A program made the position numbers and the translations under genes. The notes under the pieces were generated by a model. That model was not told the DNA's origin. It made no database searches and saw only the letters and a program-made list of their open reading frames with translations. DNA of 61,797 bases, the filler included, from Sanchytrium tribonematis (lineage: Eukaryota): the NCBI GenBank assembly GCA_018985235.1. It is 7 parts of 7 records of this genome, joined end to end, with 100 filler letters (N's around TTAATTAATTAA, not from the genome) between each part and the next. Parts side by side here need not be neighbours in the genome. Positions count along the whole stretch, not along the records: positions 1 to 8,796 come from JADGIG010000359.1; positions 8,897 to 17,686 come from JADGIG010000360.1; positions 17,787 to 26,549 come from JADGIG010000361.1; positions 26,650 to 35,398 come from JADGIG010000362.1; positions 35,499 to 44,205 come from JADGIG010000363.1; 2 more parts are not named here. One strand, written 5' to 3'. Shown here one piece after another: positions 1 through 61,797 of the stretch. Every line of letters starts with the position of its first letter. The stretch's first letter is position 1.

Positions 1-251
1 ATCCTCATTATTTGTGGAGATATGAGGATTAAACCCAGTTTCAAAAATACCTAAAATGGGGTTTCTATTATATCTTTGTCAATCGCTTAGGCTGCGTTCA
101 GAAATTCATCGGGAAGTGTTCCCGAAATTTAGAGATTTTAGACTAAAGATGATTGGTTTCGGGAAAGCTAAACATGTGCAAAATTTAGTAAATTGATTGG
201 CCAGTTCTTTAATAAATTCTTTACTTCCGGATTTTTAATCGGGAAGTCCAA

Positions 252-926
252 ATGCCACCAAAACCAGAGAAAAAAGAAAAAAAACCGTCCGCAAAAGTCG
301 AAAAAGTTGTAATTAAGCCTTCTTTGAGTGATCTACCATTTGAATTTCGAGAAGATGTGTTAAAATGCTACTTGGAAAACTTCGACCGTATTACCGCTGC
401 TTCAAATGTCAGTAAAGGCTATATTAATTCTGAATTGGCTGCTTCTTATTTCTGTGATCGAGTTTACGAGCCAAATTTCAAAAGATCAAGAATTGTTGGC
501 ACAATTATTCCCTTGATTTTGTCTTCTGAGCGTCGTAGATACCGTGATGTACTGAAAATTCGAAAAACATCTGGGACAGAAGCTGCGAAAGCAGCATATG
601 ATTTATTTGTTGTTGCAGAATCAGTATTTTCAAAGGAATTGGAATTCCAAGCCAAAAATGAAGTGCAAGAGACTCCGCTACCAGAATATGTTGATTCTGA
701 GAACGTGGAGCCGTCATCAGATACTTCCAGCATCAAATCCAAGGATAAGTTAAAGAAAAACAAAAATGAGGATATTTTACTTGCTATTCAATCAACAATC
801 AATCGCAGCTGCACTTCTTTTGATCAATTATCTAATGGATTGTTGGAATTAATCAATCTTGAGAAACAGGAAATCATTGAAAGGCAAGTAAAGAAATTCA
901 AGGAAAATCATGAAAATGAGAAATAA
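252..926 (+). CDS. Harbinger ORF2 (putative DNA-binding accessory protein)
   Basis: 224-aa ORF inside the TIRs, convergent with the transposase as in PIF/Harbinger; a Myb/SANT motif is not clearly recognisable. Confidence 0.6.
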   Translation: MPPKPEKKEKKPSAKVEKVVIKPSLSDLPFEFREDVLKCYLENFDRITAASNVSKGYINSELAASYFCDRVYEPNFKRSRIVGTIIPLILSSERRRYRDVLKIRKTSGTEAAKAAYDLFVVAESVFSKELEFQAKNEVQETPLPEYVDSENVEPSSDTSSIKSKDKLKKNKNEDILLAIQSTINRSCTSFDQLSNGLLELINLEKQEIIERQVKKFKENHENEK

Positions 927-932
927 ATATAT

Positions 933-2124
933 TTATTGGATGAATCTATCAATTAATGATTGTCTTCGTTGTTGCCCGGCTGCTCTTCTTGTATTATCAG
1001 AAGTATATCTATGTATTTCTCCCATTTCCTGTCGTAATTGATCTAATTGATTATTGTAGAATTCTTCATTCGAATTGTATTCAAAACATGCCGTGTCAAT
1101 GTCTTGATAATCAATACCCAGATTATACAATACTAGTATACTATTCACTAGTTTTATATGACGTGCCCATGATATTTTGGATGGTCTTGCTAAATATCTG
1201 AATTTCTTTTTCAAAATTCCAAATGTTTTTTCAATTTTACACCTTGCCTTGCTCAGTTGAAAATTGAATTGCCCCCTCTCATATGGCAGATATGCCACTT
1301 GACTCTTATCAAATGTAGTCATAATGTGGGGTTCAATACCAAATCCAGAATCTCCCAAGACAAAATAAGAAGGGGGAAGTCTCTGAATCCATTTGTATAA
1401 ATTTGAATCTTTTACCTACATTAAATATATATACTATAGAACTATCTGCACAACAACCTGTGTGTCCTGTTGTAACACCTATTATACGCTGTCTATAATC
1501 ACAAACAATAACAATGAGATGTGAGTACCATCCTTTAAAATTGTAAATTGATCTTTCATCTACTCCATCTGGCTTGTCTAGTGGTATATGACAACCATCT
1601 ATAGCTGCAATAGCTCCTTCAAGTACTGTAGACTGACTCATTCCCTCCACCATTTCTGCCATGACATTTGGATCATTTGGCAATTTAATGGTTTCATTTT
1701 TAATTTGAAGAACAAGATCAACCATTTCCCAAACAATTTCATATGCAGTGGCAGTTCCAATGCCAAAAAAACAACCCAACAGACAGTAATCAATGTTATG
1801 TCCCACAAAACACAAATAAATTCCAAGTCTTGTTGAAAATTTAATTTTGGGTCTACCCCGTAAACTAATGGGCCAAAGTGGTCTCAATTTATCATGTAAT
1901 AATTGAAATGCGTCCGGTGAAAATCTAAATATCCTTTTAAACTCTACATGGCTAATGCTCTCTTCATTTATCATTTCAAATGGATCATGTAAGCGATCTC
2001 GTTGAAATATCTGCCTTGTAATATAAATATTGACATCTAAATTGCAAATCATGGCTTGGAATTGCATTATATCAAGTTGCTTCTTCATAGCGCAAAGCAG
2101 CATCAAAACCAATTTGGTATTCAT
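933..2124 (-). CDS. Harbinger (HARBI1-like, DDE_Tnp_4) transposase; exons 2124-1435 and 1415-933
   Basis: GAIAAIDGCHI, YNFKGWYS, DSS, LGDSGF, RCKIEKTFGILKKKFR motifs; the two ORFs join in frame after removing a 19-nt intron. Confidence 0.9.
1416..1434 (-). other. 19-nt spliceosomal intron GTATATATATTTAATGTAG
   Basis: Removal gives ADSSI|VKDSNLYKWIQRLPPSYFVLGDSGF. Confidence 0.85.
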
Positions 2125-2243
2125 AACAAGGAGATCTGGAACAGTATTTATTGAATGATTTGCCGATTGGGAACCATTGGTAATAAAATTTAGAGGGCCT
2201 CTAAATTTCGGGAACACTTCCCGATGAATTTCTGAACGCAACC

Positions 2244-2366
2244 TAAAGTGTTTATTGAGAGTATCGTAATTGATTTGTATCAATAATTGCAATTTGTTGG
2301 GCTTTCACCAATTGTATACTTGTCCTAAATATTTTCTCCTTCTACTTCAGATGTCACTGACTTGTA
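2244..2366. repeat. Orphan copy of the Tc1 element end, 123-bp direct repeat of 4672-4794
   Basis: Sequence appears identical to 4672-4794 and includes the TIR. Confidence 0.9.
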
Positions 2367-2644
2367 GTATGAAACCGAATCATGTCCGATCCGTCGAATT
2401 TGTAGCACAAAATCGCTTTTCAAAAGTCGTGATTGTGTTATATCTATAAAACTTGACTAAAAATGTGCTGGTAACACTCAAAACAGACCACCTTAACAAC
2501 TTAATTTTACAGTGAGCGACATTGAAACGTAGAAAAATTGACCAGGCTGCAAAATAAGATGGTGTTCATGGGATATATGCGCAAAGTATCTACTTTTTTT
2601 TTAATTATTTATTGAGATTTGAAGCTCCCGTAATGCCAGTTACT

Positions 2645-3407
2645 CTAGGTAACACTGGATGTGATCTTACAGACATCGTGTAGTTGATGTAAATCCATTA
2701 ACAACTCATATCTTTCAGTCGCTGCTTCTTTCCAGTATTTCAATCTAAAGACATCATCACGTGGTTTTTGCTTGCGGAGTCTCTTTGGTATCTTGCTTAT
2801 TTTCAATTCAAGAGGTGCAAATAGAGATTGGCTGTGAAAATGAGTCAGTAAATCGCTTGCATGATTTAATCCATTTGGATTCTCATCATCATGTCCTTTG
2901 ACATATTCAAATGTATATCTATTCACGCTTGAATACACTTGTGCTATCAAATCATTACAGTATACATGATAGAATGGTGTCGTATTTGCTTTGGTGTGCT
3001 CAAAAGCACTTATTGCGGATTCGCTGTCACAGAAAATGGTAATGGAATGGTTTAAAGTATTTGGTATCTGTTCAGCTACTTTGATACTACAGCACATGGC
3101 AGCTATCTCACTGCGAGTTGAATCATCAATAGCCAATTTTTCCAATTTGAATGATTTATTATAATAATCGGATTTGTTAATAATGATAATTCCGGCTGTT
3201 GCTTGTGTTGTGGGATGTTGGTGAAAACTTGCGTCACTATAAATATGTGTTGTATTGTCATCCATGGAACTTTGATAATTTTGCAAATGGATTCTCCATG
3301 AATCAGGGAGTGAAACAACACGCTGATTGTATGTTTTCGAGCACATTTGTGCGTCATTTTTTATGATTTTAGAGTGACATTGATAAATATGATGGTAGAT
3401 CAAAGTG
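2645..3407 (-). pseudogene. RNase H type I domain, probably the 3' end of a non-LTR retrotransposon
   Basis: IYSDAS, STRSEIAA, IFCDSESAI, YVKGH...NHASD catalytic motifs; A9 tract on the minus strand at 2594-2602; 5' side abuts the Tc1 TIR. Confidence 0.7.
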
Positions 3408-3409
3408 TA

Positions 3410-4792
3410 CAGTGACATCTGAAGTAGAAGGAGAAATATAAAATAAAAATTTGTGTATATAGAACATTAAAAATTAGCAATTTATTGTTTAGTATTTGGT
3501 AGTATTTCCGTTGTTTTTTAAGCACATCTCAATGCGTCTTGGAATGCTCTCATATAATTTAGGACAGTGCTTTTCACAAATTTCATCCCACATTTCAGTC
3601 ACCCATTTTAGCAATTCATCAAAGTTTTCTGGTGTTCCTCTTTCCCCAATAGCTTTTTTCAAGTAAGCCCATATATTTTCTATTGGTGAGAGATCAGGGC
3701 TATTCGGAGGCCACTCTATAACGTCGATCCCATTTTCATCCAAAAAATCAGTGACAATTTCTGCAGTATGAGCAGACGCATTATCTTGCTGCAACACATA
3801 GCCATGTTCCTCCAAAAAGCGGTAATTCGGTAAAAATGATTCTCGCAAAATTGCCTCGTATGTGACGGCATTAACCGTGCCATCTGAAACAACAATGCTG
3901 CCACCACCCCCTGCATGAATATAAGCCCACAATAACATTTTTGGAGGGAACTTGCGTGTTTTTACCTTGTCCCATTCTTTCACAGGTTCACCTTTCATTC
4001 TCACGGTTGTACAGCCTCCTGAATTATCCAATTCTAGATAACTTTCATCACTAAAAAGAACGTAGTTAAAATCGTAATTTTTATATTTTTTGCACCAATT
4101 AACTCTTTTTTTACGTTGTTCTTTGTTCAGTAACTGGCATTTTGTTTTTTTGTACGTTTTAATACCCAGATAATTGCACTTTCTTAGGAATTGTTTGTAC
4201 CCACATTTTGGCGCCACATCATTGTACAAACTCTTCAAACAAGAATGGAATCGCTTTTTGGACATAAGCACAATATACTTTTCCTCGCTATTTCGTGGTT
4301 TTCCATTTTTTGAGCTGCCTTGTTTCATATTTTTGGCCTTATTCTCCTTAAATGATTTTAAATCACCCTTAATATGCTTGGAGATGGTGCTTAATGAACG
4401 TCCAGTAGTGTTCCTTATTTGTTCATGGGTCATACCCCCATGCTTAAGGCCTAAAATGTAGTTGTGTTCTAAGTCGGAAACTTGCTCGTACTTTCTCATT
4501 TGCGTTACCAGTTTACACGAATAGGTAGTTTTATTCGCTGCACGTGCAATAACCAATAGAATGAATAAAAAATAATCATTGTTTTGTTTTGAATGCAAGT
4601 GAAAAAAAGCAACAAAATTTCAATAATTTTTTCAGTTTTTATTTTCGATTGAATTGGTCAAATAATAAGTGTAAAGTGTTTATTGAGAGTATCGTAATTG
4701 ATTTGTATCAATAATTGCAATTTGTTGGGCTTTCACCAATTGTATACTTGTCCTAAATATTTTCTCCTTCTACTTCAGATGTCACTGACTTG
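3410..4792. mobile_element. Tc1/mariner (DD34E) transposon
   Basis: 27-bp TIRs CAGTGACATCTGAAGTAGAAGGAGAAA at 3410-3436 and 4761-4787; TA at 3408-3409 and 4793-4794. Confidence 0.9.
3489..4499 (-). CDS. Tc1 transposase, DD34E, apparently intact
   Basis: N-terminal HTH, FSDES, QQDNASAH, WPPNSPDLSPIENIW; 34 residues between the second D and E. Confidence 0.95.
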   Translation of the reverse strand: MRKYEQVSDLEHNYILGLKHGGMTHEQIRNTTGRSLSTISKHIKGDLKSFKENKAKNMKQGSSKNGKPRNSEEKYIVLMSKKRFHSCLKSLYNDVAPKCGYKQFLRKCNYLGIKTYKKTKCQLLNKEQRKKRVNWCKKYKNYDFNYVLFSDESYLELDNSGGCTTVRMKGEPVKEWDKVKTRKFPPKMLLWAYIHAGGGGSIVVSDGTVNAVTYEAILRESFLPNYRFLEEHGYVLQQDNASAHTAEIVTDFLDENGIDVIEWPPNSPDLSPIENIWAYLKKAIGERGTPENFDELLKWVTEMWDEICEKHCPKLYESIPRRIEMCLKNNGNTTKY

Positions 4793-4924
4793 TAATTAAT
4801 TTCCGGATCTCGGCCAATTGATCTCATTGATGAAATTGATAGCTAGACGATGACAATTTATGCACGAGAAGAAGTCGGCTCTCCAAACTGCATTGAAGAC
4901 ACCAAACTCGTAGCAGACACAATT

Positions 4925-5645
4925 GAATATCTCAAGATCATAAGCTACAACGGGTGTGGTGCACGTCAGGAATGCTCCAAACTGAATTGGAAGCCTTGAC
5001 AAAATTTTGCGGTCGACCACAAGTCATCAACATTACCGAATTCCGGAGCCACAAACCCTTATTTCTCAAAGGATACACTTTGTTTTAACTTAAATCTTTA
5101 TCTGGATAGATCGACAAGTTTTCTTGTTCTCCCTCCAGGCACCTCTTCTTATCAGTTCGCAAAGCTGCTGTGACCACACTTTTAAAATTTGCAATTCAAA
5201 TTTCCCCCCTCGCATGAAGGTGCATTCAAAACCTATTTATAATGAATGCTTATTGGGATCTGAATCAAATCTCTGCTTTTAGGTGACTTCAATCAATTCG
5301 TAAGACATTTGCACAATATCTTTGACCGAAACGTCGGAGATTTCTCAAATTTGAGAATAGTCACTCCTAATTTCCATTAAACACACCTTTGGTAGCAACC
5401 ATATGTAGCTCTGAGAACATTTAGGATCACTACGACCAAATGTAACCAACATCAACCTAATCAAATTTCAAAATTCTTCTGTCATTAGTGATTTGGATGC
5501 AGTTGAAGAAGATTCTCCTCTGAAATCAATGACGACATTGCCATCGGTCCCCTTGGAGATAGATATCGGGTGGAAATTGAACTGCCAAAAAAGAAAATCA
5601 ATGGACTAGTCATTTCGGAAACTCACGTCGATCACCTGATCAGAG
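4925..5645 (+). pseudogene. Degenerate APE-type endonuclease remnants (non-LTR retrotransposon)
   Basis: Motif-like pieces LKIISYNGCG, LLLGDFN and LVISETH, interrupted by stops and partly out of canonical order. Confidence 0.35.
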
Positions 5646-5928
5646 GATAAAAGAATTCAGATTCAAATTTATTGATTATTTAGACAGCAGGACATTCAGC
5701 ACTAGCAATGATGCAATAATTTGCTTTCTGATAAATCAATAGCCTTCAATAACTTTAAGAGATATTCTTCTCTAATTCGTGAAAATCATAAATTCACTCC
5801 CAAACACTCATATCCCATCAATCTGACCATACTGATAAATATGGGGTCATTTCAGTACATTATCAACCAAAATTGCGACTTAAATCCTTCACCAAGGATC
5901 TTCATTAGCTAATTGTGAAATTGCAGTT

Positions 5929-6139
5929 CCAATACCAGCAATACTCGTACAAAAAAATATTGCAAAAGTATTTCTAACGAATTTTTAAAAACGCAATACT
6001 CCATACCATTGTTCTAAAAATAGCAATACCAATACCTTCAAGTCAAAATTTGGCAATACTTGCCAATAGTCGCAATACAAAATGGTTAGCAATTCCTGGT
6101 ATTTTTCTAAGGTATTGCAAGTATTGTCTCATGATACTA
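5929..6139. repeat. Cluster of (G)CAATAC/GTATTG motifs, likely subterminal repeats of a decayed DNA transposon
   Basis: About 8-10 copies of CAATAC and near variants, with inverted copies near the right end. Confidence 0.5.
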
Positions 6140-7079
6140 CTAATTTATTTATCCTTGGAGTCGGGTGTGCAGATCATTTCAACAGTAGGATTAAATTTTA
6201 GAATGGGTCCTGCTTGTAATGTAGCTGGTAGGGTTCGATTACATCAATCTCCGCAAAACTAGATGACTCAGAATTACATACTTAACGCTCGAGAAGTATC
6301 TTCCACATTGTTTGTGGGTGCGATATAATTAATTAATTGACACCCATATTCCTTCCCGACGATTACAGTAGCTTTGCGACACTCATTTTAGTTTCAGTGT
6401 CTTGAGTATTGTTTCTTTCCATTAAACTAGGTTTTAAAAATGATGCACACTTTTCTTTCTCTACCAATTCCAGTGATAAACTCTGGTTAACGTTGTTGTG
6501 AACACACTGGTGGGGACTGCGTAGACCTTGTAATCCTGACGTTACACTTCATTGAGATCAATCCAATCACAGTGCCTGGGGGTAATCATGTGGTTACACG
6601 ATGGCGACATAATAGCGGAAGCTTCCCAAAATCAATAACTTTAGTGATAACTTTGACAGCGGACGACTCCAGAACACAACAGACGTCCTAATGCTGGGGA
6701 ATCTGTTTTTTAAAAAAATCGTTTAAAATCTCAATTTGGGTTGATTAATAGGCGAAATATACAATATATTAGTAACGCTCTGCGGAAATTAACTGTACTT
6801 GCCGGGTAGAGAAGTGTATCTCTAGCTGATATAAATGGGTTATTACAACTCCGAACCAGCTGACACCCTTGTTTATTGATTTTAATTATTGGAAATTTCC
6901 ATTTTTAACTTCGTGAAATGTGTTTTAAGGGTGGTTTGATTTTTTTTGATAGAGGGTGAAACATTAAAATGGCAAGAACGAAGACTTCAATTATTGCCAA
7001 AATGATAAAAGCTTATTCATATCGACTTTCCCCAAATTTACCAGATAAAAATACAACAATAAAATACTTTTTTTGAAAC

Positions 7080-8796
7080 ATGTTAATTGATTTTTTCGAA
7101 AGACTTAATCGAGAGATAGAAAATAATCTAATATTTGGAGAGATGATAAGAGAAACAGTCCGTAATTTTGTCCATTATAATAGAAGTAACTTGAGAAGAA
7201 CGTCAGGATATATTAATATTTTAGATTATAACTTTCAAGAAGTGCAACGTCATTATTTTAATGAAGTTACTTGTCAACTATTTTATGAGTTAAATGAATC
7301 CCATTCTAATTTTCATTTTTATAGAACTGGGTTTTTAACTCACCAAGCATTTGAGAGATATAGTTCTTATTATAGATTTTTATCGCATGTTCCAGGTAAA
7401 GGTTCGGAAGTAGAACCTATTGATTACTTAAATTTTGACATTAATTGTTGTTTGTGTAGTAATTGTAATATTTTAAAAAAGAAAACTGCAATAAAGGTTA
7501 ATTATGAAACAATACCATTTACTTGGAAATGCAGGAATGGGTTCCAATACATTAAGATGAAAATCCAACCTTCAATTTAAACTCGGAACAATTACATGGT
7601 TTAACATATTTAAATAATCATCGTGATCAATATGCAAGATCAAACGGCGATGTATTTGTTATGCCACGAAACTTAAATCAAAGATTAGTAGGAACTCGGC
7701 ACGCCGAGCCTGCTGTTTTACCCTTTGGAGAACGCGTTACCGTAACCGAGGATGTAAATGTAGCAATGCGATCGATTTTTACAATTACATTTGATAATAT
7801 TGAAGTCAGAACATTTCCATATCTATTCTCGTATGGATACAATTTGCCCGCAAATATTTCGAAAGCAAAACTTATAAGAGAATTACTTTTTCATTCAGAT
7901 TCACGTTTTTGGTGTTGTTTCGATTGGTGTTTTTTCAAATATGATAAAATTGAATATGATCGAATTCAATTTGATGGAAATAGAGTTTCTCGTAATAGTG
8001 GCAATCATTTGAGTGCTGGTTAAGTTTTAAGTAGATCTAACTATACAGGGGAACAAATTTTCAACGACGACACAACTCGTAAATTGCCCGTTACAATAAG
8101 AAGTAGTAATACTTTTTTAGAAAAAATAAGGTGTGATCTCTTATGTTATATAGCGACATTTGGGACTCCGCATTTATTTATAACTTTAAATTGCAATGAA
8201 AATAATTATGGACAATTATATGCTTACATACAACAATATGGAAAAATTGATGAAAATTTAGACAGCATGTGGTATGTCCAAAATTCAGTTCTAAGTAATC
8301 ATTATTGTTACGAACGAATCAACAAAATGATCAATTTTATTACCATTAATGGATATTGTGGATATGCCATAAAATATCACTTTAGGAGATACGAGTTTCA
8401 ACAAAGGGGTACTGTTCATTGTCATTTATTACTATGGTTAAACGATACAAATGTATCCTCAGAAATGCTTTTTACAGATTTACTAAATTCTATTAGTGGT
8501 CATATTCCTGATTATAATGACGATCCAATGCTATTTTACGTTGTTAATCGCTATCAAAGACATTCCCATGGAGCTTATTGTACTTCAAATGGCACCTCAA
8601 GATATAGATTTAATTATCCCAAAATTGTTTCGTCAGAAAGTTTTTTTGATTTTCAAAACTTCAGATACGTTTTAAAAAGAAGTGCAGCAGATGTCATGAT
8701 TAAGTCTTACAATTCTAAAAATATGGGGTAGTAATATGGACATCAAAATTGTGACTTCCGAAATTGTTGCTAAATATATTACCAAATACTGCACCC
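7080..8796 (+). pseudogene. Helitron Rep (HUH) region, disrupted and truncated by the contig end
   Basis: TFPYLFSYG, FGTPHLFITL, EFQQRGTVHCHLLLW, RFNYPK, WGSNMDIK and YITKY motifs; in-frame TAA at 8021-8023 plus frameshifts. Confidence 0.88.
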
Positions 8797-8896
8797 NNNN
8801 NNNNNNNNNNNNNNNNNNNNNNNNNNNNNNNNNNNNNNNNTTAATTAATTAANNNNNNNNNNNNNNNNNNNNNNNNNNNNNNNNNNNNNNNNNNNN
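8797..8896. other. Artificial contig spacer
   Basis: 44 N + TTAATTAATTAA (stops in six frames) + 44 N. Confidence 0.99.
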
Positions 8897-9477
8897 CATT
8901 GGGATTATTCATTTCTCAATGCGCCAATGAAGCCTTTAAAAACACCGTCATGACATTTGAAACAACCCCAAGTTTCGTCGCATTAAAAAAAACAGATTCT
9001 CTAAAATCCATGGTGGATGAATTAAAGAATATTCCATGGGGTGGATCCACCAATTTCAATGCATGTTTTGATGTCATATTAGAAAGAGCATTAAATTTCC
9101 AATATCCCCAAAATCACTCTAAATATCCAAATCAAAAAGGATTAGCCAATGAACACATGCCTAGTAAAATTATTTGCATTAGTGACATGCAATTTAATGT
9201 TGCTGGCCAAATGACTAATTTAGAGCATATTATTGCCAAATATGATCAATCTGGCTATAAAATGCCTAAATTGGTATTTTGGAATGTGCGTGCCAATACA
9301 ATTGATTTCCCAGCTACTCAAAATGACAATGTGGCATTGATTAGTGGATTTAATACGAGTATTTTAAAGACCATTATGAAGGGAGAATTGGCTAATCCAT
9401 TTCAAGTGATGATGGATGCTATTTCTGATGAGAGATATAGCTCATTAAAGATTCATGAGGCATTTGAAGTGATTTAA
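8897..9477 (+). CDS. DUF2828-like vWA-domain protein, C-terminal part
   Basis: PWGGSTNF, ISDMQF, PKLVFWNVRA, VALISGF motifs; 5' truncated by the contig start. Confidence 0.8.
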
Positions 9478-9569
9478 AATGCAACCAATAAATATTGAGA
9501 ATTTATTCACTTTTTTAATGAAATTATCTCTGGCTCTAATCCAGCTAAGCTAAGATTCAATAAATGTAA

Positions 9570-10169
9570 TTTATTTTGGACATTCTTTGCCATATTCACT
9601 AGCACATTTAGTACCATATTTTTCTGTCTCGTCTGTTGATCTACAACTGCCTGCAACACCATATAAATTGCAATATAAATTTGGATCACATTTCAAAACA
9701 TCTGCTGTTTTTTTGGTGCAATCGATATTGACGAGTCCACAGTCTACTGTAAAGCTTGCGGCTGCACTTGTGTTGTTACAATATTTAGTAATTGAACTCT
9801 TTTGTTCATCAGATAATGGTTTTTTAGCTTGTCCAACTCCAGAAGGATTGGATGGTTTGCTTGAGCTGTCATCAGCTTTACAATTGCCAAATCTACCACC
9901 ATTGAATAATTTACAGTGGTGTTATTCTGGACATTTGGTTTGGTTTTTGAATTACCAGAATTGTCACATAAGAATTTCAAGCAACTGCCTTGTGCACTAA
10001 ACTCACGAATGCAATCTGGTTCTCTTAAAGGGGTAGATGCTTTTACACATTCATTTTTGGAACATGCGAAACCAGTTTTGCAGCGAAGTGTGCGTTTATC
10101 ATTAATGATTCCACATTTAATGGGTTTTGAGTCGCTAGCCATAATGGATAGAAGCAGAAGGTAAATCAT
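9570..10169 (-). pseudogene. Cys-rich secreted protein, frameshifted or disrupted
   Basis: MIYLLLLSIMA start with a Cys-rich frame; a second Cys-rich frame (HHCKLFNGGRFGNC...KECPK) continues after a shift near 9920-9945. Confidence 0.45.
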
Positions 10170-10404
10170 ATGGAATGGGGATGGTAGAGACTTAAATAAC
10201 AATTCAAAATACATCAGGCCAATTGATTGGCGATAGTGTGCTTGCTTGAGAATCATTGATTGGCTTGCTGCACGGGTCACGATTATTCATTCAGACATGA
10301 TCAGTCTAAATTTATGAAGGGCATTCTTCACCAAATTCACTTGAGCATTTGGGGTTTGCCTAGTATTCACAAAAATATCAAGCCATTTATTTATTTTTTG
10401 AAAC

Positions 10405-11613
10405 ATGAAAGTTTGCCTCGCATATTCAGGTGGATTGGACACTTCTGTTATTTTAAAATGGCTTATCAATCAAGGCTATGAAGTGATATGCTTCATGGCA
10501 GATGTGGGTCAAATTGAAGATTTCCAAGCAGCCAAACAAAAAGCCATGCAAATTGGTGCTTCAGAATGCATTATCAAAGATTTAAAGCATGAATTCCTTA
10601 CAACTACCATTTATCAAGCCATACAATCCAATGCCACATATGAAAATGTGTATTTATTGGGTACTGCATTAGCACGTCCCATTATTGCCAAATCTCAAAT
10701 TGAAACAGCTATTTCTCATAATTGTACGCATATTGGACATGGCTGTACTGGAAAAGGCAATGATCAATTGCGATTTGAATTGGCTTATATGACATTATCT
10801 CCAAAATTGAAAATCATTGCGCCATGGCGTCTGCCTGTCTTTTATAATGAATTTCAAGGCAGATCTGATTTAATCAAATTTGCCAATGAAAATGGGATTC
10901 CTGTTGATGCTACACCTAAACAACCTTGGTCTATGGATGAAAATATGTATCATTGCTCTTATGAAGCAGGAATTTTAGAAGATCCAAATCAAACACCCCC
11001 AAATGAAATGTGGAGAAACACATTAAATTTAATGGATGCTCAAAATACACCAGATTATATTGAATTAGAATTTAAAAAGGGATTGCCACACGCATTAAAA
11101 TGGTCAGATTCACCAGAAATGAACAAAAATTTACTCAATGATCCAATGGATATTTTCATGAAATTGACTGAATTTGCAAAACAGCATGGGATTGGTAGAA
11201 TTGATATTGTAGAGAATAGAACCATTGGAATGAAATCACGCGGGTGTTACGAGACGCCAGCAGGCACTATTATTCGTAAATTACATATGGATTTAGAAGG
11301 ATTGGTGATGGATAAACATGTTCGACGATATCGCGATGAATTATCTGTCAAATACGCTGAATTGCTGTATGATGGACAATATTTTGCACCTGAATGTCAA
11401 TTGATTATCAAGGCTATTCAAGAAACTCAATTACAAGTGCGTGGGAGTGTCAAATGCATGTTATTTAAAGGAAATATTGTGATTTTATCTCGTCATTCTG
11501 ATGATATGAAATATTCTAAAGAATTGGCATCTATGGATGAGATTGGTGATTATGATCCACAAGATGCAAATGGATTTATTAAATTAAATGGATTGCGACA
11601 TTTGCACAAATAA
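10405..11613 (+). CDS. ARG1: Argininosuccinate synthase
   Basis: LAYSGGLDTS, HGCTGKGNDQLRFE, SRGCYETPAG. Confidence 0.98.
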   Translation: MKVCLAYSGGLDTSVILKWLINQGYEVICFMADVGQIEDFQAAKQKAMQIGASECIIKDLKHEFLTTTIYQAIQSNATYENVYLLGTALARPIIAKSQIETAISHNCTHIGHGCTGKGNDQLRFELAYMTLSPKLKIIAPWRLPVFYNEFQGRSDLIKFANENGIPVDATPKQPWSMDENMYHCSYEAGILEDPNQTPPNEMWRNTLNLMDAQNTPDYIELEFKKGLPHALKWSDSPEMNKNLLNDPMDIFMKLTEFAKQHGIGRIDIVENRTIGMKSRGCYETPAGTIIRKLHMDLEGLVMDKHVRRYRDELSVKYAELLYDGQYFAPECQLIIKAIQETQLQVRGSVKCMLFKGNIVILSRHSDDMKYSKELASMDEIGDYDPQDANGFIKLNGLRHLHK

Positions 11614-11636
11614 ATTTGAAAATTAAAGATTTTAAA

Positions 11637-12407
11637 ATGTGGCTGATGCTGTTATACCACCCATTCTGGTTTGGATACTCATTTGGAAACGCGTTACCAG
11701 TTGCAATGACTAGTATTTTGATGGATTTATTGTCATTTAGCATGTTTGGATTCACAAAAATACAAATTTATATTTTCATGACAAATTTGATTTTACTCAT
11801 CATGTCTATAACCTCATTTTTACCCAAAACAATAGGATATTGGATATGTTTTACACTCATGTATGCTACTTATTTAATGATTTATTCATTATTTTGTTAT
11901 TTTAGATGTTTCAACATGTTTTCATCAAAATCATTCAAAATCATTGCATTTTTAGTGAATATCTTGATTTATTTCTCATTAATAGCAAATCAAATGAGTA
12001 CTAGAGATCTATTCCCATCTCCATTGGGTACCATTATCGTGTTATGTATTTTCCCATTTCAATTTATTTCATTATTTATGCTTTCTATGCCATTAATCAT
12101 CAAAATACGGCGTAATCCAATGTATATTCACAATATTAAACAAATTAATATCATTAAAATTGCCATGATGGGATTATCTAGTTGTTCTTTGGCTATTCCA
12201 TGCGTCACCTTCATTTTAATTGGTAGTTATGATCAAAATGCATTATTATTGGAAATTGGAATGGGTATGGCCCCTTATGTCACTATATTTGTATGTTTAT
12301 TCAATTTTGGATTGCTTTTAAACAAAATATTAGAATCTAAAATTGTTGTTTCAGGGGCATCTGTTTTCAAAACTGTCAATAATGATTTTGAAATACTCGG
12401 AAAATAG
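11637..12407 (+). CDS. Multi-pass (~7 TM) membrane protein, GPCR-like
   Basis: About seven hydrophobic segments; no family recognised. Confidence 0.6.
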   Translation: MWLMLLYHPFWFGYSFGNALPVAMTSILMDLLSFSMFGFTKIQIYIFMTNLILLIMSITSFLPKTIGYWICFTLMYATYLMIYSLFCYFRCFNMFSSKSFKIIAFLVNILIYFSLIANQMSTRDLFPSPLGTIIVLCIFPFQFISLFMLSMPLIIKIRRNPMYIHNIKQINIIKIAMMGLSSCSLAIPCVTFILIGSYDQNALLLEIGMGMAPYVTIFVCLFNFGLLLNKILESKIVVSGASVFKTVNNDFEILGK

Positions 12408-12466
12408 ATTTGAATAAATGACATTTGATATTACATTGGGTGAAAAACACTTTAATTTCATCATGA

Positions 12467-13204
12467 TTGGATCTCATAAATGAATTAAATGACAAAGCAT
12501 TCTGTGAGCTCTGTTTGACCAATCATTTTTTTGTAGTTTTGCAATCGGGGTTTTCCCAAATTGACATCATGATTTTTACATTGCCGTCAAGTGCCATTTC
12601 ATCTACTCAAAAATTATTAACAACAACAACGTGCCGCATTCAGGGAAGCCAGGTCATTTGTGATGGTAAAACAAACAACAAATTAAAGCAGTTTATCCCC
12701 CAATCATTTGTTGAAACAATAAAATCCATTTGTGTAATTGGTTATGCAAATAAAGTGGCATGTGGTACAAAAAAACCATTGAATTTACAAGTACTCAATA
12801 TGACCTATAACGGTTTGCCAATGAATCATGTGACTCAAGTCAAATTAGGAAGCACTTATGTATGTGTTTTAAATTATGAACCAATAAAATCAACAGTCCC
12901 AGTTGTTGATTTGAGTGATCTCCCAACTACTCCCAGCGAACCCGGTGCAATTCTAGGCATTTACTGTACTACAATACCTGAAAATGCACAAAATCAATTG
13001 CCATGGATCAAAATTGATGTTTTGGATAATTCAGATCAGCTTTGGCTTTACGATTTCTTCATTTGTGGCAGAAATCCTGAAGAAAAAGACAATACTTCAA
13101 AGGGGTATGAATGTGTGGCGGTTCGAGGGAAAGATATCACCACTGCAAAGAGTCAATCGACAATCCCAGCCAATGAATACTTAAATGTAAACATTATTCC
13201 ATAA
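12467..13204 (+). CDS. Hypothetical Cys-containing protein
   Basis: 245-aa ORF followed by AATAAA; start uncertain. Confidence 0.5.
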   Translation: MDLINELNDKAFCELCLTNHFFVVLQSGFSQIDIMIFTLPSSAISSTQKLLTTTTCRIQGSQVICDGKTNNKLKQFIPQSFVETIKSICVIGYANKVACGTKKPLNLQVLNMTYNGLPMNHVTQVKLGSTYVCVLNYEPIKSTVPVVDLSDLPTTPSEPGAILGIYCTTIPENAQNQLPWIKIDVLDNSDQLWLYDFFICGRNPEEKDNTSKGYECVAVRGKDITTAKSQSTIPANEYLNVNIIP

Positions 13205-13224
13205 AATCAATAAAACTTTTATTA

Positions 13225-14370
13225 TCAAAATGTTGAAAATGGAGAAAATGGATGAATTTGTTGACAAACAACGCATTTTGGATCCTCCAATCTATAGTCT
13301 TGAAAACATTCTTCATGCAACAATTTACCACAACCAAGTATTTGAATCGGTTTCCCATTATTCAAATCTTGTCGACAAATAAGACACTGATTTCGAGTCA
13401 TTTCAATTAAATATTGATGTGATTCTTCATTTTCAACTTTAAAATGATTGTGAATGAACATGTAAATGGCAGTTAATGGCTCGTTAAATTCTATTTCAAC
13501 ATGTCTTTCTTTTATTGCAAGTAATTCGTTTAAATTGGGTACATTGTCAGGAATCAACCAAATATTAAAATACATGGTGTATAACAATTTAATAGTATTA
13601 AATTTTGGACTATAATAATCTTTTAAACTTTTAAAAGTTGATTCAAATTCATTTAAATTTGCATTCAAAAATGCATTTCTATAAAAATGATTAATTTCTG
13701 ATGGCGTCAATGAAAATGGCCAATATTTGGTACTTCGATCCTCCATACGATTCATAATGGGTGCTGTTGGTAATCTATGTGAATGGTGGATTGATTCTAG
13801 TTTTAATGCGCCCAATACAATTGACATGATGGATGAAACAATGCCAGCACAACCAAATGAAAAATGATGAACTAGTAAAGATGTACCACAAGCAACACCT
13901 GTAATTGCAACTGCTATTGCCAAAATCACCATTTTGTACTCTTTTAATTGATTTAAACGATTTGATTGTGCAATTTCTTGATTTTCTAAAATTGTTGAGC
14001 TTTCTTCTTCTTCTGAGGTAGATTTAAAATCAATCAATTTGTTTTCAATGATATTATCTATCATTTTATTCACTAGTTCGAGACAATCATCATAGGAAGA
14101 TTTCTTGCCTGTCTGTATTAAAAACTGGACTGTGGCGTGCATTAAATAATGCTTATAGTGAACTGCATTATACACCATACTGGGATATCCATTAATTGGA
14201 ATATAAAGTGGTTTTGTTGATGTTTGTTCATAAATGGTGTTTAGAAATGCTGTTGCTTTGTTATTTCCAATGTCATGTTTAAATTTGGTGAAATCTTTGC
14301 CTAAAATGAATTCAAATTTGGATATTAATGGATCGAAATTGAGACTATTGAAGATGGAAATGAAGAACAT
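13225..14370 (-). CDS. Membrane protein with a C-terminal RING-H2-like finger
   Basis: Short hydrophobic N-terminus, two TM segments, CLICRQD...GCGKLLHEECF...CVVCQ. Confidence 0.75.
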   Translation of the reverse strand: MFFISIFNSLNFDPLISKFEFILGKDFTKFKHDIGNNKATAFLNTIYEQTSTKPLYIPINGYPSMVYNAVHYKHYLMHATVQFLIQTGKKSSYDDCLELVNKMIDNIIENKLIDFKSTSEEEESSTILENQEIAQSNRLNQLKEYKMVILAIAVAITGVACGTSLLVHHFSFGCAGIVSSIMSIVLGALKLESIHHSHRLPTAPIMNRMEDRSTKYWPFSLTPSEINHFYRNAFLNANLNEFESTFKSLKDYYSPKFNTIKLLYTMYFNIWLIPDNVPNLNELLAIKERHVEIEFNEPLTAIYMFIHNHFKVENEESHQYLIEMTRNQCLICRQDLNNGKPIQILGCGKLLHEECFQDYRLEDPKCVVCQQIHPFSPFSTF

Positions 14371-14595
14371 TGAGGGGATGACTTGCTAATTTGATTCATC
14401 ATGAATATCCCCCGTTGTCAGAAATATGGTGTCATTTCTGACCAATGAAATGCCAGTGATTAAGTCACGTGGGGTAGATCTATTATGGAATTTATTGGTT
14501 TTACGAGTTACTAGGTTGATTGCGTTGCTACTAGGTGTTTCTCAATTTCACAAATAAATGAATAATTCCAATTGAAAAATCACCCCTTCAAACCA

Positions 14596-15768
14596 ATGCA
14601 GAAATGCAGAATATTATGTAAATTATCATGTATATTGATCATCACCATGTGCATTTTATCATCACAAATTATAGTTGAACCCTATTTGAACCCATTTCAT
14701 TATCCATTGACACTGTTTTATGCACCTGACAACCAATTTATCAAATCCAACTTTATAAATGCACCAGATATGTATAATCCAGCCATAATTCCACTTGATA
14801 TTGACAAATATTTGATTATATTCGCATTTGGTGGTCATTTTATGGATTCAATCAGTGGGAAATATTCATATCCAGTTCCAAATTATTGCATTTCGAGTGA
14901 TTTTACTTGTGATGCCGTGAAGCCACTTGCTTTACAAATTACAGATGCAGAAATGGAATTGACTAATTATTACTTATCCGGATTTGAAGACACTAGGGTA
15001 GAATATTACAATGGAGATCTCATTTTAATAATTTCATGCCCTTCTTTAAATTCGCATATTCAACGCACTACTTGCATTATTAGTGCATCTCAAGTCATTC
15101 CTGAGCTCAAACAATATATAAATACCACTGCCATCTTTCCCAATCTCATACGAATTGATAAAGTAATTGATAATTCTTGGATCAAAAATCAAATTCCCCT
15201 CTTTTTAAAGAATTTAGATTTCATATATTCACTAGATCCCTTTATCACATACACTCTTGACCCATCTGGAATGACTGGAAATACTCAAATCCAATTAAAT
15301 TACATAGATCCATGCATGAATGAAATTAAATCAAATTTCCCAAAAATGGATTATTTTCATTCTGGCAGCAACCAATTGCAATTAGTACTCTGTAATGAGG
15401 ATGAATGCACTCCAAATCATCGTAATACTGTGCTAGTGAGTCTGATACATCCAATTTACTACAGAACAAAAACACGCACAAAATTGAATTTTTACCAAAG
15501 ATTATTGATAGCCAGAAATATCACCTCTCCACACAATATTTTATTTTTTTCCAAACCTTTATTCATTAGACAAGGCTATTACGAAGATTTGATTTATTCT
15601 GAGACGATTGCGTATATTCATCCAAAACAGGAGCCTGATAAAAATATTGGATACTTAAATACGCCTGTAATTTATGGACATGGAATTGATATGCCTGGTC
15701 GACAATATCCCATGTATGCTCAATTTGATTTCCAAACTTATTTGATGGAATTAAAAGAAAGTTGTTAG
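14596..15768 (+). CDS. Type II membrane glycosyltransferase, BMT/GT91-like beta-propeller (tentative)
   Basis: N-terminal TM; GFEDTR (cf. GPEDPR) and WIKNQIPLF (cf. EKNWxPF). Confidence 0.5.
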   Translation: MQKCRILCKLSCILIITMCILSSQIIVEPYLNPFHYPLTLFYAPDNQFIKSNFINAPDMYNPAIIPLDIDKYLIIFAFGGHFMDSISGKYSYPVPNYCISSDFTCDAVKPLALQITDAEMELTNYYLSGFEDTRVEYYNGDLILIISCPSLNSHIQRTTCIISASQVIPELKQYINTTAIFPNLIRIDKVIDNSWIKNQIPLFLKNLDFIYSLDPFITYTLDPSGMTGNTQIQLNYIDPCMNEIKSNFPKMDYFHSGSNQLQLVLCNEDECTPNHRNTVLVSLIHPIYYRTKTRTKLNFYQRLLIARNITSPHNILFFSKPLFIRQGYYEDLIYSETIAYIHPKQEPDKNIGYLNTPVIYGHGIDMPGRQYPMYAQFDFQTYLMELKESC

Positions 15769-15786
15769 AAATGAATAAATTGTAAA

Positions 15787-16967
15787 TTATTGCGACAATT
15801 TAAAGTCATTTTTGCTATTTTTAAATTGAAACAGCAATGGATATCTTGTGATATGCACTCTAGTTTCCTCGCTTACTTGAAATAATTCAGCCACTTGATT
15901 TTTAATGGAGATGAAACCAAATTTGAAATCATGGACGCAAGTTCTGTAAGCCAATGGGAGCCACTTCATATCACATTTACGATCTATTTTAGTGGATATA
16001 GGTTGTGTCTTGTTACTAGAATGTAATTGGATGGGTTCTTTTTGATATTTGACCATTTTAGCATCCAAACAAATCAAAATTTGATTTTCCATTTTAATTC
16101 GTTTACAATTGGATTCATTGCTTGTAAGTGGGACTAGTAGAATAGAAATATCTTTAGACGTGAATATAGTACGACTAAACCGTCCTTCTTCACTTAAATA
16201 CACTTTGGATGAAAATAAACGAATTAATTCACTTTTTGGATAAATCTTTAAAAATGCAGTTTGTAACTTGTGTGTATTCTTAAATAGTGTCATTTGACCT
16301 CTTAAATATAATAAATTTTGATTATCATTGGAATTGTGACGATATCTGCATTTAAATATGGAAATAATAAATTTGGATTTGACCAAATAATATCCACATC
16401 AGACCATCCCACATACTCAAATTGAGTCAAATAAGCTCTAAAAATGTAATTAAACATGGGTCGTAGTTCAGAGATTGCATAATTTTCATTATTAATGCGA
16501 TTTTCAATCAAATTTTCAATTTTAGAAAATTCCATTTTATCACATTTGTATAATTTGCATAATTTATGTGCTGCATACGTATGGAAGGATGATTTCAAGT
16601 AGATTTGATGGATATTCGGATAATCATTGTTGATTAATGTGCGATTATCTGTAGAAATGAAGTAGAATTGGACATTTGAATGATTGGCTGATTTGAGGAA
16701 ATGTTGGGTATATTTGGGTAAATCACCTTTAAATGGAATGATAATGGCTAATTTATGACACAAGTTGGTTGCATTCTCTGTATTATGGGATCTACTGGAT
16801 AAATGTGACATTTTCATCATTTTTATGTCACTAGATTGATTTAAATGTACTGAAAATAGCAAGATGACCACTAAAATAGTCACACCATAGATATATTTGG
16901 CGTATAGTCTGATATGATATCTGTAAATAGATAATTTGGAGTATTGTAAATATTTGTAATTTGTCAT
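15787..16967 (-). pseudogene. DUF6625-like DxD glycosyltransferase with a 1-nt frameshift near 16330
   Basis: TM anchor, ELRPMF, YVGWSDVDIIW, then LRGQMTLFKN in a shifted frame; no GT-AG intron fits. Confidence 0.55.
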
Positions 16968-17112
16968 TTCAAAGTTTCACCCCGTTGCACTAAAAGAATT
17001 GGTGACATGCGTACACGTACAAACACATGCGTCGCTTATAATGATACTCACAAGTGTTGTTAATGATCAAAAGATTAAAAGAAAATGCAACTCCCCGAAA
17101 CCCCGAAATCAA

Positions 17113-17686
17113 ATGAAATTTCGAATTTTGATTTTCGGGATTGGGCTATTTTTACTATTAAATACCCATAATATTATTAATCTACATATATTTCACGGAA
17201 AACCCATTTCTACCCGGTTTATTTACCAATTTATTCACTCAAAACGAATCCAAATTAAAATACTTTACAATGTATAATCCAGCTATCATTCCACTTGATA
17301 TTGACAAATATCTCATTATATTCGCATTTGGTGGATCACCCATGAGAACTATCAATGGCCATAGTTCATTTCCAGTACCAAATTATTGCATATCAAACAA
17401 TTTTACTTGTAAATCAGCTTCTCCCTTGAGACTAAAAATAACTGAGCAAGAGTACGAACAATCTGGTGTGTCAAATGGATTTGAAGACACTAGGGCAGAA
17501 TATTACAATGGAGATCTCATTTTAATAATTTCTTGCCCTTCTTTAAATTCACATATTCAACGCACTACTTGCATTATTAGTGCATCTCAAGTCATTCCTG
17601 AGCTCAAGCAATATATAAATACCACTGCCATCTTTCCCAATCTCATACGAATTGATAAAGTAATTGATAATTCTTGGATCAAAAAT
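17113..17686 (+). pseudogene. Paralog of 14596-15768, frameshifted near 17270 and truncated by the contig end
   Basis: MYNPAIIPLDIDKYLIIFAFGG identical to the paralog; near-identical 210-bp tract. Confidence 0.75.
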
Positions 17687-17786
17687 NNNNNNNNNNNNNN
17701 NNNNNNNNNNNNNNNNNNNNNNNNNNNNNNTTAATTAATTAANNNNNNNNNNNNNNNNNNNNNNNNNNNNNNNNNNNNNNNNNNNN
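17687..17786. other. Artificial contig spacer
   Basis: N44-TTAATTAATTAA-N44. Confidence 0.99.
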
Positions 17787-18686
17787 ATCTGTTCGGCATC
17801 TGTTTTGGACAGATACTCTTGTTTCAGCGACATTAATGTGGTTATCCCTCATAGTATCGAATACAGCGTAATGAAATTCACTTGCACCATACCAAGATAA
17901 ATCCTTTGGAATTTTAATTTCTTCTTTTTCATAACATAAACTGCTGCAGTTATCGATCTTGATCAAGGTCTTGAGATGCTCTCGGCATTTTGGTAAATCT
18001 ATTCCTGGCTTTATGCATCTGTTATTCAAAGTTCTTAAAGAGCATGGGTCTGGGACCCCACAGATAGTATTATTGGTAGTCAGATGAGTTTCGTAACGTG
18101 ATTTTGCACGATTCACGCCAAAATTTAGCCAAGAGTGCGAAAAAATGTTGAGTCCACCATCTATATTGACGTATATTCCCTTGTGTTGGTTATCAACATA
18201 TGATATTTGCATACTTGCACCACCCATATCTACAAATCCCAGCTTTTTGGAAGATATTTTGGCTAGATCGAGCGTGCTTAGAAATCCATAAAAACCTTCC
18301 TCATTTCCTGAAATGATTCTTGTTTCGACATACGGGAAATCAAAAGAAAGTAATACTTTTTTAATTTCCAAAAATCTGCGATTGGCATCTGCTTGTGGTA
18401 TCAGTCGCATTCCAGCGGTGGCAAGAACATAAACTGGTATCTTACCAGCATTTTTTAGTATATAATCAACAAAGGGTTGCAAATATTTGTCAAATTTTGT
18501 GACGGAACTAATGCCAGGATTGTCATGATACCCTAAGCTTATTTCTCGCAATTCGTCGCCCTTGGTCGTAAATATGTGGACTCTAGATCCACTAGATCCC
18601 GCGTCTATAACTGCAATAGTAAGATTCTTAGGATTTTCAAATATTGCAATTGACACCACTTGTGCTATTAACAATATGAATAACAT
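17787..18686 (-). CDS. GDA1/CD39 nucleoside phosphatase (apyrase), 3' truncated
   Basis: Apyrase conserved regions VIDAGSSGSR, LATAGMR, ISGNEEG, DMGGASMQI. Confidence 0.95.
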
Positions 18687-18807
18687 AAAATTAATATGAT
18701 TCAAATGGATGTTAAAGGAGAAACCCATAATTTTAAATTTTATACACGTTTACTCCTTTAATTTCAAAGTCGCACAGGTTTTACATTAGAAACGAACATT
18801 AATTTTA

Positions 18808-19477
18808 TTATTGCACAATCATGCGACTTGTAAGCCCAGCAGACATTGGACGATTATTGGTTTTTAAGTGAACCAAAATACTTTCGATTGATGGCATATC
18901 CTGCCGAGTATTGGGTGTTGAACTTGGAGTAGGAATCTCCATTTGAAGTGGTGGTGATTTTAATGGGGGCATTTGGATGTTAATCATATTGTTTGGTGCC
19001 AGTGGTACTAACTTTGGCCGATGCGTGATGGTCATAGGTGGGGATATTGGAGGTGAAAATGACAAAGTTGAAATATTTGGATTATTATGTATCAACTTTT
19101 GATGTTTGATCATATCACTTTTTCTTTTGAAATGACGCCCGCATATTTCGCAATTAAAAGGTTCGTATGGTATGTGAACATGAATATGTGATATAATATC
19201 ATATCGCTAAATAAAAATTTTATACCTTTGGAAAACTAGCCGAACAATCCTCCCAATAACAACGAAGGTTTACAGTCCCATTTCTTTTTCGACCTATATG
19301 CTGCTCTTTGACATGCTCAAACAATTCTTTAGTTGTTGTGTAATTATTTTTACAAGCCTTCCAACAACATTTAATTTTAGTGGCTTGACATAAATTCTCC
19401 GAATTAGAGCTGGTGGTTAATCCATTGTCACTATCAGCTTGCAATAGCTCTTCAATATTAAGTCTATTATATTCCAT
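18808..19477 (-). CDS. pacC: PacC/Rim101-like three-C2H2 zinc-finger transcription factor; exons 19477-19226 and 19206-18808
   Basis: CCWKAC...HVKEQHIGRK...NLRCYWEDC...FPK|RYDIISHIHVH...CEICGRHFKRKSDMIKH after splicing; short (216 aa). Confidence 0.8.
19207..19225 (-). other. 19-nt intron GTATAAAATTTTTATTTAG
   Basis: Removal restores zinc finger 2 and the frame of finger 3. Confidence 0.92.
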
Positions 19478-19697
19478 ATAACTAGAAATTGGATGTTTTG
19501 AAATATTTGAAAATCTTTCTGAGCGTGACGAAATAGGCCAATCAAATTGGAGTCACGTTTATCGAAGCCTTTCTTATGGTTGATAGTCACAAAATGGGAT
19601 CGCAGCATGTGAAGCGCCAATTGAGTTTCCAAACAGTGATTTAAATTTTGGGTAATGCATCTCCAAGAAAGGCTCGTAACTTCCCCTTAAAATTTGA

Positions 19698-20219
19698 ATG
19701 AATGTAGCATGTTGTCCAAAATCCAAATTCAACCATTTTGTCGAATTGATCGATTACGAGCTTATCTCAAATTATACCAGGGAGGAATTAAATTATCACC
19801 TTATCAAGCTAATTGCAAAAGAAAATCATTTGAAAATTATTGGGGAGTGTCCAACTGAAATATTAAATTTCGCCGAGAGATATGAAAATATTAATATAGA
19901 GATAGAATCATTTGAGTTTCCATTATCACAGAGTCTAAAAAGATATATTCTCAATTTTAATGGAGTTTTCACAAGAGATCAATTTAAAGAATGGTTTAAA
20001 GATCGTGACTGGGCAAGAATGTTTAACAATGTTATTTTCCATGAATTTGCCGTACCTTGCTCGACAGGGTACGTAAAAAATCCGTTTAAGTATACTGAAC
20101 CTCCCACTGCCCAAGATTTATATGAACTGGGATTCAAAATACTAAAGGAAGACATGAATCAATCAGAAAAGCCTATTGTTACCCAAGATTCTTCCTCTGA
20201 AGATTGGATGTCAGAATAG
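19698..20219 (+). CDS. Hypothetical protein
   Basis: 173-aa ORF with CCCC upstream of the ATG. Confidence 0.55.
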   Translation: MNVACCPKSKFNHFVELIDYELISNYTREELNYHLIKLIAKENHLKIIGECPTEILNFAERYENINIEIESFEFPLSQSLKRYILNFNGVFTRDQFKEWFKDRDWARMFNNVIFHEFAVPCSTGYVKNPFKYTEPPTAQDLYELGFKILKEDMNQSEKPIVTQDSSSEDWMSE

Positions 20220-20239
20220 TAAATATCGAATCTATTTAT

Positions 20240-21521
20240 TTAGTCAATGACTACAGGTGGCAAATTTTCATCAGCAACAGATTCGTGTTTCCCGCTCTTT
20301 AACTCTAATTCTTTCAGTGATTTCTTTCTTTCCTCCAAAAGTGTTTTTCTAGCTTTCTCCATAAATTTATCTAGCGCTTTGTAATTAAATTCATCTTCAG
20401 CATAAGATCGGTGCTCGTTCTCATTTACATGCTAAATCAAATAAATATACCTTGATAAAATCCTTAAACCTTTCACCACACAGCTCACAATAACCTTCTT
20501 TTGTGGCGATGTTATGATATTTACGGGAAACACCAATCGCAAGCTCATCTTCGTTAAAAACTGAATCTTCAGAATCTTCTTCAGACAATATACGACCCAC
20601 AGATGAAACATCAAGATCTACTTCGCTACTGCTTACAATAACCTCTTCTTTTGCAGCCAGAATACTCTGGGAGGGTGTCAGTAAACTATCATTTAGTTTT
20701 TGAGAAATTATTTCTCTTGATAAGGATGTCCTGTCACTGTTTTTCATAACTGGAAGACTTTTTCTCGAATGAATGCTAGCAGCAATTGATTTTACTCTAG
20801 TATATCCCGACTCGTTGTCATCAAACGCCTTCTCTGAAACCGATGAAGGCTCAATAAATGGAGTCTGTTTACTAGTTGAATGAAATTTTGTTAAAGTGTG
20901 AGGTGACTGTGATTCATTCTCATTTAGCTTGTGGTATATTTTGGAGATTATTGGTTTATACGTTCCTGTATTTTCACAAACATACGCATAGTAGTACTTA
21001 TTCGTGATGGACTTCCATCTTCCATCAGTCTTTGACTTTTTATATTTAGAATTATCATCAAATGTCAATGAATGGCTACGTTTAAGAGCTTGATTATCTT
21101 TGTCAAGTTTTAAAAATCGAATCCATCGGTGGACTTTTTCTGCTTTCCATACTCTTTTTTCATTAATAGCAACCGAATGCAAAATTTTCATCCCTGATTC
21201 TGTCAAAATATTGTCATTTGGTATGTCCATCCAATATTCAAGACCCTCTTCGCAATAATTTTTGTGAATTTCGTACCACGAAAATACCTCGTCTGGCACT
21301 ACAACGTGAGTTACATCTTGGTTATAAAAAGTAGCCATTTGGCCACCTAATTTCTGTAGTTGAAATCTTACTTCAGTGACTCTCCCAAGAACATAAAATT
21401 TGCCTTCAAAGAATGGGTTTGTGAAGGAATGACCTTTAACTGTGAATTGAGGCTTTTCAAGCAGTTTAATAGGATTAGTTTTGTAAATGTAAGTGGAGGA
21501 TTCACTTGTTGAGGAAGACAT
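20240..21521 (-). CDS. DBF4: Dbf4/Dfp1 (Cdc7 kinase regulatory subunit); exons 21521-20451 and 20431-20240
   Basis: Motif N (LQKLGG...VTHVVV), motif M, motif C GYCELC..FIK|HVNENEHRSYA after splicing. Confidence 0.85.
20432..20450 (-). other. 19-nt intron GTATATTTATTTGATTTAG
   Basis: Removal supplies the two His ligands of the Dbf4 zinc finger. Confidence 0.92.
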
Positions 21522-21676
21522 GCCAAGGGGTTTGTTAGAAATATAATGCTTCGCGCAACATTTACTTTTAGATAAATATTACTAGTTATTAAATTGGATC
21601 AGGTGTAGTTGCTTCTACTTTTTAATGGTGCAAAATCTTGTCACTTAATTTAATCGTTAAATTTAATCTTGCCCCT

Positions 21677-22090
21677 ATGTTTAAATTGTTCAAAAGACTC
21701 AATAGTAGAGATTTGGAGCCCTTGCAGAAAATGCAAGAATTACTAGATAAGGATGGAACAAAATACGCTGTTTTACAGCTTAAAGGCAGAGAATATAAAG
21801 TTCAAGAGAAAGACATATTGATTCTAAATAGATTAAAGAAAGACAATTCAACTGTACCTCTAGGAAGCAAAATCAATCTAGATCTTATTAAGGAAGTCGG
21901 TACCCAGAATTTCTATGTCCAGGGCCAACCATTCATAAAAGATGCTTCTGTTGTTGCAACCGTCATGGAACACAAACTTTCTCATAAATATGTAATTGAA
22001 AAATTCAAAAGAAGAAAAAGATATTCAAAAAAGATTGGACACCGACAACCACTCAGTTTGCTCCGTATTAATGAAATAAAGTGGCCTTGA
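21677..22090 (+). CDS. Mitochondrial ribosomal protein bL21m
   Basis: YAVLQLKGREYKV...KFKRRKRYSKKIGHRQ. Confidence 0.92.
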   Translation: MFKLFKRLNSRDLEPLQKMQELLDKDGTKYAVLQLKGREYKVQEKDILILNRLKKDNSTVPLGSKINLDLIKEVGTQNFYVQGQPFIKDASVVATVMEHKLSHKYVIEKFKRRKRYSKKIGHRQPLSLLRINEIKWP

Positions 22091-22099
22091 TAAAATTTA

Positions 22100-22901
22100 T
22101 TAGTTTGTCACCATCATCTTTTTAATTTTGGCAATGTTTTCTCCAGGGTTTAAGCCCTTAGGGCATGTCTTGGCACAATTCTAAATGAGAAATTAATACC
22201 ATAATCGTGTGACATCTAAACACTTTAAATGGACCTTCAAGTTCATGCAAACGCTCCTCTCTCTTACTATCTCTACTATCTATGATCCACCTATATGCTT
22301 GCATAAGGGCAGCTGGACCCATATAAACGTCACTATTCCACCAATACGATGGACAACCAGTACTACAACAAGCACATAAAATGCATTCATAAAGTCCATC
22401 TAATAACTTGCGATCTTCAGGAGATTGAAGATATTCTCTAGCTTCCCCATTTACCATATGCTGTGGTTTGTCCTCGCCAGCTTGTAAATATGGCTTTATA
22501 CTTGAATAGTGCTTATAGAATTGATTTAAGTCTGGTACTAAATCTTTAATTACGGGCATGTGTGGTAGAGGATATATTTTAACTTCAGTTTCCGGCATTT
22601 TGCATAAACAAGCCAAAGTATTTACCCCGTTGATGTTCATCGCGCAACTTCCACAGATACCTTCTCTACAGCTCCTTCTATAAGTTAAAGTCGAGTCCAT
22701 GTCAGACTTGATTCTTTGTAGTGCGTCCAAAACCATGGGACAATCTGAGATATCCACTTCGTACTTCTGGAGAAATGGTTTCTCATCCTTTTCAGGATTG
22801 TATCTGTAAATTTGAAATGTTCTAGTCTTAGAGTTTTTAACCATTGTCTTTGCCGCAGTTGACAATTGGCTTTGTAGTCTGATTAAAGTAGAAGAAAACA
22901 T
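22100..22901 (-). CDS. SDH2: Succinate dehydrogenase iron-sulfur subunit; exons 22901-22200 and 22180-22100
   Basis: [52 protein letters not shown] after splicing. Confidence 0.98.
22181..22199 (-). other. 19-nt intron GTATTAATTTCTCATTTAG
   Basis: Removal restores the conserved [17 protein letters not shown] cluster motif. Confidence 0.96.
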
Positions 22902-22949
22902 AATCGGGGCTGTGTTACAGAACTTTTTCAGATCCAGATTTTCACAAAA

Positions 22950-23399
22950 ATGACATCTAGAGTTTCAATCTTGAGAGATCCTACGAACAAGTGGCCCTTT
23001 AGATTAGGAGCTGCAGGGCTTATACCATTTTATATCGGGGCATTAGGTTGCGTTTTAGCAAAAGATGAAAAAACTGCTACAACATGGAAGACTTGGAATA
23101 CAAAATATGGTGCGACGATTCTTTCTTTTATTGGAGCAGTCCACTGGGGTGCTGCTCTCAATAGCACTTCTACGATAAGATCACGACAGTTTGTTTTTTC
23201 GGTATTACCAGCTCTTGGCGGATTTGGATCGCTGCTTCTTGGGCAGCCATTAGCAATATGGTCTCAAAGTCTTATGTTTGCGACTATCCCCATATTTGAG
23301 CATAAATATCTGCCCACAACACCATGGTATATGAGGTTGCGAATTGTGTTATCGGGTGGTGCTTTTATTGCTCAATCAATATGCGGAATGATCAAATAA
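22950..23399 (+). CDS. TMEM69/DUF3429 membrane protein
   Basis: [31 protein letters not shown]. Confidence 0.88.
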
Positions 23400-23454
23400 A
23401 TTCAATTGAGCCTGTCTCAGAATTATCGTAAATTATTCAAAACAACCTCTTGTT

Positions 23455-23772
23455 TTATTTACTGATTATGTTAGCGAAGACCTTATCGCAAAAATTTCCC
23501 ATATCAACATCCTTTGAACTACAACCCTGACAATCATGTGTTGTCCATGTAACTTGTACCTTGTTGTAAACATTAAACCATTCGGGATGGTGTTGCTTGT
23601 CTTCTGCAACGTCTGCAATCTCTGTCATAAATTTGAATGCTTCCTTAAAGTTATCAAAAATGTATTCTTTTGCGATAGCATCCCTAGAAGGCATTGTATC
23701 TTTCCATCCATTGCTTATAAGCGGTGCCAAGGATACTGTTCTATTAGACAATTTTGTCGGAATCGAGGACAT
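23455..23772 (-). CDS. PCBD1: Pterin-4-alpha-carbinolamine dehydratase
   Basis: HHPEWFNVYNKV..TTHD. Confidence 0.95.
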   Translation of the reverse strand: MSSIPTKLSNRTVSLAPLISNGWKDTMPSRDAIAKEYIFDNFKEAFKFMTEIADVAEDKQHHPEWFNVYNKVQVTWTTHDCQGCSSKDVDMGNFCDKVFANIISK

Positions 23773-23815
23773 GAATTGAGAGGGGAAGTTTCTTTACAAA
23801 ATATTCAAGTATTGA

Positions 23816-25834
23816 ATGACAATTGCGCCAATAAAAATTAGGGCCCATCGTGCTGTCGTAACTAGTGAAGATTTTCTGGAACTCGAGACTGCATTTAAAT
23901 TAATTGTAAATGGTGAAAAGTCTTCTCTAAGTTTTCAAAAACTTTACAGAATTTGTTGGAATGCTGTTCTAAATAATCAAGCGGACATTGTTTATGAAAT
24001 GCAAAAAACCATTATAATCGACAAAATGGATGAATTTAAATCAAAATCGAAGACTTTCGAAGGGATTTTGGATACGTGGAATGAAGCTAAAATATTTCTT
24101 AAATGTTTCCACGATGTCACACTCTATTTGCACAAAAACTATGTTAATCGCAAGAAGCTACTAAATATAGTTAATTTTGGCTACAACCAATATGCCCAAA
24201 TAGTCATAATGTATAATGAAACAAATTTTCATAATCTTTACAGAGCATCAATTCTTAAATTTTTAAATGGCGAGAATGACGAAGAGCAGCTGGCTAAAAT
24301 CTTTGAAGTTTTGACATTATGCCACTATAATAACGAGCCTTTTTTTGAATACTTTAAGGAGATCGTGACTCAAACATTTACCTCATTTCTCAAAAATATT
24401 GACGATAAATGTGGATTTGAATATTTTGGATCTTTGGAGGGGTTTTTAAATCGGCTAGAGTCTCAATCAAGCAAGTTTTTAGGTCAGGACTATTTAAAGC
24501 TGTTAATTGTTGAACTTGGTACTAATCTTATCTCAAATATGTCCACAAAATTAGATTTTATAATCTCGGATGACAATGCTAACAAGATATCGGTGATCTA
24601 TACTTTTGCTACTTATTCTACAGAGTTGCAATTAAAATTTTCTGACGTTTTGATATCAAAATTTGACCATTTTTTGCAATTGGAGATTCCAAACACAAGG
24701 AAAGAATGTCTTTTGAGATATTGTGAGCAAATATTGGACTTGCACAAGATTTCCGCAGTAATTTTAAAAAGTTGCAGAAATGATGTTTTAATAGATTCTA
24801 AATTATTTAAAATCTTTTCTAAGAAATTATCGGCTCAGGAAAATTCTTGTGTTGCTATCAATGCGTATTTGAATGAAATTATATCCGGGAAACTGGAGAA
24901 ATCAATCGATGATGCTCTTGTTTTATTTAAATTATACCCCGAAAAAGATTATTTCAATTCCTGTTATACTGAACTTTTGAGCAAAAGGCTGTTGTCATTA
25001 AGATCTCCAAATTTTGAGCTAGAAATGCTTGTTGTTACTAACTTCAAAACAATTTGTGGATCTTCCTATGTTTTCAAAATGGAAAGTATGATTCAAGATA
25101 TAATTGTGTCGAATGAAATGCTTTTGTCTAATCAATGTAAAGATGCATCTCCTAGAGTGCTGACCTTAGCTTCTTGGCCATATGACAGTAAAGATCAAAT
25201 GCCAGCTCGCTTGAGAAGCCAATTGAGTGACTTCGAATGCTTTTATTCTGAAAAATATCCTAATAGGAAATTGCACTGGGATATTACTTTGGGTGTTTCC
25301 ATTTTAAAAGCTACTTTTGATAAAGAGTATGAATTTCAGCTCTCATCGCTTCAAATGGCAATTCTAATGCTTTTCAATGAGAAGCCCATGTGGAATTTTT
25401 CTGAGTTATCTCGTGAAGTGTGTGTTCCTTCAGAAGAACTGGGGCTTCACATATTGCCATTATGTATGTCTAAAACCCAAATTTTAATCAAGAACCCATT
25501 AAAAAAGTTATGCTTGGATGATGATACTTATGAGATTAATGTCAATTTCTCGCACCCTGCTTTTAGAATTAAAATTCAAGTCTTGCCCAGTCAGTCTCAA
25601 CAAAAAGTTGCAGAAGAAGATCGAACTTTTCAGGTTGAAGCTGTCATTATTCGCCTTATGAAAACTCACAAGCTGTTGGAACACAATTCTCTGATTTCAC
25701 AAATTATCGAAAATTTGGAACCTATTTTTAATCCTGATATTTCGATGATAAAAATGTGCATAGGGCAATTGATTGAAAGAGACTTTATAAAACGCCAAGA
25801 GAGCAATAAGAATTTTTATGAATATGTAGCTTGA
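23816..25834 (+). CDS. Cullin (Cul3-like)
   Basis: LSFQKLYR, EKDYF..Y...LSKRLL, neddylation motif EAVIIRLMK, C-terminal YEYVA. Confidence 0.92.
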   Translation: MTIAPIKIRAHRAVVTSEDFLELETAFKLIVNGEKSSLSFQKLYRICWNAVLNNQADIVYEMQKTIIIDKMDEFKSKSKTFEGILDTWNEAKIFLKCFHDVTLYLHKNYVNRKKLLNIVNFGYNQYAQIVIMYNETNFHNLYRASILKFLNGENDEEQLAKIFEVLTLCHYNNEPFFEYFKEIVTQTFTSFLKNIDDKCGFEYFGSLEGFLNRLESQSSKFLGQDYLKLLIVELGTNLISNMSTKLDFIISDDNANKISVIYTFATYSTELQLKFSDVLISKFDHFLQLEIPNTRKECLLRYCEQILDLHKISAVILKSCRNDVLIDSKLFKIFSKKLSAQENSCVAINAYLNEIISGKLEKSIDDALVLFKLYPEKDYFNSCYTELLSKRLLSLRSPNFELEMLVVTNFKTICGSSYVFKMESMIQDIIVSNEMLLSNQCKDASPRVLTLASWPYDSKDQMPARLRSQLSDFECFYSEKYPNRKLHWDITLGVSILKATFDKEYEFQLSSLQMAILMLFNEKPMWNFSELSREVCVPSEELGLHILPLCMSKTQILIKNPLKKLCLDDDTYEINVNFSHPAFRIKIQVLPSQSQQKVAEEDRTFQVEAVIIRLMKTHKLLEHNSLISQIIENLEPIFNPDISMIKMCIGQLIERDFIKRQESNKNFYEYVA

Positions 25835-25842
25835 TTTATTTA

Positions 25843-26160
25843 TCATTTTTGACCCAAGGCTTCTAATAAATCTAATTTTGTAACTGTTAATAAATTTAGT
25901 AGCGTGTCAACCTTGAACTTTAATTCTTCATTTTCCCTTTGAAGAACATCCAATTTCTTTTTATCTATACCACTTCCTGGGATATTAGATTTATTATTTG
26001 TAGTTCCATTTACATTCCATACGCCATTTTCATAAACTAGTTCATTTCCTTGAAGCGTAAGGTGAATAGGATACTGGGTGTCTTCAGCATATGGAGATTT
26101 AGGTGCGCCTCCTTCGCTGAAATGCCTACTTCTTCTTTTTATAGAATCCATGGAATACAT
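25843..26160 (-). CDS. CBY1: Chibby-family basal-body protein
   Basis: LTLQGNELVYENGVW and coiled coil LQRENEELKFKVDTLLNLL match the Chibby signature. Confidence 0.8.
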   Translation of the reverse strand: MYSMDSIKRRSRHFSEGGAPKSPYAEDTQYPIHLTLQGNELVYENGVWNVNGTTNNKSNIPGSGIDKKKLDVLQRENEELKFKVDTLLNLLTVTKLDLLEALGQK

Positions 26161-26549
26161 TTTTCGAGTTTTAACCTGTGGCTTGGCTGTATATCGTAAA
26201 TTTTGATCTAGATAGAATCGAAGTTCTTTTATTTATTTCCAATTACAGCTCTATAAGCTATGTGAATTTACTAGGTTGGAATTTTCTAGTTCTAGTATTA
26301 AATTTTTTGAGGGTTGTCACCCAAAATTCGGAGAGCATGTTATACTTTTTTAATATTGTAAGAGCAACTCAAGGGTTTTGATTCCATTTCTTACAAATTT
26401 ACTTTTTAAAGTCTACTTTCAGTCAACATAACAACATTTTGAAACAAATTTATTTTAATGGTCAACGAATATCAAAAGGCACCCAAAGAACTCATTTTGC
26501 AACTGAAGACTTTATACATTCATAAAAAATTTATCCAGCTTAATAAGGT

Positions 26550-26649
26550 NNNNNNNNNNNNNNNNNNNNNNNNNNNNNNNNNNNNNNNNNNNNTTAATTA
26601 ATTAANNNNNNNNNNNNNNNNNNNNNNNNNNNNNNNNNNNNNNNNNNNN
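26550..26649. other. Artificial contig spacer
   Basis: N44-TTAATTAATTAA-N44. Confidence 0.99.
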
Positions 26650-27615
26650 CAATAAATGCTGCAATTCTCGTGCAAAATTCAAGTTCAAGCTGTGTTTAAT
26701 CAGAAACGATAAAGAAGGGTATTCAGAATAATCAAGTTGTACTTGATGGATGCACTTTTCAATGCACTTTGTATACTCCGTTTTAGTCTTTGGTGCGCTA
26801 TTTTCATTTTCAATTTTGGTAAATTCTCCATTAAATGCAATTGTGAATTCTCCAACAAACTCAGTATAATCAGATCGAGGGAAGTTGATGGACTTGAGTA
26901 AATAATAAAGCGGATCTTTAATTTCATCTTGATTTACAAAATGGTACGAATCATCAACAAAAGTCTCTAAAACACCTGAGAGAACTTCCTTGACAGTGCT
27001 ATTTGGCCCATAATAAAAGTAATACCTTAAAACAAAAGCTTGAGACCAATTAATAAACACAGGTTCTTTCCAGGGATTACCACTAGTAAGAGCTTGTAAA
27101 AAGGATGCCACATCATTCTTATTGGCAATAAAAATTTGCTGGTTATATTCTTGAACTTCAGTTGAAGCATTAAATGCACTTGAAATGGCAATCGCCAAAT
27201 GATAATTTTGATGGTCCAATAATGTTTGACAGCCTTCTTCGATCTTACCACAGCATATCAAATAAAGGCACCGATGATATGGGTCGTCTGTATCAATATT
27301 TAATAAATGGTTATAATCACAAAGGCACTCTACCAAATCGTGATGTTGAATCATTTTGTTATTCAAGTCTATATCCTTGACAATACTCAAAAGTCTCAAA
27401 AGATAGTGTGACTTCTGGTCGTATACACAATCATAAAGATTCTCAAGAGGGATATGCAATAATTTTGGTAATTCGCCCAATTTCAAAGATGGAATTAAAG
27501 GCATAAATGATTTTTGTAAATAGTGAGGCTCTATAAATGGTATTTCTTTGGTTAAAGCCGATATGCTTTCTACTTTCTTGACAGGTGTATCTAGCATTGG
27601 AGTTTGCAATCTCAT
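26650..27615 (-). CDS. NUP96: Nup96-like nucleoporin as a stand-alone ORF, 3' truncated
   Basis: GKIEEGC...NYHLAIAIS, NWSQAFVLRYYF, KDPLYYLLK resemble the Nup96 domain. Confidence 0.65.
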
Positions 27616-27793
27616 TTTATTTGTTTTCAGGAGAAAACGTCGATGAAATTAAAAGCTTGTTGGAGTTCCATGTAAATTAAATTTATTTAGATTAGAATCG
27701 GAATGCAAGTAAACAAATTTAACGCCTCAAATTAAAGTTAAACATTTAAATTAGATATTTGCCAATTTATGAAATCTCCTTGTTACTTTGCCG

Positions 27794-29407
27794 ATGATTG
27801 AAATCAAAAGCACTTCAGAAACTAAACAGGTTGAAGCTCAAATTTTGACTCAAGAATGTCTAGAATTTCTTACTCATTTGCAAAAAACGTTCAATCCAAT
27901 TCGATTAGAGCTTCTCAAGGCTCGTCAAGCCAAATTCGATAAGCATCCCAATTTGCAATTTTTGCCAGAAACAGAGTATATTCGTAAGGGCACCTGGAAA
28001 TGTGCCCCACCTGCTCCTGGACTCGTAGATAGAAGAGTAGAAATTACGGGGCCTGTAAATCGCAAGATGGTTATAAATGCCTTGAATAGTGGAGCTACTC
28101 AATTTATGGCAGATTTTGAGGATGCAACTTCTCCAAAATGGATCAATATCATTGAAGGACAATTAAATTTACACGATGCTGTTTTCAAAAGAATCACCGT
28201 GCAGGATAAAGGAAAATCTTACAAATTAAACGACAAAATTGCTACTTTGTTGGTCCGCCCTAGAGGCTTGCATATGTCAGAAACACACCTGGTTATCGAC
28301 GGACGACCTATGTCTGCTTCTCTCTTTGATTTTGGTGTGTATTTTTTTCACAACGCCCATCAGCTGGTCCAAAATGGTGCAGGGCCATATTTTTATTGCC
28401 CAAAGTTGGAGCATCATTTTGAAGCACAATGGTGGAATGATGTTTTTAATGTTTCCCAAGATTTACTCAAAATCCCGCGTGGCACTATACGCGCAACCGT
28501 TTTGATTGAAACCATTCATGCGGCATACCAAATGGAAGAAATCCTTTATCAATTGAAAGACCACTCCAGCGGATTAAATTGTGGAAGATGGGATTACATT
28601 TTCAGCGTAATGAAATATTTTAGAAATGATCCAGCCTATATCTTACCAAATAGAGATCAAGTGACTATGGGTGTCCCATTTATGAAAGCCTACGTAGATT
28701 TGTTAATCCAAATTTGTCACAACAGACAAGTCCATGCCATGGGAGGTATGGCAGCACACATTCCTGTAAAGGACAATGACGCACTTCATCAAAAGAACTT
28801 GGACAAAGTTTTTCAAGATAAAACCCGAGAAGTTTTAGCTGGTCATGATGGAACTTGGGTGGCTCATCCTGCCTTGGTTAAAATCGCAAAGGATGTGTTC
28901 GATGAGAAAATGCCGACACCGCACCAGCTACATAAAAGAACAGTCGCAACTGTCAAAGAAAGCGATTTGGTCAATATGAATATTGCAAATGGTGAAATCA
29001 CTATGGAAGGTGTCAAAGAAAATGTTTTTGTCTGTCTTTCTTACATGAGTGCGTGGATTGCTGGAAGAGGTGCTGTTCCAATTCATCATTTGATGGAAGA
29101 TGCAGCTACGTGTGAAATCAGTCGCTCTCAATTATGGATGTGGGTCAGACACCATGTATCTACTAAAGAAGGTACTTTGGTCAGTAAAACATTGGCAGAC
29201 CAATTGATTGACCAAGTGTTTTCCGAGATCCCAGGATGTGATGTCAAGGCAAAAGAGCTGTTGAAAGCAATGACAACTGGTCAAGAAGGAATTGTGAATG
29301 TCAAGGGCTGCAATCTGAAGGAGATGGTGGGATATCCACTCTTTGTTACTGACGTTATGCATCTAGAATTGGAGCCGGTAAATGAAATTCATGTTAGTAA
29401 ATTATAG
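27794..29407 (+). CDS. MLS1: Malate synthase, peroxisomal (PTS1 -SKL)
   Basis: DRRVEITGP, GLNCGRWDYIFS, HLMEDAATCEISRSQLW, C-terminal SKL. Confidence 0.98.
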   Translation: MIEIKSTSETKQVEAQILTQECLEFLTHLQKTFNPIRLELLKARQAKFDKHPNLQFLPETEYIRKGTWKCAPPAPGLVDRRVEITGPVNRKMVINALNSGATQFMADFEDATSPKWINIIEGQLNLHDAVFKRITVQDKGKSYKLNDKIATLLVRPRGLHMSETHLVIDGRPMSASLFDFGVYFFHNAHQLVQNGAGPYFYCPKLEHHFEAQWWNDVFNVSQDLLKIPRGTIRATVLIETIHAAYQMEEILYQLKDHSSGLNCGRWDYIFSVMKYFRNDPAYILPNRDQVTMGVPFMKAYVDLLIQICHNRQVHAMGGMAAHIPVKDNDALHQKNLDKVFQDKTREVLAGHDGTWVAHPALVKIAKDVFDEKMPTPHQLHKRTVATVKESDLVNMNIANGEITMEGVKENVFVCLSYMSAWIAGRGAVPIHHLMEDAATCEISRSQLWMWVRHHVSTKEGTLVSKTLADQLIDQVFSEIPGCDVKAKELLKAMTTGQEGIVNVKGCNLKEMVGYPLFVTDVMHLELEPVNEIHVSKL

Positions 29408-29467
29408 GTTGGCTAAGTTATTTTTCTCCATCATTTTTATGAGGTAAATATATTTATTTAGATGATG

Positions 29468-30775
29468 CTAATGCTCTCTGCAATTTGAGCAAGGTATACT
29501 CTTCTTTCCACGCATTGCGGTTTCCATGATATTTTTAAATGGAAACAAGTCTGGCAAATTAATTATGTGCGAGAAATCATTGTAAAATTCTTTCGTTTGT
29601 ATGCGACAAAAAACATGTAAATTATCAACAAATGAATAGCTGTAGAATCCAGTGGGCGAGCGACGTGTATTTTTTATGATCAAGAGAGGCTCGTTAATTC
29701 CTATCTCGATTACCACTGGGAACGAGGACTGTCGACAATACTGCAGGGTATCAGATATTTTTGACTCTGTAATATTAGTTAAATAAAATGAAAAGACAAT
29801 GGATTCGTATTCTACATATGATGGTGGAATACTACCATATTTCCCCCAGATTTCGCACTTCATTTTTTTTATATTTGAAGGTGGATTGAATTTGCCACAA
29901 ATTTGCAAAGAGTCTAATTTTAATGGGAAGAAATCAAAATCTAAATCAGGGATTTGATCAACTGGGACCTCAGCATGGAAAAAGTCCAGGTCGTGTTCAA
30001 GCACTAACTCTTTAAGATGAGGGAAAAGATAAGCTAAATACTCAGTTATGTCGTCCCGAGTATATGTCGAAATCAGCAGCGATGTAACATACTCAAACGG
30101 CTGATCCATTTCTGCCAAGCCCTCTTCCTCGTTAGCTAAAAATTTTTCACAATCGCCAATTAATTTTAATTCTGTAATATTTGGCAATGCGTTTAATGTG
30201 AGAGGTAAATCAAAATGCCCAAATGGAACTATCAGAGACCTCAAACTACGGAAAGAATGTAGGCAATCGAGTACATTGTCTACGCATAAATCTTGTAATT
30301 TTAATATTTTCACTTTATCGATAGGCATACATACAATATTTTCTTCGAGATCATCACAATGCCCAATAATTGTCAACTTCTCCACACTTGGAAACATTAA
30401 ATGACTAATGCAATCAAGAAAATTGTGCTCAGACACATCTATGGCGAGTTCTCTAACAAAAAGTTTTGAACGAAATTTATCGCAACCACAAGCACAAAAT
30501 TCGTCTATTGGTAAAGTCACTGATTTAAAACAATATTTTTTGTATTCATGCGTCAATTTTCTATTTACCAGATACATACTTTCTGGACAATAACTGAATA
30601 TTTTTAAAAGAATGTCTTCACACAAAATGTGCCCTTTTGCAAAAATACATGCCAGCATTGATTCTACTATTGCATAGTCCAACTGTGTGATATTAGCGAT
30701 TTCAGTGAGTGGCATGCCTATATTAATCATCCTTTTGATGATGTTGCACACTTCATCAGAAATTTGAACGTGCAT
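29468..30775 (-). CDS. F-box/LRR-like protein with an N-terminal HTH-like segment
   Basis: LCEDILLKIFSYC F-box-like motif followed by LxxLxL repeats. Confidence 0.6.
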   Translation of the reverse strand: MHVQISDEVCNIIKRMINIGMPLTEIANITQLDYAIVESMLACIFAKGHILCEDILLKIFSYCPESMYLVNRKLTHEYKKYCFKSVTLPIDEFCACGCDKFRSKLFVRELAIDVSEHNFLDCISHLMFPSVEKLTIIGHCDDLEENIVCMPIDKVKILKLQDLCVDNVLDCLHSFRSLRSLIVPFGHFDLPLTLNALPNITELKLIGDCEKFLANEEEGLAEMDQPFEYVTSLLISTYTRDDITEYLAYLFPHLKELVLEHDLDFFHAEVPVDQIPDLDFDFFPLKLDSLQICGKFNPPSNIKKMKCEIWGKYGSIPPSYVEYESIVFSFYLTNITESKISDTLQYCRQSSFPVVIEIGINEPLLIIKNTRRSPTGFYSYSFVDNLHVFCRIQTKEFYNDFSHIINLPDLFPFKNIMETAMRGKKSIPCSNCREH

Positions 30776-30865
30776 GTTTCAAGTTTGATGAGCGTGACCC
30801 GAGAATAAATTAGATTGCAAATGGCACAATCTAAATGATTATATGAATATTTTCAACTTTATTTA

Positions 30866-33367
30866 TTACAAATGATCTAACTGATAAACCCACACCCCAT
30901 TTTCGTAAGAAACATATCTTTGAATATTCAAATTTTTAAGTTTTAATTCATACTTTTTGTACAATTCATGCTCTGTGTCTCTGATTTCCTTTTTAGTTTG
31001 CCTATCTCTTGGCCAAATGCTTTCCATAGTTACAAGAATAGGCACATTAAGTCCAGAGCCTTCTTCAGGAGTGTAATCGTCTTCAGGATATACGATAATT
31101 TCTCTATCCTTAATTTGGATCAGCTCATTGAATATTTTCGTTAAAAGTTCAGATAAACGAAGACCTGAGTATTCATCTTCATATTTATCGCTTACTGGAT
31201 TCATCAAGTCTACAGGCTTTGTAAAATTGATCATTCCAACTCCTGGTACTCTAATATTTAAATTTGGAACCTTATAATTTGGAGCTTTGGCCATATTTTC
31301 TGCAATCTCTTGAATAGGAGGTGTGATTATCAAGTTCTCCGGTAACTTAATTTTTGGATCTTCAATTGGAAAAGAGGACTTTGGATGTGTAATTGGGCTT
31401 TCAGGTTCTACATTTTTCTTTGTAGATGCCATGGGTTTAGTAGGAGTCTGCATATCCACACTTTCTATCAACTTCAATTTTGATTTTGCTTCAGGAGTTA
31501 AATGCAAAGCTTTGGGGCTCGATTTGAACATGTCCATCGTAACATTCAAATTGTTAGATAATTTTGCATCTTCTGAGACTGAATGTGGATCTTGCATCCG
31601 TTTTTGAGGGCTAAAAATGACAGTAGATTTGTAGCGACTACTGACTTGTGGTTGTCTTTTGATGCTTGCTGGTAATCGTTCACTCTTCTTTTCTCTTCTG
31701 AGATTTGGAGACTGCTTTATTGGGGTATCTAATAAAGGACTATTCCCATATGGCATTTGGTCGACTCTGGCAACAAGTTTATTATCTGGAGTGACAGGAT
31801 TTTGTTGGTTTTGAGGTTGAAAAGAAGTCGGCTGACTTGGTTGCCCAAGACTAAAAGCTGGTTTTTGGGTGTTGAAGCCGCCAAATGATGGCTGCGTTGT
31901 TGGTACATTAAATGATGTAGTTGGCTGAGTGGTAGCAGTTGTGTTATTCGTTCCGAATTGTAGTTTAGGTGGTTGATTTGGAGTTGAAAATGTATTTGTA
32001 TTAGATTGTCCAAAGCTAGGTGTTGGTGTTCCAAATGTGGGCTTATTCAAAGAATTGTTAAAAGCGTTGGATTGAAATCCAGAGGTAGCTGCTGGTTGTG
32101 TTTGACCAAAAGTGGACGTTCCAGTTCCAAAGCTGGGTGCTGTAGTAGTTTGGCCAAAACCGGAAGTATTTCCAAGAGTCGTGGAGGGCTGGTTGAAAGA
32201 AGAGTTCGTTCCAAATCCCGATTGTTGAGGTTGTTGTCCAAATCCAGTTGTAGTATTAGAAGTCGCACCTTGACCAAATCCTGGAGTAGAAAAAGTGTTG
32301 GTTGCTGTTTGACCAAATGCAGGTTTTTGACCAAATGCAGAGGTTGTATTACTGGTTCCAAAACCAGTTGTAGTGTTGGTATTCGAAGTAGAACCAAAAC
32401 CACCAAAACTGGGTGCAGTGCTTTGAAATGTATTTGTATTGGTAGGAGCTCCAAATGTTGATGGTTGATTGAAAGAGCTTGTATTTGTTTGCCCAAAGCC
32501 CGTTGTTGTAGAAGGGTTTGTAAAACCACCAAAACCGGTGGCGGATGGACCTGATTTCTTATTTAATTGATAATCTTTGACTCTGAGTTCCTCCAAAGAG
32601 AAATTCTCATATTGCTTGTCTGCAGTGATAGTTTGATAATACCCATCGCTGGTAGAAGTGGGGTTCCAATTCGGCTTAGTGCCTTCATTTATACCCATTC
32701 CACCAGTATTGAACCCTCCAAACGAAGGTTGGGTATTTTGCCCCAGTGTTCCGCCAAAAGACGGCTTAGCAGCTCCGAACCCACCAAAACCACCGGTGTT
32801 AGCTTGGCCGAAGCCAGTATTTGATGTAGAACCAAAACCGGTAGTGTTAGTTTGACCAAATCCTGCAGTAGAGCTTTGGCCAAAACCGGTGGTAGTTGGC
32901 TGACCAAAGCCACTGGTGTTGTTTTGACCAAATCCAGAAGTGGTAGTCGAACCGAAGCCAGTGGTCGAAGGTTGGCCAAATCCACTTGTCGTCTGACCAA
33001 ATCCGGTATTAGAAGGTTGACCAAAAGTATTGTTTCCACCAAATCCTGTATTTTGCTGAGGTTGTCCAAAAGTAGATGTTGTAGACCCAAATCCGCCAGT
33101 TTGTGCAGGTTGCCCAAATGTGCTTGTGCCTCCAAAACCTGTCGTTGCAGGTCTACCAAATGCACTGTTCGTCGAGCCAAACCCTGAAGTTTGTGGCTGG
33201 CCAAATCCTCCTGGTTGCTGCTGAGTTTGTCCAAATGTACTGTTGCCAAAAGTAGATTGGCCAAAAGCTGACTGAGTTGGCCTTTGCTGTCCAAATCCTG
33301 TATTGTTAGACCCAAAAGTATTCGAAGCTGGTCTATTGTTGTTGTTATTAAATGAAAATGAACTCAT
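30866..33367 (-). CDS. NUP98: Nup98-like FG nucleoporin (FG repeats, GLEBS, autoprotease domain)
   Basis: Dense GFG/FG repeats, YQTITADKQYENFSLEELRVKDY, IVYPED...GSGLNVP...GVWVYQLDHL-stop. Confidence 0.93.
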   Translation of the reverse strand: MSSFSFNNNNNRPASNTFGSNNTGFGQQRPTQSAFGQSTFGNSTFGQTQQQPGGFGQPQTSGFGSTNSAFGRPATTGFGGTSTFGQPAQTGGFGSTTSTFGQPQQNTGFGGNNTFGQPSNTGFGQTTSGFGQPSTTGFGSTTTSGFGQNNTSGFGQPTTTGFGQSSTAGFGQTNTTGFGSTSNTGFGQANTGGFGGFGAAKPSFGGTLGQNTQPSFGGFNTGGMGINEGTKPNWNPTSTSDGYYQTITADKQYENFSLEELRVKDYQLNKKSGPSATGFGGFTNPSTTTGFGQTNTSSFNQPSTFGAPTNTNTFQSTAPSFGGFGSTSNTNTTTGFGTSNTTSAFGQKPAFGQTATNTFSTPGFGQGATSNTTTGFGQQPQQSGFGTNSSFNQPSTTLGNTSGFGQTTTAPSFGTGTSTFGQTQPAATSGFQSNAFNNSLNKPTFGTPTPSFGQSNTNTFSTPNQPPKLQFGTNNTTATTQPTTSFNVPTTQPSFGGFNTQKPAFSLGQPSQPTSFQPQNQQNPVTPDNKLVARVDQMPYGNSPLLDTPIKQSPNLRREKKSERLPASIKRQPQVSSRYKSTVIFSPQKRMQDPHSVSEDAKLSNNLNVTMDMFKSSPKALHLTPEAKSKLKLIESVDMQTPTKPMASTKKNVEPESPITHPKSSFPIEDPKIKLPENLIITPPIQEIAENMAKAPNYKVPNLNIRVPGVGMINFTKPVDLMNPVSDKYEDEYSGLRLSELLTKIFNELIQIKDREIIVYPEDDYTPEEGSGLNVPILVTMESIWPRDRQTKKEIRDTEHELYKKYELKLKNLNIQRYVSYENGVWVYQLDHL

Positions 33368-33701
33368 ATAAATGCAAGATTGTAAACAAGGAGCAAGCCC
33401 AAAAATTATAAGTTTTAGAAATGAAAATCAATCAAAGGATTAAGGATGTTTACTAATTTACTACATAATTCTTTCCCCCAAAAGTAAAAGATTTCTCTTG
33501 ATATTTGTTTTATGTTGTGAATCAAATGTGACTGGACTTTCTGGTGTCTTCAATATGTTTCGCAAGATATAAGTTCCTCAAATTTATAAATTTCATTTAG
33601 TCGCCATTGGTTTGTGACATCGAATGAATTCATGTTCATGGCAATTGTGTCAATATTTATTTTTGAGAAAAGTTTATTTTAAGGAGTAGTTGCGAAATCA
33701 A

Positions 33702-35045
33702 ATGTCTGCTACAACTAATCATTGTTTGCAATCATACAAAAGTCACAGCTTGATTGAGTTGATTATCTCAATGTTCTTCTTTGCTGTCTTTTCAATAGGA
33801 GTATCAATGAATGGCCAATTTGTAATCCTTATTGGGCTTTCAGGTTGCTGTTTGCAAATTTTAGAATACAAGTTTTTTTTCAGAGTACGTAAATACAATC
33901 ACCAAATGCAAGAGGTCAACAAAATGTCAAGAGCTACTCTTGGATCAAAAATGGTTACAATCAAATCTAATACTAGTCCACAAAACATATCAGAATTTGA
34001 ACCTTTCAAATTGCAGCAATCAGATTCACAACGTGAGGTTGCCACAGACTTAAAATCTGAGTGCCAAGAGCCTATTAAAATGCCAAATTCTTTCAAATCA
34101 GACAAACCAACCTACGAGCCAACGATTGGTCAGTCGAATCAATTTTTGACTCATTCGAAAGACAAAACAGTAATCTCAGAAATTGGTTCTTCTCTAAAAT
34201 TTGTGATGGATAATGACAATTGTCAAACGGCTCCTGATAGCAATCCGGAAATTCCAAAGAAGGTGGTTTTCAACTTTAATGAGCTATCTTCAAAAGCCGT
34301 CCCGCATCCAAATAATGATTCGCTATTCAATCCCACAACATTTAATTTCGCAGATAGACGAACAAAACCTTTCAATATTAAAAATGATAATGAGCCCTCA
34401 AAACCGGCTTCAAATAACATTCAAAATTCAAACACCTCTTCGCAGATAAAACTTACTAAAAGTGCAAGTGGATGTGAAGGCAAAGCAGGTTTAGAAAACT
34501 CCACAAGTTTTAGTTTTTATAATAGCAGTAATCCACGGACCTTCGCTTTCCCTACCTTTGAAATTACTCCCAGCTCTGAAATATACAACACCATTACAGC
34601 CCAAAAGCCTTTTAATAATATTTCCTTAGAAGAGTTGAGAGCGGAACACTATCAAATGACGAACAAATGCAGAAAAAAGTCAAACGATTCAATTTTTCCC
34701 TTCACAAGCAGCAATAGCCAAGATCGTCTTAAAAATTCAATTGATAGTCAGGCATCTGAGCCTGAAGTTCGCGAAACGTATATCTCAAATACCCTATACA
34801 GATGGTTTTTAAAAATTCAAACCTCTATATTTTATTGTGTAGATTGGTACGACGGTCTTAGTAATAAAAAGAGGAAGGAAGCTCAGCTTGACGCGATTTT
34901 GGCGCTTTCAATTTGGTTGATGTTTATTGGTTGGTGGCGAGAATGGTTTATTTTTGCTGGTGTTTCAATTTTCATGACTTGGGCTTATTTGGTCTCTTTT
35001 GAATTCAACAAAACATATAAAAATGTTAGAGTGAAAGACAACTAA
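33702..35045 (+). CDS. Membrane protein with terminal TM hairpins and an internal GLEBS-like motif
   Basis: Hydrophobic segments at both ends; YNTITAQKPFNNISLEELRAEHYQ. Confidence 0.65.
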   Translation: MSATTNHCLQSYKSHSLIELIISMFFFAVFSIGVSMNGQFVILIGLSGCCLQILEYKFFFRVRKYNHQMQEVNKMSRATLGSKMVTIKSNTSPQNISEFEPFKLQQSDSQREVATDLKSECQEPIKMPNSFKSDKPTYEPTIGQSNQFLTHSKDKTVISEIGSSLKFVMDNDNCQTAPDSNPEIPKKVVFNFNELSSKAVPHPNNDSLFNPTTFNFADRRTKPFNIKNDNEPSKPASNNIQNSNTSSQIKLTKSASGCEGKAGLENSTSFSFYNSSNPRTFAFPTFEITPSSEIYNTITAQKPFNNISLEELRAEHYQMTNKCRKKSNDSIFPFTSSNSQDRLKNSIDSQASEPEVRETYISNTLYRWFLKIQTSIFYCVDWYDGLSNKKRKEAQLDAILALSIWLMFIGWWREWFIFAGVSIFMTWAYLVSFEFNKTYKNVRVKDN

Positions 35046-35062
35046 AATAAATCCATTGTATC

Positions 35063-35398
35063 TTATAAATAAGTTGCTGATTTGCTGTACTGAGACAAGA
35101 CTGTGAATAATAACATCATAAAACTCCATAAAGGTGGTATTAAAGTGTTCATTTTAAATTCTCCGCTATTGTAAAAAACACCAATTAAAGCACCCACAAT
35201 TGCTCCATTAAACAATCCACTTAGCACCCCTACGAATATGAAAGTTATACAGCTGATCAGTGCGAACCATCCCTTGCGAATTAACATACATAACGCAACT
35301 AAACCACAAAGTGTGTAAATGCTGCCATATAATAATAATGACCAATAAACATGAAATAAAACGATATCCTCTAAATAATATAAATAAATGGGCTCTGG
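35063..35398 (-). CDS. TMEM170-family membrane protein, 5' truncated
   Basis: Frame open to the contig end: YLYYLEDIVLFHVYWSL...GALIGVFYNSGEFKMNTLIPPLW. Confidence 0.75.
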   Translation of the reverse strand, partial: PEPIYLYYLEDIVLFHVYWSLLLYGSIYTLCGLVALCMLIRKGWFALISCITFIFVGVLSGLFNGAIVGALIGVFYNSGEFKMNTLIPPLWSFMMLLFTVLSQYSKSATYL

Positions 35399-35498
35399 NN
35401 NNNNNNNNNNNNNNNNNNNNNNNNNNNNNNNNNNNNNNNNNNTTAATTAATTAANNNNNNNNNNNNNNNNNNNNNNNNNNNNNNNNNNNNNNNNNNNN
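35399..35498. other. Artificial contig spacer
   Basis: N44-TTAATTAATTAA-N44. Confidence 0.99.
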
Positions 35499-35990
35499 GG
35501 CTATTCTTAGGTACATTTATATAACATAGGTTTTCAAGGGCAAGATCCTAGTACAGATTTTAGAGGCATGGGTGAGCTCGCACTTGAGCAGTTGCACTTT
35601 TTTGTGACAATGCGGACTGAAGATGCCAAAACTATGCTGACTGCGTCTCATCATCCAATTTACTGGTTTAGTATGGCTTTGGTGTGCATTAATGTCTCTT
35701 CATTTGTCGTTGAACTACTTAATACCCGCAGACTACATCCTTATATGTATATCAGTTATTTGGAATTATGCAGACCACCTGGCAAAAACCGAAACTGTTT
35801 AAGTTATAAAGATCTTCTTCCGATAAAATATATTCATTTATTTTATTGCCAAATATGTATGGAATTTGTTGAGAGATGGCAATTAAATAATACCACAGTA
35901 ATTCAGTTTGAAATGTTTTTTAAAGAATTCAAGATCAAAATTGAACAAGAGTTGATACTGTCATATATGAAATATTTAATAAAGACTTGA
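35499..35990 (+). CDS. ELMO-domain (ELMOD) protein, C-terminal part
   Basis: After splicing: (W)LFLG|FQGQDPSTDFRGMGELAL; YWFSMALVCINVS. Confidence 0.88.
35511..35529 (+). other. 19-nt intron GTACATTTATATAACATAG
   Basis: Removal restores the WxxLGFQGxDPxTDFRG ELMO motif (phase 1); the upstream exon is only 12 nt before the contig edge. Confidence 0.8.
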
Positions 35991-35997
35991 ATTAAAT

Positions 35998-37737
35998 TTA
36001 TTGATGTTCATCCCCAGATGAATCATCCATATTGTTTATGCTTTGAGATCTAAAAATGGTATTCATTCCAACAGGAAATCCTCTTGGAACATAAAAATCT
36101 AAAACGATTATTTCTGAACGTTGATTTCTTGACAGCGCGACCACTAAATGCCTGTCAGTCAACTTTACCCTCCAAACATTCGTTACACCTGTAATAATAT
36201 CCCTGATGAATTCTCCAGTTTGAATATTGAACAATTTTACATGTCCATCGCATCCAACAACTAAAAAATGGGTATTGTGGGCCATACAGGTTACAGCAGA
36301 TAAATTAAGCTCTACTTGATGTAGAATAGGAAATGGAACATTCGTAGCTTGCGAATCACTTTGGCTCCAGGAATTGCCAAACATCGCATTTTGAACCGAA
36401 TGCCTATATATTGAATCTGGCAAATACCGATTATTTATCGGCGTTGCTTTAAACGGAGTTAGCCCATACATTCCATATACCTTTCTGGACTTGTTGCTTT
36501 GTGCCAGTTTTTCTTGAATAGCTAGAAAATCTCGTGGAAAAACTGTCACAGAGGAATCAGCGCTAGCGCTGACAACATATCTGTTTGATTTGTCAATAAT
36601 GCCTACCAATGATCTGTTATGATCAAGGGTGTAGAGGCATTGACCCGTTTTAATTTCCCACACACGAATAGAATTGTCTAAAGAGCCTGTCCAAACAAAT
36701 TTGTCGTCACAAACTACAGCGTAAACCTTGTCTTGATGTCCAACAAGCTCTTGGAGGCATTTTCCTTTATAGTCCCATATCCTTGCTGATCGATCGTAAC
36801 TGGCAGAGACAATATGCTTCGATGTACATGATAAGCTCCTCACAGAATCGTTATGCCCTTCCAATGTATATAAACAATGATAGTCATTGGATGATATCTG
36901 TGGTGATGTGCTCGGGGATGAAAAATGGTGCTGGTTGGGCATAGCAGAGGCCAAGTCACTTCGCCTGCGGGAAACATTGGTTCTAGAAACTGTAATGGCA
37001 TCCGGAGTGGACTCTGATGAACTTCCTTGCATGTCTTCCTCAGCCTCGTGAGAGTTTTGCAAATTTGATTTGCTCTCCTCAACAATTTTTGATAGATCCC
37101 ACATTTTGATATTTTTGTCTCTGCTTCCACTTACTAATATCCACTTGTAATCAACTATATTTACGCTAAGACATCGAATAGTTCCAGCGTGACCAGTCAA
37201 AACTGATAGATATTGTCCTTTGCTTAAATCTACTACATGTATATTTCTATCTGTGCTTCCTAAACATAATATGTTTTCAATTGCAGCTAGTGCCCAAATT
37301 CCACCGCCAAAGCGATTAAATTGATGCAAAAGCGAGTTTTTCTCCGTTACAGGATCCTTCAAAGAGCTCATTTTATAGACTTGTACGATAGGCTCGTCAA
37401 ACGTAGCTATGAGACCCTGAATTTCCACTTGCTCGTGAATCCATCGATGAACTAAAGTATTTGTTACGACCGCTGCCGGACAATTTAGCGAACTCGTGCT
37501 ATACTGACCATTACTGGTGGTATGATAAATGTAAAATAATTTTATATATTCTTCTTTATAATTAAGGATTGATGTAACATCGAAATCTCGTGCCAATAAT
37601 TCTTTCCAAATTCTACTATGGTTAAATATTAGGTTGAAGCTCTTACAAACCCCTGAGCAATTTAGAATATCATGTATAGTCAAATAACGCGATACATATA
37701 TAAGAGAATCAAAATTAAATTCTGTCATAAATTTCAA
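35998..37737 (-). CDS. F-box/WD40 protein (Cdc4/Fbw7-like)
   Basis: N-terminal F-box, multiple GH...WD repeats. Confidence 0.9.
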   Translation of the reverse strand: MKFMTEFNFDSLIYVSRYLTIHDILNCSGVCKSFNLIFNHSRIWKELLARDFDVTSILNYKEEYIKLFYIYHTTSNGQYSTSSLNCPAAVVTNTLVHRWIHEQVEIQGLIATFDEPIVQVYKMSSLKDPVTEKNSLLHQFNRFGGGIWALAAIENILCLGSTDRNIHVVDLSKGQYLSVLTGHAGTIRCLSVNIVDYKWILVSGSRDKNIKMWDLSKIVEESKSNLQNSHEAEEDMQGSSSESTPDAITVSRTNVSRRRSDLASAMPNQHHFSSPSTSPQISSNDYHCLYTLEGHNDSVRSLSCTSKHIVSASYDRSARIWDYKGKCLQELVGHQDKVYAVVCDDKFVWTGSLDNSIRVWEIKTGQCLYTLDHNRSLVGIIDKSNRYVVSASADSSVTVFPRDFLAIQEKLAQSNKSRKVYGMYGLTPFKATPINNRYLPDSIYRHSVQNAMFGNSWSQSDSQATNVPFPILHQVELNLSAVTCMAHNTHFLVVGCDGHVKLFNIQTGEFIRDIITGVTNVWRVKLTDRHLVVALSRNQRSEIIVLDFYVPRGFPVGMNTIFRSQSINNMDDSSGDEHQ

Positions 37738-37771
37738 AATAAAACAAGGGGCTGGTATATAGTACCGCCAT

Positions 37772-39277
37772 TTATTTTACTGACTGATCTATTTGCGCCA
37801 ACATGTACAATAATTTCTCTTGGTAACCTTCCGAAAGATGCGAGTAATGAGTAACTGCAAGATTTTTAATCTCGCTCAACTGGATGATGTCTTGAAAAGG
37901 GAATAAAAGCAAAGCACCTAAAGCAGATACAAAAACTTTGGAATTGTTACATTTTATGGCACTTATCAGGGTATATGTTAAGTCTAAAAGTACGACTTCG
38001 CTATTTTTGACGAAAGGGTATAGTTTTTCGATGCATAAACACGCATTCCACCGTAGCTGAAAGGGACCACTTAGGGCTGCTTTGTTAAATATTGAAACGA
38101 ATGAAATGACTTCATCGTGTCCAATTTCAGCGGGTTGCAGTAAATAAAATAATCGCAACCCTCCAAGCCGGTGTTTTTCGTTACTTTTACATATCTTGAG
38201 TGACAAATTTAGTAATCTACTCTTTGCTACTCCAAATGATATGTTGGAAATAAATTTTGGAGTAAATGCGGAAACACAGGTAGATGCTAACAATTTAAGC
38301 GCAAATCCTTTCTCGCTGTTAAATATGTTTTCTATTAAAGTAAATAAAGTAAGAGAGTCATTTACATCAAGCTGGTTTTGAGTGACCAATTTGTTTGCAA
38401 TTTTCCAACCTTGCTTAATAGGATGTAGCTCCATTTTCGATTGAGATTTGAAAGTGGACCGATCCAATCTAGACTTGGAACTCAATAGTTCGTGCATTAA
38501 ATCGATCTGATATTTCAGGCATAAATTAGTGTATAGCAAAATAGAGGAAATAATGAGCCTGTTTTCGAATAAAAGTGAAGCATTAGCTAAGCAATTTTCT
38601 GCTTCTACTTCCGACTTTGATACAAATAACGAATGTAAAAGTTTTGTCCAATTTCCAAGTATGGGAATGAATTTGAATTTGAGAATTGTTGGTCCCACAT
38701 AACAATCCATGTAATAAGGATTTTCTTCGATCGACCGGAAGATACGCCCTTCCGTACTCCGGGGTAGATTAATTTCTTTATGAGAAATCAAGACAATGAT
38801 TGCTATTTCATTTAATTTATCTACATGAGTTCTGGCAACTTCACGCAAATAATCAGCGTCACTTGCTATGTGAGTGAGATATTTCGTGGAGATTATAAGT
38901 TGAGATATATAAAAATAATAGTATTGATGATCAAGAAATGGAGCATGGCAAATTTTTCGAAATATATCCATCCGGAGTTCTGATTTTGATATATAAGATT
39001 TGCCTTTTCTACCATTTGTATCAATTAAATTCCATAAATTTGAATCCTGAACTATATATCCCATACATTTGTAGTGATCTGGCGTGTCAAAGTCGTATAT
39101 CTTTAAGCACAGCTGGTCAAAATAGTCTGCAAACCAATTCTGATTAAATTGAGATAACATTGATATAATTACCATGTGTTCAGAATCGAGAATGTATGTT
39201 GAAATAAGCGACTCGCAAGCCTTTATGTATTCTAGCTTTGTTAGAGTCCCTGTGTCAATTTTTGTAATTAAATCCAT
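37772..39277 (-). CDS. HEAT/ARM-repeat protein (HEATR6-like)
   Basis: QLRWNAC and NSKVFVSALGAL motifs; helical character. Confidence 0.55.
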   Translation of the reverse strand: MDLITKIDTGTLTKLEYIKACESLISTYILDSEHMVIISMLSQFNQNWFADYFDQLCLKIYDFDTPDHYKCMGYIVQDSNLWNLIDTNGRKGKSYISKSELRMDIFRKICHAPFLDHQYYYFYISQLIISTKYLTHIASDADYLREVARTHVDKLNEIAIIVLISHKEINLPRSTEGRIFRSIEENPYYMDCYVGPTILKFKFIPILGNWTKLLHSLFVSKSEVEAENCLANASLLFENRLIISSILLYTNLCLKYQIDLMHELLSSKSRLDRSTFKSQSKMELHPIKQGWKIANKLVTQNQLDVNDSLTLFTLIENIFNSEKGFALKLLASTCVSAFTPKFISNISFGVAKSRLLNLSLKICKSNEKHRLGGLRLFYLLQPAEIGHDEVISFVSIFNKAALSGPFQLRWNACLCIEKLYPFVKNSEVVLLDLTYTLISAIKCNNSKVFVSALGALLLFPFQDIIQLSEIKNLAVTHYSHLSEGYQEKLLYMLAQIDQSVK

Positions 39278-39298
39278 TTTTGAAAATAGTTGGAAACG

Positions 39299-40618
39299 AT
39301 GGAGAGATTTTTTTTGAAAAACAAGTTGCTAGCATCGAAAGCGCAGCTATCTAAAATACTAACCATATACAACCAAGAAAATATTATGAATTTTATTGAT
39401 TTGTATTACGACTTGGGAGGAGAATCGGGTCACTTAAATGATGCTTTGATAGACAAGATTATTTCTCACGAGTCAAACGATTTTAAATTAATTGATTTGT
39501 ACAAAGTTTCGAGTTTTAACAGTAATGCCACTCGAAAAATTCAGTGTTTTAAGAAATATTTTGCTCGAATGAGGGATTTAATTCATGAACAAGGATTTAA
39601 AACACAATCAATTCGATCCCTTCTAAGCCGACCAGGAATAGAAGCTGATATTTGCGGCATACTTTATAATGGTCCTGGAGACATGGCATTTATTGAAGAC
39701 GACACTGGAGAACTGCGCTTGATTCCTCCATCTAATGACACTCTTATCGGGCAAGGTATATATTACGACTCTGTATTTGTCTTGATGAAAGGCTCATATT
39801 CAAAAGACGAAAAGCAGTTTCTGGTAACTCATGTTGCACAGCCACCATTTATTGAAGAACTCGACATTTTGAAAGAGAGGGAGGTTGTCTCAAGATCTCT
39901 AGAATCATCATATTGCCTCTTTTTCAATGACGTATACCTCGACGATGAAGATGTTCAAAATGATTTTGTGTTTGCCTTGACAAAATACCATGAGAGAAAT
40001 ATTCGCATTATTTCGATAACCATTTCAAATTGTTTTCGGACAGATCAGGCGGACCAACAGCGATCGGCTGTGATTCATTTTGTTCGCAGACTCGGAACAG
40101 AGTTGCCCAGTCTTTTGAGAGATGTGCGCTTTATATTTGTACCTCCAAAAGACACTATAATTCCTACAGCGAGATACTCTGATTATATTTTTGGTCCTGT
40201 TGCTAATTCTTTTGACCATTTTTTTTTGGGATCAAATCCATTCTTATTAGATTGTTTTGGCAGATCAGTAAGCTTTTTCACAGGTGATTTTATGAGTCAA
40301 AGGAGTTTACTAAATATATCAAGTTCGGCGTCAAAAAGCTACCAAGCAGCGTTGACAATTGTATCGCAGCTGCGGGTAGTATGCTATAAAGCTGAGAATA
40401 TTCTGTATAGTGAAGAGCTATATTTTAAAAAGCTTCCATCAATTATAGTAACACCAAGTAGTGCAAAATGGAATGAATTTATATTTAAATGCAAATCACC
40501 TCAATTGAGCAGTACAATTGTGAATAATTGTGGATCTTTTGCTAGTGAGAAAACTTGGACAGCGTATCTTCCTTTTGAGCATCGTACAGAATGTTGTCAA
40601 ATTCCTAAAAAAAAGTAA
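39299..40618 (+). CDS. DPB2: DNA polymerase epsilon subunit B
   Basis: IEDDTGEL, GIYYDSVFVLMKG, QPPF, DVYLDD, FIFVP, SNP, LPSIIV. Confidence 0.8.
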   Translation: MERFFLKNKLLASKAQLSKILTIYNQENIMNFIDLYYDLGGESGHLNDALIDKIISHESNDFKLIDLYKVSSFNSNATRKIQCFKKYFARMRDLIHEQGFKTQSIRSLLSRPGIEADICGILYNGPGDMAFIEDDTGELRLIPPSNDTLIGQGIYYDSVFVLMKGSYSKDEKQFLVTHVAQPPFIEELDILKEREVVSRSLESSYCLFFNDVYLDDEDVQNDFVFALTKYHERNIRIISITISNCFRTDQADQQRSAVIHFVRRLGTELPSLLRDVRFIFVPPKDTIIPTARYSDYIFGPVANSFDHFFLGSNPFLLDCFGRSVSFFTGDFMSQRSLLNISSSASKSYQAALTIVSQLRVVCYKAENILYSEELYFKKLPSIIVTPSSAKWNEFIFKCKSPQLSSTIVNNCGSFASEKTWTAYLPFEHRTECCQIPKKK

Positions 40619-40620
40619 AT

Positions 40621-41574
40621 TTATTTGCTATCAAGAGTTTGCTTTAACATTTTTAATAAACCCTCCTTAGTTTTATTCCCACCGGTGAAACCACTTGCAT
40701 GGACGAACGTTCCGCCTGGCACACCTGAAGCTTTGTCTAATTCTGATTCTCTTAAACCTCGCCACTTTTCAGGAAGAGATAGCCTATTTTCGAAAGATCC
40801 TTCTTTAATCGAGACGCAAGTGACTCTCCATGTATTTTTATCTGGGTAAACACAGAATAAAGGGCGTTGTTTGATTTTTTTCGTCTTCAAAAGTTCTTCT
40901 TCTAATTCGTATACGTGTGACTTCCATGGCACATATTCATCTAATATCATAATTCCATCCTTCATTTCCAATAAACATTTTGAGATAACTTCACGACTAG
41001 GAAGCCACGATATCCCATATACTTCAATGGTTCTCAGCAAAATATCTTTCATCCAAGACATGGCCTTTGAAAACCTTTCATCTTGCAAGTCCTCAGGTTC
41101 CACATAAGTCCCATTCATTGATCCAATGATTGAAGAAATAGATGTATTATCCTTATATTTTGGCGTTTCGTTAGATGAAAATCGATCTACGCCATTGTCG
41201 ATTCCATCAAATGCTTCAATAAATGAGGAGTACATTTTCTGGAATATCTTCTCAGTTTTTGGTGAATCAGTTTTTAATACCTTCTCAATTAATTGTTTCC
41301 CATAATGCTTATAAACAAGACCAGCAGAAGACAATCTAGTAGTATATGCGCTGCTAAATGTATCTTGAAAAGATCTTTGATGATGGTCATATCTTTTGAT
41401 TTTGTGATCGTAGACACCACCAACATCAACCACATAATCACAATCCTTAAGAACTGATTCATCACGAGTCCTAATAATCTGAACTCCATTCATAATGACA
41501 TTGAGCATCGCACATGCCAAGACCTCATCTGCGTGAAATGTGCCACTATGTGTGCCAACTTTGATCATGGTCAT
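40621..41574 (-). CDS. MYG1: MYG1 exonuclease
   Basis: GTHSGTFHADE, VVDVGG, YDHHQ, LSSAGLVYKHYG, FVHASGFTGG. Confidence 0.97.
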   Translation of the reverse strand: MTMIKVGTHSGTFHADEVLACAMLNVIMNGVQIIRTRDESVLKDCDYVVDVGGVYDHKIKRYDHHQRSFQDTFSSAYTTRLSSAGLVYKHYGKQLIEKVLKTDSPKTEKIFQKMYSSFIEAFDGIDNGVDRFSSNETPKYKDNTSISSIIGSMNGTYVEPEDLQDERFSKAMSWMKDILLRTIEVYGISWLPSREVISKCLLEMKDGIMILDEYVPWKSHVYELEEELLKTKKIKQRPLFCVYPDKNTWRVTCVSIKEGSFENRLSLPEKWRGLRESELDKASGVPGGTFVHASGFTGGNKTKEGLLKMLKQTLDSK

Positions 41575-41693
41575 TTCACGGAGTAGCGGGGTTGATCATT
41601 GGTTCCAAACCATAAATCAGGTTCGCCATTGCCTCATTTGTTCTACGCGTAATTAGGTAGGAGGTTTCAAAACAACTCAAGTTCATGAATCAC

Positions 41694-43059
41694 TTAATTT
41701 ACTTGTCTACTTGGAAATGGTCTTTCCATTCCGATTTGGGGACCACTAGTATAATATAACTTTGGTCGATAGTCTGGATTCTCTCGCATGACATTGCTGT
41801 TACGGAACTTTTCAATCAAAGCATCAAGGCCTTGCTCGTCAGCGTATTTGATTGAACAGACTTTTACACTATTGAATCTTGGCCATCGCTTTCCATCTAA
41901 TGCCACGGTCAATCTGTAAACTGCTTCCAAGTTCACCAAATTAATGAATGCATATCCAACATTACAGTGGTTCTAAATGAATTAGGATTACTCTAAAGTC
42001 GATTCTTAAATACAAGAAGTCGAATTGTCCGTCGACATATCTTCTAATCAACTCCAACAGCTCACTATGGCTGTATCGATTTGGGATATTTCGAATCATC
42101 AATGTTGTTCGAACGTCATTTCCAATTCTTAAGTTGTGAAAGTCAATATCATGAGTATTGCGCATACGTCGTTGCCCGGGGGGTTGCAATTGAGGAACAG
42201 GTGGGACCGGAAAGAAGGTTTGACTGAGTGGCATCAAACTTTGATCGATTTCTCGGACTCTTCTACTTGTTGTTGCATATCCGAGACCAGTATCGAATTG
42301 ACGTGGAAATCCGGCTGTTTGTTGTCTCCACATGTTTGAGTTGACTACTGTGTCTGGAAGCTCAGTTCCAACGTTTAAACTACTCAACGTAGAACTCATA
42401 TCTTCTTCAAAGGTACTACTTCTTGGTGAAAACATTCCAGATGAGTTGGATGGAGAGAGAGGTGGATGTCGAGGTGCTTCATTCTCCACCATTGCATTAG
42501 TCATGTGTAACTCTCCTGCATCTCTGATTGTCACCTTCAAGTCATGATCCTCATACATTTTCGTTAAACAGGCTAATGCTCTCATTTTGCCGGTAATGCA
42601 GAAAAAGGTCACTTTCAAGACTGATTGAGTCAACCACATGGCATTTTTGACTTCTCCGCAAGTACCATGCAAGTTGGTAATAATGCTTCGATCTAAAGTT
42701 TCAAAAGTCTTGCCTTGTAAGTATTGAACTAAAATGGTGGAGCTCAATCGAACATACAACTCATTGTCTTGAAATCGTCTTACAATTTCATGCAAAGACG
42801 CAAAACGTGCCACCACTGTTTGATGTTGCAATCCATTCAACACGCTCATTTGGCGAACGCAAGGTAATGCTTTCACAGCATCTCGACAATCTAAATAGCA
42901 CAAGACATAGTAATGGCGGTTTAAAAAAGAATAGTTGACATAGGCAATAGCTCCAAACAATTGAAACAAGTCTTGATGTTTCTCTTCAACAAGTATTACA
43001 TTCTCAACCAAAATGCAATGCATATTTTCAGAAGAATAAGTTAAGCTTTGTTGTTGCAT
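41694..43059 (-). CDS. mei2: Mei2-like RNA-binding protein; exons 43059-41992 and 41972-41694
   Basis: DVRTTLMIRNIPNRY, FDFLYLRIDFR|NHCNVGYAFINL, YADEQGLDALIEKFRNSNVM. Confidence 0.92.
41973..41991 (-). other. 19-nt intron GTAATCCTAATTCATTTAG
   Basis: Removal restores the Mei2 RRM3 motif IDFxNxCNVGYAFIN. Confidence 0.95.
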
Positions 43060-43737
43060 TTAAAGAGCGTCGCTGTCCCGCTATTTATAGGCTTGGTGTC
43101 GTAAACATCGCCATTCATAAACCAATAGAGTCGTTTGAGGGGACCCATGTGGTCGATCGAAAATCACAAAGAAAAAATTTGTTTATTTATTTCTGATTTT
43201 ATTTACATTAAACCTAACTTTTAAAAATGGCAAATTTTGACTAAAAACTAGCTGTTGAAGTTCCGCAGCCCTTGTTCTCCTCATTTACAAGTGCAACAAA
43301 CCTCTAACCTCCCTGAAGGTTACTCCAAAGTCACTTTTGTTTTTATGCGCACTTGCAACTAGTGTTGCTTTAATCTATGGTATTTATTAAATGTATACTC
43401 TTGTTTTTTGCGATTTTTTTGTACCCGAAGTTTTGCCTTAACATGGAAATGTGCTACAACACATGTCATTTTTACTGCCTAGTATGATCCTTATATTCGC
43501 ATAAAACAATTTTGCGGTTCATGTCAATTTTCGCAAACAATGCATGACAGTCTTGGCTAAAATTGTCACTTCCCTAGTCTGGGATTCTTCCATAGCATAA
43601 GTTGATGAATAAGCTTCTATAAAATTGACCGTGAAGCCTAGTCTATATCAGTACCATAATATTTAGAGCGCAACCACCAAATTATTTAACAACTTAATAG
43701 ATTGACTAATCTTGGAAATTGAAACAGGGGATATACA

Positions 43738-44205
43738 ATGGAAGAACTTATTCCGCATATATTTTTACCAAGAAAGCTACCTGCAGAGGAGCATGATTGC
43801 GATCTAAAGATACATCGCCATTTTTGCGAGTTTATTTCTAAAGAAATTGTGCCTCAAAACATTAAAGAGACCTTCAGCAGATGGGCAAAGTTACAGCACA
43901 GCTCAATTCAATTAACGAATACGCCTGGGGAATATGCCTACTATATCAAGCGGCAAAATTGCGGTGTAATTTTGAATATACAAGAGGACGAAATTATATA
44001 TAGCGACTTTCAATGTGGTTTGAACGCCGAATATGTCATGCATCCTCATGATTATGTTGGAACATTTCCATCAAGCTGTATTAGAATTCCTCCTTTTCAG
44101 AATTATAGCGTAATACAAAAAGAACTGAATGATCTGGCATCAACTAGGTATGTTAAATCAACAACCCAGGTCAAAAAGGGTGGGCAGAAACATATTGAAA
44201 CAAGA
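43738..44205 (+). CDS. N-terminus of a large DUF6606/DUF3638-type protein, truncated
   Basis: HIFLPRKLP and YIKRQNCGVIL motifs. Confidence 0.65.
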
Positions 44206-44305
44206 NNNNNNNNNNNNNNNNNNNNNNNNNNNNNNNNNNNNNNNNNNNNTTAATTAATTAANNNNNNNNNNNNNNNNNNNNNNNNNNNNNNNNNNNNNNN
44301 NNNNN
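44206..44305. other. Artificial contig spacer
   Basis: N44-TTAATTAATTAA-N44. Confidence 0.99.
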
Positions 44306-44803
44306 GAATAAAACATGTGATTTATTTTTCGTTTCATTTTTAACGTGCATGTCTCAGATTGTTTTAAATATGTAGATGGCTCATTCTAGACACATACCAA
44401 TATGCCAAAATGGCACAATCCGCAATTCGTATTTTAACTCCAATGTCATTAATTTCGACTAATGATACCATACCCCCTTGTTGATAGCTAAAATAGATAT
44501 TTCCGATTAATTTAACAGTATCCAAAATTCTAGACTGGTAATTGACGCTACTCGAATTAAAAATACCTTTTTGATGTTGGTTATGAGCGCATATGGTAAA
44601 TAAATGATATATTTGACATTTTAAATCAAGTTTATCAATATTAAAGGAATCCAATGGAATAAATCCCATTTCAATTTCCCTTTTTGCGAATTCTACAATA
44701 TATCGATTTTCTATTAAAGTAATGGTATGTTTCTGGTACTGAATGGGTCACATCTCAAGAGGGATGATACATTTGATGACATATGCCAATTCGCACAGAT
44801 CAT

Positions 44804-45811
44804 TTATTGAAAATCAAATTTTAATCTATTAACCAATGCTTCCGCAGATCCATGAACGTCCACAGCTTTTGTTGCTTCAATCTCTTTAACTGCCTTATTT
44901 CTCAATTCTGCATTTCCAGTCATTTTCCAATCTCCTATTTGAAATGCATTATTTCTCCAATCTGCCAATGAAATCACATAATATTTCAACCCACTTACGA
45001 CTATATAAACGGCATTACGAGTTTTTAAATTATCTTCAAAATCAACCCCAATAAATGCATATATGCCCAATCTCTCATACTCATATTCCCAATCTGGATT
45101 TGAACAAAATTTTAACTCTATCGGATTTCCATGTCGATCTAATGTTTGTTGAAAATATCCTTGTTTAGATTGACCATGAATCTTCAAGTCTTTTGGAATA
45201 AATCTGCTCCCGCCTTTTACTTGCAATTGCAATGAAACTGGCTTATAAAAGATATGGCACACAATAGATTGAGAGCCATCCCTGCTATATAAGATGTCAT
45301 GTACACCCGTTAAAATCACTGGATCACCATTATTCAACGAAACCGATTCTTGAATATAATCTGGATTTTTTTTAGATTCAAAACTCCATTTTAATAAATT
45401 ATTCATTTCTCTAGTATATCGAAATGGAATCTCTCGGTAATAGGTGATTCCAATATCCTGCCAATCATTTAATAATTCATCTGTAATGGTGCGAGTGGAG
45501 CAAATGGGTACAACATACATCATTTCACAAAATAAATCAGAAATAATAAATGATTTGGATTTGAGTGGGATTATTGCTGGTTGATTATCATTTGAATGTA
45601 ACGAGGCAAATTCCCCATCATAAGTAATAGCAATTGATTGTATTACTAGATTTGAATTTACAGATGATATTTTGATAAAATGGCCATGAATGGAAATATG
45701 ATAGTTATTATAAGTAATAAAATTTAACTGATTCAAGACACGGTTCTTTATATTCTCTCCAGTACATTTAAATTGATATTGGATTAATGCAAATACAATT
45801 GTAAAAAGCAT
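44804..45811 (-). CDS. Hypothetical secreted protein (lineage-specific family)
   Basis: Short hydrophobic N-terminus MLFTIVFA; C-terminal region paralogous to 45881-46345. Confidence 0.6.
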   Translation of the reverse strand: MLFTIVFALIQYQFKCTGENIKNRVLNQLNFITYNNYHISIHGHFIKISSVNSNLVIQSIAITYDGEFASLHSNDNQPAIIPLKSKSFIISDLFCEMMYVVPICSTRTITDELLNDWQDIGITYYREIPFRYTREMNNLLKWSFESKKNPDYIQESVSLNNGDPVILTGVHDILYSRDGSQSIVCHIFYKPVSLQLQVKGGSRFIPKDLKIHGQSKQGYFQQTLDRHGNPIELKFCSNPDWEYEYERLGIYAFIGVDFEDNLKTRNAVYIVVSGLKYYVISLADWRNNAFQIGDWKMTGNAELRNKAVKEIEATKAVDVHGSAEALVNRLKFDFQ

Positions 45812-45880
45812 GCTTCAAAGGAGCATGTTGTGAAGGGGTCACACGTGAATGACGCACAGACATTGTACACAGATCACTAT

Positions 45881-46866
45881 TTATTGAAATTTAGCCATAA
45901 TCAATCTTAAGTATGCTTTTAAAGATTTAACTCCGTGCTTTGTTCTCTGTGTCGTCAATGAAATTATACTCTCCCAGTCTTCCTTTTCAGATCCGCTTAC
46001 AATCCAAGTTTCTAATCTGAAAGCAAGTGGTTCTATCCAATAATCCTCAGTCACTAAATAATATTCATTCACACCTGTAATCATATACACTGCATTTGTG
46101 ACAATTCCTTCATCTTCGATATATCCACCAATAAATGCATATATGGTGGATGCCTTATTTTGTGAGACAAGTGGGATTAAATTGCCACTTCCATCCAATT
46201 TGCTGGTGGTTTGTTTATTTCCAAATTCACCATGGATAATCCAATTTTGAGGAATTTTTCGCATACCACCTTTTAGAGTTGAGTCCTTGAGCGTATAAAA
46301 CATATTACACGCTACTACAGAACCCGGAAGTCTATGTATTACCAAAGATTGGTCTTTTTCAATTTCAAAATTACATTACTTGTATTTCCCTAGTGTGCAT
46401 TATCTATCATACGTATTGTCCATCTACCAAGCTTGTTTTTAGCCCATATGGCTTGTCTGCCTGTCGTTTCCTCAAAGTGACCGGTCAATGGTTTATATTC
46501 GGAGTACGTGTAGTCTCTGTCGTACTCTCCATTACCATCCACCCCTCGAACAGAACACATCGACAATACATTAGTGGCATCACCATTTAGTTTCACTGAA
46601 GGAATTTCTCATATTAAATCAAACAGCTCAAAATATTTATATGAAATGGCCATCGAATTGCGAGGTTCAATGCGAAATAATTTATGACCCATAATATCAG
46701 TCACATTCACAGTCTTATACAAACCTCTGTTTGTGATTACGATCTGATCGATCTGATCGTTGGGGTAATTTGCATCACCAATTTTAACCAACTTCAAATT
46801 ATAGTCACCTACTTCTATTGCATCTGTGGATAATACATTATCATTATGATTGCATATTAAGCGCAT
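45881..46866 (-). pseudogene. Disrupted tandem paralog of 44804-45811
   Basis: IYAFIG...NAVY..GV..YY shared; in-frame TGA at 46609, TAG at 46390 and a frameshift; duplicated upstream sequence. Confidence 0.6.
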
Positions 46867-47186
46867 TTCTCAAGGGGTGCCTCTGTCGTCTCTATTTGTA
46901 TTGAATAAGGGGTTACACGTGAATAACGCACAGATCATTGTACACAGATCACCATTGCGTGATTTATTTGTCGTGATGGATTGCCTTTGTACGTTGTTGT
47001 ATGAATCACCATCATTTATATTGATTGGAAATATGCACCAATTCCAGCATAAACATGAATGACAATGATGCAGAAATCATTTGACGAGATAAATGACAAT
47101 TTACAAATTGATGATTTGTAATGCTAATACGTAATACACATAAACACATTCATGGCTAAATAAGACATATCCATTTTTTTACAGGG

Positions 47187-47732
47187 ATGAAACTCATTTT
47201 GTTGCTGGCTACATTTGTATTTTCGCAACAACCTCCACTGCCACAGGATAATGGAGTGGATGTACCAGATGGAGAACCATCAGATGTGAATGTACAAACA
47301 CCATCAGATAATCCCACGCCACCTACAGATACGCCATCAAATAGTCCACCGACTCCAAATGGTCCACCCAATAGATTACCACCTAAAAGACCTAATGGTA
47401 TGGGACCACCACGTAGACCCACTCAAAATACAATTGTATCTACAGGAAATGGAGATCAAGTATCAGTTCGTACACCTGAAAACAATCCAAATGTAACACC
47501 AGAACAACGGAGAAATAGAATGGCATTGGCAAATGGACATGGTCCACCTGGTGATGCTCCAAAAACCAATATATTAGAGAATGGGGTGGTACATGTGAAT
47601 CGATCTAGAAATGGGACTAATAGCACCAGTGTCAATAACACGCTATCCAATTCAAATTCAACCAAGAAAATAGCATCTAGTGCATCTACTTTGCCATTTT
47701 TGAGTCTATTGGTGATATTTGTGCTACAATAA
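47187..47732 (+). CDS. Pro/Asn-rich secreted, probably GPI-anchored protein
   Basis: Signal MKLILLLATFVFS; C-terminal SSAS plus hydrophobic tail. Confidence 0.8.
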   Translation: MKLILLLATFVFSQQPPLPQDNGVDVPDGEPSDVNVQTPSDNPTPPTDTPSNSPPTPNGPPNRLPPKRPNGMGPPRRPTQNTIVSTGNGDQVSVRTPENNPNVTPEQRRNRMALANGHGPPGDAPKTNILENGVVHVNRSRNGTNSTSVNNTLSNSNSTKKIASSASTLPFLSLLVIFVLQ

Positions 47733-47771
47733 ATCATTCAAAAATTTCCAAATTTATCACAAATTAAAAAT

Positions 47772-48551
47772 GTGACTGTGCATGATATGAGAAATGAATT
47801 TATTGATAAATTACATCCATTGACTGCCATGACCAACTTATTTATAGTGAATATCCAAGCAACTTCTATTTCATCCCAATTTCCACTCAAAATCCCAAAA
47901 ATCAAAAAATTAGTACTGGGACACATGTTGAATCTCAATCAAATCAAAATCAGTACAAGTCTACCCAGTATCACATCAGTGACTATTGGGGATACAAATC
48001 AAATAGGTGTTCATCAAATTGCCAAATTAGTCCCAAATTGCACTGAAATGGAATTTATTGCAGAGAATGTGAATGATGTTAGCGCATTTACACATGTCAC
48101 AACCATGAAAACACCCAGATCTGTCCTCAAATTACCTTTTAATCTCATTAAATTGGAATTATTTGATTCTTATGATTCTCACTATATTTCAAAAATGGCC
48201 AAATCCAATTTATTTCCCAAATTGGTACAAATTGATTGTCATTATGAATTGGCATCTGGTAATACAGTCCAATTTGTAAAACAAATCTCTGATATATTCA
48301 AATTTAAATTACAATCTCAAATCATCCTCAATTGGAATTTACATTTTTGTATTTCTAATCAAAAAATCAAGGTTCAATTACCTGATTATCCATATTATGA
48401 GAGAATCAATCCGCATTTACACCATTATTACAAATCAAATACTAAAAATCAATTTCATGAAATTATGAATATTGATTTTAATGATGAGAATTGGATGGCT
48501 ATGTATTACATGAGTCATTTAGATGATATGGGATTGGAGGATGTCTTTTAA
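47772..48551 (+). CDS. LRR-like protein, possibly 5' truncated
   Basis: LPSITSVTI, VPNCTEMEF, LPFNLIKLEL, FPKLVQI repeats. Confidence 0.5.
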   Translation: MTVHDMRNEFIDKLHPLTAMTNLFIVNIQATSISSQFPLKIPKIKKLVLGHMLNLNQIKISTSLPSITSVTIGDTNQIGVHQIAKLVPNCTEMEFIAENVNDVSAFTHVTTMKTPRSVLKLPFNLIKLELFDSYDSHYISKMAKSNLFPKLVQIDCHYELASGNTVQFVKQISDIFKFKLQSQIILNWNLHFCISNQKIKVQLPDYPYYERINPHLHHYYKSNTKNQFHEIMNIDFNDENWMAMYYMSHLDDMGLEDVF

Positions 48552-48722
48552 TGAATAAATTTATGATTTGCTTTTAAAATCACGCATTCCATTTCATATT
48601 TGTCATTTCCACAATGATTGATTAACAGTTTGTAGTTATTTGAAGGGGATTCCATAGAATTCTAGAGAGTTTTACTTGGAATTGCAATCCAAAAATAGTC
48701 AACCCCAAGTATACCCCGTGAA

Positions 48723-49220
48723 ATGTTGTTGACTTTGTTCACATTTGCAATGAATTTCGAATCACCTGATCAATTGTTGGATGCTCTAAGTGATAACGAA
48801 ATGTCTGCCGTATGTGAGCAATTTATGGCAGATAATCAAGATTTACATGAGAATAATCCAATTTTAACAGGCCAGACAAATTTCCTTACGAGAAAGAAGG
48901 TTTTTGGAGTCTTTCGAGAGACTGTTGCTATAAAATCTATAATTTGGAAGCAACAGTTTGATGTAGTGTGTCGTTACATCTCAAATCGCGAGCTTAAGGT
49001 TGCATCTTATGACGCAATCATGTATGTCTCATTGTACTTTCAAAATGCTCTTAAAGATACGCTTGATCACTCAAAAAATTATGCACAAGTTTCGCAAGTA
49101 AAACATTTGACTGAAATTGTGTTTGAAATCTTAAAAATTGCATCTGATTATGAACCTGAACAAGACCAGTATAAGCTTCAATATAGACTGAATTATTTTC
49201 AGAATTTTGTTAGTGTATAA
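48723..49220 (+). CDS. Secreted protein with one copy of an unrecognised ~140-aa domain
   Basis: Similar to both halves of 50030-50899. Confidence 0.7.
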   Translation: MLLTLFTFAMNFESPDQLLDALSDNEMSAVCEQFMADNQDLHENNPILTGQTNFLTRKKVFGVFRETVAIKSIIWKQQFDVVCRYISNRELKVASYDAIMYVSLYFQNALKDTLDHSKNYAQVSQVKHLTEIVFEILKIASDYEPEQDQYKLQYRLNYFQNFVSV

Positions 49221-49426
49221 AAAATTGTCGGCAAAAGCAAGAGACACCAATATGTACGAAAATCCGGCTATTGAATTTATTTTAAGTCTGAGGCAGCTGT
49301 TTAACAATGTGGTACTTATAAATAAAGATACTATTCCATTTAATTGTTTATCGAATGCAAACATTTAGCGGCAATTTGATTGGTAAAAAAGTCATTAAAA
49401 GAATTGCAACATCTTTCTCCGTCAAA

Positions 49427-49939
49427 ATGACAAATATCCACTATGTCTTCCAAGGTGCCCCGCAAGATACATCATACACCATCGATTATGGCTGTTGTTC
49501 ACCAGAACGAATCTACAATTGCAACGAATTTCCCAAATTATCATTTACATACAATTCATTCAAACATGCAGTCATTTTAGACGATGGCAGATCCATTTTA
49601 CGCGCATATCACCCATTTGGATTCTCACAATTTAAAATGGTGATTAAAAATGCCATGACAGATGAAGAATATTGTAAAGTATATCCCAAATTTCAAATAT
49701 TTAAACGCACGTATTTAGCCACTTTTGAAAATCACTTTTATACAATTCAGCCCATGTGGGGCCATACTATGATTTATTATGGAGATCCAAAAGAAGATGG
49801 ATTTGAAGTGGCTGATTTAGAAACGAGTTGGTTTGGAATTGGTAAATTATTGAAAATTAAACAAAATGTGGATCCTGTGATGATGATTACTATTTGTTTA
49901 TGTGTGCAGGATTTAGAGCGACGAAAAAAAAGAAAATAA
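49427..49939 (+). CDS. LURP-one/Tubby C-like (scramblase fold) protein
   Basis: Beta-rich core ending LKIKQNVDPVMMITICLCV; start uncertain (ORF extends to 49355). Confidence 0.55.
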   Translation: MTNIHYVFQGAPQDTSYTIDYGCCSPERIYNCNEFPKLSFTYNSFKHAVILDDGRSILRAYHPFGFSQFKMVIKNAMTDEEYCKVYPKFQIFKRTYLATFENHFYTIQPMWGHTMIYYGDPKEDGFEVADLETSWFGIGKLLKIKQNVDPVMMITICLCVQDLERRKKRK

Positions 49940-50029
49940 ATGATTTTTTGAACCCAAAGGATGTACAACACGGAGGTTTTAGAATGAGTCACAAATTAAT
50001 TAAAAGATTTCACAGATGATCTCCTTGAA

Positions 50030-50899
50030 ATGTTATTGAATGTCATTCTGTTTGCAGCTTCACGTGCTCCAAACTTTCAGTCTCCGCAAGGTGTACTAGA
50101 TGCTCTAGATCATGGATATACAATTGATCGTCTTTGCAACAAATTCAAAAAAAGGAATCATGGATTAACCAATTTGTTTGTAGAAGATGTCGATTTCGCA
50201 TCTAGATCCAAACAGCCTAAATTTGAGACAGTTTTTGATGTTGAACAGAATGGAGTCAGTATTAAACCTGGTATTTGGCTGGTTCAATTTGATACAATTT
50301 GCAAATATGTGATTGCTAAGAATCCAAAAATGTTAGTTGGTGACTTACATCCACTTTTCTATGTTCAAAAGTACTTTGAACACGCAAGTGAGACTAAAAA
50401 AAGCAAGACTGAAGATAGCAAAGTGCTCCTTGAGCAAGTTTATCGTGTTTTAGACCATGTAGCATTCTTAGCTCTTTCTCCACAACAAGTACTAGCTGAC
50501 TTTAAAGGCAATCCACCAAGTAAAGCATCTGTAGAATATGTGTGTGGTCATTTTCGTTTGACAGAAAATCCATTTTTAAATGATAAATATGCATTTGACC
50601 ACAAGATGCCATCATTTAATGCAGTTTTTGATGAAAAAACAAAGCCCATCTCTATTAATCCCAAAGTTTGGTATTATCAAATGAATATTGTGTGCGAATA
50701 TATGGAAAGATTGGATTATCAGATGAAAATTTCAGGTGCAAATGTGCATTATTACGTTTATAATTACTTTCAAAATGCTGCAGATAGTAGACCAGAGTTA
50801 AAATCAGAACTAAGACCATTGCTAGTGGAAGTGATTACAATTGTAGGTACAGCTCAAAGATATGTGAACGACAATGGTAAAACGAGGTTTCTTATCTGA
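50030..50899 (+). CDS. Secreted protein with two tandem copies of the same ~140-aa domain
   Basis: SPQ.VL...C..F...N...F..VFD....SI.P..W..Q....C.Y...YV..YF..A occurs twice. Confidence 0.75.
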   Translation: MLLNVILFAASRAPNFQSPQGVLDALDHGYTIDRLCNKFKKRNHGLTNLFVEDVDFASRSKQPKFETVFDVEQNGVSIKPGIWLVQFDTICKYVIAKNPKMLVGDLHPLFYVQKYFEHASETKKSKTEDSKVLLEQVYRVLDHVAFLALSPQQVLADFKGNPPSKASVEYVCGHFRLTENPFLNDKYAFDHKMPSFNAVFDEKTKPISINPKVWYYQMNIVCEYMERLDYQMKISGANVHYYVYNYFQNAADSRPELKSELRPLLVEVITIVGTAQRYVNDNGKTRFLI

Positions 50900-50963
50900 C
50901 GCTAATAAATTTATAATAATTCTGTTAAATTAGTTGAATTGCTGGATATAACGAGTTTATTGA

Positions 50964-51308
50964 ATGCACTTAAAATTTTCAGAATCCAATGATTTCCAAT
51001 TCCAAGGCATTTCACTCGTCATTTTACTCACTATTGGATTCTTTTGTGGTCAAGTATTCGGATTTATTGGTATTTCAAATGTCCCTGCTACGGTGACCAC
51101 ATTAATTAAAAATATGGATACATTTTTTGGTGTTATATTTGGAATTGTCATTTTAAAGAATCTTTGCAATGGAATACAATTGCGGGATGTATTTTAGTAT
51201 TTATTGTGACTATTTTATTAGTCATTGAGAATATTTATCAGACTAGAGTAGAAAATGAACGAGAAAGAGAAAATAGCAACAAAACAGTCTTGAACGAAAC
51301 ATTTTGAA
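50964..51308 (+). pseudogene. EamA/DMT transporter C-terminal fragment with a frameshift
   Basis: PATVTTLIKNMDTFFGVIFGIVILK, then ESLQWNTIAGCILV in a shifted frame. Confidence 0.55.
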
Positions 51309-51394
51309 TAAAATAGATACAGATTGAGCACTTAATATAAATTATAAAGTATAGACGTTTAAGTGACCGCGATTCAATTTGAAGCTTAATTTAT

Positions 51395-52129
51395 TTAAAA
51401 TGGCCTACAAGGTAAAAAATCAAAGTACGTTGTTGGAGGATCAACCGATCGCAGTCTTAACTCGTCAGAAAGCATTTCTCTAACTCTTGGAACCTTAAAA
51501 TGTGATTCAAATAAATCGTAAAATCTCTCTTTCACATACCAGAATCTTTTATCCACCATATTTTCTGGATCATATTTTGATGCCAAGCAATTCACTGTTT
51601 CTGTTTGCATTTCTCTAGTAGTAGGTCTATTTACAAAGAATGCTATTGCAAAATCAGTTAGCAATTTCGCTATTTTATCCCTGTGCTCAGTCTGTACCAC
51701 ATGATGAAATAAATCTCGCATCACCACAAAATACAGTCCATTTTGTGCAAGATCATTCAAAAAATTGTCATGGAAAATTGCCAAAACAATGTCACCTAAC
51801 ATCTTAATCTTGTCTACGTCCAAATCGCTATTTGCAACAATAAATTTCCCTAAATAATGCAATGAATTTGGTGCCCATGCAGGTTCAAGTGAAAAGATTT
51901 TTTTTTGATCGAATTGAGCTGACACATCACTTTGAGCAATCTTCTTGAAGATCTTCATGTAAATTCCCTCAATAGTCGCTGAGTTGCGAACTTCAGCGCA
52001 TCCTTTTGTCATCTTTATCAATTCAATATTCCGTAGGTTTTCCATCAGGTCCGTTCTTTTATAAAGAAGATTTGCCTTTTTGTGAATGGTTTGGTAGATC
52101 CCAAATACACACAACAATGTAAACAACAT
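51395..52129 (-). CDS. Hypothetical secreted protein
   Basis: MLFTLLCVFG N-terminus; CCCC directly before the ATG. Confidence 0.6.
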   Translation of the reverse strand: MLFTLLCVFGIYQTIHKKANLLYKRTDLMENLRNIELIKMTKGCAEVRNSATIEGIYMKIFKKIAQSDVSAQFDQKKIFSLEPAWAPNSLHYLGKFIVANSDLDVDKIKMLGDIVLAIFHDNFLNDLAQNGLYFVVMRDLFHHVVQTEHRDKIAKLLTDFAIAFFVNRPTTREMQTETVNCLASKYDPENMVDKRFWYVKERFYDLFESHFKVPRVREMLSDELRLRSVDPPTTYFDFLPCRPF

Positions 52130-52370
52130 GGGGAGTGGGTTCCTGTTCGCTTTTTAATCAATTTGCAGTATCACGTGGTAGCACTATTTCAATCACGTGG
52201 GGGTATTTTACTACCCCTGGGTTAAACTGTCAAAATAGTCGAATGGACGCCCCAAACGCATCAAAATCAACTATTTTACTAAAGTCTCTTTTTCAACCAC
52301 TGGACCATCTCCAATTCACCCTTTCATGAATAAAGATACATCCAATTTTTATTTATTAATTTGATTTTAG

Positions 52371-53010
52371 TTAAAATTCTTCATTATTGATAATCCATTC
52401 ATGCGTAAGTGCTTCCTCTGCAGTCAATCTTAGATCAGGATCAGTGCAAGTTAATTTTTTTATAAAATCAATCATTTGTGGTTCAAATTCACTTAAATAC
52501 GCTTCAAATAATGCTGTATCACTTGGAAATACTTTTAAACCCTTTCTATAACCATCTTTGTCATCATAAAATTTAACATCGGTAAATATCTCCAATACTG
52601 CCACGCCCAACATTGCACCTAATTGAAACATGTCTGCTTTTTTAGGATCATAATAATTACCAGTTGGTATTCCATTTTCATTTATCATTTGTGGTGGCAT
52701 ATAAACATCTGTACCCATTGGAACATTTATAAAATCTGCTTCACTATTTGATTCCCGCATGTGCTCTAAATCAGCTAATACATAATGACCCTCTTTTTCC
52801 AATATGTTTTCTGGTTTAATATCCAAATGGGCATATCCCTTAGAATGAATAAAATTTAAACCTTTTAAAATTTGACGCATTACATTTTTCATTTTATCGA
52901 TAAATTCTGACTTGTGACGATTGGCTTCAGATTTCATTTTTCTAAGGTCGATTAAATAATTGGACAAATCAGTGTCATAAAAGGGCATTATGATTTGAAA
53001 ACAATCTAAA
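52371..53010 (-). CDS. Ser/Thr protein kinase, C-terminal part
   Basis: AHLDIKPENIL, LADLE (DFG variant), GTDVYMPPQ, KADMFQLG, RLTAEEALTHEW. Confidence 0.9.
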
Positions 53011-53110
53011 NNNNNNNNNNNNNNNNNNNNNNNNNNNNNNNNNNNNNNNNNNNNTTAATTAATTAANNNNNNNNNNNNNNNNNNNNNNNNNNNNNNNNNN
53101 NNNNNNNNNN
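53011..53110. other. Artificial contig spacer
   Basis: N44-TTAATTAATTAA-N44. Confidence 0.99.
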
Positions 53111-53752
53111 AAAATTAAATTCCCAAAATATTAGAATTTTAAAAAGAAACGTGTTGGATTTTATGACCAACATGTATTTATTCTAAACAATATGCCTGGT
53201 GTTGTCTTGTAGTGTTCTGCAAATGCAACCCCATTAATAAATCTAATCTAATCTAATCTAATCTATCAGTAATTCCGTACACAGCAATGTAGCTGGATTG
53301 TGGTGCCTCATCCAATACTTGCTGCAAGTTGACCATTGTCATTCTAGATTCGTCTTTATAAATCCCCACAAATGGATACTTTTCCCAAATGGATTTTTTA
53401 GATGTTAGCCAATCAGTGGGAGCTCCCGACAGACGATACAAATATTCTTTGGTACTTACGACTAAGCTCACAGTCATTACAGTGGACATCCAGATCATCT
53501 GCTTTTCAATGGGAAGTCTACAGCTAAATACTTCAGCATGTTGCACAAACAACTCCATCCAATTTCACAATCCAATCAAATCTGTAAAATCCAGTCACAT
53601 GTGTCTCCTGTGTATTGATCTTTGATCACAGTGATCAATAGGTCATGTAGTAGTCATGCTTTTGTAAACATGTTTGAAATTACCCATTTTTAAATGTACG
53701 CGCTTCTTCTCTCTATTTTGATTTCTGTTTCCATAGACTGTCCCGTAGTAGT

Positions 53753-53793
53753 CAAACTTGACACTTGTAATTTGATTGGCTTCATCAATATTG
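53753..53793. repeat. 41-bp direct repeat, second copy at 60125-60165
   Basis: CAAACTTGACACTTGTAATTTGATTGGCTTCATCAATATTG identical at both sites. Confidence 0.9.
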
Positions 53794-53867
53794 ACACGAG
53801 ATTTTTAACAAGAAATATTTTGTAACAAATAACCTAATTTCTAAAACACGTGTTTTAGAAACTATTA

Positions 53868-54218
53868 ATGGTTTTGTTTATTTTTTTAATGAGTGATTCT
53901 GCATCATTATTGAAAAAATACCATACCTCATTTAAAAAGGTTGATGAATTTCTTGGTCAAATTGCATATATCATGGATCCACAGGAAATTGATAAAAATA
54001 ATGCTCAAATTGTAGTATTTACAAGTTTTAAACACAAAGAACGATGGAGAGGAAATCATCTGAATAAAAAAATAAGGTTAGAGCAAATTTCATCCGTACA
54101 GTCTGATATGGAAGAAGATTCAGAGGACGGGTCTCTTATTTTAGATGAATTACGAGAGCATCATATTGATTTAACTTTTGCAAAACTCAAGGAAATAATT
54201 GAAGAATATTTTATTTAA
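53868..54218 (+). CDS. Hypothetical protein
   Basis: 116-aa ORF convergent with 54223-54573 (4-bp gap). Confidence 0.4.
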   Translation: MVLFIFLMSDSASLLKKYHTSFKKVDEFLGQIAYIMDPQEIDKNNAQIVVFTSFKHKERWRGNHLNKKIRLEQISSVQSDMEEDSEDGSLILDELREHHIDLTFAKLKEIIEEYFI

Positions 54219-54222
54219 TAAA

Positions 54223-54573
54223 TTATTTGTCCTTTTTTTCTCTAAATCTGAATACTGTATGATAACTCCAATAAAAATCATCAAATTCTCCATTATAATG
54301 ATTATGCTGTAATTGTTTCATCAATTTTTGAGTTAAATCCTTTTTGTATTGATCGAATTTTAAATTCAATTGTTCTTGATAATATAGTTTGTGGTCATCA
54401 AACTTTCCATGTTTTGTATACACCAAACTGGGGACATAAATTGCAAAAAAGTAAGAACGAATATTCAAATACAAATCCCAGGCATATTCAGTTGTATTAA
54501 ATATACAATTAATAATTTCGTCTTTAAATTTTAAATATATATGTGTCCAAGTAATTTTTTGGTTATTTGACAT
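54223..54573 (-). CDS. Hypothetical protein
   Basis: 116-aa ORF with AATAAA-like sequence at the stop. Confidence 0.4.
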   Translation of the reverse strand: MSNNQKITWTHIYLKFKDEIINCIFNTTEYAWDLYLNIRSYFFAIYVPSLVYTKHGKFDDHKLYYQEQLNLKFDQYKKDLTQKLMKQLQHNHYNGEFDDFYWSYHTVFRFREKKDK

Positions 54574-54644
54574 ACTTATTGTATTATATAAAATTTCTTT
54601 AAGTTCTATTAAATTAAGTGGTTATAGAATTTTTAAAATTTATT

Positions 54645-56224
54645 TCATTCACCATTGTAAAATTCATGATATTCTTCAGGAATGTATCGCAGTACACGAC
54701 TCATGTCACGTTTCTTTCTTTCAGTCAACTCAGTTGGACCCAATGACTCGGGCACAAATAAATAGTCATTCTGACTCAAGTCATCTTCAATAATAGTGTC
54801 GAATTCTACAAACACTGGATCACTCACTAATTTTTTGCAAAATACAATACCTGGTGAATCAGCTTTAAATAAAAAGAAGTGATATTTACCAATACCTGAA
54901 ATATTTTCAAATATCAAATCAAGTTTAGATCGATAGTCTTTGAATCGATGACTAGGAAATACCTTGCACTCATTTGTAACTGAAGATGTCTCAATAATAT
55001 CCTTGACTTGATCCAAATTGTATGCATTTTCTCGCATGTATTTCTTTTTAATATGACCAAAACCACTATCTGGACTAAATTTTGTATGTCCTTTAATCAT
55101 GAATTTAAATTCAATGGTATCACATTTTCCAAGTAGACACAACCAAGATAATAATTCGATAATGGTATTGTTTTTGTTTTGACCAACACAATTGTCGGCA
55201 TGTAGAATCAAATTCATTCGTTGTTCTTTTGGTAAACAGTAAATGTAATCTAATAACAATGTAGCTACATTATTACTTGCTTTTTTACCTTGATCTTCTC
55301 TATAAATATAATTCATTTGACGACACTGTGTTTCATTATAAATTCCAAATAAATTGACATTTAATAATGACAAGAAATACATGTCGCTTGGTTGGTCGTG
55401 TAATTGAGGAATGTAGCACTTTCTGATAAATCTTGTACATTTAATTGTTCTCGAAAGACGGTACATGTGTCACAGACATCAGTCTTGCAAGATTTGATTT
55501 TAATATTACCACACAATTTGAAATATTTTCTAAATGTTTCTACATTGATATTTAATGTACTGGCGTCACGAATGTAAATACCATGTAATTTAGCAATGGT
55601 AAAATCTGCTGGCAACCACAGGATACTAGTGTCGCGTACTCGTCTTGTATGATTCGTCCTAGTGTACATTCTTCCAGGTCTTGGTTCGCCGTTCTCGATT
55701 GCAAATGTTTTTATCCAGTTTAATATACATTCTTTTTGTTCAAATGTAAATGCATGTAAGAATACCATGTCCTTGTTACCGTGTACTCGTTTGGTCCATT
55801 TCAATTCCATACTGTTGATAATATTTTGTAATTTTTGATTCGACATGGAAACAAGGTGACAAAAAGCTTTACGACACAATTTACCAAGTGGAAAGACATG
55901 ATATTCAAATACTTTACGACGACTGTGTTGCTGTTTTTGACATGAAACCAGGATTCCTTTTAATAACAATTCCTGTTCATGTTTTCCCATGGCTTGAAAC
56001 TTGTTTTTAAACACTTCAAGGTCTTGACCTGAAACATGACTTATACATCTTGCAGTGCAACATCTAATACTAGCACATTTCTGTAACCATGATTGCAAAT
56101 TAAAGGGGTTGACGGTATCGCATTCTTGGCGAGACTCTGTTTCTTGACTGTAATTGACAACCAAGTCACCGTTTAAATCAAATCGAAATAATGAATCTTG
56201 AGAATGGAATGGGTTCTGAGACAT
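54645..56224 (-). pseudogene. Sola-like DNA transposase, internally deleted or frameshifted
   Basis: LCRKAFC, DVCDTC, HADNCVGQNKN, KGHTKFSPDSGFG; frame break near 55400-55440. Confidence 0.7.
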
Positions 56225-56582
56225 GTAAAAAAAGAGATCTCGAGTTCCTTTTATAACTAAAAAGAGACTTGTTATTAGTTTGCAACCAATACATTGGAAT
56301 CAACGTGACATTTGATTCCAATAAAGCAACTTGAATGACTTGTGAATATAAACAAGATTCATTTTATTTATAGAATGACACTAAATTACATGTCATTACA
56401 TTACCAATCAAAATTTAGTTAACAATTGAGCCACACTTTTGATCAAACCAAGTAAATTGGAAATCAAATTTATAGGTTGCAACAAAGTAAACGAATCTGT
56501 GTAGTTGCTACTCCAAGAATTCAAATATCAATATGATTGGACAATCTTAATTAAAGGAGATCTCCTCTCGAAACTACTTCAA

Positions 56583-58099
56583 ATGACTTTGAATACATCC
56601 GCACCAATTCAAATAGACTATATTGAAGATGTAAAGTTAGATAAATCTGATATTCTAGGTGGAGGTGGTTATGGTACGGTTTATCTTGGGGAATGGCAAA
56701 ACCGAAAAATTGCCATCAAAGTCATTAGAGATGTGGCATTTTGTAACCCACACAGCACCCGAGTGACATCAGATGCATTAGCACTTAGCAAATCAGTGCT
56801 TCGTGAGGTAAAAGCACTTGGAACATTGACAGATTTTTCCAATATTTGCAAATATTATGGGGTGACTTGTGTTGAAGGTCAGTTGGGACTGGTGATGGAA
56901 TTTATAGACAACTGTTCACTACATGTATGGTTGCATAAACTTCCAAATGGTAAATCCCTCACAAATTTACAAAAAGATCAAATTCAAATTGGGATTGCAA
57001 ATGGTTTAAAATACATGCATTCCAACGGAATTGCACATAATGATCTTAAACCAGCCAATATCATGCTAGATAGCCAATTCAATCCCAAATTAATTGATTT
57101 TGGAATGGTCAAAATACAGAAATGGCGACTGGGCGGAGTCCATGGGCTGGCTTTGACATTGAAAGTCAAATAAAAAAAGGTACACGGCCATACACTGTAA
57201 ATCAAATAGATCCTCATTTATTTGAGATTATGGAGAAATCATGGCAGCAGCATCCAAAAAATAGAATTGATATTTCTAAAGTTTTACGCCTTTTAAAAAA
57301 CCATTACATCAACAATCATTTCAATGAATTATATGGTATTGAATTATTCAGAGCACTCAAGATTTCCATTGAATTAGTTGACACTCGAATATTTGAAGCT
57401 TTTTTCATGAGATTGATTCAATTTGTTGATATTATAGAAATAAAACAATATATAAAGACCCTATCCCATCTGGACTATCAAATGAATCAAATTGCAGCAC
57501 AAATCACCAATCCATTCACGATTGCCATCATGAAATTTTGTGAAATTGGATTTAAATGTGATACCCAAGATGTATTTAAATCATTAAACGCATGCAATGA
57601 AGATCTAGCACATGTATGTATCGGAATTTGCTATTTTCTTGGCACTGGAATTGAAATGGATGAGTCTGAAGCATTAAAATGTTTCAAAAAAGCATCTGAT
57701 GCAAATGTTGCAGCAGGGCATTTTTGCTTCGGAACTCATTACACGGAGGGATATGGATGTGAGATAGACTACAAAGAAGCATTTAAATATTATGAAATGG
57801 CAGCAGAGTCACATTATAGTACTGCGTTTCATCATATTGGCTATTTCTATAATCAAGGACTTCATGTTGCTAAAAATGATGAGAAAGCACTAGAATATTA
57901 TAAATTGGGAGCTAAATATGGATCCCGAGAAAGCTGCTATAATGTGGGACGGTATTATCATTATGGCAGAGGATGTGAGAAAAATGAAGTTGAAGCCATG
58001 AAATATTATGAGATTGCTTTAGAATTGGGAGATACAGATGCTAAAGATCAAATTGATAAGGTACAAAATGCATCAAACACTAACTGTGTCCTCCAATAA
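56583..58099 (+). pseudogene. TKL-type kinase fused to Sel1-like repeats, internally deleted
   Basis: GGGGYGTVY, HNDLKPANI, DFG, then a direct jump to EMATGRSPW in another frame (subdomains VIII-IX missing); about four Sel1 repeats. Confidence 0.85.
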
Positions 58100-58380
58100 A
58101 TACATCTTATTCTATTATTTATTTGTGGACGAGTTCGAGACATTAATAGATTCTGGGGCCCATTGGTATATGTGGACGGCAGAGAGTGTATTCATGATTG
58201 ATATGTGATGTTGGGACATGAATTTATGATAAGGGAATCCATTTCGATGCCATTAATTTTCTATTTGGACCAATCAAATACTCGTGTTTGGAAAACCTGT
58301 TTAGACCAATCAGATCTTGACATTGGTGTTTCACGTACTTTTTACCCAATCATCTTAGAGAAATAAAGGTATAAAATGTA

Positions 58381-58755
58381 ATGTCTAGCTATATTGTTAT
58401 ATTGAAAGATCTAACTGAAATGAGTTATCCTGAAAAATTCAAGGCACTTTCAGAATCTTGGAAAAATCAAAAGGAATTTCAAATAGTTGAAAAAAAAGCT
58501 TCTATTTTCCAAATGACTATCACATTGTTTTTAAAAGTTTGCCAGACAATCACAGAAGATATATACAAGGGAAAAACCTCGGTAAATACAAGAGCAGAAA
58601 ATCTAATTGCTAATGGATGTGTAAAAGGTGATAATCCAATTTCTATTCAAGAAATTGCCACTAGTTGTGAATGCACTCAAGCGCAAGTTCAATCTGTTTT
58701 ACAATGGTTATATAAGAGTGACGGAACACAATCAGAATTAAAATTATTTAAATAA
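58381..58755 (+). CDS. Small protein with an HMG-box-like N-terminus (tentative)
   Basis: MSSYIV...YPEKFKALSESWKNQ. Confidence 0.35.
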   Translation: MSSYIVILKDLTEMSYPEKFKALSESWKNQKEFQIVEKKASIFQMTITLFLKVCQTITEDIYKGKTSVNTRAENLIANGCVKGDNPISIQEIATSCECTQAQVQSVLQWLYKSDGTQSELKLFK

Positions 58756-60220
58756 ATTGTCTTGTACAGGATTTAGAGTTTATTTAGTCTCATTTTTATA
58801 TTTGATAAAGGTATTTATTTTTCAGGACCTGGTAAGTCCAAGCACATTGGTCGTACCGATCCGAAACTAGGATTTTCAGAAAGAGGCTGTTTCAGAGATT
58901 CAGAAAAGTAGTTTTTCATATTTTCGATACATTTCGACTTGTTCTACTTATTACATAGGGTGTGAAGGTCAGCAGCTGATGTAACCAACAAGGCGTTGGA
59001 TTTTAAAAGATTCTCATTTTCCTTCAAAGTAGTTTGCAATTGAAGATACAACCATTCTTCATCATTTTTACGCATACAACTTGTTTCCGCATTAAAGTTA
59101 ATTTCTAATTGTAATTTTTTAATCGTACTCTTTAATCTTCTATTTTCAAGGTCTACCGTTTGAATTCATTACTTGCTCATATTTTAATGTCTTAAGCTTA
59201 TCTTCTTTCAAAGTACCTGATTTATCAAGTTCGAGCTCATTTATTTTGCATGAAAGTCTTTCAATTTCCAATTTATGCATTTCTTTCAATTCTAAAATTT
59301 GCCTGCAATGTAAATTTTTAATTACCTCCATGTATTGATCAAATAGCCTAGTTTGATTTGTAGTAAAGTGAGGAACTGAGTTTACATCATTAATTGATAC
59401 CATTTCTTTTAGGTGGAGAACTCGTTTTTATATCTTTTGGGACACCAAATATAATAAATGGAGTAACTCTTGAAATGTCGTTTTGAAATAAATCGATTTA
59501 AAAGTTTTTATATTAAATCAAGTATAAAAACTAGATTTTCATGAAAAACACTGAATTTATTTCAACTACAAACACTGAGAGCCAGTTTGTGTATTATACA
59601 ATGCACGAATCACACCTTTAACATCTTCTCTAGACAATTTGATTTTTAATCCATCGATTTCAGTATCAGTGATGAACAAACGTTTTACTTTATCTGCATC
59701 GTTGGGGGTTCCAATGAATGTGGCAACCTTGAACCATGCACTACAAAACTGAGATGGTGTAATACCAATGGCTTGACTAGAAGATCTAATATGTTGAATT
59801 ACTTCGGCCAACAAGTCCTCGTTTTCAAAAAACTTGGTGTAGATTTCTGCTTTTTCAATATACGATTTAACCATGATATCGTAGTCTTTTACAAGTATTC
59901 TCATTCTTGGTTTAAATAGTTTATTTCTTTAACATGTGACTCGGTTATTTGCCATAAATGACTTGAACTATGCCATTTTAATGAATGGCTATGGTATCAT
60001 GTCACGTCACTCGGTATCTCTATTGGAATACCAGGTGTCATGACTTGATCCTGATTGGTTTTTTGAAATCAATGTATGGAATCCAAATGGCAACACAGTG
60101 CCGCAAAAGTCATTAAAATTACGCCAAACTTGACACTTGTAATTTGATTGGCTTCATCAATATTGTAATTGGCAAAACAATGCCCTGGGCTAAAAGAAAG
60201 AAACTATAAATAGTAGCATT

Positions 60221-60807
60221 GAGCGAGTCTAAAAACCTCAAAATTTACATTTTGCATTTTTGAAAAATGCGATATTTTAGAGCTACAAGGCTAATAAATA
60301 CACTACATTTTACATTTCCATCCCCTAATTGACTAAAATTGTCCCTTGTAATGCCTTTATCGCGTCGAGCCAAATTAATAGCTGTTGCAATTCTATTGAA
60401 GAGAAGAACTAATCTGTTATATCCGTATTATTTATTACTATATTTATATTATTTGGTGCCCAATTCTTTCTTTTGTCCTTTGTTTTTGAGTTTTAAGAGG
60501 AATCAGTTGGAGTGCGTGTTGAATTTGGCACATTTTCCTTCATTCTGAAAGAAAATTTGAACTGGTTCAGATGCCGGGATTGGAAATAAAATTGTTATCC
60601 GATTGGGATGTCATGAAAAACTTTTATTAAACTTCAAAGATCATCATTTTAGTCAACTCCCTCTCTCTATTTGTTTTACATTTTGTTTCACAGTTTGAAT
60701 AAGAATCGATCAAAATGTGCTCAAAATGTGGTCAAAATGTACAAATATTGAGGAGAAAATGTAAAACACAACATTTTGCGAAAATGTAAAAGTTTTTAGA
60801 CTCACTC
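60221..60807. mobile_element. MITE-like element with GAG...CTC termini (Sola-like)
   Basis: 16-bp TIR GAGYGAGTCTAAAAAC at 60221-60236 and 60792-60807; internal AAAATGT/ACATTTT repeats; flanks CATT and CATA. Confidence 0.6.
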
Positions 60808-60810
60808 CAT

Positions 60811-61254
60811 ATGGAATATGATACAGAAGAGTATTGGATGAGTTCAAGTTATCAGACTCGCTTTGAATTCTATGTTACAATGGCATGTAGTGAAGAAGGT
60901 TTAATTCAAAGATATCAAAATGAAATTTATCCAAAGTTACAATTAGCGTTAAATAGAATCAATAATAACTTGGAAAATGATGCAGATGAAAATGTCCAAG
61001 TTTACGAATTGACTTTCCAGCAGTTTTGTAGACTTTCAAAAGAAATTATCAAGACATTGTCTCCAAACGAGGGTGATAATTTAAACCAGAGAGCAAAAAA
61101 ATTTAGAGCAAATGGTACAACAAAATTTGGAAATGTGACAGTGACAAGAGAATCTATTGCAACTGCGTATGATAAACAATGGTGTACTGTAAGAGTCGTT
61201 GAATTGGTTTGTAATGAAATTTTTTCAGAGAGAGGTACAAAAGTATTTGATTAA
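60811..61254 (+). CDS. Hypothetical protein, 5' end abutting the MITE
   Basis: 147-aa ORF, AATAAA after the stop. Confidence 0.4.
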   Translation: MEYDTEEYWMSSSYQTRFEFYVTMACSEEGLIQRYQNEIYPKLQLALNRINNNLENDADENVQVYELTFQQFCRLSKEIIKTLSPNEGDNLNQRAKKFRANGTTKFGNVTVTRESIATAYDKQWCTVRVVELVCNEIFSERGTKVFD

Positions 61255-61797
61255 TAAAATAGTTGAATAAAAAAATGGAATCATTTCCCAATTAAATTTC
61301 AATGAAAAGATTTACTAAACAACACTATTGTCCAATAATCAATCTTTGCACTTAACTTGGAGGTTTATCGCAAACAACATCATGGCCAGGGGGACACGAA
61401 ACATATTCATTGCATTTTCCACATCTGGAAGCCTTTCTCAATAATGCAAAAATGGCTGTATTAAATTGTGCTGTTTCATCTTCTCAATCTCAATGTGCAA
61501 ATTGCCTAATCAGTTTCAAAAAATATGATGAAACGGGGATCAATATATTTCAATATAATTTATTACGCATGATTGTTGCATGATTCCAAAAGTTGTAAAA
61601 TATCTTTAGCACTACAGTCTTCATTTCTAAAATATTTCGTTTCACAGAGGAAAAAACTATCTACCTGTTTCAATAAGAAAATTCAAAGTTTAAACTATAA
61701 ATTCCATGAGTTGCGGACATTTGGGTGCTTTAAAAATGGTCTTCCATTGCAAATAGTAGAAATTCTTTACACATCTCATATAACAAATATCCTGGAT

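Follow-up and report, generated by a model that had tools for sequence, protein, structure and literature searches.

Six 19-nucleotide GT-AG inserts, predicted to be spliceosomal introns, in a genome window of the fungus Sanchytrium tribonematis

Genes interrupted by 19-nt inserts

The DNA analyzed here, hereafter the window, is a stretch of 61,797 nt made up of seven N-linked contigs of Sanchytrium tribonematis (GCA_018985235.1). Six genes, carried by three of the seven contigs, are each broken by an insert that on the coding strand begins with GTA, ends with TAG and measures 19 nt (6/6), all at the coordinates first given in the initial annotation. Five inserts lie on the minus strand and one, in the ELMOD gene, on the plus strand. 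The inserts and their exons are as follows.

1416..1434, minus strand: intron of a Harbinger-type DDE transposase, 19 nt, phase 0
2124-1435 + 1415-933, minus strand: exons of the Harbinger-type DDE transposase, spliced product 390 aa
19207..19225, minus strand: intron of a three-finger C2H2 gene, 19 nt, phase 0, within the second C2H2 finger
19477-19226 + 19206-18808, minus strand: exons of the three-finger C2H2 gene, 216 aa
20432..20450, minus strand: Dbf4 intron, 19 nt, phase 0, within the zf-DBF motif
21521-20451 + 20431-20240, minus strand: Dbf4 exons, 420 aa
22181..22199, minus strand: SDH2 intron, 19 nt, phase 0, directly upstream of the last Fe-S cysteine pair
22901-22200 + 22180-22100, minus strand: SDH2 exons, 260 aa
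35511..35529, plus strand: probable ELMOD intron, 19 nt, phase 1; downstream exon 35530-35990
41973..41991, minus strand: Mei2 intron, 19 nt, phase 0, within RRM3
43059-41992 + 41972-41694, minus strand: Mei2 exons, 448 aa

The name "PacC-like" for the three-finger C2H2 gene was a label of the initial annotation only. In the five complete genes the insert occupies the 3' half and does not adjoin the start codon, and with 6 introns over some 49 kb of coding sequence the window has a density of about 0.12 per kb. The upstream frame reads through the insert free of stops in five of the six cases; the unspliced three-finger C2H2 gene meets an in-frame stop at the third triplet of the insert. A TAGGT repeat stands at both borders of the ELMOD insert.

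Domain continuity and chance expectation

In the Harbinger, zinc-finger, Dbf4, SDH2 and Mei2 genes the inserts split conserved domains exactly where the profile resumes. With Pfam profiles, the Mei2 product matches RRM_2 positions 1-40 before the insert and 41-97 after it; the transposase matches DDE_Tnp_4 positions 1-58 and 61-158, with two residues between; and Dbf4 matches zf-DBF positions 2-16 plus two residues, then 19-44 beyond the insert. Removal of 19207..19225 from the zinc-finger gene yields C-x4-C-x12-H-x3-H. For SDH2 and Mei2, splice variants were scored with HMMs built from uninterrupted homologues, and the 19-nt splice ranked first both times: among 75 variants for SDH2, with 439.0 bits against 419.3 for the runner-up and 392.0 for the unspliced form, and among 57 for Mei2, with 219.8 bits against 167.4 and 61.5 respectively. 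The initial annotation had held that removal restores a conserved motif in every gene. This stands for the five genes just described and is weaker for ELMOD, whose upstream exon, cut by the contig start, is only 12 nt long. In its unspliced frame, too, a profile match begins at position 50, albeit downstream of a stop; the ELMOD insert is a probable intron. The ELMOD product had no match among solved structures, and a search with exon 1 of the Harbinger gene returned only a self-match.

GT...AG 19-mers make up 304 of 122,142 in the window, and the chance that all five homology-fixed inserts bear such ends is about 1e-13, or 3e-10 if five registers are allowed for each. Plain GTA...TAG spacing gives 29 instances at 19 nt, 28 at 20 and 29 at 24, so that 19 hardly stands out. 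A motif rescan found 9 instances of 19 nt where the mean was 0.9, a circular result; once the six were removed the number fell to 3, other lengths reaching as many as 4. Run with a flat prior on length, a gene finder based on a codon model placed a 19-nt intron at three of the six sites, missed those of SDH2 and ELMOD, and picked 67 nt for the zinc-finger gene.

Within the window no homology-supported intron of another length was found, in line with the initial annotation, stop-free introns of 18 or 21 nt, which leave an ORF intact, being hard to detect. A putative 20-nt intron at 55419-55438 ends in AAG within a degenerate DUF7869 element; on viewing the junctions, the Helitron breaks were rejected, the kinase break near 57120 proved to be a deletion, and 9571-10142 and 15787-16967 carry single frameshifts. 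Introns proposed by the gene finder at 9469-9549, 9566-9602 and 40593-40670 (under a lax penalty) and at 49896-50006 extend or fuse separate ORFs, and a 39-nt stretch at 30831-30869 is not needed as an intron because the Nup98 domain stops there. The truly broken genes of the window, with frameshifts or deletions, have no fitting GT...AG insert.

Interiors of the probable introns and shared sites in relatives

Counted from the 3' end, all six introns have T at -8, A at -6 and a pyrimidine at -5. The invariant T.A pair arose in 0.054% of 200,000 within-intron shuffles (P 0.00054) and represents the only two invariant columns in interiors that are otherwise unlike one another and free of a pyrimidine tract. 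Branch sites of spliceosomal introns follow the consensus yUnAy, and we predict that the A at -6 is the branch point. U12-type introns have the extended 5' site RTATCCTT and a TCCTTAAC-type branch site; neither occurs in any of the six, and that class was dropped.

The initial annotation had listed sanchytrids among its candidate placements, and SDH2 bears this out: it is 82% identical to that of Amoeboradix gromovi, and in an SDH2 tree the window's organism, four relatives and A. gromovi form one clade (support 100/99), which in this single-gene tree is not joined to blastoclads. GC content (34%) is near the 34.6-36.3% reported for sanchytrids (Sanchytriomycota), a group of algal parasites sister to Blastocladiomycota (PMC8371127), and it is this position that makes the shortening independent of that in microsporidia and Rozella.

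Of 120 CHTI[ML]-bearing proteins, 115 continue unbroken at the SDH2 site; the five broken ones are the window's own SDH2 and its four closest relatives, whose inserts differ in sequence and share the same ends. From the truncated protein tails, the SDH2 introns would measure 19, 19, 20 (P0004) and 22 nt (P0001), and the Mei2 intron of one relative 19 nt; these lengths are read from translated tails, not DNA, and the 20- and 22-nt values could stem from indels in an assembly. Each tail fits a single intron length (shuffled tails: 0, 2, 1, 0 and 15 per 500 trials). In four of the five introns, the 22-nt SDH2 case included, the tail requires A at -6, and in the fifth it permits it; T at -8 is allowed, not forced. 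The length sample thus comprises six introns in one genome window and five inferred in relatives, four of the latter being the same intron. Contrary to the fixed 19-nt length first proposed, lengths are narrow rather than fixed, the lineage tolerating at least 19-22 nt, and, as far as sequence can tell, the constant feature is the 3' geometry, with A at -6, and not total length.

The Mei2 site is interrupted in two sanchytrid-like relatives and in distant eukaryotes, with a 29-nt intron in L003 and L004 and a 20-nt intron in L010; it is common to a fungus-like and a ciliate-like contig. A break at this site with a Val-initial tail occurs in 15 of 150 Mei2-like matches, the window's own included; in a further protein broken there (P0135), a stop four residues on precludes a length estimate. 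The Mei2 site is therefore an old eukaryotic intron position, which points to ancestral introns that shrank. None of the sanchytrid relatives' introns was seen as DNA: an SDH2 intron-spanning pattern had no matches in metagenome, genome or viral contigs, scanning with Mei2 exon 2 turned up 14 loci, of which none resembled sanchytrids, and a P0123 search of genome contigs returned no match.

The A. gromovi annotation contains Prp8, SF3B1, both U2AF subunits (U2AF35/65), BBP and U1-70K, as well as Prp16, Prp17, Prp22, Cwc25, Isy1 and Dbr1. Slu7, Prp18, Yju2, U1C and SF3B14 had no match in this annotation table, which is itself incomplete, and the missing Slu7 and Prp18 are a weak lead. The window yielded no Rfam matches. 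The "modified spliceosome" put forward at the outset is unproven, core components being retained in this relative.

Splicing models and comparison with known tiny introns

We conclude that the six inserts are very probably ordinary U2-type introns, likely shrunk to the smallest spliceable size, with a predicted branch A at -6. GUA at the 5' site, a branch site of YUNAY type spanning positions 11-15 and the UAG acceptor would follow one another almost without a gap, so that the lariat loop would have 14 nt and a pyrimidine tract would be absent. A constant spacing from the branch A would define the acceptor; between species, the 5' part alone would vary, by a few bases. Deletion bias acting from above and a steric limit from below could produce the narrow length band (a threshold-plus-deletion-bias model for intron size is described in PMC10245619), and a dedicated 19-nt ruler would not be needed. 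Most introns would have been lost, the survivors including at least one ancient position. The presence of both U2AF subunits in the A. gromovi annotation, despite introns devoid of a pyrimidine tract, counts against this explanation. More speculatively, an AG so near the branch A might render Slu7 and Prp18 dispensable, and they may have been lost: Slu7, Prp18 and Prp22 are dispensable at branch-to-AG distances below 7 nt (PMC3392075). However, C. merolae is without Slu7 and Prp18 despite long branch-to-AG distances (PMC10158995), so that short introns need not be what brings such a loss about. We therefore grade two forms of the broader claim apart. That sanchytrids have the shortest fungal introns, as a genome-wide 19-22-nt class with the A locked at -6, is reasonably likely; that they have in addition lost Slu7 and Prp18 through this proximity is doubtful.

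A true ruler, by which the spliceosome would count off a set overall distance starting at the 5' site and make every intron exactly 19 nt, is improbable. It accords with the length of all six window introns and three of the five in relatives, and near-single lengths are known from mikrocytids (217 of 224 at 16 nt) and Stentor (PMC10245619, PMC9505925); however, the orthologous SDH2 introns of 20 and 22 nt, the latter with its forced A at -6, depart from it, and the 3' spacing is what stays constant. A single length may still hold within one species. Far less probable is retention of the inserts in mRNA, with bypass at translation by a +1 frameshift or hop, or splicing as rare as in microsporidia, where short Encephalitozoon cuniculi introns are spliced on average under 20% (PMC6349667). 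The length of 19 is 3n+1 and the upstream frame is open through five of the six inserts, as bypass would have it, but a frameshift would add about six residues to an Fe-S motif, zinc finger or RRM, contrary to profile continuity, the 20-nt case would require another frame, and GT/AG ends and an A at -6 would serve no purpose in frameshifting. Low-efficiency splicing is a variant of the intron explanation preferred here.

Introner elements are sequence-similar copies at new, lineage-specific positions. A recent family of this kind would explain the uniform length and the TAGGT repeat at the ELMOD borders, yet it is highly implausible given interiors with only two invariant columns, a Mei2 site common to fungus-like and ciliate-like contigs, and an SDH2 site older than a clade of about 80% protein identity. 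Least credible of all is the view that the inserts are mutational frameshifts or assembly artefacts within dead genes: truly broken genes do occur in the window, one host is a transposase, and the sole DNA run with the inserts (X1, whose contigs carry those of ELMOD and Mei2 unaltered) may be the window's own source, but chance ends at 1e-13 to 3e-10, an SDH2 site interrupted in four relatives by unlike sequences with like ends, a Mei2 site at which distant eukaryotes also have an intron, and the lack of fitting GT...AG inserts in the truly broken genes all oppose this.

A literature search found no report of such introns for sanchytrids, and introns of 19 bases would be among the shortest known for any fungus. 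Newly observed, at the level of sequence, are the T at -8 with A at -6, the 19-22-nt lengths in relatives and the old Mei2 site. Published sanchytrid proteomes were made with TransDecoder on genomic contigs and no intron model, and five of the six genes, along with A. gromovi SDH2, stand truncated or read through in EukProt-sourced records; the warning that intron-blind gene calling would mis-annotate these genes was well founded, and sanchytrid gene-loss and domain inventories may require revisiting. What determines how small an intron can be has so far been addressed in ciliates, nucleomorphs and mikrocytids, all of them distant from yeast. A fungus that converged on the Stentor branch-to-AG spacing while keeping most of its spliceosome would allow residue-level comparison with yeast structures, and the Slu7/Prp18 distance rule would become testable through natural gene loss; a 19-22-nt class combined with that loss would amount to a natural experiment, in a fungus, on how short a spliceable intron can be.

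The claim that tiny spliceosomal introns arose in a fungal lineage apart from those of ciliates and nucleomorphs holds up against known systems. Myxobolids and dicyemids, with medians as low as 22 bp, are likewise parasites that retained ancestral positions during shrinkage, but they are animals and their introns are longer; Microsporidia are the sole fungal exception named there (PMC13644364). E. cuniculi (about 25 nt) and Rozella allomycis (about 30 nt) share very short GT-AG introns and a parasitic life within Holomycota, whereas their introns exceed 19 nt (PMC6349667) and those of the five complete genes here lie in the 3' half, away from the start codon. Chlorarachniophyte nucleomorphs (18-21 nt) and mikrocytids (16-17 nt) also show a narrow band at the lower size limit in reduced or parasitic genomes; the nucleomorph, however, is a relic nucleus with >800 introns in about 300 genes, in contrast to a main fungal nucleus at about 0.12 introns per coding kb, and the rhizarian mikrocytids have 17-19 spliceosomal proteins and conserved intron sequence (PMC10245619), as against degenerate interiors here and many spliceosomal proteins in A. 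gromovi. Closest is Stentor coeruleus, whose introns of 15-16 nt have the branch A as the 10th of 15 or 11th of 16 bases, that is at -6, the position predicted here; a GUA start, AG end and U-rich interior are shared as well, and its largely complete spliceosome has a likely counterpart in the A. gromovi annotation. Lengths of 19-22 nt, a predicted loop of 14-17 nt rather than 10-11, and a fungal host set the present introns apart (PMC9505925), and heterotrich tiny introns are mostly 3n (PMC13685798) whereas all lengths here are non-3n. The present introns would work like the heterotrich type and by length stand outside that class.

Six 19-nt inserts in a sanchytrid genome

The seven contigs of the window (~8.8 kb each, joined by N-linkers, GC 34%) contain, at the genes named in the initial annotation, all six of the inserts described there, each 19 nt long and running GTA...TAG on the coding strand, with a GC content of 18%:

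1416-1434 (-), Harbinger transposase
19207-19225 (-), zinc-finger gene, labelled 'PacC-like' in the initial annotation
20432-20450 (-), Dbf4
22181-22199 (-), SDH2
35511-35529 (+), ELMOD
41973-41991 (-), Mei2

The accompanying claim that removal restores conserved motifs stands for five of these genes. Pfam profiles resume across the insert in Mei2 (RRM_2 1-40, then 41-97), Harbinger (DDE_Tnp_4 1-58, then 61-158) and Dbf4 (zf-DBF 2-16 plus two residues, then 19-44); the zinc-finger gene minus its insert reads C-x4-C-x12-H-x3-H; and in SDH2 and Mei2 the 19-nt splice scores best among 75 and 57 variants, respectively, against HMMs of homologues that lack the interruption. For ELMOD the intron is graded only probable, because only 12 nt of contig precede the insert and because, past a stop, the unspliced frame matches the profile as well. 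GT...AG 19-mers make up 304 of the 122,142 19-mers across the window, and the chance that five homology-fixed inserts all have such ends is near 1e-13, or 3e-10 allowing five registers each. Contigs of a DNA sequencing run (X1), which may be the window's own source, match 35499-44205 including the ELMOD and Mei2 inserts. We regard the inserts as real and, very probably, as spliceosomal introns.

Sanchytrids were among the host lineages first suggested, and SDH2 points to them: the four best matches, one from Amoeboradix gromovi (EukProt), are 79-83% identical to the window protein, the next ones 63-68%, and a tree built from 33 of 121 SDH2-like proteins places these four relatives and the window protein in one long-branched clade (support 100/99). 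The host is accordingly placed, on protein similarity, as a sanchytrid; the clade has no link to blastoclads in this single-gene tree. Sanchytrids are described as algal parasites with genomes of 10.5-11.2 Mb and 34.6-36.3% GC, and their sister group as Blastocladiomycota (PMC8371127).

Intron lengths and positions in relatives and in the window

The CHTI[ML] motif is present in 120 proteins and is followed by NC in 115 of them; the five SDH2 proteins that break there are the window's own product and its four relatives, whose C-terminal tails are intron read-through. Lengths were read from these protein tails rather than from DNA, by asking for which intron length a tail is compatible with a GT...AG intron followed, in a different frame, by the conserved exon.

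Intron lengths in relatives, each the single solution from the protein tail, with shuffled tails fitting any length per 500 trials
P0002 (A. gromovi), SDH2: 19 nt; 2
P0003, SDH2: 19 nt; 1
P0004, SDH2: 20 nt; 0
P0001, SDH2: 22 nt; 0
P0123, Mei2: 19 nt; 15

P0135, a third Mei2 relative, is interrupted at that Mei2 site too; its tail is not long enough to give a length. Because the tails yield 19, 19, 20, 22 and 19 nt, the tiny introns would form a lineage-wide, narrow class not fixed at 19 nt; the original description as 'fixed-length' gives way, given the 20 and 22 nt in SDH2, to a range of 19-22 nt with fixed 3' geometry. We consider this whole reading, of tiny spliceosomal introns with that range and geometry, likely.

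Within the window, the earlier statement that no homology-supported intron has another length agrees with our searches, with the limit that stop-free 3n introns would escape both the ORF-joining and gene-finder tests. Scanned for AT-rich GT...AG stretches (12-45 nt) that would join ORFs, the window yields 29 candidates, seven at 19 nt and at most three at any other length. With a flat 10-150-nt prior, a gene finder picked 19 nt for Dbf4 and Mei2 and, once the penalty was relaxed, for Harbinger; it did not recover the SDH2 and ELMOD introns, and its choice in the zinc-finger gene was 67 nt. The remaining introns that it called all differ in length from one another, and the junctions viewed were rejected as frameshifts or deletions in degenerate genes. 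A motif scan of the window found a single in-sense 18-nt candidate (45001-45018) and none of 21 nt. Three further non-coding 19-mers carry the full GTA...TNAYNTAG, not above background (27672-27690 (+), 56381-56399 (-) and 6259-6277 (-)); with malate synthase 104 nt downstream of it, the first is a possible 5'-UTR intron.

The Mei2 site, in RRM3, is also occupied by a 29-nt intron in the fungus-like contigs L003/L004 (L003 9972-10000) and by a 20-nt intron in the ciliate-like contig L010 (1865-1884), whose Mei2 frame has in-frame TAA, TAG and TGA; both affinities are judged from motif type and in-frame stops. Of 150 Mei2-like matches, 112 are uninterrupted at the site, 14 unclassified and nine without anchor; 15 (the window protein, its two relatives and 12 more) break there and continue into a tail that begins with Val. 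Because the same site is broken in such distant genes, the Mei2 intron fits an ancestral, shrunken intron rather than a new insertion.

Annotation consequences and neighbouring genes

TransDecoder, run on genomic contigs, supplied the sanchytrid protein predictions (PMC8371127), and the mis-annotation foreseen is found for five of these genes: exact look-up of the window's products in EukProt-sourced records finds read-through forms of SDH2, Mei2, Dbf4 and Harbinger, and ELMOD as its second exon only. No description of sanchytrid introns was found in searches of the open literature, and in the two sanchytrid papers the word 'intron' is confined to a reference title; the introns are apparently unreported so far.

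Because the Harbinger transposase (933-2124 (-), 390 aa) is intact once spliced, a mobile element seems to carry a host-sized intron; a search found no close copy of it. The Nup98 gene (30866-33367 (-)) extends no further than its autopeptidase domain (PF04096, positions 5-142 of 148). A Nup96-like ORF of its own (26650-27615 (-)) follows ~3.2 kb downstream, with two other genes in between, and the precursor from which Nup98 and Nup96 normally both derive thus seems to be encoded here as two genes. A gene of the Chibby family of basal-body proteins (PF14645; 25843-26160 (-)) is of interest in view of the long sanchytrid kinetosome. Two near-duplicate ORFs on one contig (14647-15768 and 17162-17686 (+)) share long identical stretches; the first, scanned against Pfam, matches no family. 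Six regions hold genes whose breaks, by frameshift, stop codon or deletion, lack intron ends that would fit:

7080-8731, Helitron
9571-10142, secreted-looking protein
15787-16967, DUF6625 gene
44364-46869, run of unknown ORFs
54645-56224, DUF7869 element
56583-58099, kinase-Sel1 gene

Splicing geometry and comparison with known systems

Aligned, the six introns have an invariant T at position 12 (-8 from the 3' end), an invariant A at 14 (-6) and a pyrimidine at -5, a pattern that agrees with yUnAy, the branch-site consensus; when bases were shuffled within the introns, 0.054% of 200,000 trials gave an invariant T.A. Among the relatives, A at -6 is forced by the tail in four of five, the 22-nt intron included, and allowed in the fifth, while T at -8 is allowed and forced in none. 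The -6 A is thereby our predicted branch point. Splicing would be U2-type, with a 14-nt loop and hardly any spacing between 5' site, branch helix and acceptor, and the AG may be chosen by its fixed distance from the branch A.

Spliceosome factors were sought by identifiers that we take to be theirs. The A. gromovi eggNOG table (PMC8371127 supplement), which annotates about half of a proteome called without introns, lists Prp8, SF3B1, U2AF35, U2AF65, BBP, SNRNP40, Snu13, U1-70K, Dbr1, Prp22, Cwc25 and Isy1, also has Prp16 and Prp17 identifiers, and holds no match for Slu7, Prp18, Yju2, U1C or SF3B14. In yeast, Slu7, Prp18 and Prp22 are dispensable for a second step at <7 nt (PMC3392075). The lack of a match for Slu7 and Prp18 is a lead only, because of this half coverage and intron-blind calling, and because C. 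merolae is without both despite long spacings (PMC10158995).

With six introns in 48.8 kb of coding DNA over 55 listed genes, the density in the window is 0.12 introns per kb, in contrast to 1.30 per kb in Allomyces (PMC8476143); Blastocladiella has 19,375 introns in 10,031 genes (PMC9730499). Tiny uniform introns are already known as a kind, and those of sanchytrids are apparently the shortest in fungi. In Stentor the branch A is the 10th of 15 nt or the 11th of 16 nt (PMC9505925), a position equal to the -6 A of the window introns, and the model proposed for mikrocytids, a steric floor plus deletion bias (PMC10245619), probably also bounds intron size in sanchytrids.

Follow-up and report, generated by a model that had tools for sequence, protein, structure and literature searches.

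Six genes interrupted by 19-nt introns

The window, the whole 61,797-nt stretch of Sanchytrium tribonematis DNA analysed here, comprises seven contigs of about 8.7 kb each, joined by spacers. On three of these contigs lie six 19-nt introns (Table 1), whose exact removal restores the conserved domains of SdhB, Mei2, Dbf4, a PacC-like zinc finger, ELMO and a Harbinger-type transposase. S. tribonematis, an alga-parasitising sanchytrid fungus, groups in two trees with Amoeboradix gromovi (Sanchytriomycota; support 100/99). The six 19-mers of the initial annotation are all present in the window exactly as given there; its range of 19207..41991 encloses five of them, and the sixth (1416..1434) falls outside. 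The introns were validated by the continuity of the encoded proteins, and the internal motif considered below played no part in this validation.

Table 1. Positions of the 19-nt introns and of the genes that carry them
Feature	Positions	Strand	Remarks
Intron, 19 nt, phase 0	1416..1434	-	Harbinger/PIF-type DDE_Tnp_4 transposase; putative branch A 1421
Transposase gene, two exons	933..2304	-	start uncertain
Intron, 19 nt, phase 0	19207..19225	-	in-frame TAA; putative branch A 19212
Zinc-finger gene, two exons	18808..19552	-	stop-to-stop limits
Intron, 19 nt, phase 0	20432..20450	-	within Dbf4 zinc-finger motif; putative branch A 20437
Dbf4-like gene, two exons	20240..21521	-	
Intron, 19 nt, phase 0	22181..22199	-	SdhB, directly before last cysteine motif; putative branch A 22186
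Succinate dehydrogenase iron-sulfur subunit (SdhB) gene, two exons	22100..22901	-	
Intron, 19 nt, phase 1	35511..35529	+	ELMO-domain gene; putative branch A 35524
ELMO-domain gene	35499..35990	+	5'-truncated at contig start
Intron, 19 nt, phase 0	41973..41991	-	C-terminal RRM of Mei2-like protein; putative branch A 41978
Mei2-like gene, two exons	41694..43059	-	

In the SdhB gene the spliced junction is identical to the sequence of Catenaria and Neoconidiobolus, and in the Mei2-like gene profile PF04059 stops at the junction (positions 1-40) and begins there again (41-97); a search with the Mei2 region gave no clade relative among 27 matches of 39 candidates. Splicing of the transposase restores the frame over 160 amino acids, with PF13359 divided between the upstream ORF (positions 1-62) and the downstream ORF (61-158). 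The intron of the PacC/Rim101-like C2H2 protein interrupts the second zinc finger; both exons match C2H2 fingers and the spliced product has the canonical C-X12-H spacing. Exon 2 of the Dbf4-like gene begins at position 19 of the zf-DBF profile and weakly matches yeast Dbf4 674-701 (E 0.27), while the PDB matches of both 30-aa Dbf4 pieces are weak. The Dbf4 orthologue P0269, one of two matches in a representative search, stops at the same codon as the intron and ends too early to show the intron's 3' end. The ELMO intron has the weakest support among the six, exon 1 amounting to only 12 nt on the contig; a TAG just upstream closes the unspliced frame, and positions 50-173 of PF04727 lie downstream.

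All six inserts have GT...AG ends and restore the frame on exact removal (ELMO with its 12-nt exon 1), as U2-type introns do. U12-type introns carry an RTATCCTT 5' site and a CCTTRAY branch site, and the extended 5' consensus is seen in 0/6 introns. An introner or transposon-derived family was rejected, as the six interiors differ and relatives share the intron positions of SdhB and Dbf4.

A shared motif anchored to the 3' end

Positions G1, T2, A3, T12, A14, Y15, T17, A18 and G19 are invariant in all six introns, as initially annotated, the invariance of G1, T2, A18 and G19 being a matter of definition. Counted from the 3' end, every intron carries T(-8)-N-A(-6)-Y(-5)-N-T-A-G, and A(-6) marks the sole T-N-A-Y register common to all six. 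The remaining signals are slight: +5G occurs in 0/6 introns, C(-9) in one and a purine at -7 in three. Canonical U2 pairs weakly with these introns, at 3-4 of 6 positions and often through G-U; T(-8) and Y(-5) are among the paired bases in every intron. These are six introns of one length, from which the window alone cannot tell 5' from 3' anchoring.

That distinction is provided by the SdhB gene. The SdhB proteins of four relatives read through an intron at the same site, with back-translated lengths of 19, 19, 20 and 22 nt and one length solution for each read-through tail. The read-through amino acids force A(-6), Y(-5) and T(-3) in three of the four introns and are compatible with them in the fourth; T(-8) is forced in none. 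The forced cases of A(-6) include the 22-nt version, in which the A stands at position 17, and in the 20- and 22-nt introns position 14 cannot be A. Being orthologues of a single intron, these four count as one case, and their sequences are available only as degenerate back-translations. The position lock proposed initially for the A thus holds for the distance to the 3' end and not for position 14: with A(-6) kept in the relatives and A ruled out at position 14 of the two longer versions, the A is anchored to the 3' end and the proposed lariat loop of fixed 14 nt gives way to one that would span 14-17 nt across the clade. The relatives that share the SdhB and Dbf4 intron positions have about 80% and 60% protein identity, respectively. 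Three matches from metagenome contigs, scanned for a short intron at the SdhB site (L001-L003), were set aside, none being a clade member or a real intron.

It could be argued that the introns are real but that A(-6) belongs mainly to an extended 3' splice-site motif, read for example by U2AF or Prp8, with branching at any available A. The motif does move along with the 3' end of the intron, a second T-N-A-Y lies farther 5' in four of the six introns (at -10, -11 or -13), and in the tiny introns of myxobolids, in the available extract of PMC13644364, the A stretches are only weak and shift in position as length changes. The alternative As, however, would give loops of 7-10 nt and are out of register, two introns have no alternative T-N-A-Y at all, and the motif is the canonical U-N-A-Y core in the register documented for Yarrowia (PMC2483917, in part). 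We consider this explanation unlikely.

Somewhat less probable again is that AT richness and a small sample produced the internal motif, the introns being defined by GTA, TAG and length alone. Definition by ends and length has been reported for Bigelowiella nucleomorph introns, and the section of PMC6461891 at hand describes nucleomorph introns of 18-21 nt without an obvious branch motif. The interiors of the six introns are about 90% A+T, and the motif is carried by 5/48 non-intron AT-rich GT..AG 19-mers in the window. In 200,000 shuffles of positions 4-16 inside each intron, with a column counted at any position, an invariant T column arose in 30% (32% for positions 3-17; p≈0.3), so T12 alone stays within chance, but A14 and the joint motif go beyond it. 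An invariant A column, in contrast, arose in 1.4% (2.6% for positions 3-17; p≈0.014-0.026), T-N-A in register in 0.054% (0.079%; p≈5e-4) and T-N-A-Y in register in 0.011% (0.006%). The consensus GTA-N-TNAYNYAG has 10 matches in the window at 19 nt, against 0-5 at every other length from 15 to 30. A(-6), moreover, is kept in the relatives though the intron interiors otherwise differ.

Very improbable is removal other than by the spliceosome (pseudogene lesions, assembly errors, DNA-level excised segments or translational bypass), which could appeal to public models (P0241, P0242) that leave SdhB and Mei2 of this window unspliced, to the lack of a spliced clade SdhB among the 120 matches listed and to real frameshifts without GT..AG elsewhere in the window, but which is opposed by the uniform length and GT..AG ends of all six inserts, by their having essentially no folding, by an SdhB break common to five genomes with the downstream exon conserved in a shifted frame, by the core spliceosome genes annotated in A. 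gromovi, and by the origin of the A. gromovi proteins in TransDecoder, which models no introns, run on genomic contigs. We conclude from sequence that the six GTA...TAG inserts are probably U2-type spliceosomal introns, in which A(-6) would be the branch point.

A model for branching and acceptor choice

The proposal that A14 is the branch nucleotide is the most likely reading of the only shared T-N-A-Y register, which the relatives preserve; branching at this A is what we infer from it. In the model that we favour, a 5' splice site of scarcely more than GTA would be followed by a U-rich stretch engaged by BBP/SF1 and then by U2 (GUAGUA), with A(-6) bulged. Branching at A(-6) would produce a lariat loop of 14 nt (14-17 nt in the clade) and a tail of 5 nt, and the AG, coming immediately after the branch helix, would dock with neither scanning nor a pyrimidine tract; as noted initially, 19-nt introns have no room for such a tract. 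Branch site and acceptor would then be read as one 8-nt element, Yarrowia-like, in an intron reduced nearly to Stentor size. The further suggestion that U1, U2 and U6 footprints must overlap or act in sequence needs correction: the base-paired footprints need not overlap (U1 at +1..+6, the U2 helix at about 9-15), and sequential action is not special to 19-nt introns, the U1-to-U6 exchange of the canonical pathway being sequential already. A clash between proteins might plausibly occur.

The published annotation of A. gromovi includes Prp8, Brr2, SF3B1, BBP, both U2AF subunits, U1-70K and Prp5, together with Prp22, Cwc22, Cwc25 and Isy1. Slu7, Prp18, U1C and Yju2 were not found in its annotation sheet (3,755 rows, only about half of the proteome being annotated), a weak absence, the look-up having gone by KO/KOG number and C. 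merolae being without Slu7 in spite of long distances. In yeast Slu7 and Prp18 are dispensable at such short distances. In the window, Rfam gave nothing at E≤1 and no snRNA. Tentatively, and with less confidence than in the six introns themselves, we suggest that the whole phylum might hold about a thousand overlooked introns of 19-22 nt with an 8-nt branch and acceptor element, the +5G contact having been dispensed with and Slu7 and Prp18 lost. If so, the spliceosome would meet a physical lower limit with its branch A at -6, at which Stentor, Yarrowia and sanchytrids would have arrived independently. As intron length varies between 19 and 22 nt among relatives and A(-6) stays constant, they offer a natural test of whether the hard limit is the distance from 5' site to branch or that from branch to AG.

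Relation to other tiny or anchored introns

The initial annotation suggested convergence on the geometry of ciliates. The register indeed equals that of Stentor coeruleus; it is not ciliate-specific, however, because Yarrowia lipolytica, a long-intron fungus, also has its branch A at -6. In the accessible part of PMC9505925, Stentor introns are 15-16 nt long, with a 10-11-nt loop and no strong branch consensus, and their branch A is likewise derived from sequence. Stentor and sanchytrid introns share a GUA start, AU richness, near-fixed length, few introns per gene, and a putative branch A at -6 with a 5-nt tail; those of the sanchytrid differ in length (19 nt; 19-22 in the clade) and in the added invariance of T(-8) and Y(-5). 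The likeness to heterotrich tiny introns is functional and not homologous, A(-6) being common to both while the length differs and the host is fungal.

As excerpted, PMC2483917 gives Yarrowia TACTAAC-AC-AG, a median intron of 204 nt and strong ACTAAC and GTGAGT signals. The T(-8)/A(-6) register is identical in the sanchytrid, in which only T-N-A-Y is left of the putative branch motif and only GTA of the donor. With its putative branch A, the sanchytrid shares a fixed branch-AG distance and the lack of a pyrimidine tract with Yarrowia, Trichomonas and Giardia (same excerpt) and with Entamoeba (bioRxiv 10.1101/2022.06.08.495308, in part). The strong WCTRAY branch and strong 5' site of introns anchored in this way are absent from the six sanchytrid introns. 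According to the same portion of Irimia & Roy 2008 (PMC2483917), strong signals are kept in both reduced and intron-poor species. Encephalitozoon cuniculi introns have a median of 32 nt and strong GTAAGT and CTAAYTT.

Chlorarachniophyte nucleomorph introns (PMC6461891, in part) match those of the sanchytrid in size class, GT(A)...AG ends and AT richness. They number about 3 per kb of coding sequence, against about 0.1 per kb of DNA in the sanchytrid, which also differs in its position-fixed motif. Mikrocytids resemble the sanchytrid as parasites with uniformly tiny introns of conserved sequence in few genes; they are rhizarians, their introns are shorter (16-17 nt) and their spliceosome has only 17-19 proteins (PMC10245619, as far as available). 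Among opisthokont parasites, microsporidia and myxobolids also have short introns, those of myxobolids having medians of 22-27 nt, a donor likewise reduced to GTa and weak As that move away from the AG as length grows (extract of PMC13644364).

Introns of 19 nt lie below the typical opisthokont lengths in the literature compared (a non-exhaustive survey) and would be among the shortest in fungi, bringing a lineage of fungi into the small group of eukaryotes whose introns fall below about 20 nt. Literature searches gave no account of sanchytrid spliceosomal introns; the supplement of PMC8371127 may mention introns.

Annotation and further candidates

Public protein models read straight through the inserts; P0122 and P0241, for example, are unspliced sanchytrid models in which the last SdhB cysteine motif is missing. 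Splice-aware re-annotation could alter gene counts and some presence/absence calls, and, if the phylum-wide suggestion is true, part of the gene losses or truncations apparent in sanchytrids would be artefacts of annotation.

Further 19-mers matching the consensus were rejected inside an open kinase frame (-52514..52532) and where no long ORFs are joined (-6259..6277 and -56381..56399). Frame breaks in a DUF6625 gene, a kinase (57098-57173) and a Helitron have the look of indels, a deletion or a stop rather than of introns. One consensus 19-mer, at +27672..27690, falls between genes, some 100 nt upstream of malate synthase, which has no intron-sized insertion relative to five homologues. In a degraded transposase-like gene, the frame break can be bridged by a 20-nt GT..AAG segment with T(-8) and A(-6), but with G(-5).

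Six 19-nt introns and their conservation

The 19-mers that the initial annotation had interpreted as six introns are all present in the window, although the one in the transposase gene falls outside the range 19207..41991 assigned to them, and the columns described as invariant, including T12, A14 and Y15, are so in 6/6 introns. At position +5 the six introns have only A or T, never G; every length has the form 3n+1, and phase 0 is seen in five of the six. Deletion of exactly 19 nt restores the reading frame in all six genes. In Mei2 the Pfam RRM_2 profile stops at the splice junction (1-40) and begins again there (41-97), the two halves of the transposase match DDE_Tnp_4 positions 1-62 and 61-158, and position 19 of the zf-DBF profile is the start of Dbf4 exon 2. 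The spliced SdhB junction is identical in sequence to that of Catenaria and Neoconidiobolus, and splicing of the zinc-finger gene recovers the C-X12-H spacing. The case for ELMO, in which a stop closes the unspliced frame, is weaker, with exon 1 contributing only 12 nt on the contig. We consider it virtually certain that these inserts are real introns. No further homology-supported intron emerged when the 3' ends of 84 ORFs were scanned motif-free and 5' ends by a GTA/YAG scan. The seven contigs (each 8.7-8.8 kb, GC 32-37%, separated by spacers) carry 1, 0, 3, 0, 2, 0 and 0 introns in order, a density of at least ~1 per 10 kb. Extrapolated to the genome sizes reported for sanchytrids (10.5-11.2 Mb; PMC8371127), this gives roughly 1,000 introns genome-wide (about 400-2,400).

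Introns and other features of the window
Feature	Position	Strand	Remark
19-nt intron	1416..1434	-	exact sequence match; DDE_Tnp_4 transposase
19-nt intron	19207..19225	-	exact sequence match; C2H2 zinc-finger gene
19-nt intron	20432..20450	-	exact sequence match; Dbf4 gene
19-nt intron	22181..22199	-	exact sequence match; SdhB gene
19-nt intron	35511..35529	+	exact sequence match; ELMO gene
19-nt intron	41973..41991	-	exact sequence match; Mei2 gene
20-nt GT..AAG bridge	55419..55438	-	T(-8), A(-6), but G(-5); would link two DUF7869 transposase-like ORFs
Seventh AT-rich full-consensus 19-mer	27672-27690	+	between divergent Nup96-like and malate synthase starts
Nup96-like gene	26650-27648	-	separate ORF
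Nup98 gene	30866-33427	-	separate ORF, ends just past autopeptidase domain
Chibby-family gene	25843-26232	-	kept in a lineage described with reduced, non-motile flagellum
DUF6625 gene frame break	16302-16400	-	no matching GT..AG
Kinase-Sel1 gene frame break	57098-57173	+	~50 residues missing; no matching GT..AG
Small cysteine-rich gene frame break	9744-9921	-	no matching GT..AG
Helitron remnant frame break	7077-8731	+	no matching GT..AG
Two paralogous ORFs, no known family	14566-15768 and 17162-17686	+	share a long identical peptide stretch; DUF6625 gene between them

The best malate synthase and SdhB matches include proteins of Amoeboradix gromovi (EukProt), and in trees of SdhB (19 sequences used out of 121 rows) and malate synthase (17 out of 120) the window clusters with A. 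gromovi and metagenome proteins, with support of 100/99 in both. This places the host among the sanchytrids (Sanchytriomycota), a phylum described as reduced algal parasites, sister of Blastocladiomycota (PMC8371127). The SdhB proteins of four clade relatives (P0121-P0124, 79-83% identity) are all unspliced predictions, each losing the conserved sequence from one and the same codon onwards; that of A. gromovi is unspliced because ORFs in the sanchytrid genome paper were called from contigs with TransDecoder (PMC8371127), and the public records of the window's own SdhB and Mei2 are likewise unspliced. Requiring GT, AG and the conserved downstream exon (checkable over only three codons in P0122) left one length solution per relative, namely 22, 19, 19 and 20 nt, and the same procedure returned 19 nt for the window's own SdhB (P0241). 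A(-6), Y(-5) and T(-3), counted from the intron 3' end, are forced in three of the four relatives, including the 22-nt intron, and compatible in the 20-nt intron; 4/4 permit T(-8), but none requires it. At position 14 the 22-nt intron has C, and the 20-nt intron either C or G. Thus the A tracks the 3' end and not position 14. These are orthologues of one intron; they indicate conservation and do not count as four separate cases. In Dbf4, too, an orthologue (P0269, 60% identity) breaks off at the same codon as the window intron. SdhB (P0123) and Dbf4 (P0271) of one relative both list a 9,385-nt longest contig, hinting that the SdhB-Dbf4 neighbourhood (20240-22901) is conserved there.

A putative branch point anchored to the 3' end

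In 200,000 within-intron shuffles, with the motif scored at any position, an invariant A column arose in 1.4-2.6% of cases; for T-N-A in register the share was 0.05-0.08%, and for T-N-A-Y 0.006-0.011%, whereas an invariant T column appeared in 30-32%. The proposed T12/A14 signal is carried by A14 and the joint motif, not by T12. The motif is also present in 5/48 other AT-rich GT..AG 19-mers of the window.

A(-6) is probably the branch point. Splicing would be U2-type, with A(-6) bulged and a lariat loop of 14 nt followed by a tail of 5 nt. With canonical U2, pairing at T(-8) and Y(-5) is possible in 6/6 introns, and in total three to four of six positions are paired; with U1, positions +1 to +3 are paired, and +5 in 0/6. 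The U1 and U2 footprints had been expected to overlap or act in sequence, but as RNA, U1 (+1..+6) and the U2 helix (~9-15) fit side by side, so any crowding, itself hypothetical, would lie between proteins. The A. gromovi annotation includes Prp8, Brr2, SF3B1, BBP, both U2AF subunits and U1-70K, together with Prp5, Prp22, Cwc22, Cwc25 and Isy1; Slu7, Prp18, U1C and Yju2 were not found in it with the identifiers used, which is weak evidence of their absence. In yeast, Slu7, Prp18 and Prp22 are reported as dispensable for step two at branch-to-3' distances <7 nt (PMC3392075), an independence that, by analogy, the putative 5-nt tail fits. C. merolae is described as lacking Slu7 even though its branch-to-3' distances are long (PMC10158995).

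Stentor introns (15-16 nt, branch A reported at position 10 or 11) share the 5-nt tail proposed here, and the reported Yarrowia consensus TACTAAC|AC|AG has the same -8/-6 register, although introns of that fungus are long. Nucleomorph introns (18-21 nt) are described as having no branch motif; mikrocytid introns are reported at 16-17 nt, and those of myxobolids and E. cuniculi at medians of 22-27 and 32 nt, respectively. Every ingredient is already known elsewhere; no published account of their combination in an intron-poor fungus was found. The open-access literature searched yielded no description of sanchytrid introns or spliceosome: in those papers that were searched in full text the word 'intron' stands only in the title of a reference, and more general searches listed no paper on sanchytrids. 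Sanchytrid introns of 19-22 nt, with a putative branch point tied to the 3' end, are apparently undescribed so far.

Other candidates and neighbouring genes

The seventh 19-mer may represent an intron of a 5' UTR, or mere promoter DNA. For the 20-nt bridge, a deletion in a decayed transposase-like element is at least as likely as an intron. The four frame breaks, lacking a matching GT..AG, were rejected as introns and attributed to pseudogenes or assembly errors. The intron of the Harbinger/PIF-type transposase (933-2304, -) has exactly the 19-nt geometry of the host introns, so either the element has been resident for a long time or its intron became shorter together with those of the host. 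The Nup96-like and Nup98 ORFs share a contig, on which malate synthase and a further ORF separate them; in most fungi Nup98 and Nup96 are a single polyprotein. Chibby, also encoded in the window, is a basal-body protein.
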